A stretch of 64,000 nucleotides of DNA. It comes from Chiloscyllium plagiosum. Its lineage: Eukaryota. The stretch lies in contig NC_057739.1 of the NCBI RefSeq assembly GCF_004010195.1, forward strand, positions 1,496,181 through 1,560,180, in the 5' to 3' direction. Below, piece by piece: positions 1 to 64,000 of this stretch (position 1 is its first letter; the number at the start of each line of letters is the position of its first letter). The position numbers were made by a program, and so were the translations under genes. The notes below the pieces were generated by a model. The model worked only from the letters and a program-made list of their open reading frames with translations. It was not told where the DNA came from and searched no databases.

Positions 1-958
1 GGCTCCAGCACCAGCTACTCTAAGAATCCATCTCTGCATCACTCCACAAAGTCTCTTTCTTGAGGTCCAATACCATCCTGATTCTCCCAGTCTACCTGAA
101 TGTTAAAATCCCCCATAACAACTGTAGTGACATCTTTGCGACAGGCCAATTTCAGCTCCTGATTTAACTTACATCCGTCAGAAGCAGGCAGTAAGGAAAC
201 TAGCAAGAGAGATAAACAGATTTGATTTCACCTTCATCAATCTGCTACCTGCATGTTAAAATCCCCCATAACAACTGTAGTGACATCTTTGCGACAGGCC
301 AATTTCAGCTCCTGATTTAACTTACATCTGTCAGAAGCAGGCAGTAAGGATCTAGCAAGAGAGATAAACAGATTTGATTTCACCTTCATCAATCTGTCTG
401 TTGCAGTGGCATCTGTCCATGACAGTACTGGCAAGAGTGACCACCACATTGTCCTGTGGAGACCAAGCCCCACCTTCACACTGAGGACATCCACCATCGT
501 GCTCTGTGGAACTATCAATATGTTAAGTGGGAGAAGTTGAACAGATCTAGCAACTCAAGTCTAGACATGCATGCGGTGCTGTGGACCATAAACATTAGCT
601 GAATTATATTCAACCATAACCTGTAACCTTATGGCGCAGCCTTACCTCAGTTCAAAAGAAAACAAGTGCAGGAAACATGCCGGAAGAGCAGCACCAGGTA
701 TACCTAAACATATCGAGCTATAGCACAGGACTAAGGAACCAAGTGCAGGTAAATGGGATTAGTTCAGTTTGCGACTTGTTGGTTGGCATAGACATGGTGG
801 GCCGAATGCATGCCAAACAGCATCAGCTGCCTAAGATAAACAGGCCTAAACATTCCCAGGCCAATGGATAGATCAGAGCTCTATGGTGTTGCCACATCAT
901 GTTTTGAACGGTGGAGGAAAACAATAGAACTCACTGCAGGGAGGAGGCTCCACAAACA

Positions 959-1291
959 CGGTAAAAACAAGGACTGCAGATGCTGGAAACCAGAGTCTAG
1001 ATTAGAGTGGTGCTGGAAAAGCACAGCAGGTCAGGCAGCATCTGAGGTGCAGGAAAATCGATGTTTTGNNNNNNNNNNNNNNNNNNNNNNNNNNNNNNNN
1101 NNNNNNNNNNNNNNNNNNNNNNNNNNNNNNNNNNNNNNNNNNNNNNNNNNNNNNNNNNNNNNNNNNNNNNNNNNNNNNNNNNNNNNNNNNNNNNNNNNNN
1201 NNNNNNNNNNNNNNNNNNNNNNNNNNNNNNGGTGTCCAGTCTCCCCAATGTAGAGGAGACTGCATCAGGAGCAATGGATACAATAAATGAT
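959..1291 (-). mobile_element. Penelope-like element fragment (family A terminus plus GIY-YIG remnant), spans an assembly gap
   Basis: Minus strand of 1231-1290 translates IYCIHCS*CSLLYIGETGH (GIY-YIG motif). 12-bp TSD gctccacaaaca at 947-958 and 1292-1303. Confidence 0.75.
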
Positions 1292-1545
1292 GCTCCACAA
1301 ACATGCCCATCCTTCACCACACATGAGTGCAAGAGCAAGAGCAAGATCAAGAGCAATGCATCTGCAACAGTCTTCAGCCAAAAGTACAAAGTGGATGATC
1401 CAGATGTCCTCAGCATCATAGACACCAATTTTCAACAACTTGATTCACCCTCATGTGATATCAAGGAAACTCATAGGCTGTTGGCTCAGGGTACTGCAAA
1501 GGATATGGGCGTTGGTAACATTCTGGCAATAGTCTTCAAAGATCT

Positions 1546-1893
1546 TCATAGAATTACTACAGTGTAGAGACAGACCACTTGGCCCAACAAGTCCATACTG
1601 ACCCTCCGAAGAGTAACCCATCAAGACTCATTCCCCAAACCATTACGCTACATTTACCCCTGACTAATGCACCTAACCTACACATACCTGAGCATTAAGA
1701 GCAATTTACATGGCCAACTCACCTACCCTGCACATCTTTGGATTGTAGGAGGAAATGGGAGCACCCAGAGGAAACCCACGCAGACACAGAGAGAACGTGC
1801 AAACTCCACACAGACAGTCGCTCGAGGCTGGAATTGAGCCCAGATCTCCAGTGGTCTGAGGCAGCAGTGCTAACCACTGAGCCACCGTGCCTC
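1546..1893 (-). mobile_element. HE1-type tRNA-derived SINE
   Basis: Reverse complement begins ggcacggtggctcagtggttagcactgctgcctca (A box), followed by a B-box-like region, the core tgtggagtttgcacgttctc and a CR1/HER1-type tail. Confidence 0.85.
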
Positions 1894-2389
1894 TCATAAA
1901 CCTGTGCTCTAGAATTCGCTGCATCCCTAACCCTGCTGTTCCTATACAATTCTAACACTGGCATTTATTCAATGAAATCAAAAATTGCCAGATTTGTCTG
2001 GTCCACAATAAACAGGGCAATCCTATCAAGCCAGCTACCATCGTCCAACCTGCGCATGTATGTGGAGCATGTGCTGGGTGTGCATGTGTTTTTGTGCAAA
2101 AGAGAGCGCGTTTGTAAAGTTATATGATGGCAATCCATAAGTTTACCCTGTTGCAAGAGTCTAATTACTTTTAATACATATTAATTTTGTTAAGTATAGC
2201 AAACTTGTCTGTGCTTATTGTCATCCTGGGTTTAAAATATATGCAAACCAGGGAATTCAACACCATTTTAAAAATGTTTAAGTTTTATAATGGCTCTGGG
2301 AATAGTGGGCATCATTGCCCCAGTAATGTGTGACAAGTGTCATTCATGACTCCTCAGATACTGAAGAATGTCCATGTCCACACGCAGCA

Positions 2390-4686
2390 ATAATGTCCAG
2401 GTGCCGGCGTTGGACTGGGGTGGAAGAGATCAGAAATCACTCGACACCAACTTATAGTCCAACAGGTTTATTTGAAATCACAAGCTTTCGGAGCACTGCT
2501 TCTTCGCCAGTTAAGTGAAGAAAAACACACAGGCACAGAATTTATAGGCAGAGAGATCAAAAGGTCATACAAATAGTGTGAGTAGAGCATTAATAGACTG
2601 AATAAGAAGTCTCTTCAGGTGAGCAGAAATGTCAGATAGTGAGTAAAGTGTTAACATCTGATGGGATGACCTTTAATCAGATCAATTGAGGCAGAGAGAT
2701 AATTACAAAAAATTAAACATAAGGTGATGCTGGAGACAAACCAAATGGCTGGAATAACATGCCAAAGGTTTAACCAAAGTAACAAGTAATCCAAACTGTA
2801 CAGACTAGTTAAGGTAGAGAGACCATAACAGGCTATCAAGGTTATGGTGTCAAAACAGGATCAAATTTACATCCCAACACGCCAACAGTTTCAAACAAAA
2901 CTTCTTTACTGGACAGACCTCCAACCAACGCTGTATACCAGATACATCGACAACATTTCCTTCCTCTGCATCATGGCAAGGCATCACTGAAACGACTACA
3001 TAATAAAATGATAAGTTACATCCCACCATCAAAATTTACCATGGACTACTCTTCAAAATCAGCCTCATTTTTGGACATACGCATCTCCATCAAGGATGGA
3101 CACTCAGTGCCTCACTCTACCACAAGCCCACAGATTACCCCACAACACTGCACTTCTCTAAACACATTAAGGAAGCCATCCCCTACAGAAAAGTTCTGAG
3201 TATACACAGGATCTGTTCAGATGAGGAGGAATAAGACCAATACCTAAAGACGCTGAAAGTCTCCCACAAAAGAACAAGATACGATGCTCAACTCATTGAT
3301 CACAAGTTCCAACATGTCGGCACGGTGGCACAGTGGTTAGCACTGCTGCCTCACAGCGCCAGAGACCTGGGTTCAATTCCCGCCTCAGGCGGCTAACTGT
3401 GTGGAGTTTGCACGTTCTCCCCGTGTCTGCGTGGGTTTCCTCCAGGTGTTCCGGTTTCTTCCCACAGTCCAAAGATGTGCAGGTCAGGTGAATTGGCCAT
3501 GCTAAATTGCCCGTAGTGTTAGGCAAGGGGTAAATGTAGGGGTATGGGTGGGTTGCGCTTCGGCGGGTCGGTGTGGACTTGTTGGGCCGAAGGGCCCGTT
3601 TCCACACTGTAATGTAATCTAATCTAAATGTCACTGTCAAAAATGCAGACTAGAGAAACTATGCCATGCTCTTTGCAGCCTTCAACATATCATTGATGAG
3701 GACAAACATCTCGCCAAGATTATCCCTAGTCCTTGCCTTCAAAACAATTGCTAAACTTTAAACAGAGCATCGTTTGCAGCAAATACCCAGCCTTCAGGTG
3801 AACATCAACCATAACATCACACAACCCTGCAACAACAACCTCTGCAAGACATGTCAGATCAAGGTCATGGATGCTGCCGTCACACATGGGAATACTATCC
3901 ACCACGTACACAGCAGATACTCATGCGACTCGGCCAATGTTGTCCACCTCATAAGCTGCAGGCAAGGACCCCAAGGTATATTGGTGAGACTATGCAGATG
4001 CTATAACAACGGATAAATGGACACCACATAACCATCACCAGGCAGAAAGGCTCCCTTGTAGTCAGGGAACAATTGAGCAGTCAAGGACATTCAGCCTCTG
4101 GTCTTCGGGTAACTGCCCTCCAAGGTGGCCTTTGAGATACACAATTACACACAAAAATTGATAGTCAAGTTCCGTACTCATGGAGATGTCCTCAACTGTG
4201 ACTATAACCCTACCATACTGTTCTGCATTTGCAAAATCTTCCTTACTGTCCTGTTTTGACACCATCACCTTGATAACTTGTAATGATTTCTTTACCTCAA
4301 TTACTTTGTACAGTTTTGAGTTTGTTACTTACAACTCTTATACCTATCATATTCTTCCAGCTATCTGAGTTGTCTCTAGCACCACCATATTTTTAAACTT
4401 TTTGTAATTATCTCTCTGCCTCAATTAATTGGATTATAGATTATTCCTTCACTTGCCATTCAGCTGTGGACAATTTGCTCACACCATCTGATGCTTTTGA
4501 TCACTTACAGAGACTTATTATTCAGCCTATTGGCACTCCACTCACAAACTTTGTATGATCTTTTGATCTGTCTGCCTATAAATTCTGTGCCTATGCATTT
4601 TCTTTACTTCACCTGACAAAGGAGCAATGCTCTGAAAGCTTGTGATTTCAAATAAACCTGGTTGACTATAACCTGGTGTCGTGTGA
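2390..4686 (+). mobile_element. 5'-truncated Penelope-like retroelement with inverted pLTR
   Basis: About 2430-2860 is an inverted copy of about 4246-4686. Interior has an RT motif remnant (YTRYIDNIS, about 2933) and a Cys-rich/GIY-YIG region (PCNNNLCKTC..YSCDSANVVHLISC, ORF 3774..4016). Imperfect TSD ccacacgcagca (2378-2389) / ccacatgcaaca (4687-4698). Confidence 0.85.
3319..3627 (+). mobile_element. HE1 SINE, young full-length copy nested in the Penelope element
   Basis: A box GGTGGCACAGTGG, B box GGTTCAATTCC, (taatc)n tail, atgtc flanks at 3314-3318 and 3628-3632. Confidence 0.9.
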
Positions 4687-4890
4687 CCACATGCAACATG
4701 ATCGAGACAGTATCCATGTTTCAGATAATAAGTAGCAAATGACATTTGTGCCATGCAAATATCAGGCAATGGCCATTTTCAAGAAATGAGAACCACACCA
4801 TCTCCCCTTGGCACTACCAATATTGAGTTCCCATTAACATTCTGGGAATCACCATTGACAAGAAATTGAACCTGGCTAGCCATATAAGTA

Positions 4891-5103
4891 GCTGGAAATG
4901 TGTTGTTGGAAAAGCGCAGCAGGTCAGGCAGCATCCAGGGAACAGGAGAATCGACGTTTCGGGCATAAGCCCTTCNNNNNNNNNNNNNTTATGCCCGAAA
5001 CGTCGATTCTCCTGTTCCCTGGATGCTGCCTGACCTGCTGCGCTTTTCCAGCAACACATTTCCAGCTCTGATCTCCAGCATCTGCAGACCTCACTTTCTC
5101 CTC
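4891..5103. mobile_element. Palindromic Penelope-derived short element (family A)
   Basis: About 85-bp inverted arms around a 13-N gap. 15-bp TSD ctagccatataagta at 4876-4890 and 5104-5118. Confidence 0.85.
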
Positions 5104-5339
5104 CTAGCCATATAAGTACAGTGGCTACAAGAGCAAATCAGAAATTCTGCCAATTATTCACTTTCTGACTCCCCAAAGCCTATGCAGTATGTTCAAGTCA
5201 GGAGTGCAACTGAACATTCTCCACTGGCATGGATGAGTGCAGCTCTAACGCTCAAGAAGTTTGACACCAGCCAGGACAAAATAACCCACTAAACCAACAT
5301 CACATCCATCACTTTTAGCAACCACTCCGTCCACCTTGA

Positions 5340-8075
5340 CTGGAGAGCTTTTTGGCATCCAGGTAACCTTTTTGTGCCAGCACCTAGATAGTTCTATGAG
5401 AGATAGGGCAGTGCTAGACCTAATCCTAGTGAATTAATCAAGTGGTTGAATGTCAGTGGGCAAACATTTTGGGGACCCTGACCATATCTCTATATGTTTC
5501 AAAGTCATTCTGAAATGGGAAAAGGATAGTGCAGAAGTGTAATGTCTAAATTGGGGAAAAGTCAATTTCAATATCATTAGACAGGATCTGGCAAACAGAG
5601 ACTGGGAGCAGCAGGTCAATCTACATTTGGAAAGTAGGAGTCTTTTAAAGATAGAAGTGAGAGTTCAGTGCCAGCTAACATTAAGGACAAGGACAGTAAA
5701 TCCCTGGAAGCCTGGATATGAAGTGACATTGAGAGTTTGGTAAAGAAAATAAAGGAAGCTTTTGTTGTGGATGGGTTTGTCCCACTGAGGCAAGAAAGGG
5801 AAGGTAGGGCGAAGGAACCTTGGATGACAAGAGATGTAGAACATCAAGAAAGCTTACTAAAAGTTGAGAAAGCAGGGCTCAAGAGGTTAACAAGTTAGCC
5901 AGGAAGGAACTGAAGAATGGACTTAGAAGAACTAGAAGGGGGCATCTAAAATCCTTGGTGGATAGGATTAAGGAAAACCTTAAGGCATTCTACACTTATG
6001 TGAGGAACAAGAGGATGGCCAGAACGAGGGCAGGGCCAATCAGGGATAGTAGAGGGAACTTCTGCCTGGCATCGGAGATGGTCCTTAATGGATATTTTGC
6101 TTCGGTATTCACTAATGAGAGGGACCTTGTCATTTGTAAGGATAGTGTGAAACAGTCGGATATACTCGGACAGGTTGATGTTAAGGAGGATGTACTGAAA
6201 CTTTTGAAAAACATGAGGACAGATAAGTCTCCTGGGCCAGACAGGATATACTCAAGGTTTCTACAGTAACCAAGGGAAGAGAGCGCTACGCCTTTGGCAA
6301 TGATCATTGTACTCTCAGATGATTGGAGGATGGCAAATGTAGTTCCCTTGTTGAATAAAGGGAATAGGGATAAACCTGGGAATTATAGACTAGTTAGTCT
6401 TACGTTGGTGGTGGGTAAAGTATTGGACAGGATTCTGAGAGACTAGATTTATCATTATTTGGAAAAGCATAGTTTGATTAGAGATAGTCAACATGACTTT
6501 GTGAGGGGCAGGTCATGCCTCACAATCCTTATTGAATTATTTGAGGATGTAACAAAACACATTATTGAAGGTAGAGCAGTGGATGTGGTGTATATGGATT
6601 TTAGCAAGGTATTTGATAAGGTTCTCTATGGTAGGCTCATTCAGAAAGTAAGGAGGCATGGGATACAGGGAAATTTGGCTGTCTGGATACAGAATTGGCT
6701 GCCCATAAATGTCCAAGGGCAGTGGTAGGTGGAAAGTGTTCAGCCTGACGCTCGATGACTAGTGTAGTTCCGCAAGGATCTGTTCTGGGACCTCTGCTTT
6801 TTGTGATTTTTATAAATGACTTGGATGAGGAAGTGGAAGGGTGGGTTAGTAAGTTTGCTGATGACACAAAGGTTGGTGGAATTGTTGATAGTGTGGAGGT
6901 TCTATTGTCGGTTGCAACGAGTCATTGACAGGATGCAGAGCTGGGCTGAGAAGTGGCAGCTAGAAGTCAACCTGGAAAAGTGTGAAGTGATTCATTTTAG
7001 ATGGTCAAATTTGAATGCAGATTACAGGATTAAAGGCAGGATTCTTGGCAGTGTGGAGGAACAGAGAGATTTTGGGGTCCACATACATAGATTACTCAAA
7101 GTTGCCACCAAGTTGATAGAGTTGTTAAGATTTGTTGGGTTTCATGAGCAGGGGGACTGAATTTAAGAGTCATGAGGTTATGCTGCAGCTCTATAAAGCC
7201 CTGGTTAGACCACCCCTGAAATATTTTGTTCAGTTCTGGTTGTCTCATTATAGGAAGGATGTGGAAACTTTAGAAAGGGTGCAGAGGGGATTTAACAAGA
7301 TCCTGCCTGGACTGGAGGGCATGTCTTATGAAGAAAGATTGAGGGAGCTAGGGCTTTTCTCATTGCAGCAAAGAAGAATGAGAGATGACTTGATTGTACG
7401 AACAAGATGGTGAGGGGCACAGAATCCCTACAGTGTGCCCCTTCGGCCCAACAAGTCCACAGCAATCCTTCAAAGAGTAATCCACCCAGACCCATTCCCC
7501 TACCATATTATCCTACATTTATCCCTGACTACTGTACCTAGACTACACATCCCTGAACACTATGGGCAATTTAGCATGGCCAATTCACCCAACCTACACA
7601 TGGATCATGGGAGAAAACCGGAGTACCTGGAGGAAACTCACGCAGACACTAGGAGAATGTGCAAACTCCACACAGTTGCCTGAAGCTTGAATCGAACCCA
7701 GGTCCCTGGTGCTGTGAGGCAGCAGTGCTAACCACTGAGGCACCGTGCCACCCCATAGATAGAGTGGATAATCGGAGACCGTTTCCCAGGGAGGAAATGA
7801 CTATCATGACGGGACATAATTTTAAGGTGATCGGTGGAAGGTTTAGGGGAGATGTCAGAGTTAGGTTCTTTCGAAGTGCTGGGTGCATGAAATGCATTGC
7901 TAGCAGTAGTAATAGAGTCAGAAACATTAGGGACATTTAAGCAACTCTTGGATTGGCACATGGATGCTAGTAAAATGCAGGGCATTTAGATTAGTTTGAT
8001 CTTAGAGTAGGATAAAAGGTTGGGCCAACATCAAGAGCCGAAGGGCCTGTACTGTGCTGTATTGATCTATGTTCT
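5340..8075 (+). mobile_element. CR1/HER1 LINE, decayed ORF2 (RT) through 3' end
   Basis: ORFs 5955..6269, 6459..6728, 6816..7160 and 7132..7413 give KSPGPD, QHDFVRGRSCLT, VDVVYMDFSKVFDKV and WSPHYRKD-like motifs. KFADDTK at about 6851. Confidence 0.9.
7418..7752 (-). mobile_element. HE1 SINE inserted into the CR1 3' region
   Basis: Reverse complement starts tggcacggtgcctcagtggttagcactgctgcctcacagc with B box gggttcgattc. CR1 sequence resumes on both sides. Confidence 0.85.
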
Positions 8076-9069
8076 ATGTTTGATACAGAGCATTAAAAAC
8101 AGGAGAGGCTCCTCTGCAGTCTGTAGGGGGTGGCTTAAAAAGATTCTAATGGCAAAGAGGTGCCACAAAATATCTTTGGCAGATTGTATTAAAGAAAACG
8201 CCAAGGCATTTTGTTCATCTTTTAAGAGTAAGAGAATTACCAGAGAAAGAATTAGAGACTAAACGGGCAGTCTGCTGGTGGAGCCAGAGGAGTGGGTGAA
8301 GTCGTAAATGAATATTTGTCATCTGAATTCACAAAGACCTTATAGCTGGAGATTTCAGTTGAGTTTTTAGGGCATTTTAAGATTAATAAGGAGGGGCATT
8401 AGATGCTTTCGCAGGTTCATTTTTAAATCTGCCAACATCTCCAGTATCTCCTTGTTCCTTATACTTGGATATGTCATACCGTTCAATAAGTTCACCTCTC
8501 CTAAACTCCAATGAGTAACAAACCCAACCCATCGAGCAAACAAATCTTTCCATATCCCTTTAGTGAACCTTGTCTTGACTGCCTCCAAATCCAATACATC
8601 TTTCCCTGGATAATGGTACCAAGTGGTCTAATCCAGTACCTGGTATAGTGTCACTTAGTCTCCCAATGTTTATACTCCATTCCCCTTGAAATAAAGGCCA
8701 AATTCCATTTGCCTTCCCTAACAGCTACCGAACGTAGATGCTAGCTTTTTGTGAATCATGTACGAGGGCCCCAACTCTTTCTGTTCTGCAGTTTCTTTGT
8801 CTAGCCCAAATTAAATAATATTCAGCTGTTCTATTCCCTTTGCCAAACTGTATAATCTCATATTGCCCCAAATTACATCTTCCACATGAGGGAGTGGGCA
8901 ATAGGTCCATCGACTGTTCTTTCTTCCCCTTCCTGGCTTGCTGCACCCTCTCCACCATTCAATTTCTCTTTATAATGTGCAACCCTTCCCAACTGCATGT
9001 ATCCTGGTTCCTCACTCTCCTCTTATGTCTCCACTTTCGCTCTCTGGCCAGTTGTTCAGAACGACATAC

Positions 9070-9129
9070 CGATGGACCAAGCGGCTTGAATCCTGCAAAG
9101 CTGTCATTTGGATCAATGGATGAGATCAC
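9070..9129 (-). CDS. NOXA1: NOXA1-like coding exon (activation domain)
   Basis: tctgtctccag|GTG ATC TCA TCC ATT GAT CCA AAT GAC AGC TTT GCA GGA TTC AAG CCG CTT GGT CCA TCG|gtatgt. 60 bp, encoding VISSIDPNDSFAGFKPLGPS, homologous to NCF2 [20 protein letters not shown]. Confidence 0.88.
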
Positions 9130-9524
9130 CTGGAGACAGAGTGAAAAAGGTTCATGTGTTAGTGAGCTCGAAACTCTCTGGAAACTGGGCCATGTCTTTT
9201 TGTTTCTAAGTAGGAAAACAATTGGACCTCTGGGGACAGATTCAACCCTTCCCCTCCCCTTTCTGAGTGAAGTTCACATTCCCTCTCACCCCACTCAGGA
9301 TTAGAGCATTTTGGAATGAAAACTGACTTGGGAGCATCCTAGAACAGAGCAAATAAGAGAGATACACAAGAAGCAGGAAAATAGAAAGGGCATTAATTGT
9401 ACAAGTATCATTCAATGTAATAATGGTGTGAACAGGAGATAAAAATGATTTGCATCTGATGGCAACCCCAAATTATCATTTAAACATATTTATAAGTTAA
9501 AAAAGCCTGATTTTCTCAGGCAGC

Positions 9525-10510
9525 ACCAGCATAAGTGTGAGGTGTTGCACTTTGGAAAGTCAAACCAAGGTAGGACTTGTATAGTAAATGGTAAGGGGTG
9601 TTGCAGAACAGAGGGACATGGGAGTACAAGTACATAGTTAATTGAAAGTGGCTTCACAGGTAGACTGGGTGGTGAAGAAGGTATTTAACATGATGGCCTG
9701 CATCAGTTGAAGCACTGAGTATAGGAGATGGGACATTGTGTTACAGTTGTATGAATTGTTGGTGAGGCCACACTTGCCGAATATTGTGTATAGTTTTGGT
9801 CACCTTGTTCTAGAAAAGACTTAGTTAATCTGGATTCGTTGATGGTCTGTTCGTCAAGCTGTTGCCAGACGTTTCATCCCCTTTTGAAATGACATCAACA
9901 GTGCTGTGTTGCCTCCTGTGAAGTACTGCTGTACTGTTCCACTTTGAATGTACGCGATTCTGTTTGAGTTGTTTCCGGTTGGAACCCATCAGCTCGGCGA
10001 ACAGACCAATAACAAATCCAACCAGCTCCTGACTGACAGATCTTCACAAAACCTGTAAAAAGTGCAAATAGGATGTTGCCAGGACTGGTGAGCCTAAGTT
10101 ATAGGGAGAGGTTGGCCAGGATAGGTCTTTATGCCGAAGAACGTAGGAGAATGAAGGGTGACCTTATTGAGGTTTGTAAAATCATGAGGGGCATATTTAG
10201 GTTGAATGCATATAATCTTTTGCCCAGGGATGGGAAATTGAAAACTAGAGGACATAGGTTTGTAAGGTGAGAGGGCAAAGGTTTAAGGAGGACATCTTCA
10301 CACAGAGTGTTGTGCATACATGGAATATATGTACCTGCCAGAGAGAGTGGTTGAGGCAGCACTTAAAAAACATTTGGATAGATATATGGATGGGAAAGGC
10401 TTACAGGGATAAGGACCAATTGCGGCCAAAAGACCTAGCTGACTGGGCACCATGGACCAGTTTGGGCCGAAGGGCCTGTTTCCCTGCTATATTACTCTAT
10501 GATTCAATGA
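9525..10510 (+). mobile_element. CR1 RT C-terminal/3' fragment filling most of a NOXA1-like intron
   Basis: KCEVLHFG, LVRPHL and RRMKGDLIEVCKIM motifs, with a CR1 3' tail ending about 40 bp from the exon at 10546. Confidence 0.8.
9832..10053. mobile_element. Penelope-derived short element with inverted ends (family B-related), nested in CR1
   Basis: ggattcgttgatggtctgttcgtcaagctg (9832-9861) is inverted to cagctcggcgaacagaccaataacaaatcc (about 9990-10019). Degenerate hammerhead core on the minus strand. Confidence 0.65.
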
Positions 10511-10545
10511 TATGGACTAAACACCAGACAGAATTCTAACTTTAC

Positions 10546-10653
10546 CTTTGGTGTTCCCAGGAAATCTTTCAAGTTCAGCTCTTCCACTTCATGCTTGCGA
10601 GGTCTGAACACAATCCCTTCAGGCACATCAACTGGTTCAAGGGTATTACTGTT
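10546..10653 (-). CDS. NOXA1: NOXA1-like coding exon (C-terminal extension and start of activation domain)
   Basis: ttctttcag|AAC AGT...CCA AAG|gtaaag. 108 bp, encoding NSNTLEPVDVPEGIVFRPRKHEVEELNLKDFLGTPK. FRPRK.EVE.L..KDFLG.PK is NOXA1-type rather than NCF2-type (FRPNE...KDYLGKAT). Confidence 0.9.
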
Positions 10654-11289
10654 CTGAAAGAACAAAGCAGCCATGTTAAATAAGATATATAAGTGAGCCA
10701 GCAAAGAGCTGAGCATGAGTTCATAAAGTGTTGGCGAGACTGATTTAACACGCATGTGGGGGTGTTAACAGGGGTCTTGACATGGAAAAAAACAGAGAAC
10801 CATACAGCACAGTACAGGCCCTTCGGCCCTCAATGTTGTGCTGATCTTTTATCCTACTCTCAGATCAAACTAACTTACATACCCTACATTTTATCATCAT
10901 CCATACGCCTATCCAATAGTTGCTTAAATGTACCTAATGAATCGGACTCTATTTCCACTGCTGGCAGTATATTCCTCGCACCCACCAAGTATTGGTTTAG
11001 GGTATAAGGTGAAGTTTTATTTAAGCTCTATGCTTCTGGTTCAATCTTCCTTGAGCTCCCCACTCCCCACCAGCCTTGAGACTGCAGTATTCCACATTCC
11101 CAATTATCCAACTACTTCGGTGAATTCAATTGACTGTTCAGACAGTCAACATCTTATCTTAACTCCTTGGTTAGACCAGGATGGCTCACATCCTTAATCA
11201 TATAATTACTTTTAGGGTTTAACTGAAGTATAAATATCTTATACAAATAAGCAGTAAACTGTAAGTTTTATGGTTTCTTGCTTAAATAT

Positions 11290-14200
11290 CTTCACTGAGT
11301 CACTGCTGGAAGCCATTCAACTCATTGAGAATATGCCAACCCATTCAGAGTAATCCAATCATAGTCATTCAGTTCATTACCACTTGCTGCCCAATGTAAT
11401 TCTTCATCACATTTTCTTCTGAATGACTTGCCTGAATCGTCAAATCTGTCTCCCTTAACCCTTGCCCTATCAGCAACTGGGAATGGTTTGGTTTTGGATA
11501 CCTTGGACAAATACATCGTGATCTTATACACCTTTATCAAATCTGCCTTCACTCTGGTTTGCTCCAAAGGGACCAACTCCAGCTTCTTCAATCTGACCTT
11601 GCAACTGACATTCCCAATCCCTGGAACCACTTTCGTAAAGCTCCTCTGCTCCCTCTCAAAGACACTCTCACCAATCTCAAACTGTGATGACCAATACTGG
11701 ATGCAAGGCCAAACCAAAGATAAAAAGAGATTCAGAAGAACCTCCTGCCTTTGGATTCACTGCCTTTATCTGTGAGAACAAGATCCCACACATGCTGTTA
11801 ACCATACTCTCAGTATGTACCCACCAACAAGGTCCAAGAGTCGACCACTTGATCATTCGAGACCGTTCCACATGATCAGATTTTAACTTCAACTCTACAT
11901 TCCTGTACATCCTCAATAAGCTTCATCCTTTGGTAATCAAGAATCTGTCCACCTCTGCCTTAAAATATTCAAAGATTCTGCATCCACTACCTTTTGAGGA
12001 AAGGAATTCCAACTCTTAACTCTCAGAGAGAAAAGTAACTTTCATCTGCCTTAAATGGGCACCCCCTTATTTTTAAGCGCTGACTCCTAGTTCTAGTTTC
12101 TTCCACAAGAGGAAAATCTTTCAACATCCGGCCTGTCATTCCCTTCAAGATCTGATATGATTTGATTAAGTCACCTGACTCTTCTAAACTTTAGAGAATG
12201 CAGGTCTAGACTTCTCTTATAAGGCAGTCCACTCACTGCAGATATTAGTCTAGTAAACCTTCTCTCTGAACTGCTTCCAATAGATTAACATTCTTTACTA
12301 AGTACAGTGATCTGTACAGCACACAATACTCCAGATGTGGCCTTACCAAGTCCTTTATAACTGAAGCAGTATCAGGCGGATCCTCTCAGATTAAGTTGTA
12401 ATATTCTGTTAGTTTTCCTGATTGTTTGCTGTACCTGTGTGCTAACCTTCTGTCATTCATACACTAGGACACCCTCTGAATGGGGCTCACTTAGACGTTC
12501 AGAAGGCGTTTGATGAAGATCCATGTGAGAGATTAGAAAGTAAAACACAAAGGATGGGGGTGGTATATTGACATGGACAGCGAACTGATAGGAAACAAAG
12601 AGTAGGGGCTTTTTCTGAGTGGCATCCCCTAATCAGTGGGGTATTGAATGGAACAGTGCTTGCTTTGACCCCAGCTATTCACAATATACAGCAGCGCCTC
12701 GACTTACGAACTTAATCCGTTCCAGAACCCGGTTCACGAACCGAAAAGTTCGCGAACTGAATCAATTTTTCCCATTGTTCGGATAGCGTAAGAATGCTTG
12801 GACGTAACAATGAACGCTGTTCACAGCGCATGCGCCAAAGACGAACTGAATGAGATCACACGGGCCAGAGAGCTTTTGCGTTCAAAGCGCGTGTAGCAAA
12901 GCAGAACAATGAAACCACGTGGTCGCACACGGGCTTTTTGCATTCGTACCTTGAATTTCGTACGTACGTTGAAGCAAAATTTTACGTAAAATCCTGTTCG
13001 TAAACCGATTTGTTCATGTACGGGGTCGTTTGTATGTCGAGGCGCTACTGTATATTAATAGTTTATATGAGGGACTAAATGTAATACATCTAGGTTTGCT
13101 GGGTGGAAGAGTGAGCTGTGAGGAGGACGCTATGTGATTTGGAAAAACAAGAGTGTGCAAATACATGGCAGATGTGGATAAACATAAGGGTATCCAATCT
13201 GCTGGCAAAAACAGGAAAGCAGGTTATTTTCTGAACAGTGATAAATTGGGAAAGGGAGAGGTGAGATGAGACCTGGGTGTTCTTCTGAAAGTAAGCATAT
13301 TTTGATGCAGCAGGCAAAATGGGCAAATGGTATGTAGGCCTTCATAGTGAGATGATTCAAGCACAACAGCAAGGATACCTTGCTGCAATTGTACAGGGTC
13401 TTGGTGAGACCACACCTGGACTACTAGTCTTCTTATATGAGGAAGAATGTCCTGGCAGTGGTAGGAATTCAACACAAGTTTACCAGACTCATTCTTGGGC
13501 TGGCAGGATTGATGTTCGATGAGATACTGAATTGGTTTGGACTATATTCACTGCACTTTAGAAGAGAAGGGATCTCATAGAAGCATATAAAACTCTAAAA
13601 GGACTAGACAGGAGAAATACAGGATGAATGATATTGATGACTGAGTCGAGAACTAGGGATCACACTTTAAGGATAAGAGATAGGCCACTTAGGACGAGGA
13701 TCAAGAGAAATTGCTTCACACACAGAGCTTGTCGAATTCTCTGTCATAGAAAGCTGTTGAGGCCAAAATATTGAATGGTTTTCAAGAATGGGCTGAAGGG
13801 ATCAAAGGGTATGGGGAGAAAATGGGAGCAAGATACTGAGTTGGATGATCAGTCTTGATGAAATTGAATGACAGAGCAGGCTCACACAGCAGAATGGCCT
13901 ACTCCTCCTCCCAACTCTCTACATTTCTATCTCTCTGCATCTCAAGCTTCTGCAAAGTCTCGTCATCAAGAAAATATGCTTTTTTAATTCTGTCTGCCAA
14001 AATAGACAATTTCACACTTTTCTATATTATACTCTATTTGCCAGGTTTTTGCCCACTTAACTTATATATAAATCTTTATGGATACCCCTTATGTCCTCAT
14101 CGCAACTCACTTTCCTACCTACTTTTGTGTCATCAGCAAATTTAGCCGTATCTTTGGTTCCTTCACTCAAATCATTTATCTAAATTGTAAGGAGTTGAGG

Positions 14201-14440
14201 CTCCAGTACTGACCCCAGCAGAGATCATTTGTGACAACTTTTCGGTGTCCAGTTAACATGTCCCTACCAGTGAGGTCAGGCTAACAAGTGTGTAGCTCCC
14301 AGTTTCTTCCTCATTCTTTTCTTAAACAGTAGGGTTACAATGGTAACCTTCCAATCTGCAGAATTTTGGAAGATGACTACCAATGCATCCTCTTTTTTTT
14401 GAGTTACCTTGCAGCACCTTGGACTTGTTGATCTAGGATG
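11290..14440. mobile_element. Cluster of old CR1 fragments in both orientations
   Basis: ORF 11322..11717 (RVKADLIKVYKI), ORF 13319..13522 and similar RT C-terminal remnants. Confidence 0.7.
12689..13050. mobile_element. Non-autonomous Tc1/mariner (Tigger/pogo-like) DNA transposon (MITE), 362 bp
   Basis: TIRs CAGCAGCGCCTCGACTTACGAAC / CAGTAGCGCCTCGACATACAAAC. TA TSD at 12687-12688 and 13051-13052. Inserted in a CR1 RT remnant. Confidence 0.85.
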
Positions 14441-15084
14441 GACCAAAGAAACTGTTATAAGACTGAGAGAGGCTATTTAATCCATCACAAACAAACCAGC
14501 TGCCCATCTAATCCCACATTCCAGCACCTGGTCTATGGCCTTGTCTCAGAATGTTCCTGCACAGATTTCCTGAGCTCAGAGACATCCTTATCTTATTGTT
14601 ACAACATCACCAGCATGAGTGAACCAATAAAGGTAAGGTGCTAAGAAAGGTCACACATCACACAAATAATCAAACAGCACTATTAAAGGAGGGACCTACA
14701 TTTAATGCTACCGATGACGGTGTAACTTTGAACAATGAGCTCTTATCTCATACACATGCATAGCTACAAATTCAGTTAGGTTCTGTACAGGAATATATCA
14801 GGAAACAAACAAACCTCTGAGTTGACTCTATCCAAACAAATCAAAGGCATCTCTTACTTGAACAAGATCATAATTACTTGCAATTGAGGCCACAGGAGGG
14901 TCTGATAACTGAACGGACCCTCATTTAGTGCTTTCTCAGTGCTTTCTCCCCACTTTGCCTTGGCAGCAGCTTATTGCTTATATATTCAATCGCTTACATA
15001 ATCCAAGAGATTTGGGTTGCATTTTTCTGACAGGCTGGGTATGAGAAGGTTGTCAATGCCTGAAGGTGGGTCCTCTCAGTCTTG

Positions 15085-15254
15085 AAAATGTGTTGCTGGA
15101 AAAGCGCAGCAGGTCGGGCATAAGCCCTTCTTCAGGGAGGGCTTATGCCCGAAACGTCGATTCTCCTGTTCCTTGGATGCTGCCTGACCTGCTGCGCTTT
15201 TCCAGCAACACATTTTCAGCTCTGATCTCCAGCATCTGCAGCCCTCACTTTCTC
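15085..15254. mobile_element. Palindromic Penelope-derived short element (family A), left arm internally deleted
   Basis: Inverted arms (aaaatgtgttgctggaaaagcgcagcaggtc and gggcataagccct). 14-bp TSD tcctctcagtcttg at 15071-15084 and 15255-15268. Confidence 0.85.
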
Positions 15255-16017
15255 TCCTCTCAGTCTTGGTGACTAAATGGATTGTCTGCCTTTCAGTTCA
15301 CAGGGAATACAATTAGGTTATGCCATGTAAGAGATACACTAGCTCAGCTCTGAAGCTGGAGATGCTCCACAGATTAGAAAAGAGACAGAGAAGAGACAGA
15401 AACAGGGATAATGTTTTTGGTGGACAGCCTTTCGTGAGAACTGAGAGAGGTTAAAAACACAACATAAAGAGAAGATTTAATGATATTAGTTGAAGGTTTA
15501 GAGACAGGTAGGAAAGCTTTATTCATGACAAGAGAGATGGGGTCTGAAACTGGAAAGGGATAGAGATAAAAACCACATCTATTTAAAATACCTGGATATG
15601 TACTTGACTTGCCAAAACCGGGAAGGGCAAAATGAGCTACAGACCGATAGCTGCAAAGTGGATTTGGCTCTTTTTCAGCCAGTGCAGACACAATGGATCA
15701 AATGGTCTCTTTTCATTCCATAAATTTTCTACATTTCTGCAGATCAGAATTATTATTCAGTAACGGGCTTTTGAAAAGATCCTTTCAACAGTTAGGTTCA
15801 AGTTTGTAGAGAAATACGATGAAGTGCAATTGCTGAGTGTTTCATATAGCTCAAATGCGAAGCTCTGCTGCAATTAATGTAAACTTTGAGCAGTCACCAA
15901 TCGTCTAGCGATTGTACAATAGCAGCTCCCTGTCACAGAGCACACAAAGGAGGCATTCACAAAATGTCACCACCACAGCTCATCTCTGGAAGTCCATGAG
16001 AATTTTTAACAACTTAC

Positions 16018-16152
16018 TTTTACCATGTTCAATGCTCTGTCAAGTTTAGTGATTGTGCCTTTGGTCCCCAATTGCAAAGCATCTTCCAGGGTTTGCCGAG
16101 CCTCCAGCCACTGGCCCAGTCTGCTGTACACTGCAGCCAAGTTGTACAGAAC
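16018..16152 (-). CDS. NOXA1: NOXA1-like coding exon (TPR4 region)
   Basis: ttcccag|GTT CTG TAC AAC...ATG GTA AAA|gtaagt. 135 bp, phase 0 to 0, encoding VLYNLAAVYSRLGQWLEARQTLEDALQLGTKGTITKLDRALNMVK (inside ORF 16006..16275). In frame with both neighbouring exons. Confidence 0.9.
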
Positions 16153-16409
16153 CTGGGAAATGATAGCAAGAATAAGAATTAACTTGCATTGGGACAATAT
16201 TGCACAATAATGATTCATACCCTCAGAATTTCTACCTAAACTGAGGGTGCGCCTTAAAACATTCAGTTGCTGCATTTGGTTGAACTAGTGACAGGGGTGG
16301 TGTTGACTTCTGTGCCAGTAAAGAGCAGTGTCACTGTTGATGACAATATGGTGAGCTTTTTCAGAATTACATACTAGTAAATAGAACAGGGACAGCCATT
16401 CAGCTCAAC

Positions 16410-17690
16410 CTGTTGTGTGTATATGGAATGAGCTGCCCGAGGAAGTGGTAGAGGCTGGTATAATTACATTTAAAAGGCATTTGGATGGATACATGAAATA
16501 GGAAGGGTTTAGAGGGATGCAGGCCAAATGCTGGCAAATGGAACAAGTTTATATTGGGATATCTGATCTGTGCGGACAAGTTAGACCGAAGGGTCCAAGT
16601 TTCTATTCTGTATGACTCTTATGGTTCTATGACTCTGTGCGTGACAGTTGTGAGCAATTATCCAATTAAACCCATTCCCCTCATTGCCATGAAAATGCTT
16701 TTCCTTTAAGTAATCCAAATTCATTTTGAAAATTACTGTTGTATTTGCTTCAATTGCCTTCTAATGCACTCCACATCATAAAATTCAGTTTGTGAAAAAA
16801 AATCTCACTCATCTCCATCTCCGCTCCCCACTTCTTTCATCAATTACTGTAAATCAGTGGCCTCCGTTTACTGACTGACCACTAAACGTCACATCTGGAC
16901 TTTGAAAGGCAAATCATGTCTTAAACAGTCATAGAGATGTACAGCACGAAAACAGACCCTTCAGTCCGACTTGTCCATGTTGACCAAATATCCTAAATTA
17001 ATCTAGTCCCATTTACCACCACTTTGTCCATATCCCTCTAAACTCTTTCTATTCATATACCCATCTAAATGTGTTTTAAATGTTGTAATTGTACCAGCCT
17101 CCACCACTTCTTATGACAGCTCATTCCATACACACACCACCCTTTGCGTGAAAACATTGCCCCTTAGGTCCCTTTTAAATCTATCCCTTCTCACCCTAAA
17201 CCTATAGTCAGCATATGGAATGCTTAAGGAGAAGAGAGAGGCTGAATCAATTCAGTCTAGTAGGAAGAAGTTTGAGTTATAAGAAGAGGTTGGATAGCTT
17301 AAGATTCTTTTTCCCTGGTGTGCAGGAGGCTGAGGGGTGACCTTATAGTGATCTATAAAATCATGAGAGGTGTAGATAAGCCGACAGTAGGGGAGTCTAA
17401 ACCTACAGGGCATTGGTTTAAAGGTGAGAAGGAAGAGGTACAAAAAGAGCCAGAGGGGCAATTTTTTCACACAGAAGGTGATGATTGTCTGGAATGAGCT
17501 GCCAGGGGTGGTAGTTGAAGCAAGTACAATTTTGTCATCTAGTAGTACATTTAGACAGGTACGTGAATGGGGTAGGAATGAAGGGATATGGACCAAACGG
17601 GGGCAGATGAAACTAGTTTAAAATGTGAAAACCAGGCAGCATGGGCAAGTGTGACCGAAAGGCCTATTTCCATATCTCTATGACTGTAAC
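16410..17690. mobile_element. CR1 3'-end fragments (plus 16410-16640, minus 16925-17205, plus 17270-17690)
   Basis: tggaatgagctgcc..gaggctggtacaattacaacatttaaaaggcat motif and ctatgactct tails in both orientations. Confidence 0.8.
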
Positions 17691-17699
17691 ATGTAGAGC

Positions 17700-19398
17700 C
17701 AGGTTAATGAACATGGCAGGACTACAGTCTGAAGTGTATTTATTGTACTGCAAGGACTATAACAGATAAGGCAGATGAGCTTAGAACCTGGAATCATCCA
17801 TGGGACTGTGACATGGCAGCCATTGCAGAAATATCATTAAGAGAAGGGCAGACTGGCAGTTCAACATTCCAGAGTTTAAATGTTTCAGGAATGATAGATA
17901 GGGATGTAAAAGGGATGGAGGAGTTGCATTACTGATAAAGGAGAATGTCACAGCCGTAGTAAGAGAGGACACCTTGAAGGAATATCCAGCATGACAATAT
18001 GGCTAAGACTTAGAAATAAAAAAGGTGCAACCACTGTGATGCGGTTATACTATCGGCGTCCCAGTAGCAGCAGGAATTAGAGAAACAGGTATGTATGCAA
18101 TCAAGGAAAGATATGAAAATTATAGAGTTGTGGTAGTGGGTGATTTCCCAATATTCATTGGGGTGCCCAGACGTTTAGATGGGGCAGAATTTGTCGGATA
18201 CATCCAAGAGGATTCTTGAAACAATATGTGGATAGCCCAACTGGGGAAGGGGCTGTACTAGATGCTGTACCAGGGAATTAGCCTGGTCAAGTGATCACAG
18301 TTGCAGTAGAGGAGCTGTGATCATAATCCCGTTAGGTTTAGGATAGTTATAGAAAGGGATAAGACTGGTCCTCATGTGAAGGTACTAAATTGGAGGAAGA
18401 CTAGTTACAACAGTATTAAGCAGGGAGTGTGTGAGGTTCTTAATGAGTATTTTGCATAAGTATTCACCAAGGAGAAGACATGGATGTTGGTAAGTATATA
18501 GAGGGGCTTGTTGATACTAAGATACTAAGATGTTGATATTAAGAAGGTGGTGGTGTTAGGTGTCTTGAAAAGCATTAAATTAGATAAGTCCCCAGCACCT
18601 GATGGGATCAATGCCAGGATACTGAATGGGGCATGGATTGCTGGGGCCTTGACAGAGAGATCTGCATTCTGTTTAGCCCCAGGCCAAGTCCCTGAAGACT
18701 GGAGAATTGCCAATGCTGTTCCTTTACATAAGAATGGCAACAGGAATAATCTAGAAAATTGTAGGTAGGTGAGCCTTACATCAGCGGTAGGAAAATTAGA
18801 TTTTAACAGGCATGATTTACATGCACATAGAGAAGAATGGACTTATTTGGGTTAGTCAGCATGGCTTTATGCAGGGGATGTCTTGTCTCAAAAATGTGAC
18901 TGAGATTTTGGGGAAGCAATAAAGATGATTGATCCCGATAAGGCAGTGGATGTTGTCTACATGGGCTTTACTTTAGCATTTGACAAGGTTGATCATGGCA
19001 GGCTGGTCCAGAAGTTCAAATTGCATGGAAGCCATGGTGAGTTAACAAGTTAGACATGAAATTGGCTTGGTAACAGAAGACAAAGGGTAGTTGTGGATGG
19101 GTGTTTTTTTGACTGGATATTGGAGATCAATAAGGTTCAGCACTGGGACCTCTGTTATTTGTAATAAAATGTCAGTGGTCTGATTATTACATTTGTAGAT
19201 GACACAAAAAGTAGTGGAGTTGTAGGTAATGAGGAAGGATATTAAAGATTGCAGGATATAGATCAGCTGGAAATTTGGGTGGAGAAATGACAGATGCAGT
19301 TCATGAGTATAAGATGATGCATTTTGGGAGGTCAAATGCAAGAGGAAGGTATAGTGTGTTACGACACGAGGTCGCCACTCCCCCCCCCCCTCCCCCCG

Positions 19399-19431
<33 letters not shown>

Positions 19432-20812
19432 CACACACACACTTAAACCAGCAATACAGACAAGTTTTATCCTATGCTGTAAGCTGCTAACATTTGAGAG
19501 GCCAATAACTATCCCAAAGGTCACTACTTAAAGTAAAAATTAACAACTTTATTTTTTTAAAAAGTCCAACCGAGAATAATTAACTAACAACTATTTACAA
19601 CTCCTTTCTCTAACCTAACTTTTGTTTTCCCTTCTATAATACCGGTCTAATAAACCCCACGATTAAGATTTACTAAAAAATTCAAATTTCAAAACCAGCC
19701 AGCTGTCAAACCTTCTCTTTGTATCTTCTTCTGTCTTCTTTTCTTCTTAGTGTTTCTGTTTCACAGGTCATCAATAGATAAAGGTACCTTTAAGAGAGCT
19801 CTTCTGGGGGAAGTCTGCATATGTTGGTGGCTTGGCAGTTCTCCCCCAATTGTTCAATTTTTCCCGATCTTATATCCCAAAGCATTAGATCATTTTGTTG
19901 GTTTTAATGTTATCAAAATACCAAAATCAAACTTGAAGTTTATTATCATGGGGCATAACTTAAACTGATTGGCCGAATTTGAATTTGTTTTTGTCTCATA
20001 GCAAACCATGTACCAAATGTTCTATTGTAAATTCTCCAGCACTGTGTGTGCTTGCTAAGACATTCAACTCTCTTAAAGGTACAGTACTCCTTACACCTTC
20101 ATAACAAGTATAAATGGCCAGATGTTTCAGAGCATTGATATACAGAGGGATCTTGGGGTCCAAGTCTATAGCTTCCTGAAAGTAGCAACACAAGTGGATA
20201 ATGTGGTAAAGAAGGCATACGGCATGCTTGCCTTCATCAGTCAGGGCATTGAGTATAAAAGTTGGCAAGTCATATTGCAACTACATAAGTCTTTGGTTAG
20301 GCTACATTTGGAGTACTGTACACAGTTTTGGTTCCCTCGCTATAGGAAGGATAGAGAGGGTGCAGAAGAGATTGACCAGGATATTGCCTGGATTGGAGTG
20401 TATTAGCTGTAAGAAGAGGTTGGAAAAACTTGGACTGTTTCGCTAGAGCATCAGAGATTGAAGGCAACCTGATGGAGTTATATAAAATAATGAGAGGGTA
20501 AATAGTCAAAGTCTCTTTCCCAAGGTGGAAATGTCAAATACTAGGGGGCATAGTTTAAGGTGAGAAGGGAAAGTTTAAAAGGAGATGTGCAAGATGGTTT
20601 TTTGTCTGATTTTACACAGAGGATAGTAGGTGTCCAAAATGTGCCACTGGGGAGGTGGTAGAAGCAGATACAATAGCAAAATTGAAGAGGCATTTAGACA
20701 GACATAACAGGCAGAGAACAGGGATACAGATTGGTTTGGTTTAGAATAATTTAGTGGTTGGCACAGAAATGGTGGGCCAAATGGCCTGTTCCTGCGCTGT
20801 ACTGTTCTACAT
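17700..20812 (+). mobile_element. CR1 LINE ORF2 (APE endonuclease, RT, 3' end), interrupted by a solo LTR
   Basis: Endonuclease remnants (GGGVALLIK, VVVGDF), KSPAPDG/PEDWRIANAVPL (ORF 18547..18768), RT C-terminus (ORF 20122..20406) and 3' tail. Confidence 0.85.
19357..20106 (-). mobile_element. Solo LTR (750 bp, Gypsy/ERV-like)
   Basis: Inverted termini TGTTACGA...TCATAACA (TG..CA). 4-bp flanks agtg/agta. Cleanly interrupts a CR1 RT. AATAAA on the minus strand near 19550. Contains (GACA)n(CA)n. Confidence 0.75.
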
Positions 20813-20859
20813 TCACACAAATGCCAGGCATTTTAACATCTTCAATAACAACCTAACCA

Positions 20860-21530
20860 TCACATTCTGACATTTAATGCTGTTACCATCACTGAATTCC
20901 CCCACTATCAACATTCTGGGGACTACCATTGGATTCGCCATTTAAATACAGTGGCTTCAAAAGCAGGTCAGAGGCTAGGAAAACTGGCAAGTAACTCACC
21001 TCCTGACTCCCCAAAGCCCGTCTACCATCTACAAGGCACAAGGCAGGAGTGTGATGGAATACTCCCCACTTGTTTGGATGAGTGCAGTTCCAACAATACT
21101 CAATAAGCTTGACACTTTCCAGGAAAAAGCAGCTCACTTGATTGGCATCACATCTGTAAGCATCCACTCCCACTCCTAGACATTCAGTAGCAGCTGTACT
21201 ATCAACAAGATACATTGCAGAAAGTCACCAAAGATCCTTAGAAAGGATCTTTGAAACCCACAACTACTTCACCCAAGAAGGACAAGGGCAGTAGATGCAA
21301 TGGGAACACCATCACTGCAAGCTCCCATCCAAACCACTCACCATCCTCACTTAGAGATATATAACTATTGCTAGGTTACAATCCTGGAACTGCCCTCTTA
21401 ACAGCATTGTGGATCTATGACAGCAACAGTTCAAGAAGACAGCTCACCAGCATCATCTCAAGGACAACTATGGACCAGCAACAAATTTTGACCAGCCAGT
21501 GAGGGCTATATGCCATGAGAGAATATAAAA
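20860..21530 (+). mobile_element. 3' portion of L2/Crack-like LINE
   Basis: ggagtgtgatggaatactccccacttg..tggatgagtgcag and aagaagacagctcaccagcatcatctcaagg tail, shared with the copies at about 5200 and 26000. Confidence 0.65.
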
Positions 21531-21699
21531 AAACAAACTGAGTGTTACTGTCCTGTATTAATGTTGCTTTTATTTGGAGTAAAAGACTGCATACACAGAG
21601 TTCTAGAATTTCCTGTTTCTGAGAAATATTTCTCATTGGAAAGTTTAAAACTCAAAATGCAAGACTGTTCAGATGGAGTCCACTGATTCAACCGTTCAT

Positions 21700-24445
21700 A
21701 CAAGAGTCATAGAATCATGCAGTACGGAACGGGCCCTTCTACCCATTGAGTTGGTAATGCCAAAAATACACACTATGCTAGTTCCACTTTCCCCCACTAA
21801 GCACACAGCCTTGAATATATGGCACTTCAAACAACAAAGAAAGAACAATGCAGCACAGGAACACACCCTTTGCCTCTCCAAGCCTGCACCGCCACGTTTT
21901 GGCCCCGCAATACTAAAACCTTTGTTACTTACAGGATCCCTATCCCTCTATTCCTTTCCTATTCATGTATTCATCCAGCTGTTTTTTGAATGCTTCCATC
22001 ACCTCCTCTGGCAATGCATTCCAGGCAATCACCACCCTCTGTGTTAAAAACATGCCTCGTACATCTCTCTTAAACTTCTCCCCTCACACCTTGAACCTGT
22101 GGCCCCTAGTAATTGACCCTTCCACCTTGGAAAATAGCATCATAGTTTCCACTCTATCCATGTCATTCACAATCTTATGAACTACTATTAGATCGCCCCG
22201 TAACCTCCCGCGTTCCAGTGAAAACAAACTCAGTCTAGCCAACCTTTCTTCATTGCTACAATTACCCATACCAACATCCTGGTAAACCTTTTCTGTACTC
22301 TCTCCAAAGCATCCACATCCTTCTGATAGTGTGGCGATCAGAACTGTAGGCAATATTCCAAGTGTGGCCTAACTAAAGTTCTATGAAGCTGCAGCTTAAC
22401 GTGTCTATCCTTATACTCAAAGCCCCTTCCAATGACAGCATGTTTGCCATAAGCTTTTCTTTAAACTACCATATCTACCTGCGCTGCCACCTTCAGTGAT
22501 TTGTGGACCTGCACACCCAGATCCCACTGCATATCAATACTCCTAAGGCTTTTGCCATTCACTGTATAATTTCTAACTGTACTTGACCTTCCAAAATACA
22601 TCACTTCACAGTTATCCAGATTAAACTCCATCTGCCAATTTTCTGCCCATGCCTCCAACTGATTGATATCTTGGTGTATCCTCTGACAATGCTCCATACT
22701 ATCTGTAGATTTTTAGCATGAATGGACATTTTGGTCGGCATGGACCAGTTCGGGCCAAAGAGCCTGTCTCTGTGCTGTAGGACTATGTGAACTCCACCAA
22801 TCTTTTCTCATCCACAAATTTACTAATTAGGTCAGCTACATTTTCCTCCAAATCATTTATGTAGACCATGAACAGCAGATGTCCCAGCTCTGATCCCAGG
22901 ACACCACTAGTCACAGTCATAGAACATAGAACAGTACAGCACAGAACAGGCCCTTCGGCCAATGATGTTGTGCCGAGGATTAATCCTAATGTAAAATAAA
23001 ATAACCTTACCTACGCACCCCTCAATTCACTGCTGTCTATGTGCATATACAGCAGGCACTTAAATATCCCTAATGACTCTGCCAGTTGTAGTGGTTGAAG
23101 CAAAGTGTTCCATGCATTCACAACTCTGCATAAAGAACCTACCTCTGGCGTCTCCTCTATACCTTCCTATTAATATCTTAAACCTATGACCCCTTGTGCC
23201 AGTCAATCCTGGATAGTGAAGAAGGCGTTTGGTATGCGTTTCTTTATTGGTCAGAGCATTGAGTATAGGAGTTGAGAGGTTATGTTGCAGCTGTATAGGA
23301 CATTGGTTAGGCCACTTTTGGAATATTGCATGCAATTCTGGTCTCCTTCCTATTGGAAGCATATTGTGAAACTTGAAATGGTTCAGAAAAAATGTTCAAA
23401 GATGTTGCCACAGTTGAAGGCGAGGTTGAATAGGCTGGGGCTGTTTTTCCTGGAATATCGGAGGCTTAGGGGTGACCTTATGGGGCATGGATAGGATAAG
23501 TAGACAAAGTCTTTTCCTGGGGTCGGGAAACCCAGAACAAGAGGGCATAAATTTAGGGTGAGAGGTGAAAAATTTCAAAGAGACCTTAGGAGCAACTTTT
23601 TCACGCAGAGGGCAGCGTGTATATGGACTGAGCTGTCAGAGGAAATGGTGGAGGCTGGTACAATTACAACATTTAGTCATAGAGTCATAGAGATGTACAG
23701 CATGGAAACAGACCCTTCGGTCCAACCTGTCCATGCCGACCAGATATCCCAACCCAATCTAATCCCACCTGCCAGCACCCAGCCCATATCCCTCCAAACC
23801 CTTCCTATTCACATACCCATCCAAATGCCTCTTAAATGTTGCAATTGTACCAGCCTCCACCTCATCCTCTGGCAGCTCATTCCATACACGTACCACCCTC
23901 TGTGTGAAAAGGTTGCCCCTTAGATCTCTTTTATATCTTTTCCCTCTCACCCTAAACCTATGCCCTCTAGTTCTAGACTCCCCGACCCCAGGGAAAAGAC
24001 TTTGTCTATTTATCCCATCCATGCTCCTCATAATTTTGTAAACCTCTATAAGGTCACCCCTCAGCCTCCGACACTCCAGCGAAAACAATCCAGCCTGTTC
24101 AGCCTCTCCCTATAGCTCAAATCCTCCAACCCTGGCAACATCCTTGTAAATCTTTTCTGAACCTTTTCAAGTTTCACAACATCTTTCCAAGATGAAGGAG
24201 ACCAGAATTACATGCAATATTCCAACAGTGGCCTAACCAATGTCCTGTACAGCCGCAACATGACCTCCCAACTCCTGTACTCAATACTCTGACCAATAAA
24301 GGCAGCTGGATGGGTATATGAACAGGAAGGGTTTAGAGGGATATGGGCCGGGTGCTGGTAAATAGGACTGGATTAGGTTGGGATATCTGGGCAGCATCAG
24401 CTGGACCAAAGGGTCTTTTTCGGTGCTGCACATCTCTATGACATT
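21700..24445. mobile_element. Nested CR1 3' fragments in alternating orientation
   Basis: ORFs 22084..22353(-), 22461..22697(-), 23282..23494(+) and 23759..24088(-) all encode CR1 RT C-terminus (RLRGDLIEVYKIM, TRGHRF). Confidence 0.85.
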
Positions 24446-24725
24446 TGGAAAGAGCTGTTAGGGATGGGCAGGGCTGGCCTAGCTACTGACACCCAGATCC
24501 TGTGAAAGCATAAAAGAAAATTGCAGTTTTCAACAGAACAATGAAGGAACCAAAGCCCATGGTAATGTTGATTAACTCTCTTGGGGACAGGATCTCACAG
24601 TGGAGTTGTTTTGTTTAAAATGTTACAGGATGTAATCATTCAAATTTACTGTTCCCTCATTTTCACCTGAACGAAGCAAGATGGGAAAATGGCAAGTGGT
24701 ACTAGAAGCACTATAGTTTTCTTAC

Positions 24726-24834
24726 CTCCCAGACATACAGTCTGTGTTTCAGTCCCAACTGTGTGTAGTCAATCACTGAATTACCTCGTAAATTATTTCG
24801 GGCATGTTTAAAATCTCCCAGTGCCTCATCAAAC
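24726..24834 (-). CDS. NOXA1: NOXA1-like (p67phox/NCF2 family) coding exon, TPR/Rac-binding region (equivalent to third coding exon)
   Basis: Minus strand reads ttatag|G TTT GAT GAG...TGG GAG|gtaag. 109 bp, phase 2 to 0, encoding (R)[36 protein letters not shown]. Matches the LRGN..IDY.QLGL...L..WE signature of NOXA1/NCF2. Not in the ORF track because it is short. Confidence 0.9.
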
Positions 24835-25479
24835 CTATAATGATAAAGAGAATATTTTACATACATGGAATTGAATTATCCCAGACTAACACACAAGAAG
24901 CAGAAGCGAGTCTAGAGAGGGGGATAGAAATCTAGATTAATGTACAGAATGTGTTAATCCACATTAACATTCCAAAATTGAACTGATCTCCAGAGGCCTA
25001 CAGGATCTGCAGTTTGGTGATGATTGTAATGCATTGCTAACTCTGCACCAGACTTGAAAGCCACACTGAATCTACTCAATTCTACACACAAGAAACCCAG
25101 CTAAAACAAAACTCATGTCAACTTAGACCTAGTCAGTTTGAAATATTTAACGATCCATGTGTGTTGAAGCAGACACTCTGTAGCATGTTGAGCACTTCTC
25201 ACATTTTGGCAGCTATACTGAATTGAATTAGCTTTATTGTCACACGTACTAGATCACCAATTGCAGCACCATTTTAGGTACAAAGGTACCTAGGTACAAT
25301 TCTTAGTTACAGAATGGAGAAATTAAGAAAAAAAAAGTTATCTACAGCTATACACAGTATGACCATAAATTAGAAAATAAACAGGCAAAGTTTAGAAGAC
25401 ACACATCACAGTCTCTCTCCAAAGGCTTTCTGTAGCAGACCAGCGCACCCAGACATTCAACTCCTGAAAAGAAAGTAAA

Positions 25480-26500
25480 ACTCCCTTGACACCATCCCCA
25501 ACAAACACTCATAGGACAGGGACCGCAAGGGGTCAAATACAGAATAAAACTCTCTCTATTGTTTCAGATTAAAGTAGAGCTCTCTCTATTCATTGATGCA
25601 GAAAGTAAGTGTCTCCAAACACTGCCTCCATCAAACATTCCAAAAAACAGGGACATCATGGGATTAAGTGTCGAGTGAAGGACTCTCTTTTAAAATAAAA
25701 GTAAACATTCCTCCACCCTACCACCAACAAGAGACACTCTAACCACCATCCATTGACATTCAATGATATTACTACCACTGTAATGTGCCATCAGAACGCA
25801 CCACCTTGGGGTTACTATTAACCAGAAACCCAACTGGACTCATCACATAAACAGAGTGGCTACAAGAGCAGGTCAGAGACTAGGAAAACTGCAGCAAGCA
25901 ACTCCTGACACCCCAAAGTCTATCCACCATCTACAAGGCACAAGTTAGGTGTGTGATGGAATACTCCCCACTTGCCCTGGATGGGTGCAGCTCCAACAAC
26001 ATTCAAGAAGCTTGACACCATCCAGAACAAAGTAGCTCCTGCTTGATTGGCACTACATCTACAAATATTCAATCCCTCCACCACTGGCACTCACTAGCAG
26101 TAATGTGTACTATCTACAAGATGCAATGCAGAATTTCACCAAAGATCCTTAGACTGCACCTTCCAAACTTGGGAACACCACCACTGCAAGTTCCCCTCCA
26201 AGCCACTAACCATCCTGGCTTGGAAATGTACCGCCGTTCTTTCACAGTCATTGAGTCAAAATCCTGGAATTGCCTCCCTAGCAGCATTGTGGGTCAACCC
26301 ACAGCAAGTGGACAGCAGCGATTCAAGAAGGCAGCTCACCACCACCTTCTCAAGGGCCAGCCAGTGACACCCAAGTCCCACAAATGAATAAAAAAAACTG
26401 AAAGCAAACTGAAAGTTAAGCGTCCTTGACACTGTCTCCCATCCAAAAATCCCAGGACAGGACTAGATATAGTGTAAAGCTACCTCTACTCTTTTAAACT
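25480..26500 (+). repeat. Degenerate approximately 65-bp minisatellite/satellite units, split by a LINE insertion; further units at 30975-31141
   Basis: Related units: cccaacaaacactcataggacagggaccgcaaggggtcaaatacagaataaaactctctcta (about 25497), cccatccaaaaatcccaggacaggactagatatagtgtaaagctacctcta (about 26438) and gacaggtacagcacagagttagaaacagattaaacctc (about 30982). Confidence 0.55.
25720..26400 (+). mobile_element. 3' portion of L2/Crack-like LINE with poly-A tail
   Basis: ORF 26043..26387 (SLHHWHSLAVMCTIYKMQC...FKKAAHHHLLKG), ending aatgaataaaaaaaa. Confidence 0.7.
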
Positions 26501-26579
26501 GTGTAAACATGAAAAACCATTTCCACCAACCACAAAAGCTACGCATGGCCTAGCACGCAATGAACTTAACCTACAACTG

Positions 26580-29500
26580 CAGAGGACTCCTGGGTGCTGC
26601 ACTCTCCACCCCAGATCCTTGATGGAAAAGGTAAGGAGCCTTTTGTAAAAGGCCTTCCGGTAGGGAGTGACCCAGACAGGATTCACCTCTGTCCAGTTCT
26701 AAAAGGTTACGGAGAGGATTTCTTTGAGACGGCTCAGATTGTGGGGCACCGTATCATGGAGGAGGGTCTGTTGGGCGGGGCCAGTGTCAAGTTCCAGACA
26801 ACCAGGGACCAGTTCGTTTGGAAGTCCACTGCATAGCTCACCCAACTTGATTTCACAGGAGGCGTTAGGGCGGAGTACCTTGTCCTACAGGCTCTGCATA
26901 GCTTGGTTGTGAACCAGATGTGGATTCACATCTTCTCAGCCAGCTGCACTGGCATCATCCAGCTCACACCTCCACCTTCCGACAATCCCTGACCTTGGTC
27001 AGCCTGTTGCCCCAAGCCCTGTGATCTGCCAGCCAGCAGAAACCGCAGCTCCCTTTTGAAAGGTGCCACTCTTGCAGAGACAATGCTCTGGTGTGAGCAG
27101 ACCATATCCCAGATTTTGATCAGGTCCAAGTAAAAGTCAAGCAATTCCTCGAAGAAGACCCAAGGGCAGGACCACTCCACAAACAGGAACTGTGTTTCAC
27201 AATTGATGCCATGCACCATAAGGAAGAAATATGTCATCAGGGCGCACCACCTTGGAGAAGGCGCAACATAAAGGTATCATTGCAGGGGATGAAAGTCGCT
27301 TCCTGGGTGCAGAGACACATCAGCTCCTGAATGATATGGGAATAAGATACTGTTGCAAACACAGACATGGAGGAAGGAAGGAGAAACTGAACAGGCTGGG
27401 GCTCTTTTCCCCTGGAATGTCAGAGGCTAAGATTATAGAAGTTTATAAGATCATGAGGAGCATGTATAGGGTGGATAGCCAAGGTCTTTCTCCTAGAATT
27501 GTGGAGCCCAAAACTAGAAGGCATAGATTTAAGGTGACCTGATGGGTAACGTTTTCATGCTGAGAGGGGTGTGTTGATGGAACAAGATGGCAGAGGAAGT
27601 GGTGGATGCAGGTAAAATTACAACATTTAAAAGGCATCTAGATGGGTATATGAATATGATGGGTTTAGAAGGATATGGACCAAGTGCCACAAATGCTCTT
27701 CAAAAGAAGTAATCTCAGTCGAGCTTACATTTTAAAAAAAGGATGACTACTTTGCTGGGATTATATTAGTGGCTTCTCAACAATCAGAGGGACATTGTGG
27801 AGCAGATATTCATGCAAATCACAGAAAGAAGTGAGAGAAACAGGTTAATAGCTGCAGGAGATTTTAACTCTGTTAACATTAATTGGGATCACCACAGTGT
27901 GAAAGGATTGCATGGGGTGGATTTTTTTAAATAAGTGCATCCAAGAGAACTTCTTGTGCCAGTACACAGATTGTCCTACTAGAATTGGGGTATTGCAATA
28001 TCGAATCCCAGAGAATGAAGCCAAGTGGTTTAAGTTTCAGTAGGCAAGCATTTTGAGACTGTGACCACAACTCAGTAATGGATAAGGATAGTGCAGACGT
28101 GAAGTGTCTAACTGGGGGAAGACTAATATCAATATCATGACAAACAGACGGAGCAGTTACTTGTAGTTAAGTCTACATTTGGAAAGAGGGAGCCTTTTAA
28201 AAGTAATGTGTGAGAATTCAGAGCCAGCTTGTTCCTCTAGGAGCGAAGGGCAAGGGCAGTAATCTAGGGAATCCTGGATGCTAAGGGATAGAGTGTTTTA
28301 AAAAGGTAAAGAAGGAAGCATATGTCAGGTACAGCTCATTAAAAACAGAGGAGACCTTTCCAAAATATAGTGTGTATAGGGGATTGCATAAAAGAAGAAA
28401 TTAGGAGGGCAATTTGAAGCAGCACGGTGGCTCAGTGGTTAACACCTCTGCTTCACAATACCAGGGGACCCTGGAAGGGAGGTGGTGTCCAGTTACGGTA
28501 ACACCACTGAATTTCAAGGAGCACTGGCTAGATTGTCCCTTAATGGTGATGATCATTACCCTGGCATTTGTGTGGCGTGAATGTCAATTGCCACCTGTCA
28601 TCCCAAGCCTGGATATTGTCCAAATGCAACAAGATCTGGACGTGGACTGCTTCAGTATCTGAGGAGTCACTGAATATTGCACAATCATCAGCAACTATCC
28701 CTATTTCAGATCTTAGGGATGGAGGGAGGGTCACTGATGAAGCAGCTGAAGATGGTTGGGCCAAGGACAGTACCCTGCAGAGATGTCCTGGAGTTGAGAT
28801 GACCAACTTTCAGGAACCACAACCATCTGCAATGTGTCAGGTATGACTCTAACCACCAGACAGTTTGTCCCTGAATTCCCACTGATTACAGTTTTGCTAG
28901 AGCTTCTTGATGACACACTCGGTCAAATGCAGCCTTGATGTCAAGGGTTGTTCCTCTCAGTCAAGGGCTGTCCCTCTCCTCTCCTCTCCCCTCTGGAATT
29001 CAGCTCTTTTGTCCATGTTTGAACTAAGGCTGTAATGAGGTCAGGAGCTGAGTGGCCCTGGTGGAACCTAAACTGAGCATCAGTGAGCAGGTTGTTGCTG
29101 AGAAGTTGTTACTTGATCGCACTGTTGATGACATCTTCCATCACTTTACTGATGATCGAGAGTAGGCTGATGGGGAAGTAATTGACTGGTTTGGATTTTG
29201 TCATACTTTTCATATACATGACATACTTGGGCAATTTTCCACATTGTCAGGTAGATGCCAGTATTGTAACTGTACTGGAACAGCCTGGCTAGGGGAGCAG
29301 AAAGTTCTGTCAGTGCTGTAACCTAAGGCAGTACCCAGTGTCTCCAACCATTTCTACACAGCATGTAGAGTGAATTGAATTGACTGAAGAATGGTATCTG
29401 TAACACTAGGGACCACTGGAGGAGGCTGAGATGGATCAAACACTCACCACTTTCACCTGAAGATTGCTGCAAAAGCTTCAGCCTTACCTTTTGCCCTGAT

Positions 29501-30900
29501 GTGCTGGGCTCTTCCATTGTTGAGAATGGAGATATTTGTGGAGCCTCCTCCTCCTCCAGTGAGTTGTTTACTTCACCACCACCATCCAAATGATGTGCAG
29601 GGTATGTGTATGTTAGGTGCACTGGTTTAGGGGTAAATGTAGAGTAATAGGGTATGGGGAATGGGTCTGGGTGGGTTACTCTTTGGAGGGTTGGTGTGGT
29701 CTGCTGCATGGAGACCATTGAAAAGCAGGAGACATACAACCTCAAAATGTAAGTGCAGTCAATTCTGCACATTCAGCCATCAGGCTTCACAAGGTGATAG
29801 ATATCCGGATGAATCTCCATCTATCAAGTGAAAGGACTTAACCAAGCCCCTCAACATCCCCAGTGGCGCTGAGCTCATCTGGGCACCTTTACAGTCCCTC
29901 CTTTTCAGGATATAATTAAATCTCTCCAGAGGAGAATGATTCCACCCTCATCAATGGAGCTGCGGGGAACAAACACTTTGTTGAAGAAGCTTGTCAGCTC
30001 AGATCCCAGCTGAGACGGGTAAACATTCATGAAGTGAATCAGCATGTCCCCAAACCGAACTGTGAATTGGAGCAAATGGCCTAGCACATTCTCCTTGATC
30101 CTCAAGATCTCTGGATGAAAAGATGGGGCCAACAAGACAGCCATCCCACCAGGACTGGAGACCAGGTGATTAATGTAGACTCCTCCCAGCTACTCCAGGA
30201 GCCACCTGACTTCGTCTCCTGGAATGGGCTAAGTTTCTTTCAGGAGGCTGACCACGGACTCCTATTCCTCAAAGAACTAGAGGATACAAAATCTGCGCTA
30301 TGCCCCTCTGCTGCCATTGACATTGAAGCTGGCTACAGTGGCCTTCATGGCAACAGTAATGTGCAATCATTACCACTTTCACACCTGTTGGGTCCTACAC
30401 CAACCAAACTTTGCCTCCGAGACCCGGCGTCTTCTAGAATTTGTCTGTGGGGATAAGGGTGACCTCATCCGTAAGCACCACATCTCCCACCACCTCATCT
30501 AAGTCTGCGGTGCTCATGATTAATGATCTTTTGGATCATCGCCTCTGACCCCTCTCCCACACAAAAAGTGTGGTGGGCTGGTTAGAAAGGTGAGAGAGCA
30601 GTGTAGGGGCCAGGAGGGATGGTGGAAAGAGAAAGAGGGGCAGATTGTGTGGAGGCAGAAGATAGGGAAATGTAGAGCTGATGAAGAGACATAGAAGAGG
30701 GAGGGAAGGAAGAGGAGCAAGCCTCAAACCATCCCAAGGGACTACAGCAAGAGGATTTTCTGCAGTGACCCTTGCAGTTTCAATTAAAATGCCAGGGGCA
30801 TTGGGCGGCAGTTGGTCAGAATCTGACTCCACTCCAGGCACTGGGTCACCATCTGAATTAGGGGGAAGATTCCTTTTGAAGGTGGAGGTGATCAGCATAA
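26580..30900 (-). mobile_element. Fragmented Tx1/L1-like LINE (ORF1 end, ORF2 endonuclease, RT C-terminus) with nested CR1 (27370-28415) and L2-like (28470-29590) insertions
   Basis: ORF2 start MKATVASFNVNGSRG at 30348(-). APE-like MAVLLAPSFHPEILRIKENVLGHLLQFTVR..FMNVYP (ORF 29905..30144). ORF 26926..27237 resembles the Tx1 ORF2 distal region. Confidence 0.65.
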
Positions 30901-31141
30901 ATGTCTGGGAAGGAACGAGGAGGATTGGGCTGGCATGGTGGCGCAGCTGTTAGCACAGCTGCCTCATACTTAGGATTCTGTGACAGGTACAGCACAGAGT
31001 TAGAAACAGATTAAACCTCACCCAATACCATAAAACTGAAAGTAAAGCTTGCTCAACACCATCTCCTTCAAACAGTCCTGCGGCAGGTTAGAGGGTTAGA
31101 TAAAGAATAAAGTAACCCCTTCTCTGAAGTTCCTTCTATAA

Positions 31142-31641
31142 NNNNNNNNNNNNNNNNNNNNNNNNNNNNNNNNNNNNNNNNNNNNNNNNNNNNNNNNNNN
31201 NNNNNNNNNNNNNNNNNNNNNNNNNNNNNNNNNNNNNNNNNNNNNNNNNNNNNNNNNNNNNNNNNNNNNNNNNNNNNNNNNNNNNNNNNNNNNNNNNNNN
31301 NNNNNNNNNNNNNNNNNNNNNNNNNNNNNNNNNNNNNNNNNNNNNNNNNNNNNNNNNNNNNNNNNNNNNNNNNNNNNNNNNNNNNNNNNNNNNNNNNNNN
31401 NNNNNNNNNNNNNNNNNNNNNNNNNNNNNNNNNNNNNNNNNNNNNNNNNNNNNNNNNNNNNNNNNNNNNNNNNNNNNNNNNNNNNNNNNNNNNNNNNNNN
31501 NNNNNNNNNNNNNNNNNNNNNNNNNNNNNNNNNNNNNNNNNNNNNNNNNNNNNNNNNNNNNNNNNNNNNNNNNNNNNNNNNNNNNNNNNNNNNNNNNNNN
31601 NNNNNNNNNNNNNNNNNNNNNNNNNNNNNNNNNNNNNNNNN
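31142..31641. other. Assembly gap (500 N); other gaps at 1069-1230 and 4976-4988
   Basis: Runs of N. Confidence 1.
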
Positions 31642-31944
31642 GTGATAGAGCTAAGCAATCCCAAATGCAACAGATGAGATCTAAGCTCTGCAGTCCTGCC
31701 ACATCCAGTCGTGAGTGGCAGTGGATGATTAAGCAACTCACTGGAGAAGGAGGCTCCAGAACAAAGCAGCCCGCTTGATTGGCACTGCATTCACAAGCAT
31801 CTGCTCCCTCCACCATCAACACTCAGTAGTAGCAGTGGGTACTACCTACGCACCAAAGATCCTCAGACAGGACCTTCCAAACCAATAACCACTTTTATCT
31901 AGAATGACAAGGGCAGCAAATATATGGGAACATCACCACCTTCA

Positions 31945-34900
31945 GGCAGAAAGGGCATTGGTGACTCCCAGTCTGCGTTGAGGAAGGCAGGTGCTGCAGG
32001 AGTTCCTTGTGGCCATCCCCCTTTCTAACAGATATATTGGTGGGAGAGATGACAACTTTGCAGGGAAAATCCAACTTCATGGCACCACAGATGGGTCTGG
32101 ATCTGATGCACAAGAGGGAAGGAAGAAGAATAGCAGGGCTACAGTGGCAGGGGAATTCAGTTGTTCGGGAAATGGACAGGCATGTCAGCCACAAAAGATC
32201 CTCCAGATGGTATGTTGTCTCCCAGGTGCCAGAGTCGGGGATGTCACTGAATGGCTGCAGGGCATTCTGAGGGGGAGAAGGCAAACAGACAAATATATAT
32301 ATTGATACCAAAGACATAGGTAGGAAAAGGGATGAGATCCTGAAAACAGAATTTAGGAAGCTGGAAAGTTTATTAAAGGATGGGACTCATAGAACATAGA
32401 ACATTACAGCCCAGGACAGGCCCTTCAGCCCTCGATGGTGTGCTGACATGTGGAACCAATCTGAAGCCCATCTAACCTACACTATTCCATTCTCATCCAT
32501 ATGTTTATCCAGTGACCATTTAAAAGCTCTTAAAGTTGGCGAGTCTATTACTGTTGCAGGCAGTGCGTTCTACACCCCTACTACTCTCTGAGTAAAGAAA
32601 CTACTTCTGACATCTGTCCTATATCTATCACCCCTCAATTTAAAGCTATGTCCCCTTGTGCTAGCTATCGCCACCTGAGGAAAAAGGCTGTCACTGTCCA
32701 ACTATCTAACCCTCTGAATATCTTATATGTCTCAATTAAGTCACTGTCAACCTCCTTCTTCTCTAATGAAAACAGCCTCAAGTCCCTCAGCGTTTCCTCA
32801 TAAGACCTTCCCTCCATACCAGGCAACATCCCTTATATGTCTCAATTAAGTCTAGTTTCAAGCTTCTTCTCTCTAATGAAAACAGCCTCAAATCCCTCAA
32901 CCTTTCCTCATAAGACCTTCCCTCCATACCAGGCAACATCCTAGTAAATCTCCTGTGAACCCTTTCCAAAGCTTCCACATCCTTTCTATAATGCAGTGAC
33001 CAGAACTGTATGCAATACTCCAAATGCAGCCACACCAGAGATCTCATGGTTCCGAAACTCAATCCCTATACCAATAAAAGCTAACACACCGCATGCCGCC
33101 TTAACAACCCTATCAAACTAGGTGGCAACTTTCAGGGATCTATGCACTTGGATACTGAGATCTCTCTCTGCTCATCTACACTACCAAGAATCTAACTATT
33201 CGCCCAGTACTCTGCATTCCTGTTACTCCTTCCAAAGTGAATCACCTCACACTTTTCCCATTAAACTCCATTTGCCGCCTCTCATCCCAGCTCTGCAGCT
33301 TATCTATGTCTCTCTGTAACCTATACCATTGTTTGTCACTATCCACAACTCTTAGTGTCATCTGCAAATTTACTAACCCATTCTTCTATGCCCTCATCCA
33401 GGTCATTTAAATAACAGACAAACAACAGTGGACCCAAAACAGATCCTTGCGGTACCCCACTAGTAACTGATGGGGATGAATATCTCCCATCAACCACCAC
33501 CTCTGTCTTCTTTCATCTAGCCACATTCTGATCCAAACTGCTAAATCACCCTCAATCCCATGCCTTTGTATTTTGTGCAATAGCCTTCCATGGGGAACCT
33601 TATCAAACGCCTTACTGAAATCCATATACACGACATCAACGACTTTAACCTCATCTACCTGTTTGGTCACCTCAACGAACTCAATGAGGTTTGTGAGGCA
33701 CGACCTACCCTTTAAAAAACTATGTTGACTATCCCTAATCAACTTATTTCTCTCTAGATGATTATAAATACTATCTCTTATAACCTTTGCCAACACTTTA
33801 CCCACAACCGAAGTAAGGCTCACAGGTCCATAATTTCCAGGGTTGTCTCCATTCCCCTTCTTGAACAAGGGGACAATGTTTGCTATTCTCCAGTCTTCTG
33901 GCACCATTTCTGTAGACAATGATGACATAAAGATCAAATCCAAGGGCTTGGCAATGTCCTTCCTGGCTTCCCAGAGAATCCTAGGAAAAATGCCATCTGG
34001 CCCAGGGGACTTATCTATTTTTTACACTTTACAGAATTGCTAACACCTCCTTGTGAACCTCAATCCCATCTAGTCTAGTAGCCTGTATCTCAGTATTCTC
34101 CTCGAACACATTGTCTTTTTCTAGTGTGAATACTGACGAAAAGTATTCATTTAGCGCTTCCCCATCTCTTCTGACTCCACGACAACTTCCCATTACAATA
34201 CTTATTTACCCTAATCTTACTCTAATCATTCTTTTATTCCTGATATACCGATAGAAATCCTTGGGGTTTTCCTTGATCCTATCCACCAATGACTTCTTAT
34301 GTCCCCTCTTGGCTCTTTTTAACTCTCTCTTTACATCTTTCCTGGTTAACTTGTAACTCTCAAGCACCCTAACTGAGCCTTCACATCTCATCTAACATAA
34401 GCCGCCTTCTTCCTCTTGAAGAGATAATCACCTTCCTTTGTAAACCACAGCTCCCGCGCTTGACAACTTCCTCCCTGCCTGACCGGTACATACTTATCAA
34501 AGACCCATAGTAGCTGGTCCTTGAATAAGCTCCACATTTCAATTGTGTCCATCCCCTGCAGTTTCCTTCCCCATCCTATGCATCCTAAATCTTGCCTAAT
34601 CGCATCTTAATTGCCTTTCCCCCAGCTATCACTCTTGCCCTGCGGTATATACCCATCCCTTTCCATCACTAAAGCGAACATAACCGAATTGTGGTCGCTA
34701 TCACCAAAGTGCTCATCTGTGTTCAAATCTAGCACCAGGCCAGATTCATTAGCAAGTACCAAATCCAATGTGGCCTTGCCCCTTGTTGGCCTGTCTACAT
34801 ACTGTGTCAGGAAACCCTCCTGCACACATTGGACAAAAACTGACCCATATAAAGTACTCAAACATGACCCAAAAGCTAATAATCTCTGGATTACTTCTGG

Positions 34901-37330
34901 TGCCATGTGTGAGTGAGTATGGAACTGAAGATTAGTGCAGATGAATTTGTGGCTGGAGAAATGGTGGAGTTGGGAGGGATTTTAGATTTCTAGGATATTG
35001 GTACCATTCCTGGGGGCAGTGGGGCCTGTACAAGGAAGACAGATTGTACCTGAACCGGAATGGCACCAGCAAACTTGCATGAATATCTGCTATTGCTTTT
35101 TGGGAGGGCTTAAACTAACTTGGCAGAGGGCTCGGATCCAGAAAGAATGTTGAGCATGGAGATAAACAGCCAAAATCAAATGTGACAGCAAGTGAGTCAG
35201 CAAGGCATAGGGCAAATAAGCGACAATGGAGTTTGGCAAGGTTTGATAGTATTTATTTCAGTGCTGGAATCTGACAAACAAGAGAGATGAGTTGAGAGAA
35301 CACATTAACGCAGGTGGGTTAATTGCTGTCACTGAGACATGGTTGAGAGAGGAGCAAGACTGGCTGCACAATATTCCAGGATACAGGGTCTTCAGGAGTC
35401 AGGGAAAGAGATAAAAGGGGAGGAGGCATCCCAAATTTGATCAGGGAATCTATTACAACAGTAAGGAGAAAAAGACATCTTAAAAGGCTCCTCAAATGAA
35501 ACCTCACGGATGGAACTTAAAATTTTTAAAAGGAACAAGCACATTGCTGGGCCCTGAAGGCCCCATAACAGTCCATGAGAAATGGAAGAGCAGATTGAGA
35601 GGCAAATTTCAGGGAAGTGTCAATGTAGTAGGGGGTTTCAACTTCTGCAGTCTTAAATGGGGCTGTCAATATGTGAAAGACTTTGAACATGAGCAAAATT
35701 CTTAAAATGAATATAGCTCAGTTTTTAAAGTGAATAAATAGAATGCCCTACAAGAGATGGAAGTGGTCCAGGACCTAATTTTCGATACGGAAGATGGGCA
35801 AGTCATAGGGTCACAGAGATGTACAGACCCTTCTGTCCAACCTGTCCATGCCGACCAGATATCCCAACCCAAACTAGTCCCACCTGCCAGCACCTGGCCC
35901 ATATTCCTCCAAACCATTCCTATTCATATACTCATCCAAATGCCTCTTAAATGTTGCAACTGTATTAGCCTCCACCATTTCCTCTGGCAGCTCATTCCAT
36001 ACACATACCACCCTCTGCGTGAAAAAGTTGCTCCTTAGGTCTCTTTTATATCTTTCTCCTATCACCCTAAATCTATGCCCTCTAGTTCTGGACTCCCCCA
36101 CCCCAGGGAAAAGACTTTGTCTTTATCCTATCCATGCCCCTCATAATTTTGTAAACCTCTATAAGGTCACCCCTCAGCCTCCGACGCTCCAGGGAAAACA
36201 GCCCCAGCCTGTTCAGCCTCTCCCTATAGTTCAAATCCTCCAACCCTGACAACATCCTTGTTGAAGTATAAATGGAGAAGCATTTTTCAGACAGTAATGA
36301 TGATTCAGGTAGATTTGATTGAGGTGGAAAACGACAAGAATGGGCCTGAAATCAAAGTTCTCAACTGGGGAAGGCTATTTTCAATAAAATTAGGAAAAAC
36401 GTGGCTGGTCTAATTAGTAAGTTTCCGGACGATACAAAGATTGTTAGAATTACAGATAGTGAAGAGTATTATTAGAGGATAGAGCAGCATATAGATTGGT
36501 TGGAGGCATGAGCAGAAAAATGGTAGATGGATTTTAATCTGGACGAATGGGAGGTGATCATTTGGAAGGCCAAGTACAGATGAAAATTATGCAGTGAATG
36601 GTAGAATCCTTAGGAGTATTGCTATGCAGAGGAATCTGGGTGTGCAGGTCCACAGGCCACTGAAGGTGGCAACGCAAATGGATACAGTAATAAAAAAGGC
36701 CTATGACATGCTAGCTTTCATTGGAAGGGCATTGACTATAAGGATAGGCAAGTTTGCTGCAGCTTTATAGAACTTTAGTTAGGCCACACTTGGAATATTG
36801 CATACAGTTCTGGTCACCACACCATCAAAAGGATGTGGATGCTTTGGAGAGGATACAGGAAAGGTTTATCAGAATGTTGCCTGGTATGGGGGATTTTAGC
36901 TAGGAAGAAAGGTTAGATAGACGAGGCTTGTTTTCACTAGAATGAGGGAGGTTGCTGGGTGACCTGATAGAAGTTTATGAGTTTGTGAATGGCATGGATA
37001 GAGTGAAGGTATGAGGCTTTTTCCCAAGGTGGGTGGGGTCAATTACTAGCAGACACAGGTTCAAGGTGCAGGGGGATGTTTAAAAGAGATGTGTGAGGTA
37101 CATTTTTCACACAAACGGTGGTGAGTGTCTGGAACCCACTGCCAGAGGAGGGGGCGGAAGCAGACACAACTGCAACATTCAAGAAGCACCTGGACAAATA
37201 CATGAATGGGAAGAGAATTGAGGGATATGGATCCTGTAAGTGAAGAAAGTTGTGGTATGGAGGGCAATATGTATTGGCATGGGCTTGGAGGGCTGAAGGG
37301 CCTGTTCCTGTGCTGTATTGTTCTTTGTTC
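31945..37330 (+). mobile_element. CR1 LINE retaining ORF1 esterase-like domain, split by two minus-strand CR1 insertions (32389-34855 and 35800-36260)
   Basis: VAIPLSNRY..MVCCLPGARVGDVTEWLQGIL (ORF 31991..32305, CR1 ORF1 SGNH/esterase). Resumes at about 34860 with the ORF1 end, then endonuclease (about 35250-35790), RT and 3' tail (36410-37330). Confidence 0.75.
32389..34855 (-). mobile_element. CR1/HER1 LINE ORF2, relatively young
   Basis: ORF 33407..33943 (PEDWRIANIVPLFKKG..YMDFSKAFDKVPH), ORF 34607..34906 (FGDSDHNSV) and ORF 32787..33062. Confidence 0.9.
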
Positions 37331-37339
37331 CATTCCTAA

Positions 37340-39040
37340 TAACGATTCTCTTTCTTAGCTGTCTGCTTCCTCAACTGTCTGTGCTCTCACCTGGCCTCTT
37401 TCAGTTGTTCCACTCACATCATCTGTCACTTCCGCCTCCCATTGCCTGCCCTCTCTATAACCATTTGCCTCTTACACCAGTCTCTCTCTCACTGCCCTCA
37501 TCTATCCTCTCACCTGTCCATAGACACCACCTAGAATCATAGAATCCCGACAGTGTGGAAAAAGCATCCCATCCGGACCCACGCCCTATCCTGCATTTCC
37601 CATGTCTAATCCACCTGCCCTGAACATCCCTGGACACTACAAGTAATTTAGCACGGCCAATCCACCTAACCTGCACATTTTTGAATTGTCGGTGGAAACC
37701 AGAGCACCTGGAGGAAACCCACAGACACAGGAGAACGTGCAAACTCCACACAGTTACACCCCTGCCTGCCCACTCCAAAAAAAGGGTGGACTCAAACCCA
37801 GGTCCCTGGTGCTGTGAGGCAGCAGTGCTAACCACTGAGGCAATGTGCCACCCACTGTGCCATCTGCCTCCTTCCTCACCTGTTCCTCTAATCTATGTCC
37901 CTCCCACTCACCTACCATTCCTCTAACTTGTCTAATTCCTCATCTGTTCCCCTCTCTGTTCTGTCTCATCATCTGCCCTTGCCCCTCATTTGCATCCCAT
38001 CCCCGTAATCCTCCCATCCTCTGTCGATCCTTTATCAGTCTCCCTCACCTTGTCTCGTGCTCTCCCATCCTCTCATTTATCTCCTCCCTCATCTGTCTCT
38101 CTATCTCTTGTACACTTGCCCTCTTCTCACTTGACCCTTCCTCTCACCTGCTCCCAACAGCTCACCTTTGTACTTACAGTTTACAATTCGCTCCCATCTT
38201 TCCTGTCCCTGTAACTTACCTTTGCTCTCACTTCTCACCTCATGCAACCTCTCTTTCTATCTTCTGTCATTTACCTGTACTCTCATCTTACCTGCCCTAT
38301 CCCTCTATTGTTCCCTACCTTCAACTGTCCTGTCACCTCCAGTCTACCGCCACCTTTCCTTCCTCACCTGTCCACCCTCACCCGTCCACCCTCACCTGTC
38401 CCCTCCCATAATCATTCAGCTATCGCATCCTTTGACATGTCCTCTCCCTCTCAACAGTTTTCCTCCCCTTATCGGTCTCCTGCTTTCATTTCATGTCTCT
38501 TCATCTCACTTGTTCCCTCGTGTTATTTTCTCTTGTTCATTTCTCCCTCACCTGTTTTATTTTCTCCCTCTCTCTCACCTATCCTCCTGCTCTCCCCTGT
38601 TTCCATCTCCTTATTGGTCCTCTCCTCACCTTATTTGGCTCCTCCTCTCGCTATGGCCATTACTCCCATCTATTCTTTCCTGTCCCTTCCTCTATCTCAC
38701 TTGTCTCCTCCTTCACTTGCTGTACACCCATTACATGGCCTTGTCCCATTTCTCGCTTTTTCTCTTCCTCTCAACTGTTCCCCATCTCCAACTTGTTCTC
38801 TCCCTCACTTGTCTCCAGATCACTTACTCCCATCCTACAACATATCCCCTACCTTCATCTGTATCCTTCCTTACTTAAATCAACTCTCGCCACTTGCCCA
38901 TCACTCAACTGAATCCTCCCCACATGTATACACATTCTTTAACTTGTTCTCTCACCTTTCCTCTCCCTTCACCTGCTCTCTTTGTAACCTTTTGCCTCCT
39001 AAACATGTCGTTTTCTCTCTCTAATCTTTCTCCTCTCTAA
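37340..39040 (+). repeat. Long degenerate pyrimidine-rich low-complexity tract (interrupted by a SINE)
   Basis: Very G-poor on the plus strand, with recurring ctcacctgtcc/ctcacttgtc words. Confidence 0.8.
37535..37850 (-). mobile_element. HE1-type SINE
   Basis: Reverse complement has tcagtggttagcactgctgcctcacagcaccagggacctgggtttgagtcc, the SINE core and a CR1-type tail. Confidence 0.8.
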
Positions 39041-39044
39041 TGAT

Positions 39045-40205
39045 CTGGATGTGGAACTAAGGGCATTTTTGCAGTTGATGGAAAGGTCAGTGGAGTAGTG
39101 GATGGTGCTCAAGGATGTTGCAGGTTACAGAGAGACATAGATAAGTTGCAGAGCTGGGCTGAGAGATTGCAAATGGAGTTTAATGTGGAAAAGTGTGAGA
39201 TGATTCACTTTGAAAGGAACAACAGGAATACAGTGTACTAGGCTAATGGTAAGATTCTTGGTAATGTAGATGAGCAGAGAGATCTTGGTGTCCATTTGCA
39301 TAGATCCCTGAAACTTTCCCCAAGATCGATAAGGTTATTAAGAAGGCATATGGTGTATTAACTTTTATTGGTAGGGGGATTGAATTTCAGAGCCATGAGG
39401 TCATGTTGCAGCTGTACAAAATTCTGATGCGGCCGCACTTAAGAGTATTGTGTGCAGTTCTGGTCACCGCATTATAGGAAGGATGTGGAAGCTTTGGAAA
39501 TGGTTCAGAGAAGATTTACTAGGATGTTGCCTGATTTGGAGGGAAGGTCTTATAAGGAAAGGCTGAGGGGCTTGAGGCTGTTTTCGTTAGCGAGAAGGAG
39601 GTTGAGTAGTGACTTAATTGAGACATATAAGATAATTAGAGTGTTCGTAGGATGGACAGTGAGATCCTTTTTCCTCGGATGGTGATGGCTAGCATGAGGG
39701 AGCATAGCTTCAAATTGAGGGGTGATAGATATAGAGATGAGAGTGTGGTGCTGGAAAAGTGCAGCAAGTAAGGTAGCATGAGAATTGACGTTCCGAACAT
39801 AAACCCTTCATTAGGGATGAGGCTTGTGGACCAGGATCTGAGAGATAAATGGGAAGGGGGTGGGGTAAGGGGGAGAGCAGGTGAATCAACGTCTCAGGCA
39901 TGCTGCCTGACCTGCTGTGCTTTTCCAGCATCACACTCTCAACTCTGATCCAGCATCTGCAGTCCTCACTTTCTCCTAGGGTGATAGATATAGGACAGAT
40001 GTCAGAGGTAGTTTCTTTACTCAGGGAATAGTAGAGGGCATAGAATGTACTGCTGCAACAGTAGTAGACTCACCAACATTAAGGGCATTTAAATGGTCAT
40101 TGGATAAACATATGGATGAGAATGGAATAGTGTAGGTTAGATGGGCTTCAGATTGCTTCCACAGGTCAGCGCAACATCGAGGGCCGAAGGGCCTGTCTTG
40201 CATTC
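39045..40205 (+). mobile_element. CR1 RT C-terminus and 3' end
   Basis: ORF 39452..39685 (QFWSPHYRKDVEALEMVQRRFTRMLP). Confidence 0.85.
39735..39978. mobile_element. Penelope-derived short element with inverted ends (family A), older copy
   Basis: gagagtgtggtgctggaaaagtgcagca is inverted to tgctgtgcttttccagcatcacactctc. 15-bp TSD gggtgatagatatag at 39720-39734 and 39979-39993. Confidence 0.8.
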
Positions 40206-40401
40206 CATATTCATTGAGTGCATAAGTGCTGCCCTGATTTACCCTACCAAATTGCAGCATTTCACATTTATCCAGATTAAACAATATCTGCCACTCCTCT
40301 GTCTATCGGCCCATCTGATTCAAGTCCCATTGTACTCTGAGATAACCTTCTCCAATGTCAAATTTTGTTTAATCTACCAATTTACTAAACATACCTCTAT
40401 G

Positions 40402-40834
40402 CTGTGGTTCTGTTCGCCGAGCTGGAAGTTTTTGTTGCAAACGTTTCGTCCCCTGTCTAGGTGACATCCTCAGTGTTTGGAAGGTCAGTGGAGTAGTGGA
40501 TGGTGCTCAAGGATGTTGCAGGTTACAGAGAGACATAGATAAGTTGCAGAGCTGGGCTGAGAGATTGCAAATGGAGTTTGCTTCTGTGGTGTTTCCTCCG
40601 GCATTTATAGTGGCCTGTCCCTGCCGCTTCCGGTTGTCAGTTTCAGGTGTCCGCTGTAGTGGCCGGTATATTGGGACAGCTGAAACTGACAACCGGAAGC
40701 GGCAGGGACAGGCTCCCAAGCACTGAGGATGTCACCTAGACAGGGGACAAAACGTTTGCAACGAAAACTTCCAGCTCGGCGAACAGAACCACAGCAACGA
40801 GCACCCGAGCTACAAATCTTCTCACAAACTTTGA
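40402..40834. mobile_element. Palindromic Penelope-derived element (family B) with hammerhead core
   Basis: Arms about 40403-40480 / 40716-40792 plus an inner hairpin at 40614-40712. Imperfect TSD atacctctatg / atacctcctatg. Confidence 0.85.
40437..40477 (-). ncRNA. Putative minimal type I hammerhead ribozyme (PLE-associated), core intact
   Basis: Minus strand reads ACA-CUGAGGA-U-GUCACCU-AGAC-AGGGGAC-GAAAC-GUU-UGC. Confidence 0.5.
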
Positions 40835-43589
40835 ATACCTCCTATGTTCACATCCAAAACATTTATACAAATGACAGCAGTAGATCCAGCCCAAAAAGCA
40901 ACCCTCCTCCACCACCACCCTCTGACTTCTACATTCTGGCTAATTTTGTATCCAAATGCTTAGTTCTCCCTGTATTCCATGTGATCTAACCTTGCTAATC
41001 AGTCTACCATGCGGAACTTTATCACACAGCCTATTGAAGTCTCTATAGACAACGTCCTCCACCCTCTGCCTTCATCAATGCTCTTCGTCACTGCTTCAAA
41101 AACTCAATCCTTAAGTTAGTGAAACATTTCTCACACACAAAGCCATGTTGACTATTCCTAATCAGTTCTTGCCTTATATATATATGTAAGTCCTTATCCT
41201 CAGAATCCCCTCCAACAAACTGCCCACTGCTGATGTCAGGCTCACTGGTCTATACTTCCCTGGCTTTTCCTTACCACTTTTCTTAAATAATGGCACTATG
41301 TTAACCCAACTTCCATTCTTCCAGCACCTCACTGTCGCTATCAATGTTATAAATATCTCAGCAAGGGGCCCAGCTATCATTTACTTAGCTTTGCACAAAG
41401 TTTTGGGCTACACCTGATCCAGTCCAGGGAGTTATCCATTTAAAGACGTCCAACACCACCTCCTCTGTAATATGGACACTTTTCAAGCTATGTCAAAGTT
41501 CTCTAGCTTCTGTATCCTTCTCACAGTAAACACTGATGCAAAATACTTGTTTGGTATCTCACTCATCTCCTGTGATTTCACATATAGGCAGCCTTGCTGA
41601 TATGTGAGAGGTCTTGTACTCTTCCTTGAGTTATTCTTTTATCTTTAATGTACTTGTAGAAACCCTTTGGATTCTCCTTAACCCAATTTGCCAATGCTAT
41701 CTTGTCCCCTTTTTGCACTCCTGATTTCCCTCTTAAGTATGCTCCTACTGCCGTTATACTCCTCTAACGATTCACCCGATCCCTGCTGTCTACATCTGGC
41801 ATATACTTCCTTCCTTTACTTGAGCAAAATCTCAATTTCTCTAGTCACTCAACATTCTCTGCATCTACCACCCTTAATCCTTTGCCCTAACAGGGACATA
41901 CTGTTCCTGAACTTTTGTTATCTCATTCTTGAAGGCTTCTTTTCCAGCAGTCCCTTTTACCTATGAATATCCACCTTCAATCAATCTTTGAAAGTTCTCT
42001 GAATACTGTCAAAATCAGCATTCCTCCAATTTAGAATTCTGACTTTTAGATCAGGCCTATCCTTTTCCATAACTATTTTAAAATTAATGGAATATGATCA
42101 CTATTCCCAAAGTGCCTCAGTCACATTCCTTGCCTTATTTCCAATGAGTAGGTTAAGGTTTGCTCCTTCTCTAGTAGGTACATCCACATACTGAATAAAA
42201 AAAAATTGTACACACTTAAGGTATCGGATGGAGAAGTATTTCTTAACACTATGGCATTCCCTGTCTATGTGTGGTAAATTAAAATCCCTTCCATTACCAC
42301 CCTATTATTCTTACAGATAATTGACATCTCCTTACAAATTTACTTCTCAATTTTCTGCTGATATTTGGGGGGGGGGGGGGGGGAGAGAAGAGGTAGAACG
42401 GCGGTCCATAGTACAATGCCAATAAGGTGAGCATTCCTTTCTTATTTCTGAATTCCACCCAAATAACTTCACTGGATGTACTCCCTGGAATAATCACCTA
42501 AGTGAGAGGACAGAAAAGTGGATGAGAGGAAAGAAAAAGGTGGAAGGAGGGGACAGGTAGCTTAGTGGTTAACACTGCTGCCTCACAGCAGCAGGGACCT
42601 GGGTTCACTCCCAGCTAAGGGTGACTGTGTGGAATCACAGAATTCCTAAAGTATGGAAGCAGCCCAAATGGCCTGCCAAGTCCACACCACCCCTTCAAAA
42701 GGAGGTGATCAGGCAGGAGGAGAAGATAAGTTAGGAGAGTAGAACATGTGAGAGAAGGGAACAGGTAATGTGAAGACAGGGGACAGGTCCATAATTTAAG
42801 AATTCTGAAAGATGATCATAAGTGCATCCACTATCTTTATAGCACTCAGGTTTATAGCTAATCAGGTCCCAGGGATTTATTAACTTTCAGTCACATTGGC
42901 GTGTAATGGACTGAAATTTGTTATTAGTCTTTCCTTTTTAGGTTGCCAGAGAAGATTTTGCAGTCCATTTTTATGTTTCTTGATAGGTTATGTTCTTCTT
43001 ATTTCCTCCTTTCTTTATCAGTTTCTTGGTCTTCCTTTGCTGAATTCTAAAATACTCCCATTTCAGTCTACTTTTTTTTGGCAACTTTGTAAACATACAC
43101 CTTCCATCGAATTCAAACTTTAACACTCAATTCATTTATCCCATTGGGTTTTTGTGCCTAAAAGGAATATACTGTTTTTTTGTCTTAAACCATAGATTAA
43201 TTATTTAAATTCTAGCTATTGGCTGGCTACCATCATAATATTTCATGTGATTTCCAAATTCATCACACCCACCTTGCACTTTATCTCTTTATGGCTTCTT
43301 TTGTTCAGATTTATGACCATTAGATTGGACCACATTACCATTAAAAAATGATGTACAATTCAATCATAGTTTGATCACTTTTCTGGCAAGATTCTTTTAC
43401 AAAAAGGTTATAAATTAGCCCTTTCTCATCACATTACACTAGGTCTAAAATTATCTGTTTCCTAATTGATTCCTCACTTTAAAAATCATCTCATATACAT
43501 CCTGGATCTCTATTAATAAATTTAGATGTGTGCATACATAGCACAATTTCAAAATTTTCATGAGACAAAACTTGGAAGAATAGTTGCTT

Positions 43590-45100
43590 TTTGTCAAATG
43601 TATATGATTTGTCTGTGAATATAGGAGGTATGGTTAGTAAGTTTGTAGATGACACCAAAATAGGTGGTGTAATGGACAGTGAAGATGGTCACCTCAGAGT
43701 ACAGAAGGATGTGATCAGATGGGCCAAGGGGCTGAGGAATGGAGGATGGAGTTTAATTTCAATAAATGTTGCATTTTGATAAGGCAAGTCAGGGCAGGAC
43801 TTATACAGTTAATAGTAGGACCCTGGGGAGTGTGGAAGAACAAAGAGACCTAGGGGTTCAGGTGCAAAGTTCCTTGAGAGTCATAGGTAGACTGGACAGT
43901 GAAGATGTTGTTTGGCACACTTGCCATTATTGGTCAGAACACTGACTATAAGAGTTAGGAGGTCACTTTGGTGAGACCATTTTTCAGAACATTGCATACA
44001 ATTCTGTTTTTTTTAATTAGAAGGATGTTGTGAAACTTGCGAGGGTGCAGAAAAGATTTACAAGGATGTTGTTGGGACTGGAGGGTTTGATGGATAGGGA
44101 GAGGGTGAAAAGGCTGCAGCTATTTTCCCTGGAACATTGGAGGCTAAGGGGTAACCTTATCAAGGTTTATAAAATCAGTTTAGACTTATTTATTGCTACA
44201 TGTATTACAAAAACAGTAAAAAATGTTGTTTGGTGTCACCACTCTTTGGCACCTTCTTAAAACACAACAAAACAAAATAAAGCCAGAAAATACAACAATG
44301 CAAACACAACATCTTTACATTTTCTTCTTGTTTCAGGTTCTTGGGTCTTTGGATTGGGCACTGGATCTCAAACGATCATCGCCTCTGCCAGCGCTCCGCT
44401 GTCCCAGCTGAACCATGGGCCCGACTGAGCTCCTCCATTCTGATACCGAGACTGCCTTACCCAAGCCAGAGTGAGCAATGGGCCTCGGGGTAATCTTCGC
44501 CTCCATGCCGAGGTCACCAGCCCAAAGTAGTTGGCCAGCTCCAAGTCCTTGCCATTCATCTGCGACACCACCACTTCTTCTGTCACTTGGTGGGCCTGGT
44601 GCAGAACACATAGTGGGCCCACCAATATGCCACAACTGGAGTTGCTGTCACAAGTCTGGCATTACAACCAAGCTCATCAAAAGAAAGGAATAAAGGTAAG
44701 AGAAAAGGTTCAGAAAAGATAAGTAAAAGCGGACAGAAGAAAGCAGACGATGAGCCCAAACACTACCTTCTCAGCTGCCATCTTCGATATTATAATATCA
44801 TGAGGGGCATGAATACGGTAAATTGCCAGTCTTTTTCCTAGAGTGAGGACACTACAAAACTTGATGGATAGGTGTACACTGAGAGGGGAAAGGACATGAG
44901 GGTGGTGAGTGTATGGAGCAAGCAGACAAAGGTAGTAGTGGAGATGGGGACAATTACAACATTTAAAAGGCAGCTGGATGGGTAGATGAATAGGAAGGGT
45001 ATAGTCCAAAAGCTGGCAAACGGGACTCCGTCAGATCAGGATGTCTGGCTGCCATGGACAAGTTAGACCAAAGGGTCTGTTTCTATGGTGTAACGCTATG
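43590..45100 (+). mobile_element. CR1 RT and 3' end with nested insertion
   Basis: SKFVDDTKIGG (ORF 43591..43779) and RLRGNLIKVYKI (ORF 44030..44260). Confidence 0.8.
44178..44792 (-). mobile_element. Unclassified approximately 0.6-kb non-autonomous retroelement nested in CR1
   Basis: Interrupts the CR1 at ...ataaaatca|tgagggg. Minus strand begins AAGATGGCAGC and ends tacatgtagcaataaataagtctaaa. A related 3' end is at 25220-25400. Confidence 0.5.
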
Positions 45101-46439
45101 GTAGCTAAGAATCTGGAACTGTCATGAACTGATGCTTATGTACTACAACCACAGGAACTTGTGTGTGGGGGCTCAAGCTGAGCGCTTTAAATACACACTT
45201 GCCTCAATGTCTTAAAGGTAGACAGGAATTCAGTCAGATGTAGACAGTGCTTTATCCCATTAGGTAACATGCCATAATAGTGATGACCAGCATTTTACCA
45301 ATTTTAATTTTCTTCAGCTGAAGTCAATACTGTAGAAGGTGTTGGCATATTGATTGCAGTGCATAGACCCTGAGAGCAACAGTTAACACAGCTCAATGTT
45401 GGTGATGACATCTTGAGCATGTCCCTTAAAAAAGGTATATTGGACACTTAATTAGGTAAGAAAAAAAATGACTAAAAGAAATAACAGGAAAACCATGTGG
45501 AAACAGTTAAAGAAATAAAATTTAAAATTTAACAAACTAATTCAGCTAGAAAGAATCAACTATTGTTTACTGGAGAAATTAAAGATAATGTTAAATTCAA
45601 AGCAGAAGCTTATAAAACTGGGAAAAATAGTAAAATCAGCCTGAGAGTGAACAGCTTTAGAAACCAGCAAGACATGATGATAATGATATCAAGGGGAAAA
45701 ATAAGTGTGTGTAAGCTAAGCATAAATATAATGTTAGAAATTTAGCCATTATGCTTTTGTTGTACTGGTAAAAGTAATTGTTAGCCTTAGAAATCAGACA
45801 GGAGAAAATTACATGAGAAATTAGGAAATAGCAGAGACATTCAAAATTTTTGTTCCTGTTTTTTGCAATAAAAAAGACAATTACATACCAGAAATAAAGG
45901 GTAGTTAGTTAAGAGTGAGGAAAGGAAATTGTTCAATAACAAAAGTAGCATACTGGACAAAATCTAACTTTCTTCGCTGTCCACTACACCTCCAATTTTG
46001 GTGCCATCTGCAAACTTACCAACTGCACCTCTTACATTTATATCCAAATAGTTCATACAAAATGATAAAAAACAGTGGACCCAGCACCGATCCTTGTGGT
46101 GCACCACTGGTCACAGGCCTCCAGTTGGAAAAGCAATCCTCTACCTTCAAGCCAGTTCTGTATCCAAATGCTCTTAGATAAATCTGGCCATAACCAGATT
46201 ATCCACCTTCATACATTGCACTACATCCAACACAATATGGCCTGACTAAATGCCAAAATTTGTCCTTAAATGTATTTATAAAATCCCTTGGGCTTCTCCT
46301 GAACCCTATTTGCCAAAGCTATCTCATGTCCCCTTTTTGCTCTCCTGATTTCCCTCTTAAGTATACTCATACTGCCATTATAATCTAAAGGATTCACATG
46401 ATCTCTGCTGTCTATACCTGACATATGCTTCCTTATTGT

Positions 46440-47990
46440 GATGTTTGAACTTGCGTATCAACACAGCCTTGGGACATCTTTCCCTACAACTGCAGAAGGT
46501 ATAATACTTGCCTGTTTACTTCCTCCCTCTTTAGTATCCAAAGACCCAAACACACTTTCCAGTTGAAGCAGTGGTTTACCTGCACTTCACCCAATCTGGT
46601 CAACTGCTTTCGCTGTTCAATGTGCTCTCCTTGGAGAAATGAAGTATAGACTGAATGACTGCTTCACAGAACACCTGATGATTTCTATCCACCAAAAAGA
46701 CCCCAAGTCACCATGTTGTTCCCTGGCCAACATCTCTACCCTAGGCTTGCTGCACTGCTCCATTAAAGCTCAGCACAAGCTAGAAGAACAGCACCTCGTT
46801 GTTGTGGTTCTGTTCGTCAAGCTGGGAATGTGTGTTGCAGACGTTTCGTCCCCTGTCTAGGTGGCATCCTCAGTGCTTGGGAGCCTCCTGTGAAACGCTT
46901 CTGGGATGTTTCCTCCAGCATTTATAGTGATTTGTATCTGCCGCTTCTGGTTGTCAGTTCCAGCTGTCTGCTGCAGTGGCCGGTATATTGGGTCCAGGTC
47001 AATGCGCTTATTGATTGAATCTGTGGATGAGTGCCATGCCTCTAGGAATTCCCTGGCTGTTCTGTTTGGCTTGTCCTATAATAGTAGTGTTGTCCCAGTC
47101 GAACTCATGTTGCTTGTCATCTGAGTGTGAAGGGCTTTTGCCCGAAACGTCGATTTTGCCTGTCCTCGGATGCTGCCTGAATTGCTGTGCTCTTCCAGCA
47201 CCACTGATCCAGAATCTGAATGTGTGGCTACTAAGGATAGCTAGTCATGTCGTTTCATGGCTAGTTGGTGTTCATGGATGCGGATCGTTAGCTGTCTTCC
47301 TGTTTGTCCTATGTAGTGTTTTGTGCAGTCCTTGCATGGGAGTTTGTACACTACATTGGTTTTGCTCATGCTGGGTATTGGGTCCTTTGTCCTGGTGAGT
47401 TGGTGTCAGAGAGTGGCTGTTGGTTTGTGTGCTATGAGTCCTAGTGGTCACAGTAGTCTGGCTGTCATTTTCTGCTTAGGAACTGCCTTCTGGACTTAAA
47501 TTTCAAATTCAACAATTTTAGGGCTTTGAATTCATGTCCCATGTCCTAACCCCAACCCCCTCACACATCAGGCCTTGTTAGAATATAGAATATTACAGCA
47601 CAGTACAGCCCTTTGGCCCTCAATTGCACTGATCTATGAATCCAATCTGAAGCCCATCTGACTACGCTATTCCATTTTCATCCATGTTGATCCAATGACC
47701 ATTTAAATGCCTTAAAGTTGGCAAGTCTACTCCTATTGCAGGCAGGTCAGTGTCACATGGTCTGCTATTATTCACTACCCATTGTTAGCCACTAATAGTC
47801 CCCATTCATTCACCCCAGCTGACCATTATCCACTCCTAACCGTTCCTCACGCTGCTTGGGCTCTATCTCCATCTATGATTTACTCCTTACCTCCTCCCCC
47901 CACACTATCTTACACATAAAAGAAGAATTTTTTTCCCAGCTCCCAACAGTTTTGAAGAAAGGTCACTGGACTTGAAACATTAACTTCCTA
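46440..47990 (+). mobile_element. Penelope-like GIY-YIG/3' fragment containing two nested Penelope-derived pieces
   Basis: FTCTSPNLV..LGEMKYRLNDCFTEHL (GETKRRL..RF.EH-like) and a terminal tgaagaaaggtcactggacttgaaacattaac. Nested family B piece at about 46799-47470 and family A piece at 47130-47213 (TSD atctgagtgtg / atctgaatgtg). Confidence 0.7.
46837..46876 (-). ncRNA. Putative minimal type I hammerhead ribozyme (PLE-associated), core intact
   Basis: Minus strand reads GCA-CUGAGGA-U-GCCACCU-AGAC-AGGGGAC-GAAAC-GUC-UGC: conserved core, imperfect stem II, GUC triplet, 3-bp stem I (GCA/UGC). Confidence 0.55.
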
Positions 47991-50900
47991 CCTAACTCCT
48001 GGAACTCCCTTTGCAGGCTGTCATTATTATTAATAAGAACTACAACTTTTGGTTGCCCATACTCTCCCTTCAGAATATTCTGTGCTGCTCAAAGATATCT
48101 TTGGATGGCACCAGAGAGGCAACACACCATCCTGGAGTCTTGCTTTGGCCACAGAATACTTGTGCCCCTGATTACAGTTCCCTAATATAACCAATCCATC
48201 TACACTTCAACTGTTTCTGGTGTACGACAATGCCAGCCATGGTGACACTGATCTGGGGGCTGCTGCTTTCCCTGAGAGGCTATACCCCATGTGTCCACAG
48301 CATACCTGTTTGAAAAGGGAATGGCTATAGGGGCCTACTGCACTGTCTGTCCAGTTACCCAACTCTATTTAGCCCTTACTGGAGGTGTGACCAGCTTGCT
48401 AAAATGTGTTATCCATGACTTAGGCTCATGAATGCTCCACAGAGAGTCCATCCACAGCTCCAGGTACTCCATACAGCAAATCAGGAACCTTCAGGTAAAC
48501 ATACTTCCCACATTTATAATTGTCACCATGGATTAGAGGGATCAGTGGCGAATATGCAATAGCTCATCTTTCAGGGATGTGTGCATAAATTACATCGAAT
48601 GCAAAAACAAAAGAATTGGCTCAATCATGGCTTGCAAAGGACTGCAATAAGCTTCTACATATATCCTTGATTTCTCATGTATTACAGGAGCATTCCACAG
48701 GGCAGAATTCTTCTGCCTTATGACTAAATCAACCTTATTAACTACAGACGACAATCCAGGCACCAATTTTAAAATGTTACCCACCAGTTCCCAAACTCAG
48801 GTTTGGTGATCGAACTCCTGCTCTCTATTCTGAGCAGACTACAACTAAACAAAGTACTTTATCTCTCTCCAGACACCACTCCCTCAGTCTGCAAACCTGG
48901 TTCCTGACCAGCCAAGAGCAGGTCACTTTGGAGTTATGACTTCACCTCTAGTCTGCTGCTGTTCACCCCCAGGTTCACTGTCCTTCAATCCATTGCTGCT
49001 TGGACTGACTCAGACATGGTGGTTTCTTTTAGACCAATGTGTTGAGGAACCAACCAGAGACAGAATATTCTACATGGGTACCGTGGAGTGAGAAAGGCTT
49101 AATTAACAATCTTGAATGGGGCACCTTGGAGAAGAGTCACCATGACACAATTCTTCATTGAATCCAAAACTCGAATCCTGAACCTAAATAAAAGGAACTA
49201 TGAGTGTATGAAGCACAAATTAACACTGATTGATTGGGGAACCTTACGTGAGGGATTGATGGTGGATAGGCAATGGCTTATCTTTGAGGAATGTGTGCAT
49301 AAATTACATCAGACATAAAAAGAAAAAGATAGATGGCTTAACCATGGCTTGCAAAAGACTGCAATAAAAGTTTCTATATATGTGGAAAAAAGATATTAAT
49401 ACAAATGTAGGTATCTTACAGTCAGAAACTTGGGAAATTAGAATGTGGAGTAAAAAGTGGTAGAAGAATTGAACACATTTTACAAATTATGACAAAAATA
49501 ACTTCCCAAATGTTAGGGAACCAAGGTGTAGTGAGCAGGTTTGGAATTGAAGGTAATCCATATAAGTAAGAAAATTATGCTGGGGTTAAAGGCTGATGAC
49601 CTGCATCCCAGAATACACAAGATAGTGTCTTTTTAAAATCTTGGATGCATTGGTGGTCATCCTCCAAAATTCTGTAGGCTCTGGAGCTGTTCATTTGGAT
49701 TGAAGGGTGACAAATGTAACCCCACTATTTAAAAAGGGAGGGAGAGAAAGTAAAACAATTACAAACTAGTTAGTCTAATATCTTAACACTTGTCCCCAAA
49801 TCTGTCAAGATGGCAAGGACACTACCCTTTATCAACTGAGGCATAGATAAGGGGGGTTTATGTTAGAGCTGGACAGAACTGAAGTTCTGGTCACCATATA
49901 TTGGGCAGATGTTACTGCACTGAAGGTGATGCAGAGGAGATTCACCAAGATGTTGCCCCAGATGGAGATTGAGGGGCATATCCACGGTATATAGAAAACA
50001 GCTGGTTCCCTTCATTGAAGGATCAAAAGTCAAAATGTTTAAGGGGCATAATTTTAAGGTGAAGACAGGAGATTTAGAGAGACGACTGGAGGGCTGTCTT
50101 GTTCACCTGGAATGTGGTCGGGATCTGTATGGGAGGGCAGATGAGGCAGGTAACTTCACAGCCATTGGAGTATTTGGGTGAAGACTTGAATTGTCATAAT
50201 ATTCACTAGTGCTGGAAAGTGGGATTAGTGTAAACTTACTGTATTTTTGGCAGCACAGACTCAACTGGCCAAGGGCCTCTTCTTTTAAACTATCATTCTG
50301 TGATCTGTGGTGGGGAAAGTACTGGGATTCTATTTTACAAGTGATAAACCCATGCTTTCCAAATGTTAGGTTATGAAAAACAATTCAATTTAAGTCTTTT
50401 TGAGGGGTGATGCATATATGAAATGAGCTACCAGAGAAAGTAAGAGGTAAGTACAATTACAACATTTGAAAAACATGATACACAAAAGGAAAAGTTTAGA
50501 AGGATATGGGCCATTTCCAGGCAAATGGGATTAGTTCAGCTGAAGAAACCTGGTTGGCATGGATGAGTTGGGCGGATGGGTCTTGTTCCATGCTGTGACT
50601 TTCTGAAAATAACTAGAACAGAGAAGGTAGAACCAGTGGATATGCTGTATTTGGATTTTCAGAAGGCTTTGATAATGTTCTATAATACTGGCTTGTGGGC
50701 AAAGGCATGGGATTGAGTAATATTGGCACGGATTGACAGGAAACAGAATTGGTCAACGGGAAATATAGAAGATGGGAGCAGGAGGGAGCCATTCAGCCAT
50801 TTGAGCCAGCTCCACTATTCACCATGATCATTGCTGATTGTTCAACTTAATAGCCTAATCCTGCTTTCTCATAACCTTTGAATCCATTCACTCCAAGTGC

Positions 50901-53900
50901 TATATCTAGCTGCATCTTGACTATACATGGTATCAACTACTTCCTGTGGTAATGAATTCCATAGGCTCACCACTCTGTGTAAAGAAATGTCTCATCTCCG
51001 GCCTAAATGGTCTATCCTGGTTCTGGATACACCCACCTTTGAGAACATCCTTCCTGAAATCTACCCGATCTAGTCCTGTTACAATTTAAAAAAAAGTCTC
51101 CATGCTATTCCTCCCTCATTTGTCTGAGCTCCAGTGAAAACAATCCTAACCTAGTCAGTCCCATCATCCCTGGAATCAGCTTGGTAAATGTTCACTGCTC
51201 TTGCTCTCAAGGGAGTGCAATATTCTTCAGTAAAGGAAAGCAAAACTGCACACAATATTCTCGGTGTGGCCTCACCAAGGCCCTCTATGACTGAAACACA
51301 TCCCTGCTCTTATATTTGAAACCTCTTGCAATGAAGGCAAACATACCATTTGTCTTCTTTACCACCTGCATGCTTACAGTATGGGAATAAATCAGTCTTT
51401 TTCTGATTGGCAACCAATGACTAGTGTGAAACTACAAGGATCAGTGCTTGGGCCCCAGCTGTACATGGTGCATTAAATGACTTGGAGGGAACCAAATGCA
51501 ATAGTTCCAAGTTTACTGATGACACAAACCAGGAGGAATTGAGAATTAAGGTAAGGAGGCCTCAAGATGGAGAAAAATTGAGTAAACAGACATTTAGCTG
51601 CATTGTACTGCATCTGCTATATGAAGTTATACACTACAGTGAAAAACAAAAAAGAAACATTATTTAAATGGTAATAAATTGGAAAGTGTGGGTATACAAA
51701 GGGATCTGGGTGTACTTGTACACCAGTCAATGAAAGTAGACAGACAGATATAGAAAACAATTAGAATGGCCTTCATAGCAGGAGAAAGAAAGTTCAACGG
51801 TAGGAATGTCTTAATACAGTTACATCAGGCCTACGTGAGATCACAGTTGGAGTATTGCATGCAGTTTTGGTTTCCCCAAGCAAAAAAAGGAGATAGTTGC
51901 GCAGAGGGTGTATAATGGATATTCAATAGGCAGAAATTTGTATGGCAGGATTGTCTAATGAGAAGAGATAGGTTTGACTGGGCCTATATTCACGAGAGTT
52001 TAGAAGGATGAGGGGGAGATCTGATAGAATGTTATACATTTCAAATATGGATGGACAGATTAGATGCTGAAGATATTTTCCTTGGTTGGGGTCTAGGTCC
52101 AGGGGACAATTTCAGGATAAGGGAGACCATTTAGGACTGAGATGAGGAAAAATGTCTTCACTCAAAAAAAACCAATAGTGAACTTGTGGCATTCTCTACC
52201 ACAGAAGCCTGTGGAGGGCAAGCCATTGACTATGTTCAAGAAAGAAATAGATTTGCTTCTAGACTTTAGAGACATCAAGGTGTACAGGGAGGAAGTACAA
52301 ACATCACAGATCATATTGGATGTTGGAGCACACCTGAAGAAGGGCCAAATGGCCTACTCCTAGTTTCTAAGATTGTTGCACTGTCAGAGAAGCAATACAG
52401 AAGGGAGACTGACATACTGAACAATACTGAGTGACTACTGTATTGTCAGAGATCCAGTACCTGCGTGTATGCATTTCTTTACATCTATGTACTTGCGCCC
52501 ATCTCAGAGGGTGCCTGTACCAGAGTTGCACTTTTATCCAGTGTCTGCAATGTGATCTTGACTGAAGTTCTGTCCTTTATTGAAGGATCATTATAGTTCC
52601 AGCAAATGAATACATGATGGTGTTCAGTTTGTCATTTAGAGAAGTTTAACTTGAAGAATTTCATAATGTAAATATGTCTGCGAAGGTGAAGCCAGTGTCT
52701 TAGGTGAGATCAAAGGTGGATTGTATTATTACTAGATGGGTTTGGAGTCAGACCTCCTGGGAGGAGGAAGGGATGATATTTAAAGGATGTAAATAAAGAT
52801 GTCACAAACATGATCATTTCCACTTATTTGCTGCCACTGGAAGTGGAATTACAAACAGAAGGACTGGTAAAGGAAAATGGAAAATAAAGAACGAGCTGCC
52901 TGGGAGGTCAAGGCAGGTTTGATCCCTAATCTGGGTGCATATGCAATTTTCTCTTGTATAGCTGAGCAATACAGAATACAGGAAGTGAATTCAGGCCAGT
53001 TACCCGATATACTGACCTTTGTCTGTACAATCACATCAGCATGAACTGTCGGTACAAATCACCATTTGCACAATTGTCCAAATCATGAATAATTTCACAC
53101 TATAACATCAAAATAATCAATAGCAGACTGTGCAATCCCACCTGAAGTCACTACAAACAGAATATGACCAAAATCACAAGCAAAACAACAGACAAATTGT
53201 CAGTCAATATCTCTGCTGAGACATCACCAGGTCAGATTATGGTATTGAACTGGCCGTCCAGGAAAAAGTTAAATATCAACACAATATTAAAAAGGTGCAG
53301 TCTCACCAATTCCTGTATAAATTGCACCAAGATATATCCTTGTTCCTGTACTCAAATACTCTCACTATGAAGGCCATCATACTGTTTGCATTCTTTACTG
53401 CCTGCTGCAACTGTTTGCACGAGGATATCCAGGTCTCGAACATTCTCTTCATACAATTTACAACCATTGAATTATTATTATTATTATTTTCTTCGTCTTC
53501 CTAGTTTATCCACATTATACTGCATTTGCCAACATACTCAGCCTAAACAAATCACACTGCAACATCACTGCATCCTCCTCACATCCTTCCATCCAACTTT
53601 GCAGATGGTACAAATTGAAATTTACATTTAGTTGCCCAGAAATTACTGCCTGCCATTCAGAAAGAGATCAATTTCAGTCTGTTTCCCACTTAACCAATTT
53701 TCTATCAATTTCAATATGTTACCCTCAATCCCATGCACCTTACACATTAATCTCTTATGTAGGACTAACTACCTACCTGGCAAAGGAGCAGTGCTCCAAA
53801 AGCTCATACTTCCAAAGAAGCCTGTTGTACTACAACCTGGTAGTGTATGAATAAAATTCTTGATAATGGACTCGTGTATTCCCTGTTACCAACATCAGAT

Positions 53901-55030
53901 TCACGTCTAAAATTCCTAATTTTCTCTCTGTAAATAACAGGGTTACATTAACTACCTTCCAATCCATTGAAATTATTCCAGAGTCTAGAGGAGCACCACC
54001 AGGTAGAGGACCACCAATGCATCCATTATTTCTAAAGATCACTTCCTTACATACTTTGAGATGTTGATTATCAAGCTCTGGGATTTTATCAGCTTTCAAT
54101 CTGAATCACTTTCACCAATACAGATTTGTTTCAGTTCCCCCTTCTCACTAAACCAAGTGTCTCACAAGTAACAAAAAAAAATCTCAATCTGAACAGTCAC
54201 TCTCAGGATTCTTCTTGCACAGTATTGAGCTTGGTATTTGTACACAGTGTCTATTAGCTAAACCATTGCTGATACAATCCCTATTGGCCAATAAATATCA
54301 AATCATAAGAAATATGGGCAGGAATGTAGCCCTTGGCCCATTGAACCTGCTGGACCTTTCAATAAAATGTCTTACTTGCTTGTAGCCTCAACTCCACTTT
54401 GCATCTGTCACCTCACACCCCCCCACCCCTTTACTCCCTTGTCAGCCAACCTGTGTCCTCTAGTTCTAAGATTCCCCATAAGAATCATACCCACGACAAT
54501 ACTGTCACAACATTTCAATCTTAGAGGCATCAATAAGATCACCTCATTCTCAAACTCCAACTTGGAGTCAATTTGCTCAATCTAAAAGCAAACCCCTTCC
54601 TCCCAGGAATCAGAAGAGTGAACCTTCACTCATTGCTTCCTATGCAAATGAACCCTCCTTAATAAGGTTAAAACCCTGCACTTTAATATTCAGCCCATCC
54701 ACCCCTGTAATAAAGGCCAACATTCCATGTACCTTCCTACTTTCACACTGTACCTATGTTACCATTGTGATGTAGGACACCCAGACCCCATTGTACAGCA
54801 ACATTCTGCGATCTTTCCCTATTACATATTCTGTGTTCTTATTCTTCCTGCCAAAGTGGACAAGCTTGTTTTCTTACATTATACTCAATTTCTCAACATT
54901 TTGCCCAATTACATAACCAGTCCATATACTTCAACAAAAAAAAACTTTGTATCTTTCTCACAGCTTGCTTTCGGACCTAACTTGGTATTATATGCAAATT
55001 GGGCTACAATTTAGACTGTCCTTTCATCCA
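47990..55030. mobile_element. Patchwork of old CR1 fragments in both orientations, with a non-CR1 island at about 52380-53290
   Basis: CR1 ORF1 remnant SRMVCCLSGA on the minus strand at about 48100-48140. RT remnants include SKFTDDTN (ORF 51482..51667) and MDWKVVNVTLLF (ORF 53830..54099). Confidence 0.7.
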
Positions 55031-55479
55031 AATAATTAATATAGACCATAATTTTCATGTGGAGTAAATTAAAAATCAGCTGAAATCTGACATCTGTAAT
55101 GTTGCGAGCTTCAGAAGGAGGTTAAAATGGATCAGCTGTCCTATACTGCTGGCTGAAGATGGTTCTGCACTGCTGGTTGCTTCAGTCATCTTTTTCATTG
55201 ATGTGCTGGACTCTTCAGTTAAAAATCAAGATCATTCATGTCGAGAGCATGTTGCTAACATTAAGTTCAGTTATTTTAGAGTTCTGAAGGTCACAGGCAC
55301 AATATATTTATGATTTTCTTTTCACAGAAGCTGCCAAACCTGCAGAGTTTCTAAAGCAATTTCAGATCTCCAGCATCTATGTTTTTGTTTTACCCAAGGT
55401 TAAAATATCCAGCAGTTATCGCAGTATCTTTCTTATAATCTTAATACTTTGGACTTCTGTTTTGCCCTACACTATAGAT

Positions 55480-55780
55480 TATTAGATTACTTACAGTGTG
55501 GAAACAGGCCCTTCGGCCCAACAAGTCCACACCGCCCCGCCGAAGCGCAACCACCCATACCCCTTACCTTACCTAAGGCTACGGGCAATTTAGCATGGCC
55601 AATTTACCTGGCCTGCACATCTTTTGGACTGTGGAGGAAACCGGAGCACCCAGAGGAAACCCACGCAGACACGGGGAGAATGTGCAAACTCCACACAGTC
55701 AGTCGCCTGAGGCGGGAATTGAACCCGGGTCTCTGGTGCTGTGAGGCAGCAGTGCTAACCAGTGTGCCACCGTGCCGCCC
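55480..55780 (-). mobile_element. HE1 SINE, near-full length
   Basis: Close reverse-complement match to the 3319-3627 copy. atagat flanks at 55474-55479 and 55785-55790. Confidence 0.9.
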
Positions 55781-56061
55781 ACAAATAGATACTATCAAAA
55801 CCTAACAAACAAACAGACTCAGTAACAGAACCAGCACTGTATCTTCAACCTTCATCATTGGCACAAAGCTCATTGGCATAAGCATTACTGATGGTTTTGA
55901 GTAAAGATTGTGCTATCACACACAAACATAATCAGTTTCAGCACTATCAGGGCAATCTCTGCTGGTTCAACAAACACAACTATACCACCATAAATCACAA
56001 ATAACACTCTTGAAAAATCTCTATGACAATCTCCACAAGTGGATTTGCTGTATGCTAGCAA

Positions 56062-56479
56062 TTTGAGAAGATTTGTAGCTCAGGTCGAGGATCTGGATGT
56101 AGGTTTGCTTGCTGATCTGAAAGGTTCATTTTCAGACGTTTCGTCACCATAATAGGTAACATCAGTGAGCCTCCGGATGAAGTACTGGTGGTATGGCCTA
56201 CTTTCTATATGTTTAGGTTTCCTTGGGTTGGGTGACATAATTTTTTGTCGAGACGACATTTCTGTTTCGTTTTCTCAGGGGGTGGTAAATGGGATCCAAG
56301 TCACCCTGATAAACAGAAAGTGATATGACCAACCCAAGGAAACCTAAACATATAAATAGAAAGCAGGCCACACTATCAGTGCTTCATCTAGAGGCTCACT
56401 AATGATGTTACCTCGTATGGTGACAAAACGTCCGAAAACAAACCTTCCTGCTCAGCGAGCAAACCTACATCTAGATCCT
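56062..56479. mobile_element. Palindromic Penelope-derived element (family B-related)
   Basis: About 150-bp inverted arms (56088-56235 / 56327-56479), each with a decayed hammerhead core. Confidence 0.8.
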
Positions 56480-58735
56480 GCCCTATTTATGACACAAACA
56501 TGCATTCAATCACTTCCAGCATAGTGTCTAACAAACAATGCATCCAGGAATCAACTCAAACTAACCATTTTAGATTAACTATTGAGATGACAGGGTTAAC
56601 TTTAACCTTATAACAAAAGATGCTATAATGAAATGCCATATGTTTGACAGTTGGGATTATTCTGAAACCAGGGTGTTGGTTAACTAAAACCAGCGAGAGG
56701 CAAGTTGAAGGAGGTAGGTAAGTTAGATTAAAACTGACTACAGGGAAACGAGCAGGGGCAATGGAAGCAAATGAATTGCTCTTGCAAAGAACCAGCTCAG
56801 GCTCAACAGAAAGGAAAGGCTCTTTATATTTTGTAATCATTCTGATTTCACAACTTCTTTCAGCACAAAGAACTGCCTAAATGGCACTAACTAGCAATGT
56901 CTGCTTAATCCAAAAAAAATACTACTAGCTTTCCAGGACTAAACACTACTGATCCCATTGGTGTTTGGACCCTGCTCTTCAGCCTGTATCTTAATGCCAC
57001 TAGTGATGCGCTTATTTAAAAGCTGGGTATTGTACTTAAACCGTGAAGTTTGACATTTATTTCTAAGGCCATTGAAAGCTTGCCAAATCACAGGCTCATC
57101 CCCATTGTGACTTAATATCCAGGAAAGGTGCCTCACTTGTTCTTTCACACTGGGTGGTGCTATCTGCACAATAATCAGCAGAGTGTCAGCCACAGCTTCC
57201 TCTCCTGAGGCAATTCATTTCAAACAATTCCACAGCTGAAGAGAGTTTATCATCTCAGACCTGTTACTTTACAGCTGTATAGTCAGAAGTGGTGTGGAAA
57301 AAAATACTTAGACTTCTCAAGCCAGTCCATGGGTTGGATTAAAGTTGGATTTCAGTTTGGAAAGAACAGTGTTTAAAAACAAAGGCGACAGAAATTGTGG
57401 AAGCACTTCCACAGCAACATTGAAAACCTATAGTGAAATGCCCAGTAGTTTGATTATTTAAATAAGCCAGAGTTACATGTATTTATACACAGTCCTGCCT
57501 GACACTGGTGCTGTATTTTATCCAATGCAGTTGAAGCTCAGTCAGCAGACTGCTGTGAACTGACATTGCCTGTTGTCTCATAGATTTGAATGTGAAAACA
57601 AGGACCCTGCTTTGTTAAGTTTTTTTTCTGGCTGTAAGCCTGTTCATCGTGCCACGCTTTTAGCCTCAGAGGAGTTGGATGTGGTATTGCCGGCCCCTCA
57701 TTAGCATAGCAGCTGTCGCCCAGCCCAAAGACGAGAAAGGAAAGGAGGGTAGCAGCCCAGGCAGGACATTCTGATCAGAATGAGCTGACAATGGTAGTTA
57801 CGGCAGGAGTCAGGCAATCAACTAGAGAATGATAGACACCCAGGGAGACGCAACTGAACAGAGGCTCCCTACTCCCTGGGATGGAGAAAGAGAGAGAGAA
57901 TTGCATATCCAGGAAGAAAGATGTGAAGGTTGTCATCATGGGATAGGATGAGTAGAAACAAGATATTTTCTTAGTCAACTTTTAAAAGATATATTCAAAA
58001 CTCAGAAGATGAAACATTAATCCAGGTCTCCTTGCTCAAATATAGGGACACTGCCACTGTGCCTCAAGAGCCCAAAGGAATAATGGGGGTCAAATTTTAG
58101 TCAGCTGACAAGACAACAGCCCAAAGTGGAGCCTTTCACTTTAATCAGACAATAACAATTAAAAAGATACAGACTTACTATAATGTGCAAGTGAGGTGCA
58201 GATATTTAAAATATGCTATTTAAAAAAAAACAGACCACCCAGTGAATTCAGGGCTGCAAGCTGTATCTATCCAGGCAATTCACATCACTTTCAAACAAAA
58301 GTTCTATTTTTAAATTGGGTCTCATTAGACCAAGACCATAGGAATAGTTTTCAACTTTTCAAGTAGAGAGTAACATGGACCTTCAGACAGATCCATAAAC
58401 TCTTCATTTCAATTTGACAGCTTCATCAGCTCTCTCTAAGATCAGGGTTATCAAGAAGCAAGCAGCATGGTTTTTGCAGCAACTGGTCATTTGCAACAAA
58501 GTTTAAGATGTTGACAGTAATAGGGAGAATGGAGATTGATTTGATATTGTAACAAGGACAGTGGAATGACCATCCAATATACCACATATAGGTGACAATA
58601 TTATTACAATGTGCACAAGTCCAATGTGCAATCAGGATCGCAGAGTGCAGACAAAATGGCAGTTCTAGTTTAATAGGAAAGGAAAAGGTTCAGCACTTGA
58701 GGATGGAACAGTCTTGTTGAATATATTGGCTTTAA

Positions 58736-59038
58736 GGGCGGCACGGTGGCTCAGTAGTTAACACTGCTGCCTCACAGCACCAGGGACCCAGATTCAATTC
58801 CAGCCTTGGACAACTGTCTGTGTGGAGTCTGCACATTCTCCCTGTGTCTGCATGGGTTTCCTCCCACAGTCCACAAAGATGTGCAGGATAGGTGAATTGG
58901 CCATGCTAAATTGCCCATCGTGTTAGGTGCATTAGTCAGGGATAAATGTAGGGTCGGGGAATGGGTTACTCTTCGGAGGGTCGGTGTGGACTTGTTCGGT
59001 CAAAGGGCCTGTTTCCATACTGTAGGGAATCTAACCTA
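58736..59038 (+). mobile_element. HE1 SINE
   Basis: gggcggcacggtggctcagtagttaacactgctgcctcacagc head, SINE core and CR1-type tail. Confidence 0.85.
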
Positions 59039-59054
59039 AAGAGGTAAGAATGGT

Positions 59055-59400
59055 AAAATGCTAACATCATTTGGAATAGCACTAGAGGCCCAGGCCAACA
59101 CGACGACAGGGCTTCAAATCCAACCATGGCAACTGGTCGTATTTAAATGTAATATTCAAATTACACTTAAATATGAATTTAAAGGCAGTCTTGTTAACAG
59201 TGACCATGAAAATATTATTGGTTGCCATAAAAAAGCCACCTAGTTCACTAATATCTTTCAGAGAAGGAAATCTGAGGTGCTCAAGATATAGTCTACTTGA
59301 GATTTGACTCGCAAAGTGCCTAACTCACTACTGAATCAGCCCTACAAGCCACAAATTTAAGAGGGGTTAGGGATGGGCAACAAAATCTGGTATGTCTGTG
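59055..59400 (+). mobile_element. Old SINE sharing its 3' tail with the L2-like LINE
   Basis: B-box-like cttcaaatccaaccatggca, then gtgaccatgaaa..aaaagccacctagttcactaatatctttcagagaaggaaatctg, tail ttagggatgggcaacaaa. Confidence 0.55.
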
Positions 59401-60449
59401 AAAGAAAAAAAAAAGAGACAAGTCCTCAAACAAAATTCAGGTTATTAACATTACAAATGGAGGATAATTTGTACATGCACACAAGTAGAGGAGACAGTTG
59501 ACAGTATAGGCTGCAGAAAAGGACAGTGACAGTAGAAAGAAAAGGCAGTGTACATGAGCATTGGTCATAGATACCACTATTGGCAGGTAGCAAAGGCAGG
59601 GTTAGTAGCAGAAGGGAAAGAATAGGTCATGCTACAGAGGATAGGCAGTTCAGAGACAGGAAGCAAGGACAGATAGTGGAAGATAGGGTTCAACCAAAAT
59701 GGCAGAATAGACACGACAGATAGCGTACCCTCAGAAAAGATCAAAAAGCCAGTATTGTTTGGGGGGAGTAATACAGGGAAAAAGAGCAGATGGTGTTGTG
59801 AGGTAAGCAATGCAGACAGGGGAGTTGGGTTACCACACATGACACGGACAATACAGCCACCAGCGTACTCCCCCAGTCAGCGCCGGAAGAAAGAGTAGGT
59901 AGCCTGTGGGACTGAATGAATGTGTGCAGCAGTGTTAGCGCAACCAGAAATAGAGACAGCGGGCAGAAGATAATGTACACGGAGACGATAACGTACATGC
60001 AAGCACGACATTAAAAGGTAGAAGGGCAGTGCAAGGAACCCATGTGTGGAGGGTGCAGAAAGGCAGTTGGAACACCCCAGATAGCGGACAACACTGGCCG
60101 AGGGAGTTGCAGTAGCAGGATGTTATTAGCAGCATGAGGCGAGAGGCTCATACAGGGGCTTTCACATTGGGAGAGAGAGACGTGATATCCGAGCACTAAT
60201 GGCAAACTGTTGGTGCGTGGGTCCCTTTGCACCAGAACCCCAACACCTACCTACCTAACCACCGAGTGCTGGGCTGTGTACCCCATCCCTGACAGACTCC
60301 TGGGGCTGATCTGGAGTGTTACCACCCTCCACCCTCAGACCCTTTGCCTTGAGCTGCTGCCATCTCAGACCCAAGCCCCGCGGTCGGGTTTAAGAGGGGA
60401 AGGGGGAAGAGAATATCCCGGACCGGACACGGTCTGTCTCTTTCACAGA

Positions 60450-60455
60450 TTTATT
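60450..60455 (-). other. Candidate NRARP polyadenylation signal
   Basis: AATAAA on the minus strand (plus tttatt), about 325 nt downstream of the stop codon; the first such hexamer I saw after the CDS. Confidence 0.4.
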
Positions 60456-60778
60456 GTTACATTATTGACATCGACATGAGAACAGCCCGAGAGTCCGCGA
60501 GAGTCCATCCAGGGCCGGAGGGGGGGGGGGGGGCGGGTGCGGTTCCCTCAGCCCGAGCTGAGTGAGTGGAGGGAGAGAGGGCCCTACAGCCGGGGCCTAT
60601 CCCTCCGTCCCCAAGCCCGGCTCCAGTCCCGGCCTCAGTCCGTGTTAACGCTGCCATCCCAGTGAGGTAGATGCGGCGGGGCGACCCCGTGGCTTGCCTG
60701 TGTGTGTGTGTGGGGTGTGGGGTGGGGGGGGCTGGGAAGTGTCCCCCGCTCACCGGGATCCTCTCCCCGGCCCCGGCC

Positions 60779-61120
60779 TCACCGAGCGCCGCTCGCCCCG
60801 TACTTGGCCTTGGTGATGAGGTAGAGGACGATGTCCTGGTGCCCGCCGAACGCGGCGATGTGCAGGGCGCTCCAGCCGTCGCGGTTCGCCAGGCGGATGT
60901 CGGCGCCGAACTTGACGAGCAGCTTGACGAGCTCCAGGTTGCCCGCGATCACCGACTGGTGCAGCGCCGTCTGCCCCTCGGGCCCGAACGAGTTCACATT
61001 GAAAGGGCAGTCCGCCATGTTCTGCAGCAGCGACTGCAGCTCCCGGGTGTTGCCGCGCCTCACCGCCTCCTGGAACATCCGCTGCGGGGCGGCGGCCGGG
61101 GAGAGCTCCGCCTGGCTCAT
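60779..61120 (-). CDS. NRARP: Notch-regulated ankyrin repeat protein (NRARP or NRARP paralog), single coding exon, 113 aa
   Basis: ATG at 61120 (context GGAGCTATG), TGA at 60781-60779. Protein MSQAELSPAAAPQRMFQEAVRRGNTRELQSLLQNMADCPFNVNSFGPEGQTALHQSVIAGNLELVKLLVKFGADIRLANRDGWSALHIAAFGGHQDIVLYLITKAKYGASGAR is nearly identical to vertebrate NRARP over the ankyrin repeats. Confidence 0.93.
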   Translation of the reverse strand: MSQAELSPAAAPQRMFQEAVRRGNTRELQSLLQNMADCPFNVNSFGPEGQTALHQSVIAGNLELVKLLVKFGADIRLANRDGWSALHIAAFGGHQDIVLYLITKAKYGASGAR

Positions 61121-61459
61121 AGCTCCAGCCCGGGGGGGCGTCCCGCCGGCTCCACGGCCCCCAATGCGCCGGGGGGCGGGGGTAAAGGGATCGGCTGCCG
61201 ATCCTGGGGCTCCCTCGCTCTGATTCCCGGAGCGCTCTCTCTCTCCCTCTCTCTGCGGCGCCGGCTGCCTCCGAGAGCCGCTCCCGGCGGTGTCCGCCCC
61301 CACCCCCCCCTTCTCCTCTCCGAGGCCCGGGCTCGCTCTCTCTCTCGGTGGCTCCCCGCTTCCTGTCCGAGGCCGGCGCTCTCTGTGTCGGGGGGGGGGG
61401 GGGGGGGGTGAGGGGGGGCCTGCTCGCTCTCAGTCTCCGCTCCCTCTCCCGGCCTCGCG

Positions 61460-61494
<35 letters not shown>

Positions 61495-61681
61495 CAGGCC
61501 CCGCTCGAGCGGGTGGCCGGCCGGGCGCGCTCGCGCTCTCCCTCCGAGTTCAAACCCTACTTTCCGTTACCAGGCTCTGGCCGCCCCCTGCCGCCGATGG
61601 AGCTTTTGACGGGCGCGCGGGAGATTACCATGACAATGGAACGCTGGGCGCCTCGGGATTCCACAGTGCAGGCGAATCACA

Positions 61682-61780
61682 CCCCGCCGCCCATCCCCCC
61701 CCTCGCCGCTGCACTCTGATTGGCCGAGGACCCACGTGGTGCATGTACGGTCCTTGTTTTGCAATGACAGGTGGGCGGTG
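61682..61780 (-). promoter_or_regulatory. Candidate NRARP proximal promoter elements (GC boxes, CCAAT box, E-box)
   Basis: CCAAT on the minus strand (plus attgg 61719-61723), CACGTG at 61733-61738, GC-box-like ccccgcc at about 61682 and gggcgg at about 61773. Confidence 0.5.
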
Positions 61781-61808
61781 CCTGAGTTAATTCATTAAAA
61801 TTCTGGAG

Positions 61809-61839
61809 CGTGGGAACCAAGAGAGCAGATCTTCCCAGA
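61809..61839. promoter_or_regulatory. CSL/RBPJ site with possible head-to-head partner (sequence-paired site)
   Basis: Perfect CGTGGGAA at 61809-61816, a 15-nt spacer, then TTCCCAGA at 61832-61839 (one mismatch to TTCCCACR). Lies upstream of a known Notch target gene. Confidence 0.6.
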
Positions 61840-61844
61840 GAGAA

Positions 61845-62070
61845 ATACACACAGATACTCAGATCAAAACACAGATATTCAGATAGTTATTCAGATAAAA
61901 ACGGATATTCGAATAAAAATAGAAATATTTAGATATAGGTATATTCACAAAGGTTCTAATCCACTGATAATCGGACACACATAGAGAAAGTTGTCACACA
62001 ATTCAGATAGTGACTGGCAGCTGGACACACAATTCAGATCGACACATGAAAATATATAAATATTCAGATT
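61845..62070. repeat. Degenerate short-period tandem repeat (attcagata-like) at the edge of the NRARP promoter
   Basis: Repeated cagatattcagata / tattcagataa / gatattcgaata words. Confidence 0.55.
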
Positions 62071-64000
62071 AGAAAGAAATAGTTGGAGACCATTCATCCC
62101 CTTGAACTTGCTCTATCATTCTGTATAATCATGTTTGATCTTCGGCTTCAATTCCACTTAACCACTGACTCTCCATGTCCCTCGATTCCCTTAGAGACCA
62201 AACATCTGTCAATCCCAGCCTTGAATGAAAGTAACAGTGGAGAGGATATACTCTACCCTCTCTGGTAGAGAATTTCAAAGGCTCATAATTTTTTCTTCAT
62301 CTAAATCTTAAGCAATCAGGCCCTTATCATGAGACAGTGCTCCACCTACCAACACATGCATACCAGAGAAATGATGTGGACCATGGCATACTCTTATAGA
62401 ATAAGAAAAAGAAACAGGCGTAGGCCATTCAGCCCCTCAAGCCTGATTACCATTCAATGAGATCATGTCTAAGCCCACATTCCTCATATCAATTTGCCTG
62501 TCCTTTCTCCATAATGCTTGATTCCCCAACTGAAGAATTTATCTATCTCAGCCTTTGATATACACAGAGACTCTGTCCCTCACCATTCTCTGTGGCAAGG
62601 AATTCCAAAGACTCTCAACCCTCTTGGAGAAGAAATTCTTCCTCATCTTAGTCTTAAATTGGCATCCCTTAAATCTGACATTTACGCTCCCTCATCCTAA
62701 ACTCTTTTATAAGGGGAAACATCTGCGCAGCAAAGACCCTGTCAAGCCCCTTAAGAACAACTCCCATGAACAGTCCTAACCTGTTCAGCCTTTGCTCGTA
62801 AGACAATCCCTCCGCACCAGGGATTATTCTAGTGAACACTCTTTGAACTGCTTCCAATGATATCTTTCGTTAAAGGGGACTAAAACTGCTCACAGTACTC
62901 CAGATGTAGTTTCACCAACATGCTGTACAGTTGCAGTAAAACTTGGTTTTCTTGTAATCCATATCTGTTAAATTAAGGGCCAACATTCCGTTAGCCTTCC
63001 TGATTACCTGCTACACCTGTGTGTTAGCTTTCTGTGCTTCCTGTTAACTCCAGAAAATGTGTACCCTAATTTACTTAAACTCATTATAAGCCATTTGAGG
63101 GATCAGTTATGTGCACTTTGCTATACTGCTTTCAATGCAAGTTTAGTCTTCTTTAAATACAGAGAACAAAACTGTACATGCTATTGCACATGCAATCTCA
63201 CCAAAGTACTGCACAATGTTAGGAAGATTTCCTCCAACTCCTTTGCACAAAAAGCCATAGGTTTTCCTAGTTGCTTGCTATATCTGCACACTAACTTTAT
63301 GTACAAAGTTAAAATCACACAACACCAAGTTATAGTCCAACAGGTTTAATTGGGAGTACACTAGCTTTTGGAGCATCGCTCCTTCATCAGGTGATAGTGG
63401 AGGGCTCAATCCTGTTAGGATTGAGCCCTCCACTATCACCTGATGAAGGAGCGTGCACCCAATTAAACCTGTTGGACTATAACCTAGTGTTGTGTGATTT
63501 TTAACTTTGTACACTCCAGTCCAACACCGGCATCTCCAAATCATAACTTTATGTAGCCTGGGTACATGCATATTCACATCTCTCTGAACATCAACAATTT
63601 TTCTCCAAAAATGTAATTTTATTTATAAATGTTTCAGGACAGCAGAATTTTAAGAATCTCAACTTGAATAGAACTTGCAAAAAAAGTCAATGTGTACAGT
63701 CTTAACAGTCTTCATGTTTAGGAAATAGATACCACATTAGGGATGCAGCCTGAGTGCAAAATCTTTCAAATTCTAAATACTGCAATCATTATAAAGTTCT
63801 CCACAGAACATGCTTCATTCTGAGGTGCCTCAATACATTTTCAACATTCTTGATTTACAAATTACATGGTGTGAAGCACAAGCCTACTACGTGGAACCTT
63901 ATCAAAGGCCTTACTGAAATCCATATTTACTATGTCTATCGCCTTGCCCTCGTCAACCTTGCAGGTCACTCCATCAAAGAACTCAAACAAATTTGTGAGG
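62070..64000 (-). mobile_element. CR1 fragments (minus strand) upstream of NRARP
   Basis: ORF 62669..62857 (MEAVQRVFTRIIPG). A MDFSKAFDKVP remnant lies at about 63890-63925. Confidence 0.75.
63304..63543. mobile_element. Palindromic Penelope-derived short element (family C, same family as the 2390-4686 termini)
   Basis: Perfect 37-bp inner inverted repeat cgctccttcatcaggtgatagtggagggctcaatcct-gtt-aggattgagccctccactatcacctgatgaaggagcg plus outer arms. 12-bp TSD taactttatgta at 63292-63303 and 63544-63555. Confidence 0.88.

Follow-up and report, generated by a model that had tools for sequence, protein, structure and literature searches.

The 64,000-nucleotide stretch of the Chiloscyllium plagiosum genome analysed here (the window) carries about ten insertions, most of which consist of inverted arms with an unpaired tail at one end, and raises the question of whether such mirror repeats copy themselves or are fragments of larger retroelements. 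The initial annotation assigned them to three or more families of Penelope-derived elements with minimal hammerhead ribozymes, and suggested that the short copies are non-autonomous hairpin RNAs mobilised as units, in the manner of retrozymes. As judged from their sequence, the mirror repeats are end-pieces of Penelope-like elements (PLEs) and not a family of self-copying mini-elements.

Insertions in the window

All ten stretches listed in the initial annotation exist, their positions agreeing with those given there exactly or to a few bases. For the family A (Neptune-type) insertion at 959..1288 (minus strand), a 15-nt target duplication (944–958/1289–1303) puts the end at 1288 rather than 1291; it is composed of a terminal repeat with the tail at the left, an interior that reads N, and a GIY-YIG coding piece (IIYCIHCS..LLYIGETG, minus strand) at the right end. 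The short family A palindrome at 4891..5103 (plus strand) has a tail-less inverted arm (reference +5..+91), a centre that reads N, and a direct arm extending to the tail end (+125), the arms matching over 79 nt (99%) within a perfect 15-nt target duplication. That at 15085..15254 (plus strand) has a 38-nt tail at the right, only part of the core in each arm, and a perfect 14-nt duplication. An older family A palindrome at 39735..39978 (plus strand), flanked by a perfect 15-nt duplication, combines a tail-less inverted arm reaching ~70 nt upstream of the core with a tail arm beginning at +46. A family A solo stub at 47130..47218 (plus strand; 11-nt target duplication with one mismatch) is nested in a family B copy.

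Family B (Poseidon-type) is represented by the complex palindrome at 40402..40834 (plus strand), composed of an inverted arm, a 99-nt filler, an inner hairpin, and a tailed direct arm, with inverted arms matching over 89 nt (93%). The filler (40481..40579, plus strand) was likely copied from nearby DNA during one insertion, because it is identical to window positions 39083–39181 and the other sampled copies of this repeat are at most 87% alike. The tail-less family B arm at 46799..47470 (minus strand) contains a complete hammerhead-like core at ~46838–46873 and runs on into the GIY-YIG end of the ORF, with no Cys linker. A diverged, old relative with a Poseidon-type terminus (9832..10053, plus strand) has short inverted arms (34 nt, 82%) and a decayed core, and a long palindrome of another family B relative (56062..56479, minus strand) has its tail at the left and both cores damaged.

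The long family C (Neptune-type) insertion at 2390..4686 (plus strand) begins with an inverted tail-bearing arm (2390–2860), followed by decayed RT/thumb, CX4CxxC linker, and GIY-YIG remnants, and then by a tail-less direct arm to 4686; its arms match over 205 nt (80%), a SINE-like repeat interrupts it at ~3318–3627, and its 12-nt target duplication is degenerate. The short family C palindrome at 63304..63543 (plus strand) has its fold at least ~21 nt upstream of the core, an internal deletion in the tail arm, and a perfect 12-nt target duplication. A decayed family C solo arm at 53775..53850 (plus strand) was absent from the initial list. Inverted arms were detected also at 15085, 39735, 56062, and 63304, and a single readable arm only at 959–1291 and 46799–47470. 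Target-site duplications, of which the initial annotation made no mention, measure 12–15 nt at 959, 4891, 15085, 39735, and 63304; a scripted search found none at 9832, 40402, 46799, 56062, and 53775, and an 11/12-nt duplication with one indel was seen by eye at 40402.

Identity as PLE termini

The proposed PLE origin was borne out, the cores being termini continuous with coding copies, as was the presence of three or more families. Sequence comparison identifies the cores as ends of PLEs, of Neptune type in families A and C and of Poseidon type in family B, provisional clade names taken from the Cys linker. The linker of families A and C reads CHRRNCKTC in two copies (L095/L081) and CNNNLCKTC in the window, and excerpts of PMC8557442 describe a CX2–5CxxC linker before GIY-YIG as a Neptune/Nematis-type feature; family B has no Cys linker before GIY-YIG (window 47219–47470, minus strand; L086), as in Penelope/Poseidon. 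A near-full-length family A copy (L246) has the order terminal repeat, RT, thumb, CX4CxxC, GIY-YIG, terminal repeat; its terminal repeats are direct and 3,383 nt apart, and the arms of 2390–4686 in the window are inverted. Of five natural frames, three gave GIY-YIG matches in Pfam, one of which exceeded the curated cut-off, and a fourth gave a weak match to RVT_1; L051 and two L246 frames gave no significant match. A first look at the genome gave 129,784 candidates for the family A coding piece, of which 150 were scored.

Family A arms occur at 22.8 per 100 kb, and the majority of copies are stubs without coding sequence, ~80–280 bp long. Target-site duplications, mostly of 12–15 nt, flank 24/48 family A and 8/14 family C palindromes. 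A DNA-transposon (MITE) origin was ruled out by the asymmetric arms, the continuity with PLE ORFs, and the variation of the duplications over 12–15 nt. The target duplications and the mutations between arms also speak against an assembly artefact, though long palindromes are often gapped. Candidates taken as full-length copies from motif spacing (L051–L058) proved to be mostly separate insertions or gapped palindromes.

Hammerhead-like cores

The composite family motifs of the initial annotation are real genomic sequences, with 29,143 (A), 10,995 (B), and 16,631 (C, counted with a shorter 17-mer) exact matches genome-wide and 0 matches for the reversed-motif controls. The minimal hammerhead anatomy, with an extra nucleotide after CUGANGA and a palindromic stem III remnant, was also confirmed, a strict descriptor giving 52 matches in 933 kb versus 0 in five resampled controls; in these matches the stems differ among families with pairing kept, and the conserved core, the extra nucleotide after position 9, G10.1–C11.1, and the palindromic 15.2–16.2 are all present. 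Inside the window itself, the strict descriptor detected no family core, none of the Rfam hammerhead families matched at E ≤ 10, and CTGANGA..GAAA, taken as a bare pattern, was not enriched (6 vs 7.4 expected). Among 18 window stretches inspected by eye, only the family B arms at 40402 (left) and 46799 have a complete core, with one stem II mismatch apiece. Folding prediction places the core of a transcribed palindrome within one long duplex.

Ends and centres of the arms

The outer ends lie at two fixed positions, about 35–40 nt apart: among 95 young unbiased family A arms, 39 extend as far as the tail end and 46 stop 28–47 nt short of it, and exactly one arm is tailed in 44/48 (A) and 13/14 (C) close palindromes. 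The inner ends of A and C arms pile up just upstream of the core, with 29 of the 95 young family A arms at −10..−3 and 25 at −2..+10. In a small unbiased family C set the commonest start is −7 (three arms), with none at −8; four family C arms do start at −8, with a G before each, all from motif-selected loci. Family B lies off the pile-up, with 5/9 young arms >40 nt upstream and 0 at −10..−3, and a natural inverted repeat lies at the centre of its perfect palindromes (L174–L176). Since 117/213 family A arms lie outside close palindromes, the joining of twin arms is not obligatory.

Of 1,029 family C matches, the first 100 listed were scored, and 73 of these have a non-templated G at the inner edge of the arm, versus 21/100 one position upstream (Fisher p = 1e-13; letters counted by hand, as for family A). 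The family A figure is 57/100, or 21/46 (p = 0.007) after dropping 54 rows with inverted-arm, read-through, or duplicate contexts; the inverted arm provides the template for part of this excess, and one family A control confounded by microhomology was left out. The family C edge with the extra G is situated 30 nt below a TATA box, TATAAA being present at −36..−40 in 13/13 read-through copies picked by eye; family A has no canonical TATA box. A splice-acceptor origin of the G was ruled out, as the template there is C, not AG.

Origin of the palindromes

The repeats are the termini of EN-bearing PLEs, and the palindromes are probably one-off products, formed at insertion, in which two front-end cDNAs of a likely capped, uncut RNA are set head-to-head. 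The terminal repeat would drive Pol II transcription from a point 4 nt (A) or 8 nt (C) ahead of the core, and the element protein would nick both target strands, 12–15 nt apart. Each nick would prime reverse transcription at one internal site, the tail end or the tail minus ~37, and both cDNAs would extend for 90–130 nt, reaching or approaching the RNA 5′ end, the cap sometimes being copied as an extra base. The two cDNA 3′ ends would then join bluntly, through inverted microhomology a few bases long, or via filler DNA, and longer and coding copies would arise in the same way from read-through RNA. We infer that the hammerhead is present in the copies on account of its position at the transcript start.

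The centres and ends argue against the mobilisation of self-cleaving hairpin RNAs as units. Metazoan retrozymes form head-to-tail tandem repeats from which the ribozyme releases monomers, both linear and circular (Cervera and de la Pena 2020, PMC7229834), and the shark copies resemble them in the type-I hammerhead, the 170–400 nt range, and the lack of coding sequence; the narrow sizes, with many copies at 155–250 bp, the recurrence of some centres at hundreds of loci, and the very numerous intact cores also favour such a reading. Unlike retrozymes, however, each shark copy is either one head-to-head palindrome or a solo arm, with ends that ignore the cut site, only 1/95 young A arms and 1/25 young C arms starting within 3 nt of it. 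Breakpoints private to each copy, named in the initial annotation as a refuting outcome, were observed in the sampled palindromes, with 48 distinct centres in 48 unbiased ones of family A and 13 in 14 of family C. The commonest centre found, with 725 copies, has formed repeatedly, because the tail lies on either arm (left 15, right 12, and neither arm 3, in 30 examined) and several subfamilies are mixed; arm divergence is 0.037 within an element, versus 0.053–0.065 between elements. A shared internal junction, fixed polarity, and monophyly, the marks of amplification from a master copy, were not found. No head-to-tail arrays were seen (B and C gave no same-strand neighbours, and the two found in a set of 213 A arms are not unit repeats), and the cores are oppositely oriented and predicted to be paired. 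Only one (L008, detected by comparison with L246) of ~99 unbiased tail-bearing arms continues into element sequence beyond the tail, an all-against-all comparison for such shared sequence having given 0 informative pairs. The one informative RNA library gave 1,067 reads, on both strands and with 97% running on into unrelated sequence; none had head-to-tail or circle-type joints, a weak test with a polyA library unsuited in type. The unit mobilisation put forward in the initial annotation is largely refuted already, and we regard it as highly improbable.

Two further explanations accept the PLE identity. In one, proposed for rotifer Penelopes in the available part of PMC3846280, a single cDNA primed at the tail end folds back at a short inverted repeat, primes itself, and thereby produces the second arm. 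Such fold-back accords with the nearly constant subfamily identity of the arms of one element (54/55 concordant at one site, 28 expected) and with the inner hairpin within 40402–40834, and explains the perfect family B palindromes on their natural inverted repeat equally well. It demands, however, that the 5′ reach of the tail arm equal or exceed that of the other arm; among family A and C palindromes differing by >3 nt, the tail arm reaches further in 13/47, which fold-back could yield, and the tail-less arm in 34/47 (p = 0.003). The fixed stop of the second arm, which matches the second in vitro start site, is left unexplained by fold-back alone, and the extra G on both arms of one family C element (C2:44328405–44328447) also speaks against it, so that we consider this route unlikely. 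In the other, the arms are independent PLE products, the inner edge reflecting either RT stalling caused by the hammerhead fold or a G inherited from a few source copies, rather than a capped transcript start. The spread of inner ends across the core (−10 to +10) and the microhomology with the inverted arm that explains some junction letters are in its favour, as is the lack of any pile of RNA read starts at the proposed start or cut site, in ~2% of one polyA single-cell library, poorly suited to this purpose. A stall would, by inference, be expected on the 3′ side of the structure and not just past its 5′ edge. The excess of G, moreover, affects a single position with a variable preceding letter, occurs in two unrelated families and several family A loop variants, and is located 30 nt below a TATA box; this explanation appears quite unlikely. 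Joining of two primed cDNAs is the reading that we retain.

Comparison with known PLEs and implications

The combination of a tail and an inverted arm matches the footprint already published for PLEs, an architecture that is thus known. As in Pen2a_Av from Adineta vaga (excerpts of PMC3846280; plan in PMC8557442), a terminal repeat, a target duplication, and a GIY-YIG ORF are accompanied by an adjacent inverted 5′-truncated copy ~37 nt shorter and a 30–40 nt tail at one end only. In contrast to the rotifer PLEs described there, the shark copies are mostly non-coding stubs at very high density, their inner ends pile at one edge with an extra G, and their target duplications are 12–15 nt rather than the 8–10 nt of the rotifer examples (PMC3846280). 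The cores resemble the minimal type-I hammerheads of metazoan PLEs, as given in the available text of Cervera and de la Pena 2014 (PMC4209133), in CUGANGA with one extra nucleotide, the G–C closing pair of stem II, the palindromic residue replacing helix III, and the mostly single dispersion of motifs, and differ from them in stem II (4–6 bp) and stem I (3–4 bp). The same text reports Schistosoma hammerhead pairs 100–700 bp apart on opposite strands, names no shark, and gives copy numbers of 4,000–9,000 for coelacanth and Xenopus, which the shark numbers exceed.

According to the accessible part of Frangieh et al. 2024 (PMC11167929), two internal RT start sites bound the tail of the Anolis carolinensis Poseidon in vitro, both target strands are cut and extended, the main template is uncut RNA, and RNA past the tail is required. 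The shark model adds an inverted arm made from two primed cDNAs and run-off at the cap. The stubs are likely dead ends, because they would give no RNA beyond the tail. Very large genomic hammerhead counts in genomes of this kind would mostly represent dead stubs, not working ribozymes or retrozymes, and the finding is a mechanistic clue, not a new element class.

We slightly favour the wider reading in which hundreds of thousands of genomic footprints record a dimeric RT-endonuclease that primes on both strands at two fixed sites in the RNA, copies through the cap, and joins the cDNAs. The available part of PMC8557442 describes the origin of PLE tandem and inverted structures and of the tail as unresolved, and the shark copies give a testable explanation for this long-puzzling shape, with exact predictions for the in vitro system (PMC11167929, as excerpted): two primed products per target, cap run-off plus one base, and head-to-head joints. 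If true, the inverted repeat and tail of all PLEs would be explained in one step, and the hammerhead would occupy the extreme 5′ end of the mRNA, a position from which its cleavage would take off the cap and not define the copied unit.

Insertions and coding copies

All ten insertions listed in the initial annotation are present, and BLAST within the window sorts the insertions (named by start coordinate) into three groups: family A at 959, 4891, 15085, and 39735, with a stub nested at 47130; family B and its relatives at 9832, 40402, 46799, and 56062; and family C at 2390 and 63304, plus 53775. A script located clean target-site duplications of 12–15 nt at five window insertions and degenerate ones at two, and found none at five. 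The family-A stub (47130–47218) lies within a family-B element and has its own 11-nt target duplication; this A copy is therefore younger than that B copy. The 40402 copy, a family-B palindrome, contains a 99-nt filler (40481–40579) identical to 39083–39181, 1.3 kb upstream, a piece of a LINE-like repeat whose remaining copies in the sample do not exceed 87% similarity. The filler is a one-off event, and suggests that nearby DNA served as its template during insertion. A tRNA-like SINE-type repeat at 3318–3627, which we take to be of the shark HE1/V-SINE kind, splits the family-C ORF and has relatives at 1709–1891, 55567–55777, and 58731–58863.

The proposed Penelope origin holds, the arms being the terminal repeats of coding Penelope-like elements (PLEs). 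The order at L246, a locus elsewhere in the genome, is terminal repeat, long N-terminal frame, RT motifs, thumb, CX4CxxC linker, GIY-YIG, and terminal repeat. This near-full-length family-A element (L246:2425–5892) has a first frame open for 330 codons from the hammerhead, with a long Thr/Ala/Pro-rich stretch ahead of the RT. Copy sizes are continuous, from ~80-bp stubs up to kilobase coding inserts. The Cys linker, described as a mark of Neptune/Nematis, with Penelope/Poseidon being without it (PMC8557442), is present in families A and C and absent from B; judged by this linker alone, A and C are like Neptune/Nematis and B is like Penelope/Poseidon. The plan of an inverted, 5′-truncated copy together with a 30–40 nt tail at one end is the PLE footprint already described in print (PMC3846280, PMC8557442). 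At L189/L190, the family-B ORF runs through the terminal repeat and stops within the hammerhead stem II loop region; family B further has a TATAAA near −53 and a natural palindrome spanning roughly −28 to −19 (positions numbered from the C of CUGA). Long unread gaps separate inverted family-A arms 3.6–3.8 kb apart at L053 and L055 (C1), and full-length palindromic copies may be under-assembled.

Hammerhead cores

Intact copies of the composite cores deduced earlier were found elsewhere in the genome (3.56 Gb), with 29,143 (A), 10,995 (B), and 16,631 (C) exact matches, and none for the reversed control sequences. A strict minimal-hammerhead descriptor gave 52 matches across an unbiased sample of 933,453 bases, made up of the window and 92 ten-kb stretches drawn from four contigs, and none in five resampled controls. 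The window's own cores are mostly damaged or partial, and an Rfam scan of the window returned no hammerhead. Further minimal variants at L006, L063, and L067, with an AU/AU stem III remnant and other stem II sequences, point to putative PLE families beyond the three described. PLE termini are reported to carry minimal hammerheads, including close opposite-strand pairs (PMC4209133).

Arm ends and palindrome centres

The initial annotation had suggested that the short copies could be retrozyme-like hairpin RNAs mobilised as units, and had named recurrence of palindrome centres and ends at many loci as a check. The unbiased set comprises 213 family-A arms, 95 of them young and de-duplicated; of these 95, 39 have their outer end at the tail end and 46 have it 28–47 nt earlier. 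Close family-A palindromes carry the tail on a single arm in 44 of 48. Centres did not recur in this sample, the junction strings being distinct in 48/48 (A) and 13/14 (C). Genome-wide, some centres recur, one common centre having 725 exact copies. Among the first 30 copies, 15 have the tail on the left, 12 on the right, and 3 on neither side; several subfamilies are represented; and the arms differ by 0.037 within an element versus 0.053–0.065 between elements. Either tail side, several subfamilies, and within-element arm likeness show that this centre has formed anew on repeated occasions, with a 3-nt inverted microhomology as the likely route. Its arm-asymmetric variants seen at least three times are all at CpG sites.

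Retrozymes are described as repeats arranged head to tail that are processed at the ribozyme (PMC7229834), whereas the sampled arms include no head-to-tail arrays and seldom start at the cut (within 3 nt of it in 1/95 for A and 1/25 for C). With sampled centres distinct in all but one case, the recurrent centre re-formed, no arrays, and ends that ignore the cut, mobilisation as units was not borne out, and a retrozyme-like system is highly improbable. The predicted folds of three window palindromes are each one long duplex with the core buried (z, −10.6 to −22.6). Of the roughly 99 unbiased arms that bear a tail, a single one (L008) continues past it; the Anolis element is reported to require RNA beyond the tail (PMC11167929).

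Origin of the two arms

If a single tail-primed cDNA folded back, the other arm could extend no further upstream than the tail arm. Among the A and C palindromes, 34 have a tail-less arm that extends over 3 nt beyond the tail arm, 13 show the reverse, and in 10 the two are at most 3 nt apart, which argues against fold-back. In the sole B element compared, the tail arm reaches further. Fold-back may lie behind a minority of palindromes, notably the family-B ones centred on a natural inverted repeat. Two independently primed cDNAs, each of which would yield one arm, fit both the 34 versus 13 asymmetry and the reported in vitro behavior of the Anolis PLE, where cleavage and extension take place on both target strands, starting from two sites that bound the tail (PMC11167929). 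The arms agree at the best subfamily-diagnostic site in 54 of 55 elements versus 28 expected, in a set that includes motif-selected loci; thus, both usually share a single RNA or source locus as their origin. The arms of L014 disagree at two such sites.

Proposed transcript start

Inner ends of the 95 family-A arms fall at −10 to −3 in 29 and at −2 to +10 in 25; family B has no inner-end pile-up just before the core. By hand count, G is the predominant base just ahead of the point where the template match ends, which is −4 in family A and −8 in family C. For family C (1,029 matches), 73 of the 100 listed first have G, versus 21 of the 100 listed first at a control position one base further upstream (681 matches; Fisher p = 1e-13), with ~11 of the 16 T rows being read-through variants left in the count. 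For family A (12,887 matches), 57 of the 100 listed first have G, as do 21/46 after 54 inverted-arm, read-through, or duplicate rows were dropped (p = 0.007 versus 28%). In family C, 13/13 read-through copies chosen by eye have a TATAAA at −36 to −40, which places it ~30 nt above the edge marked by the G. A canonical TATA box is absent from family A. The m7G cap is reportedly copied as an extra G by reverse transcriptases (PMC4038843, citing Gilbert 2005 and Volloch 1995). From these sequence edges, we infer a capped transcript that would start just before the hammerhead and be copied without the ribozyme cut.

In one polyA single-cell run (one library), 1,067 reads fell on a family-A terminus, on both strands; 97% continue into unrelated sequence, and start piles, end piles, and head-to-tail joints are absent. 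These reads fit passive inclusion in host transcripts and speak neither for nor against the cap start.

Relation to published PLEs

The insertion architecture and the ribozyme type are already in print; the insertions represent new members, of a shark type, of known PLE kinds. In Drosophila Penelope, an internal TATA-less promoter has been mapped (PMC2377424). Our literature search found no paper on shark PLE hammerheads, PLE twin priming, or PLE cap copying; subscription journals, Repbase entries, and supplements, which lay outside its scope, may cover these families, and the "shark" of PMC6155905 denotes a shape only. The junctions of these copies provide a testable model of PLE insertion.
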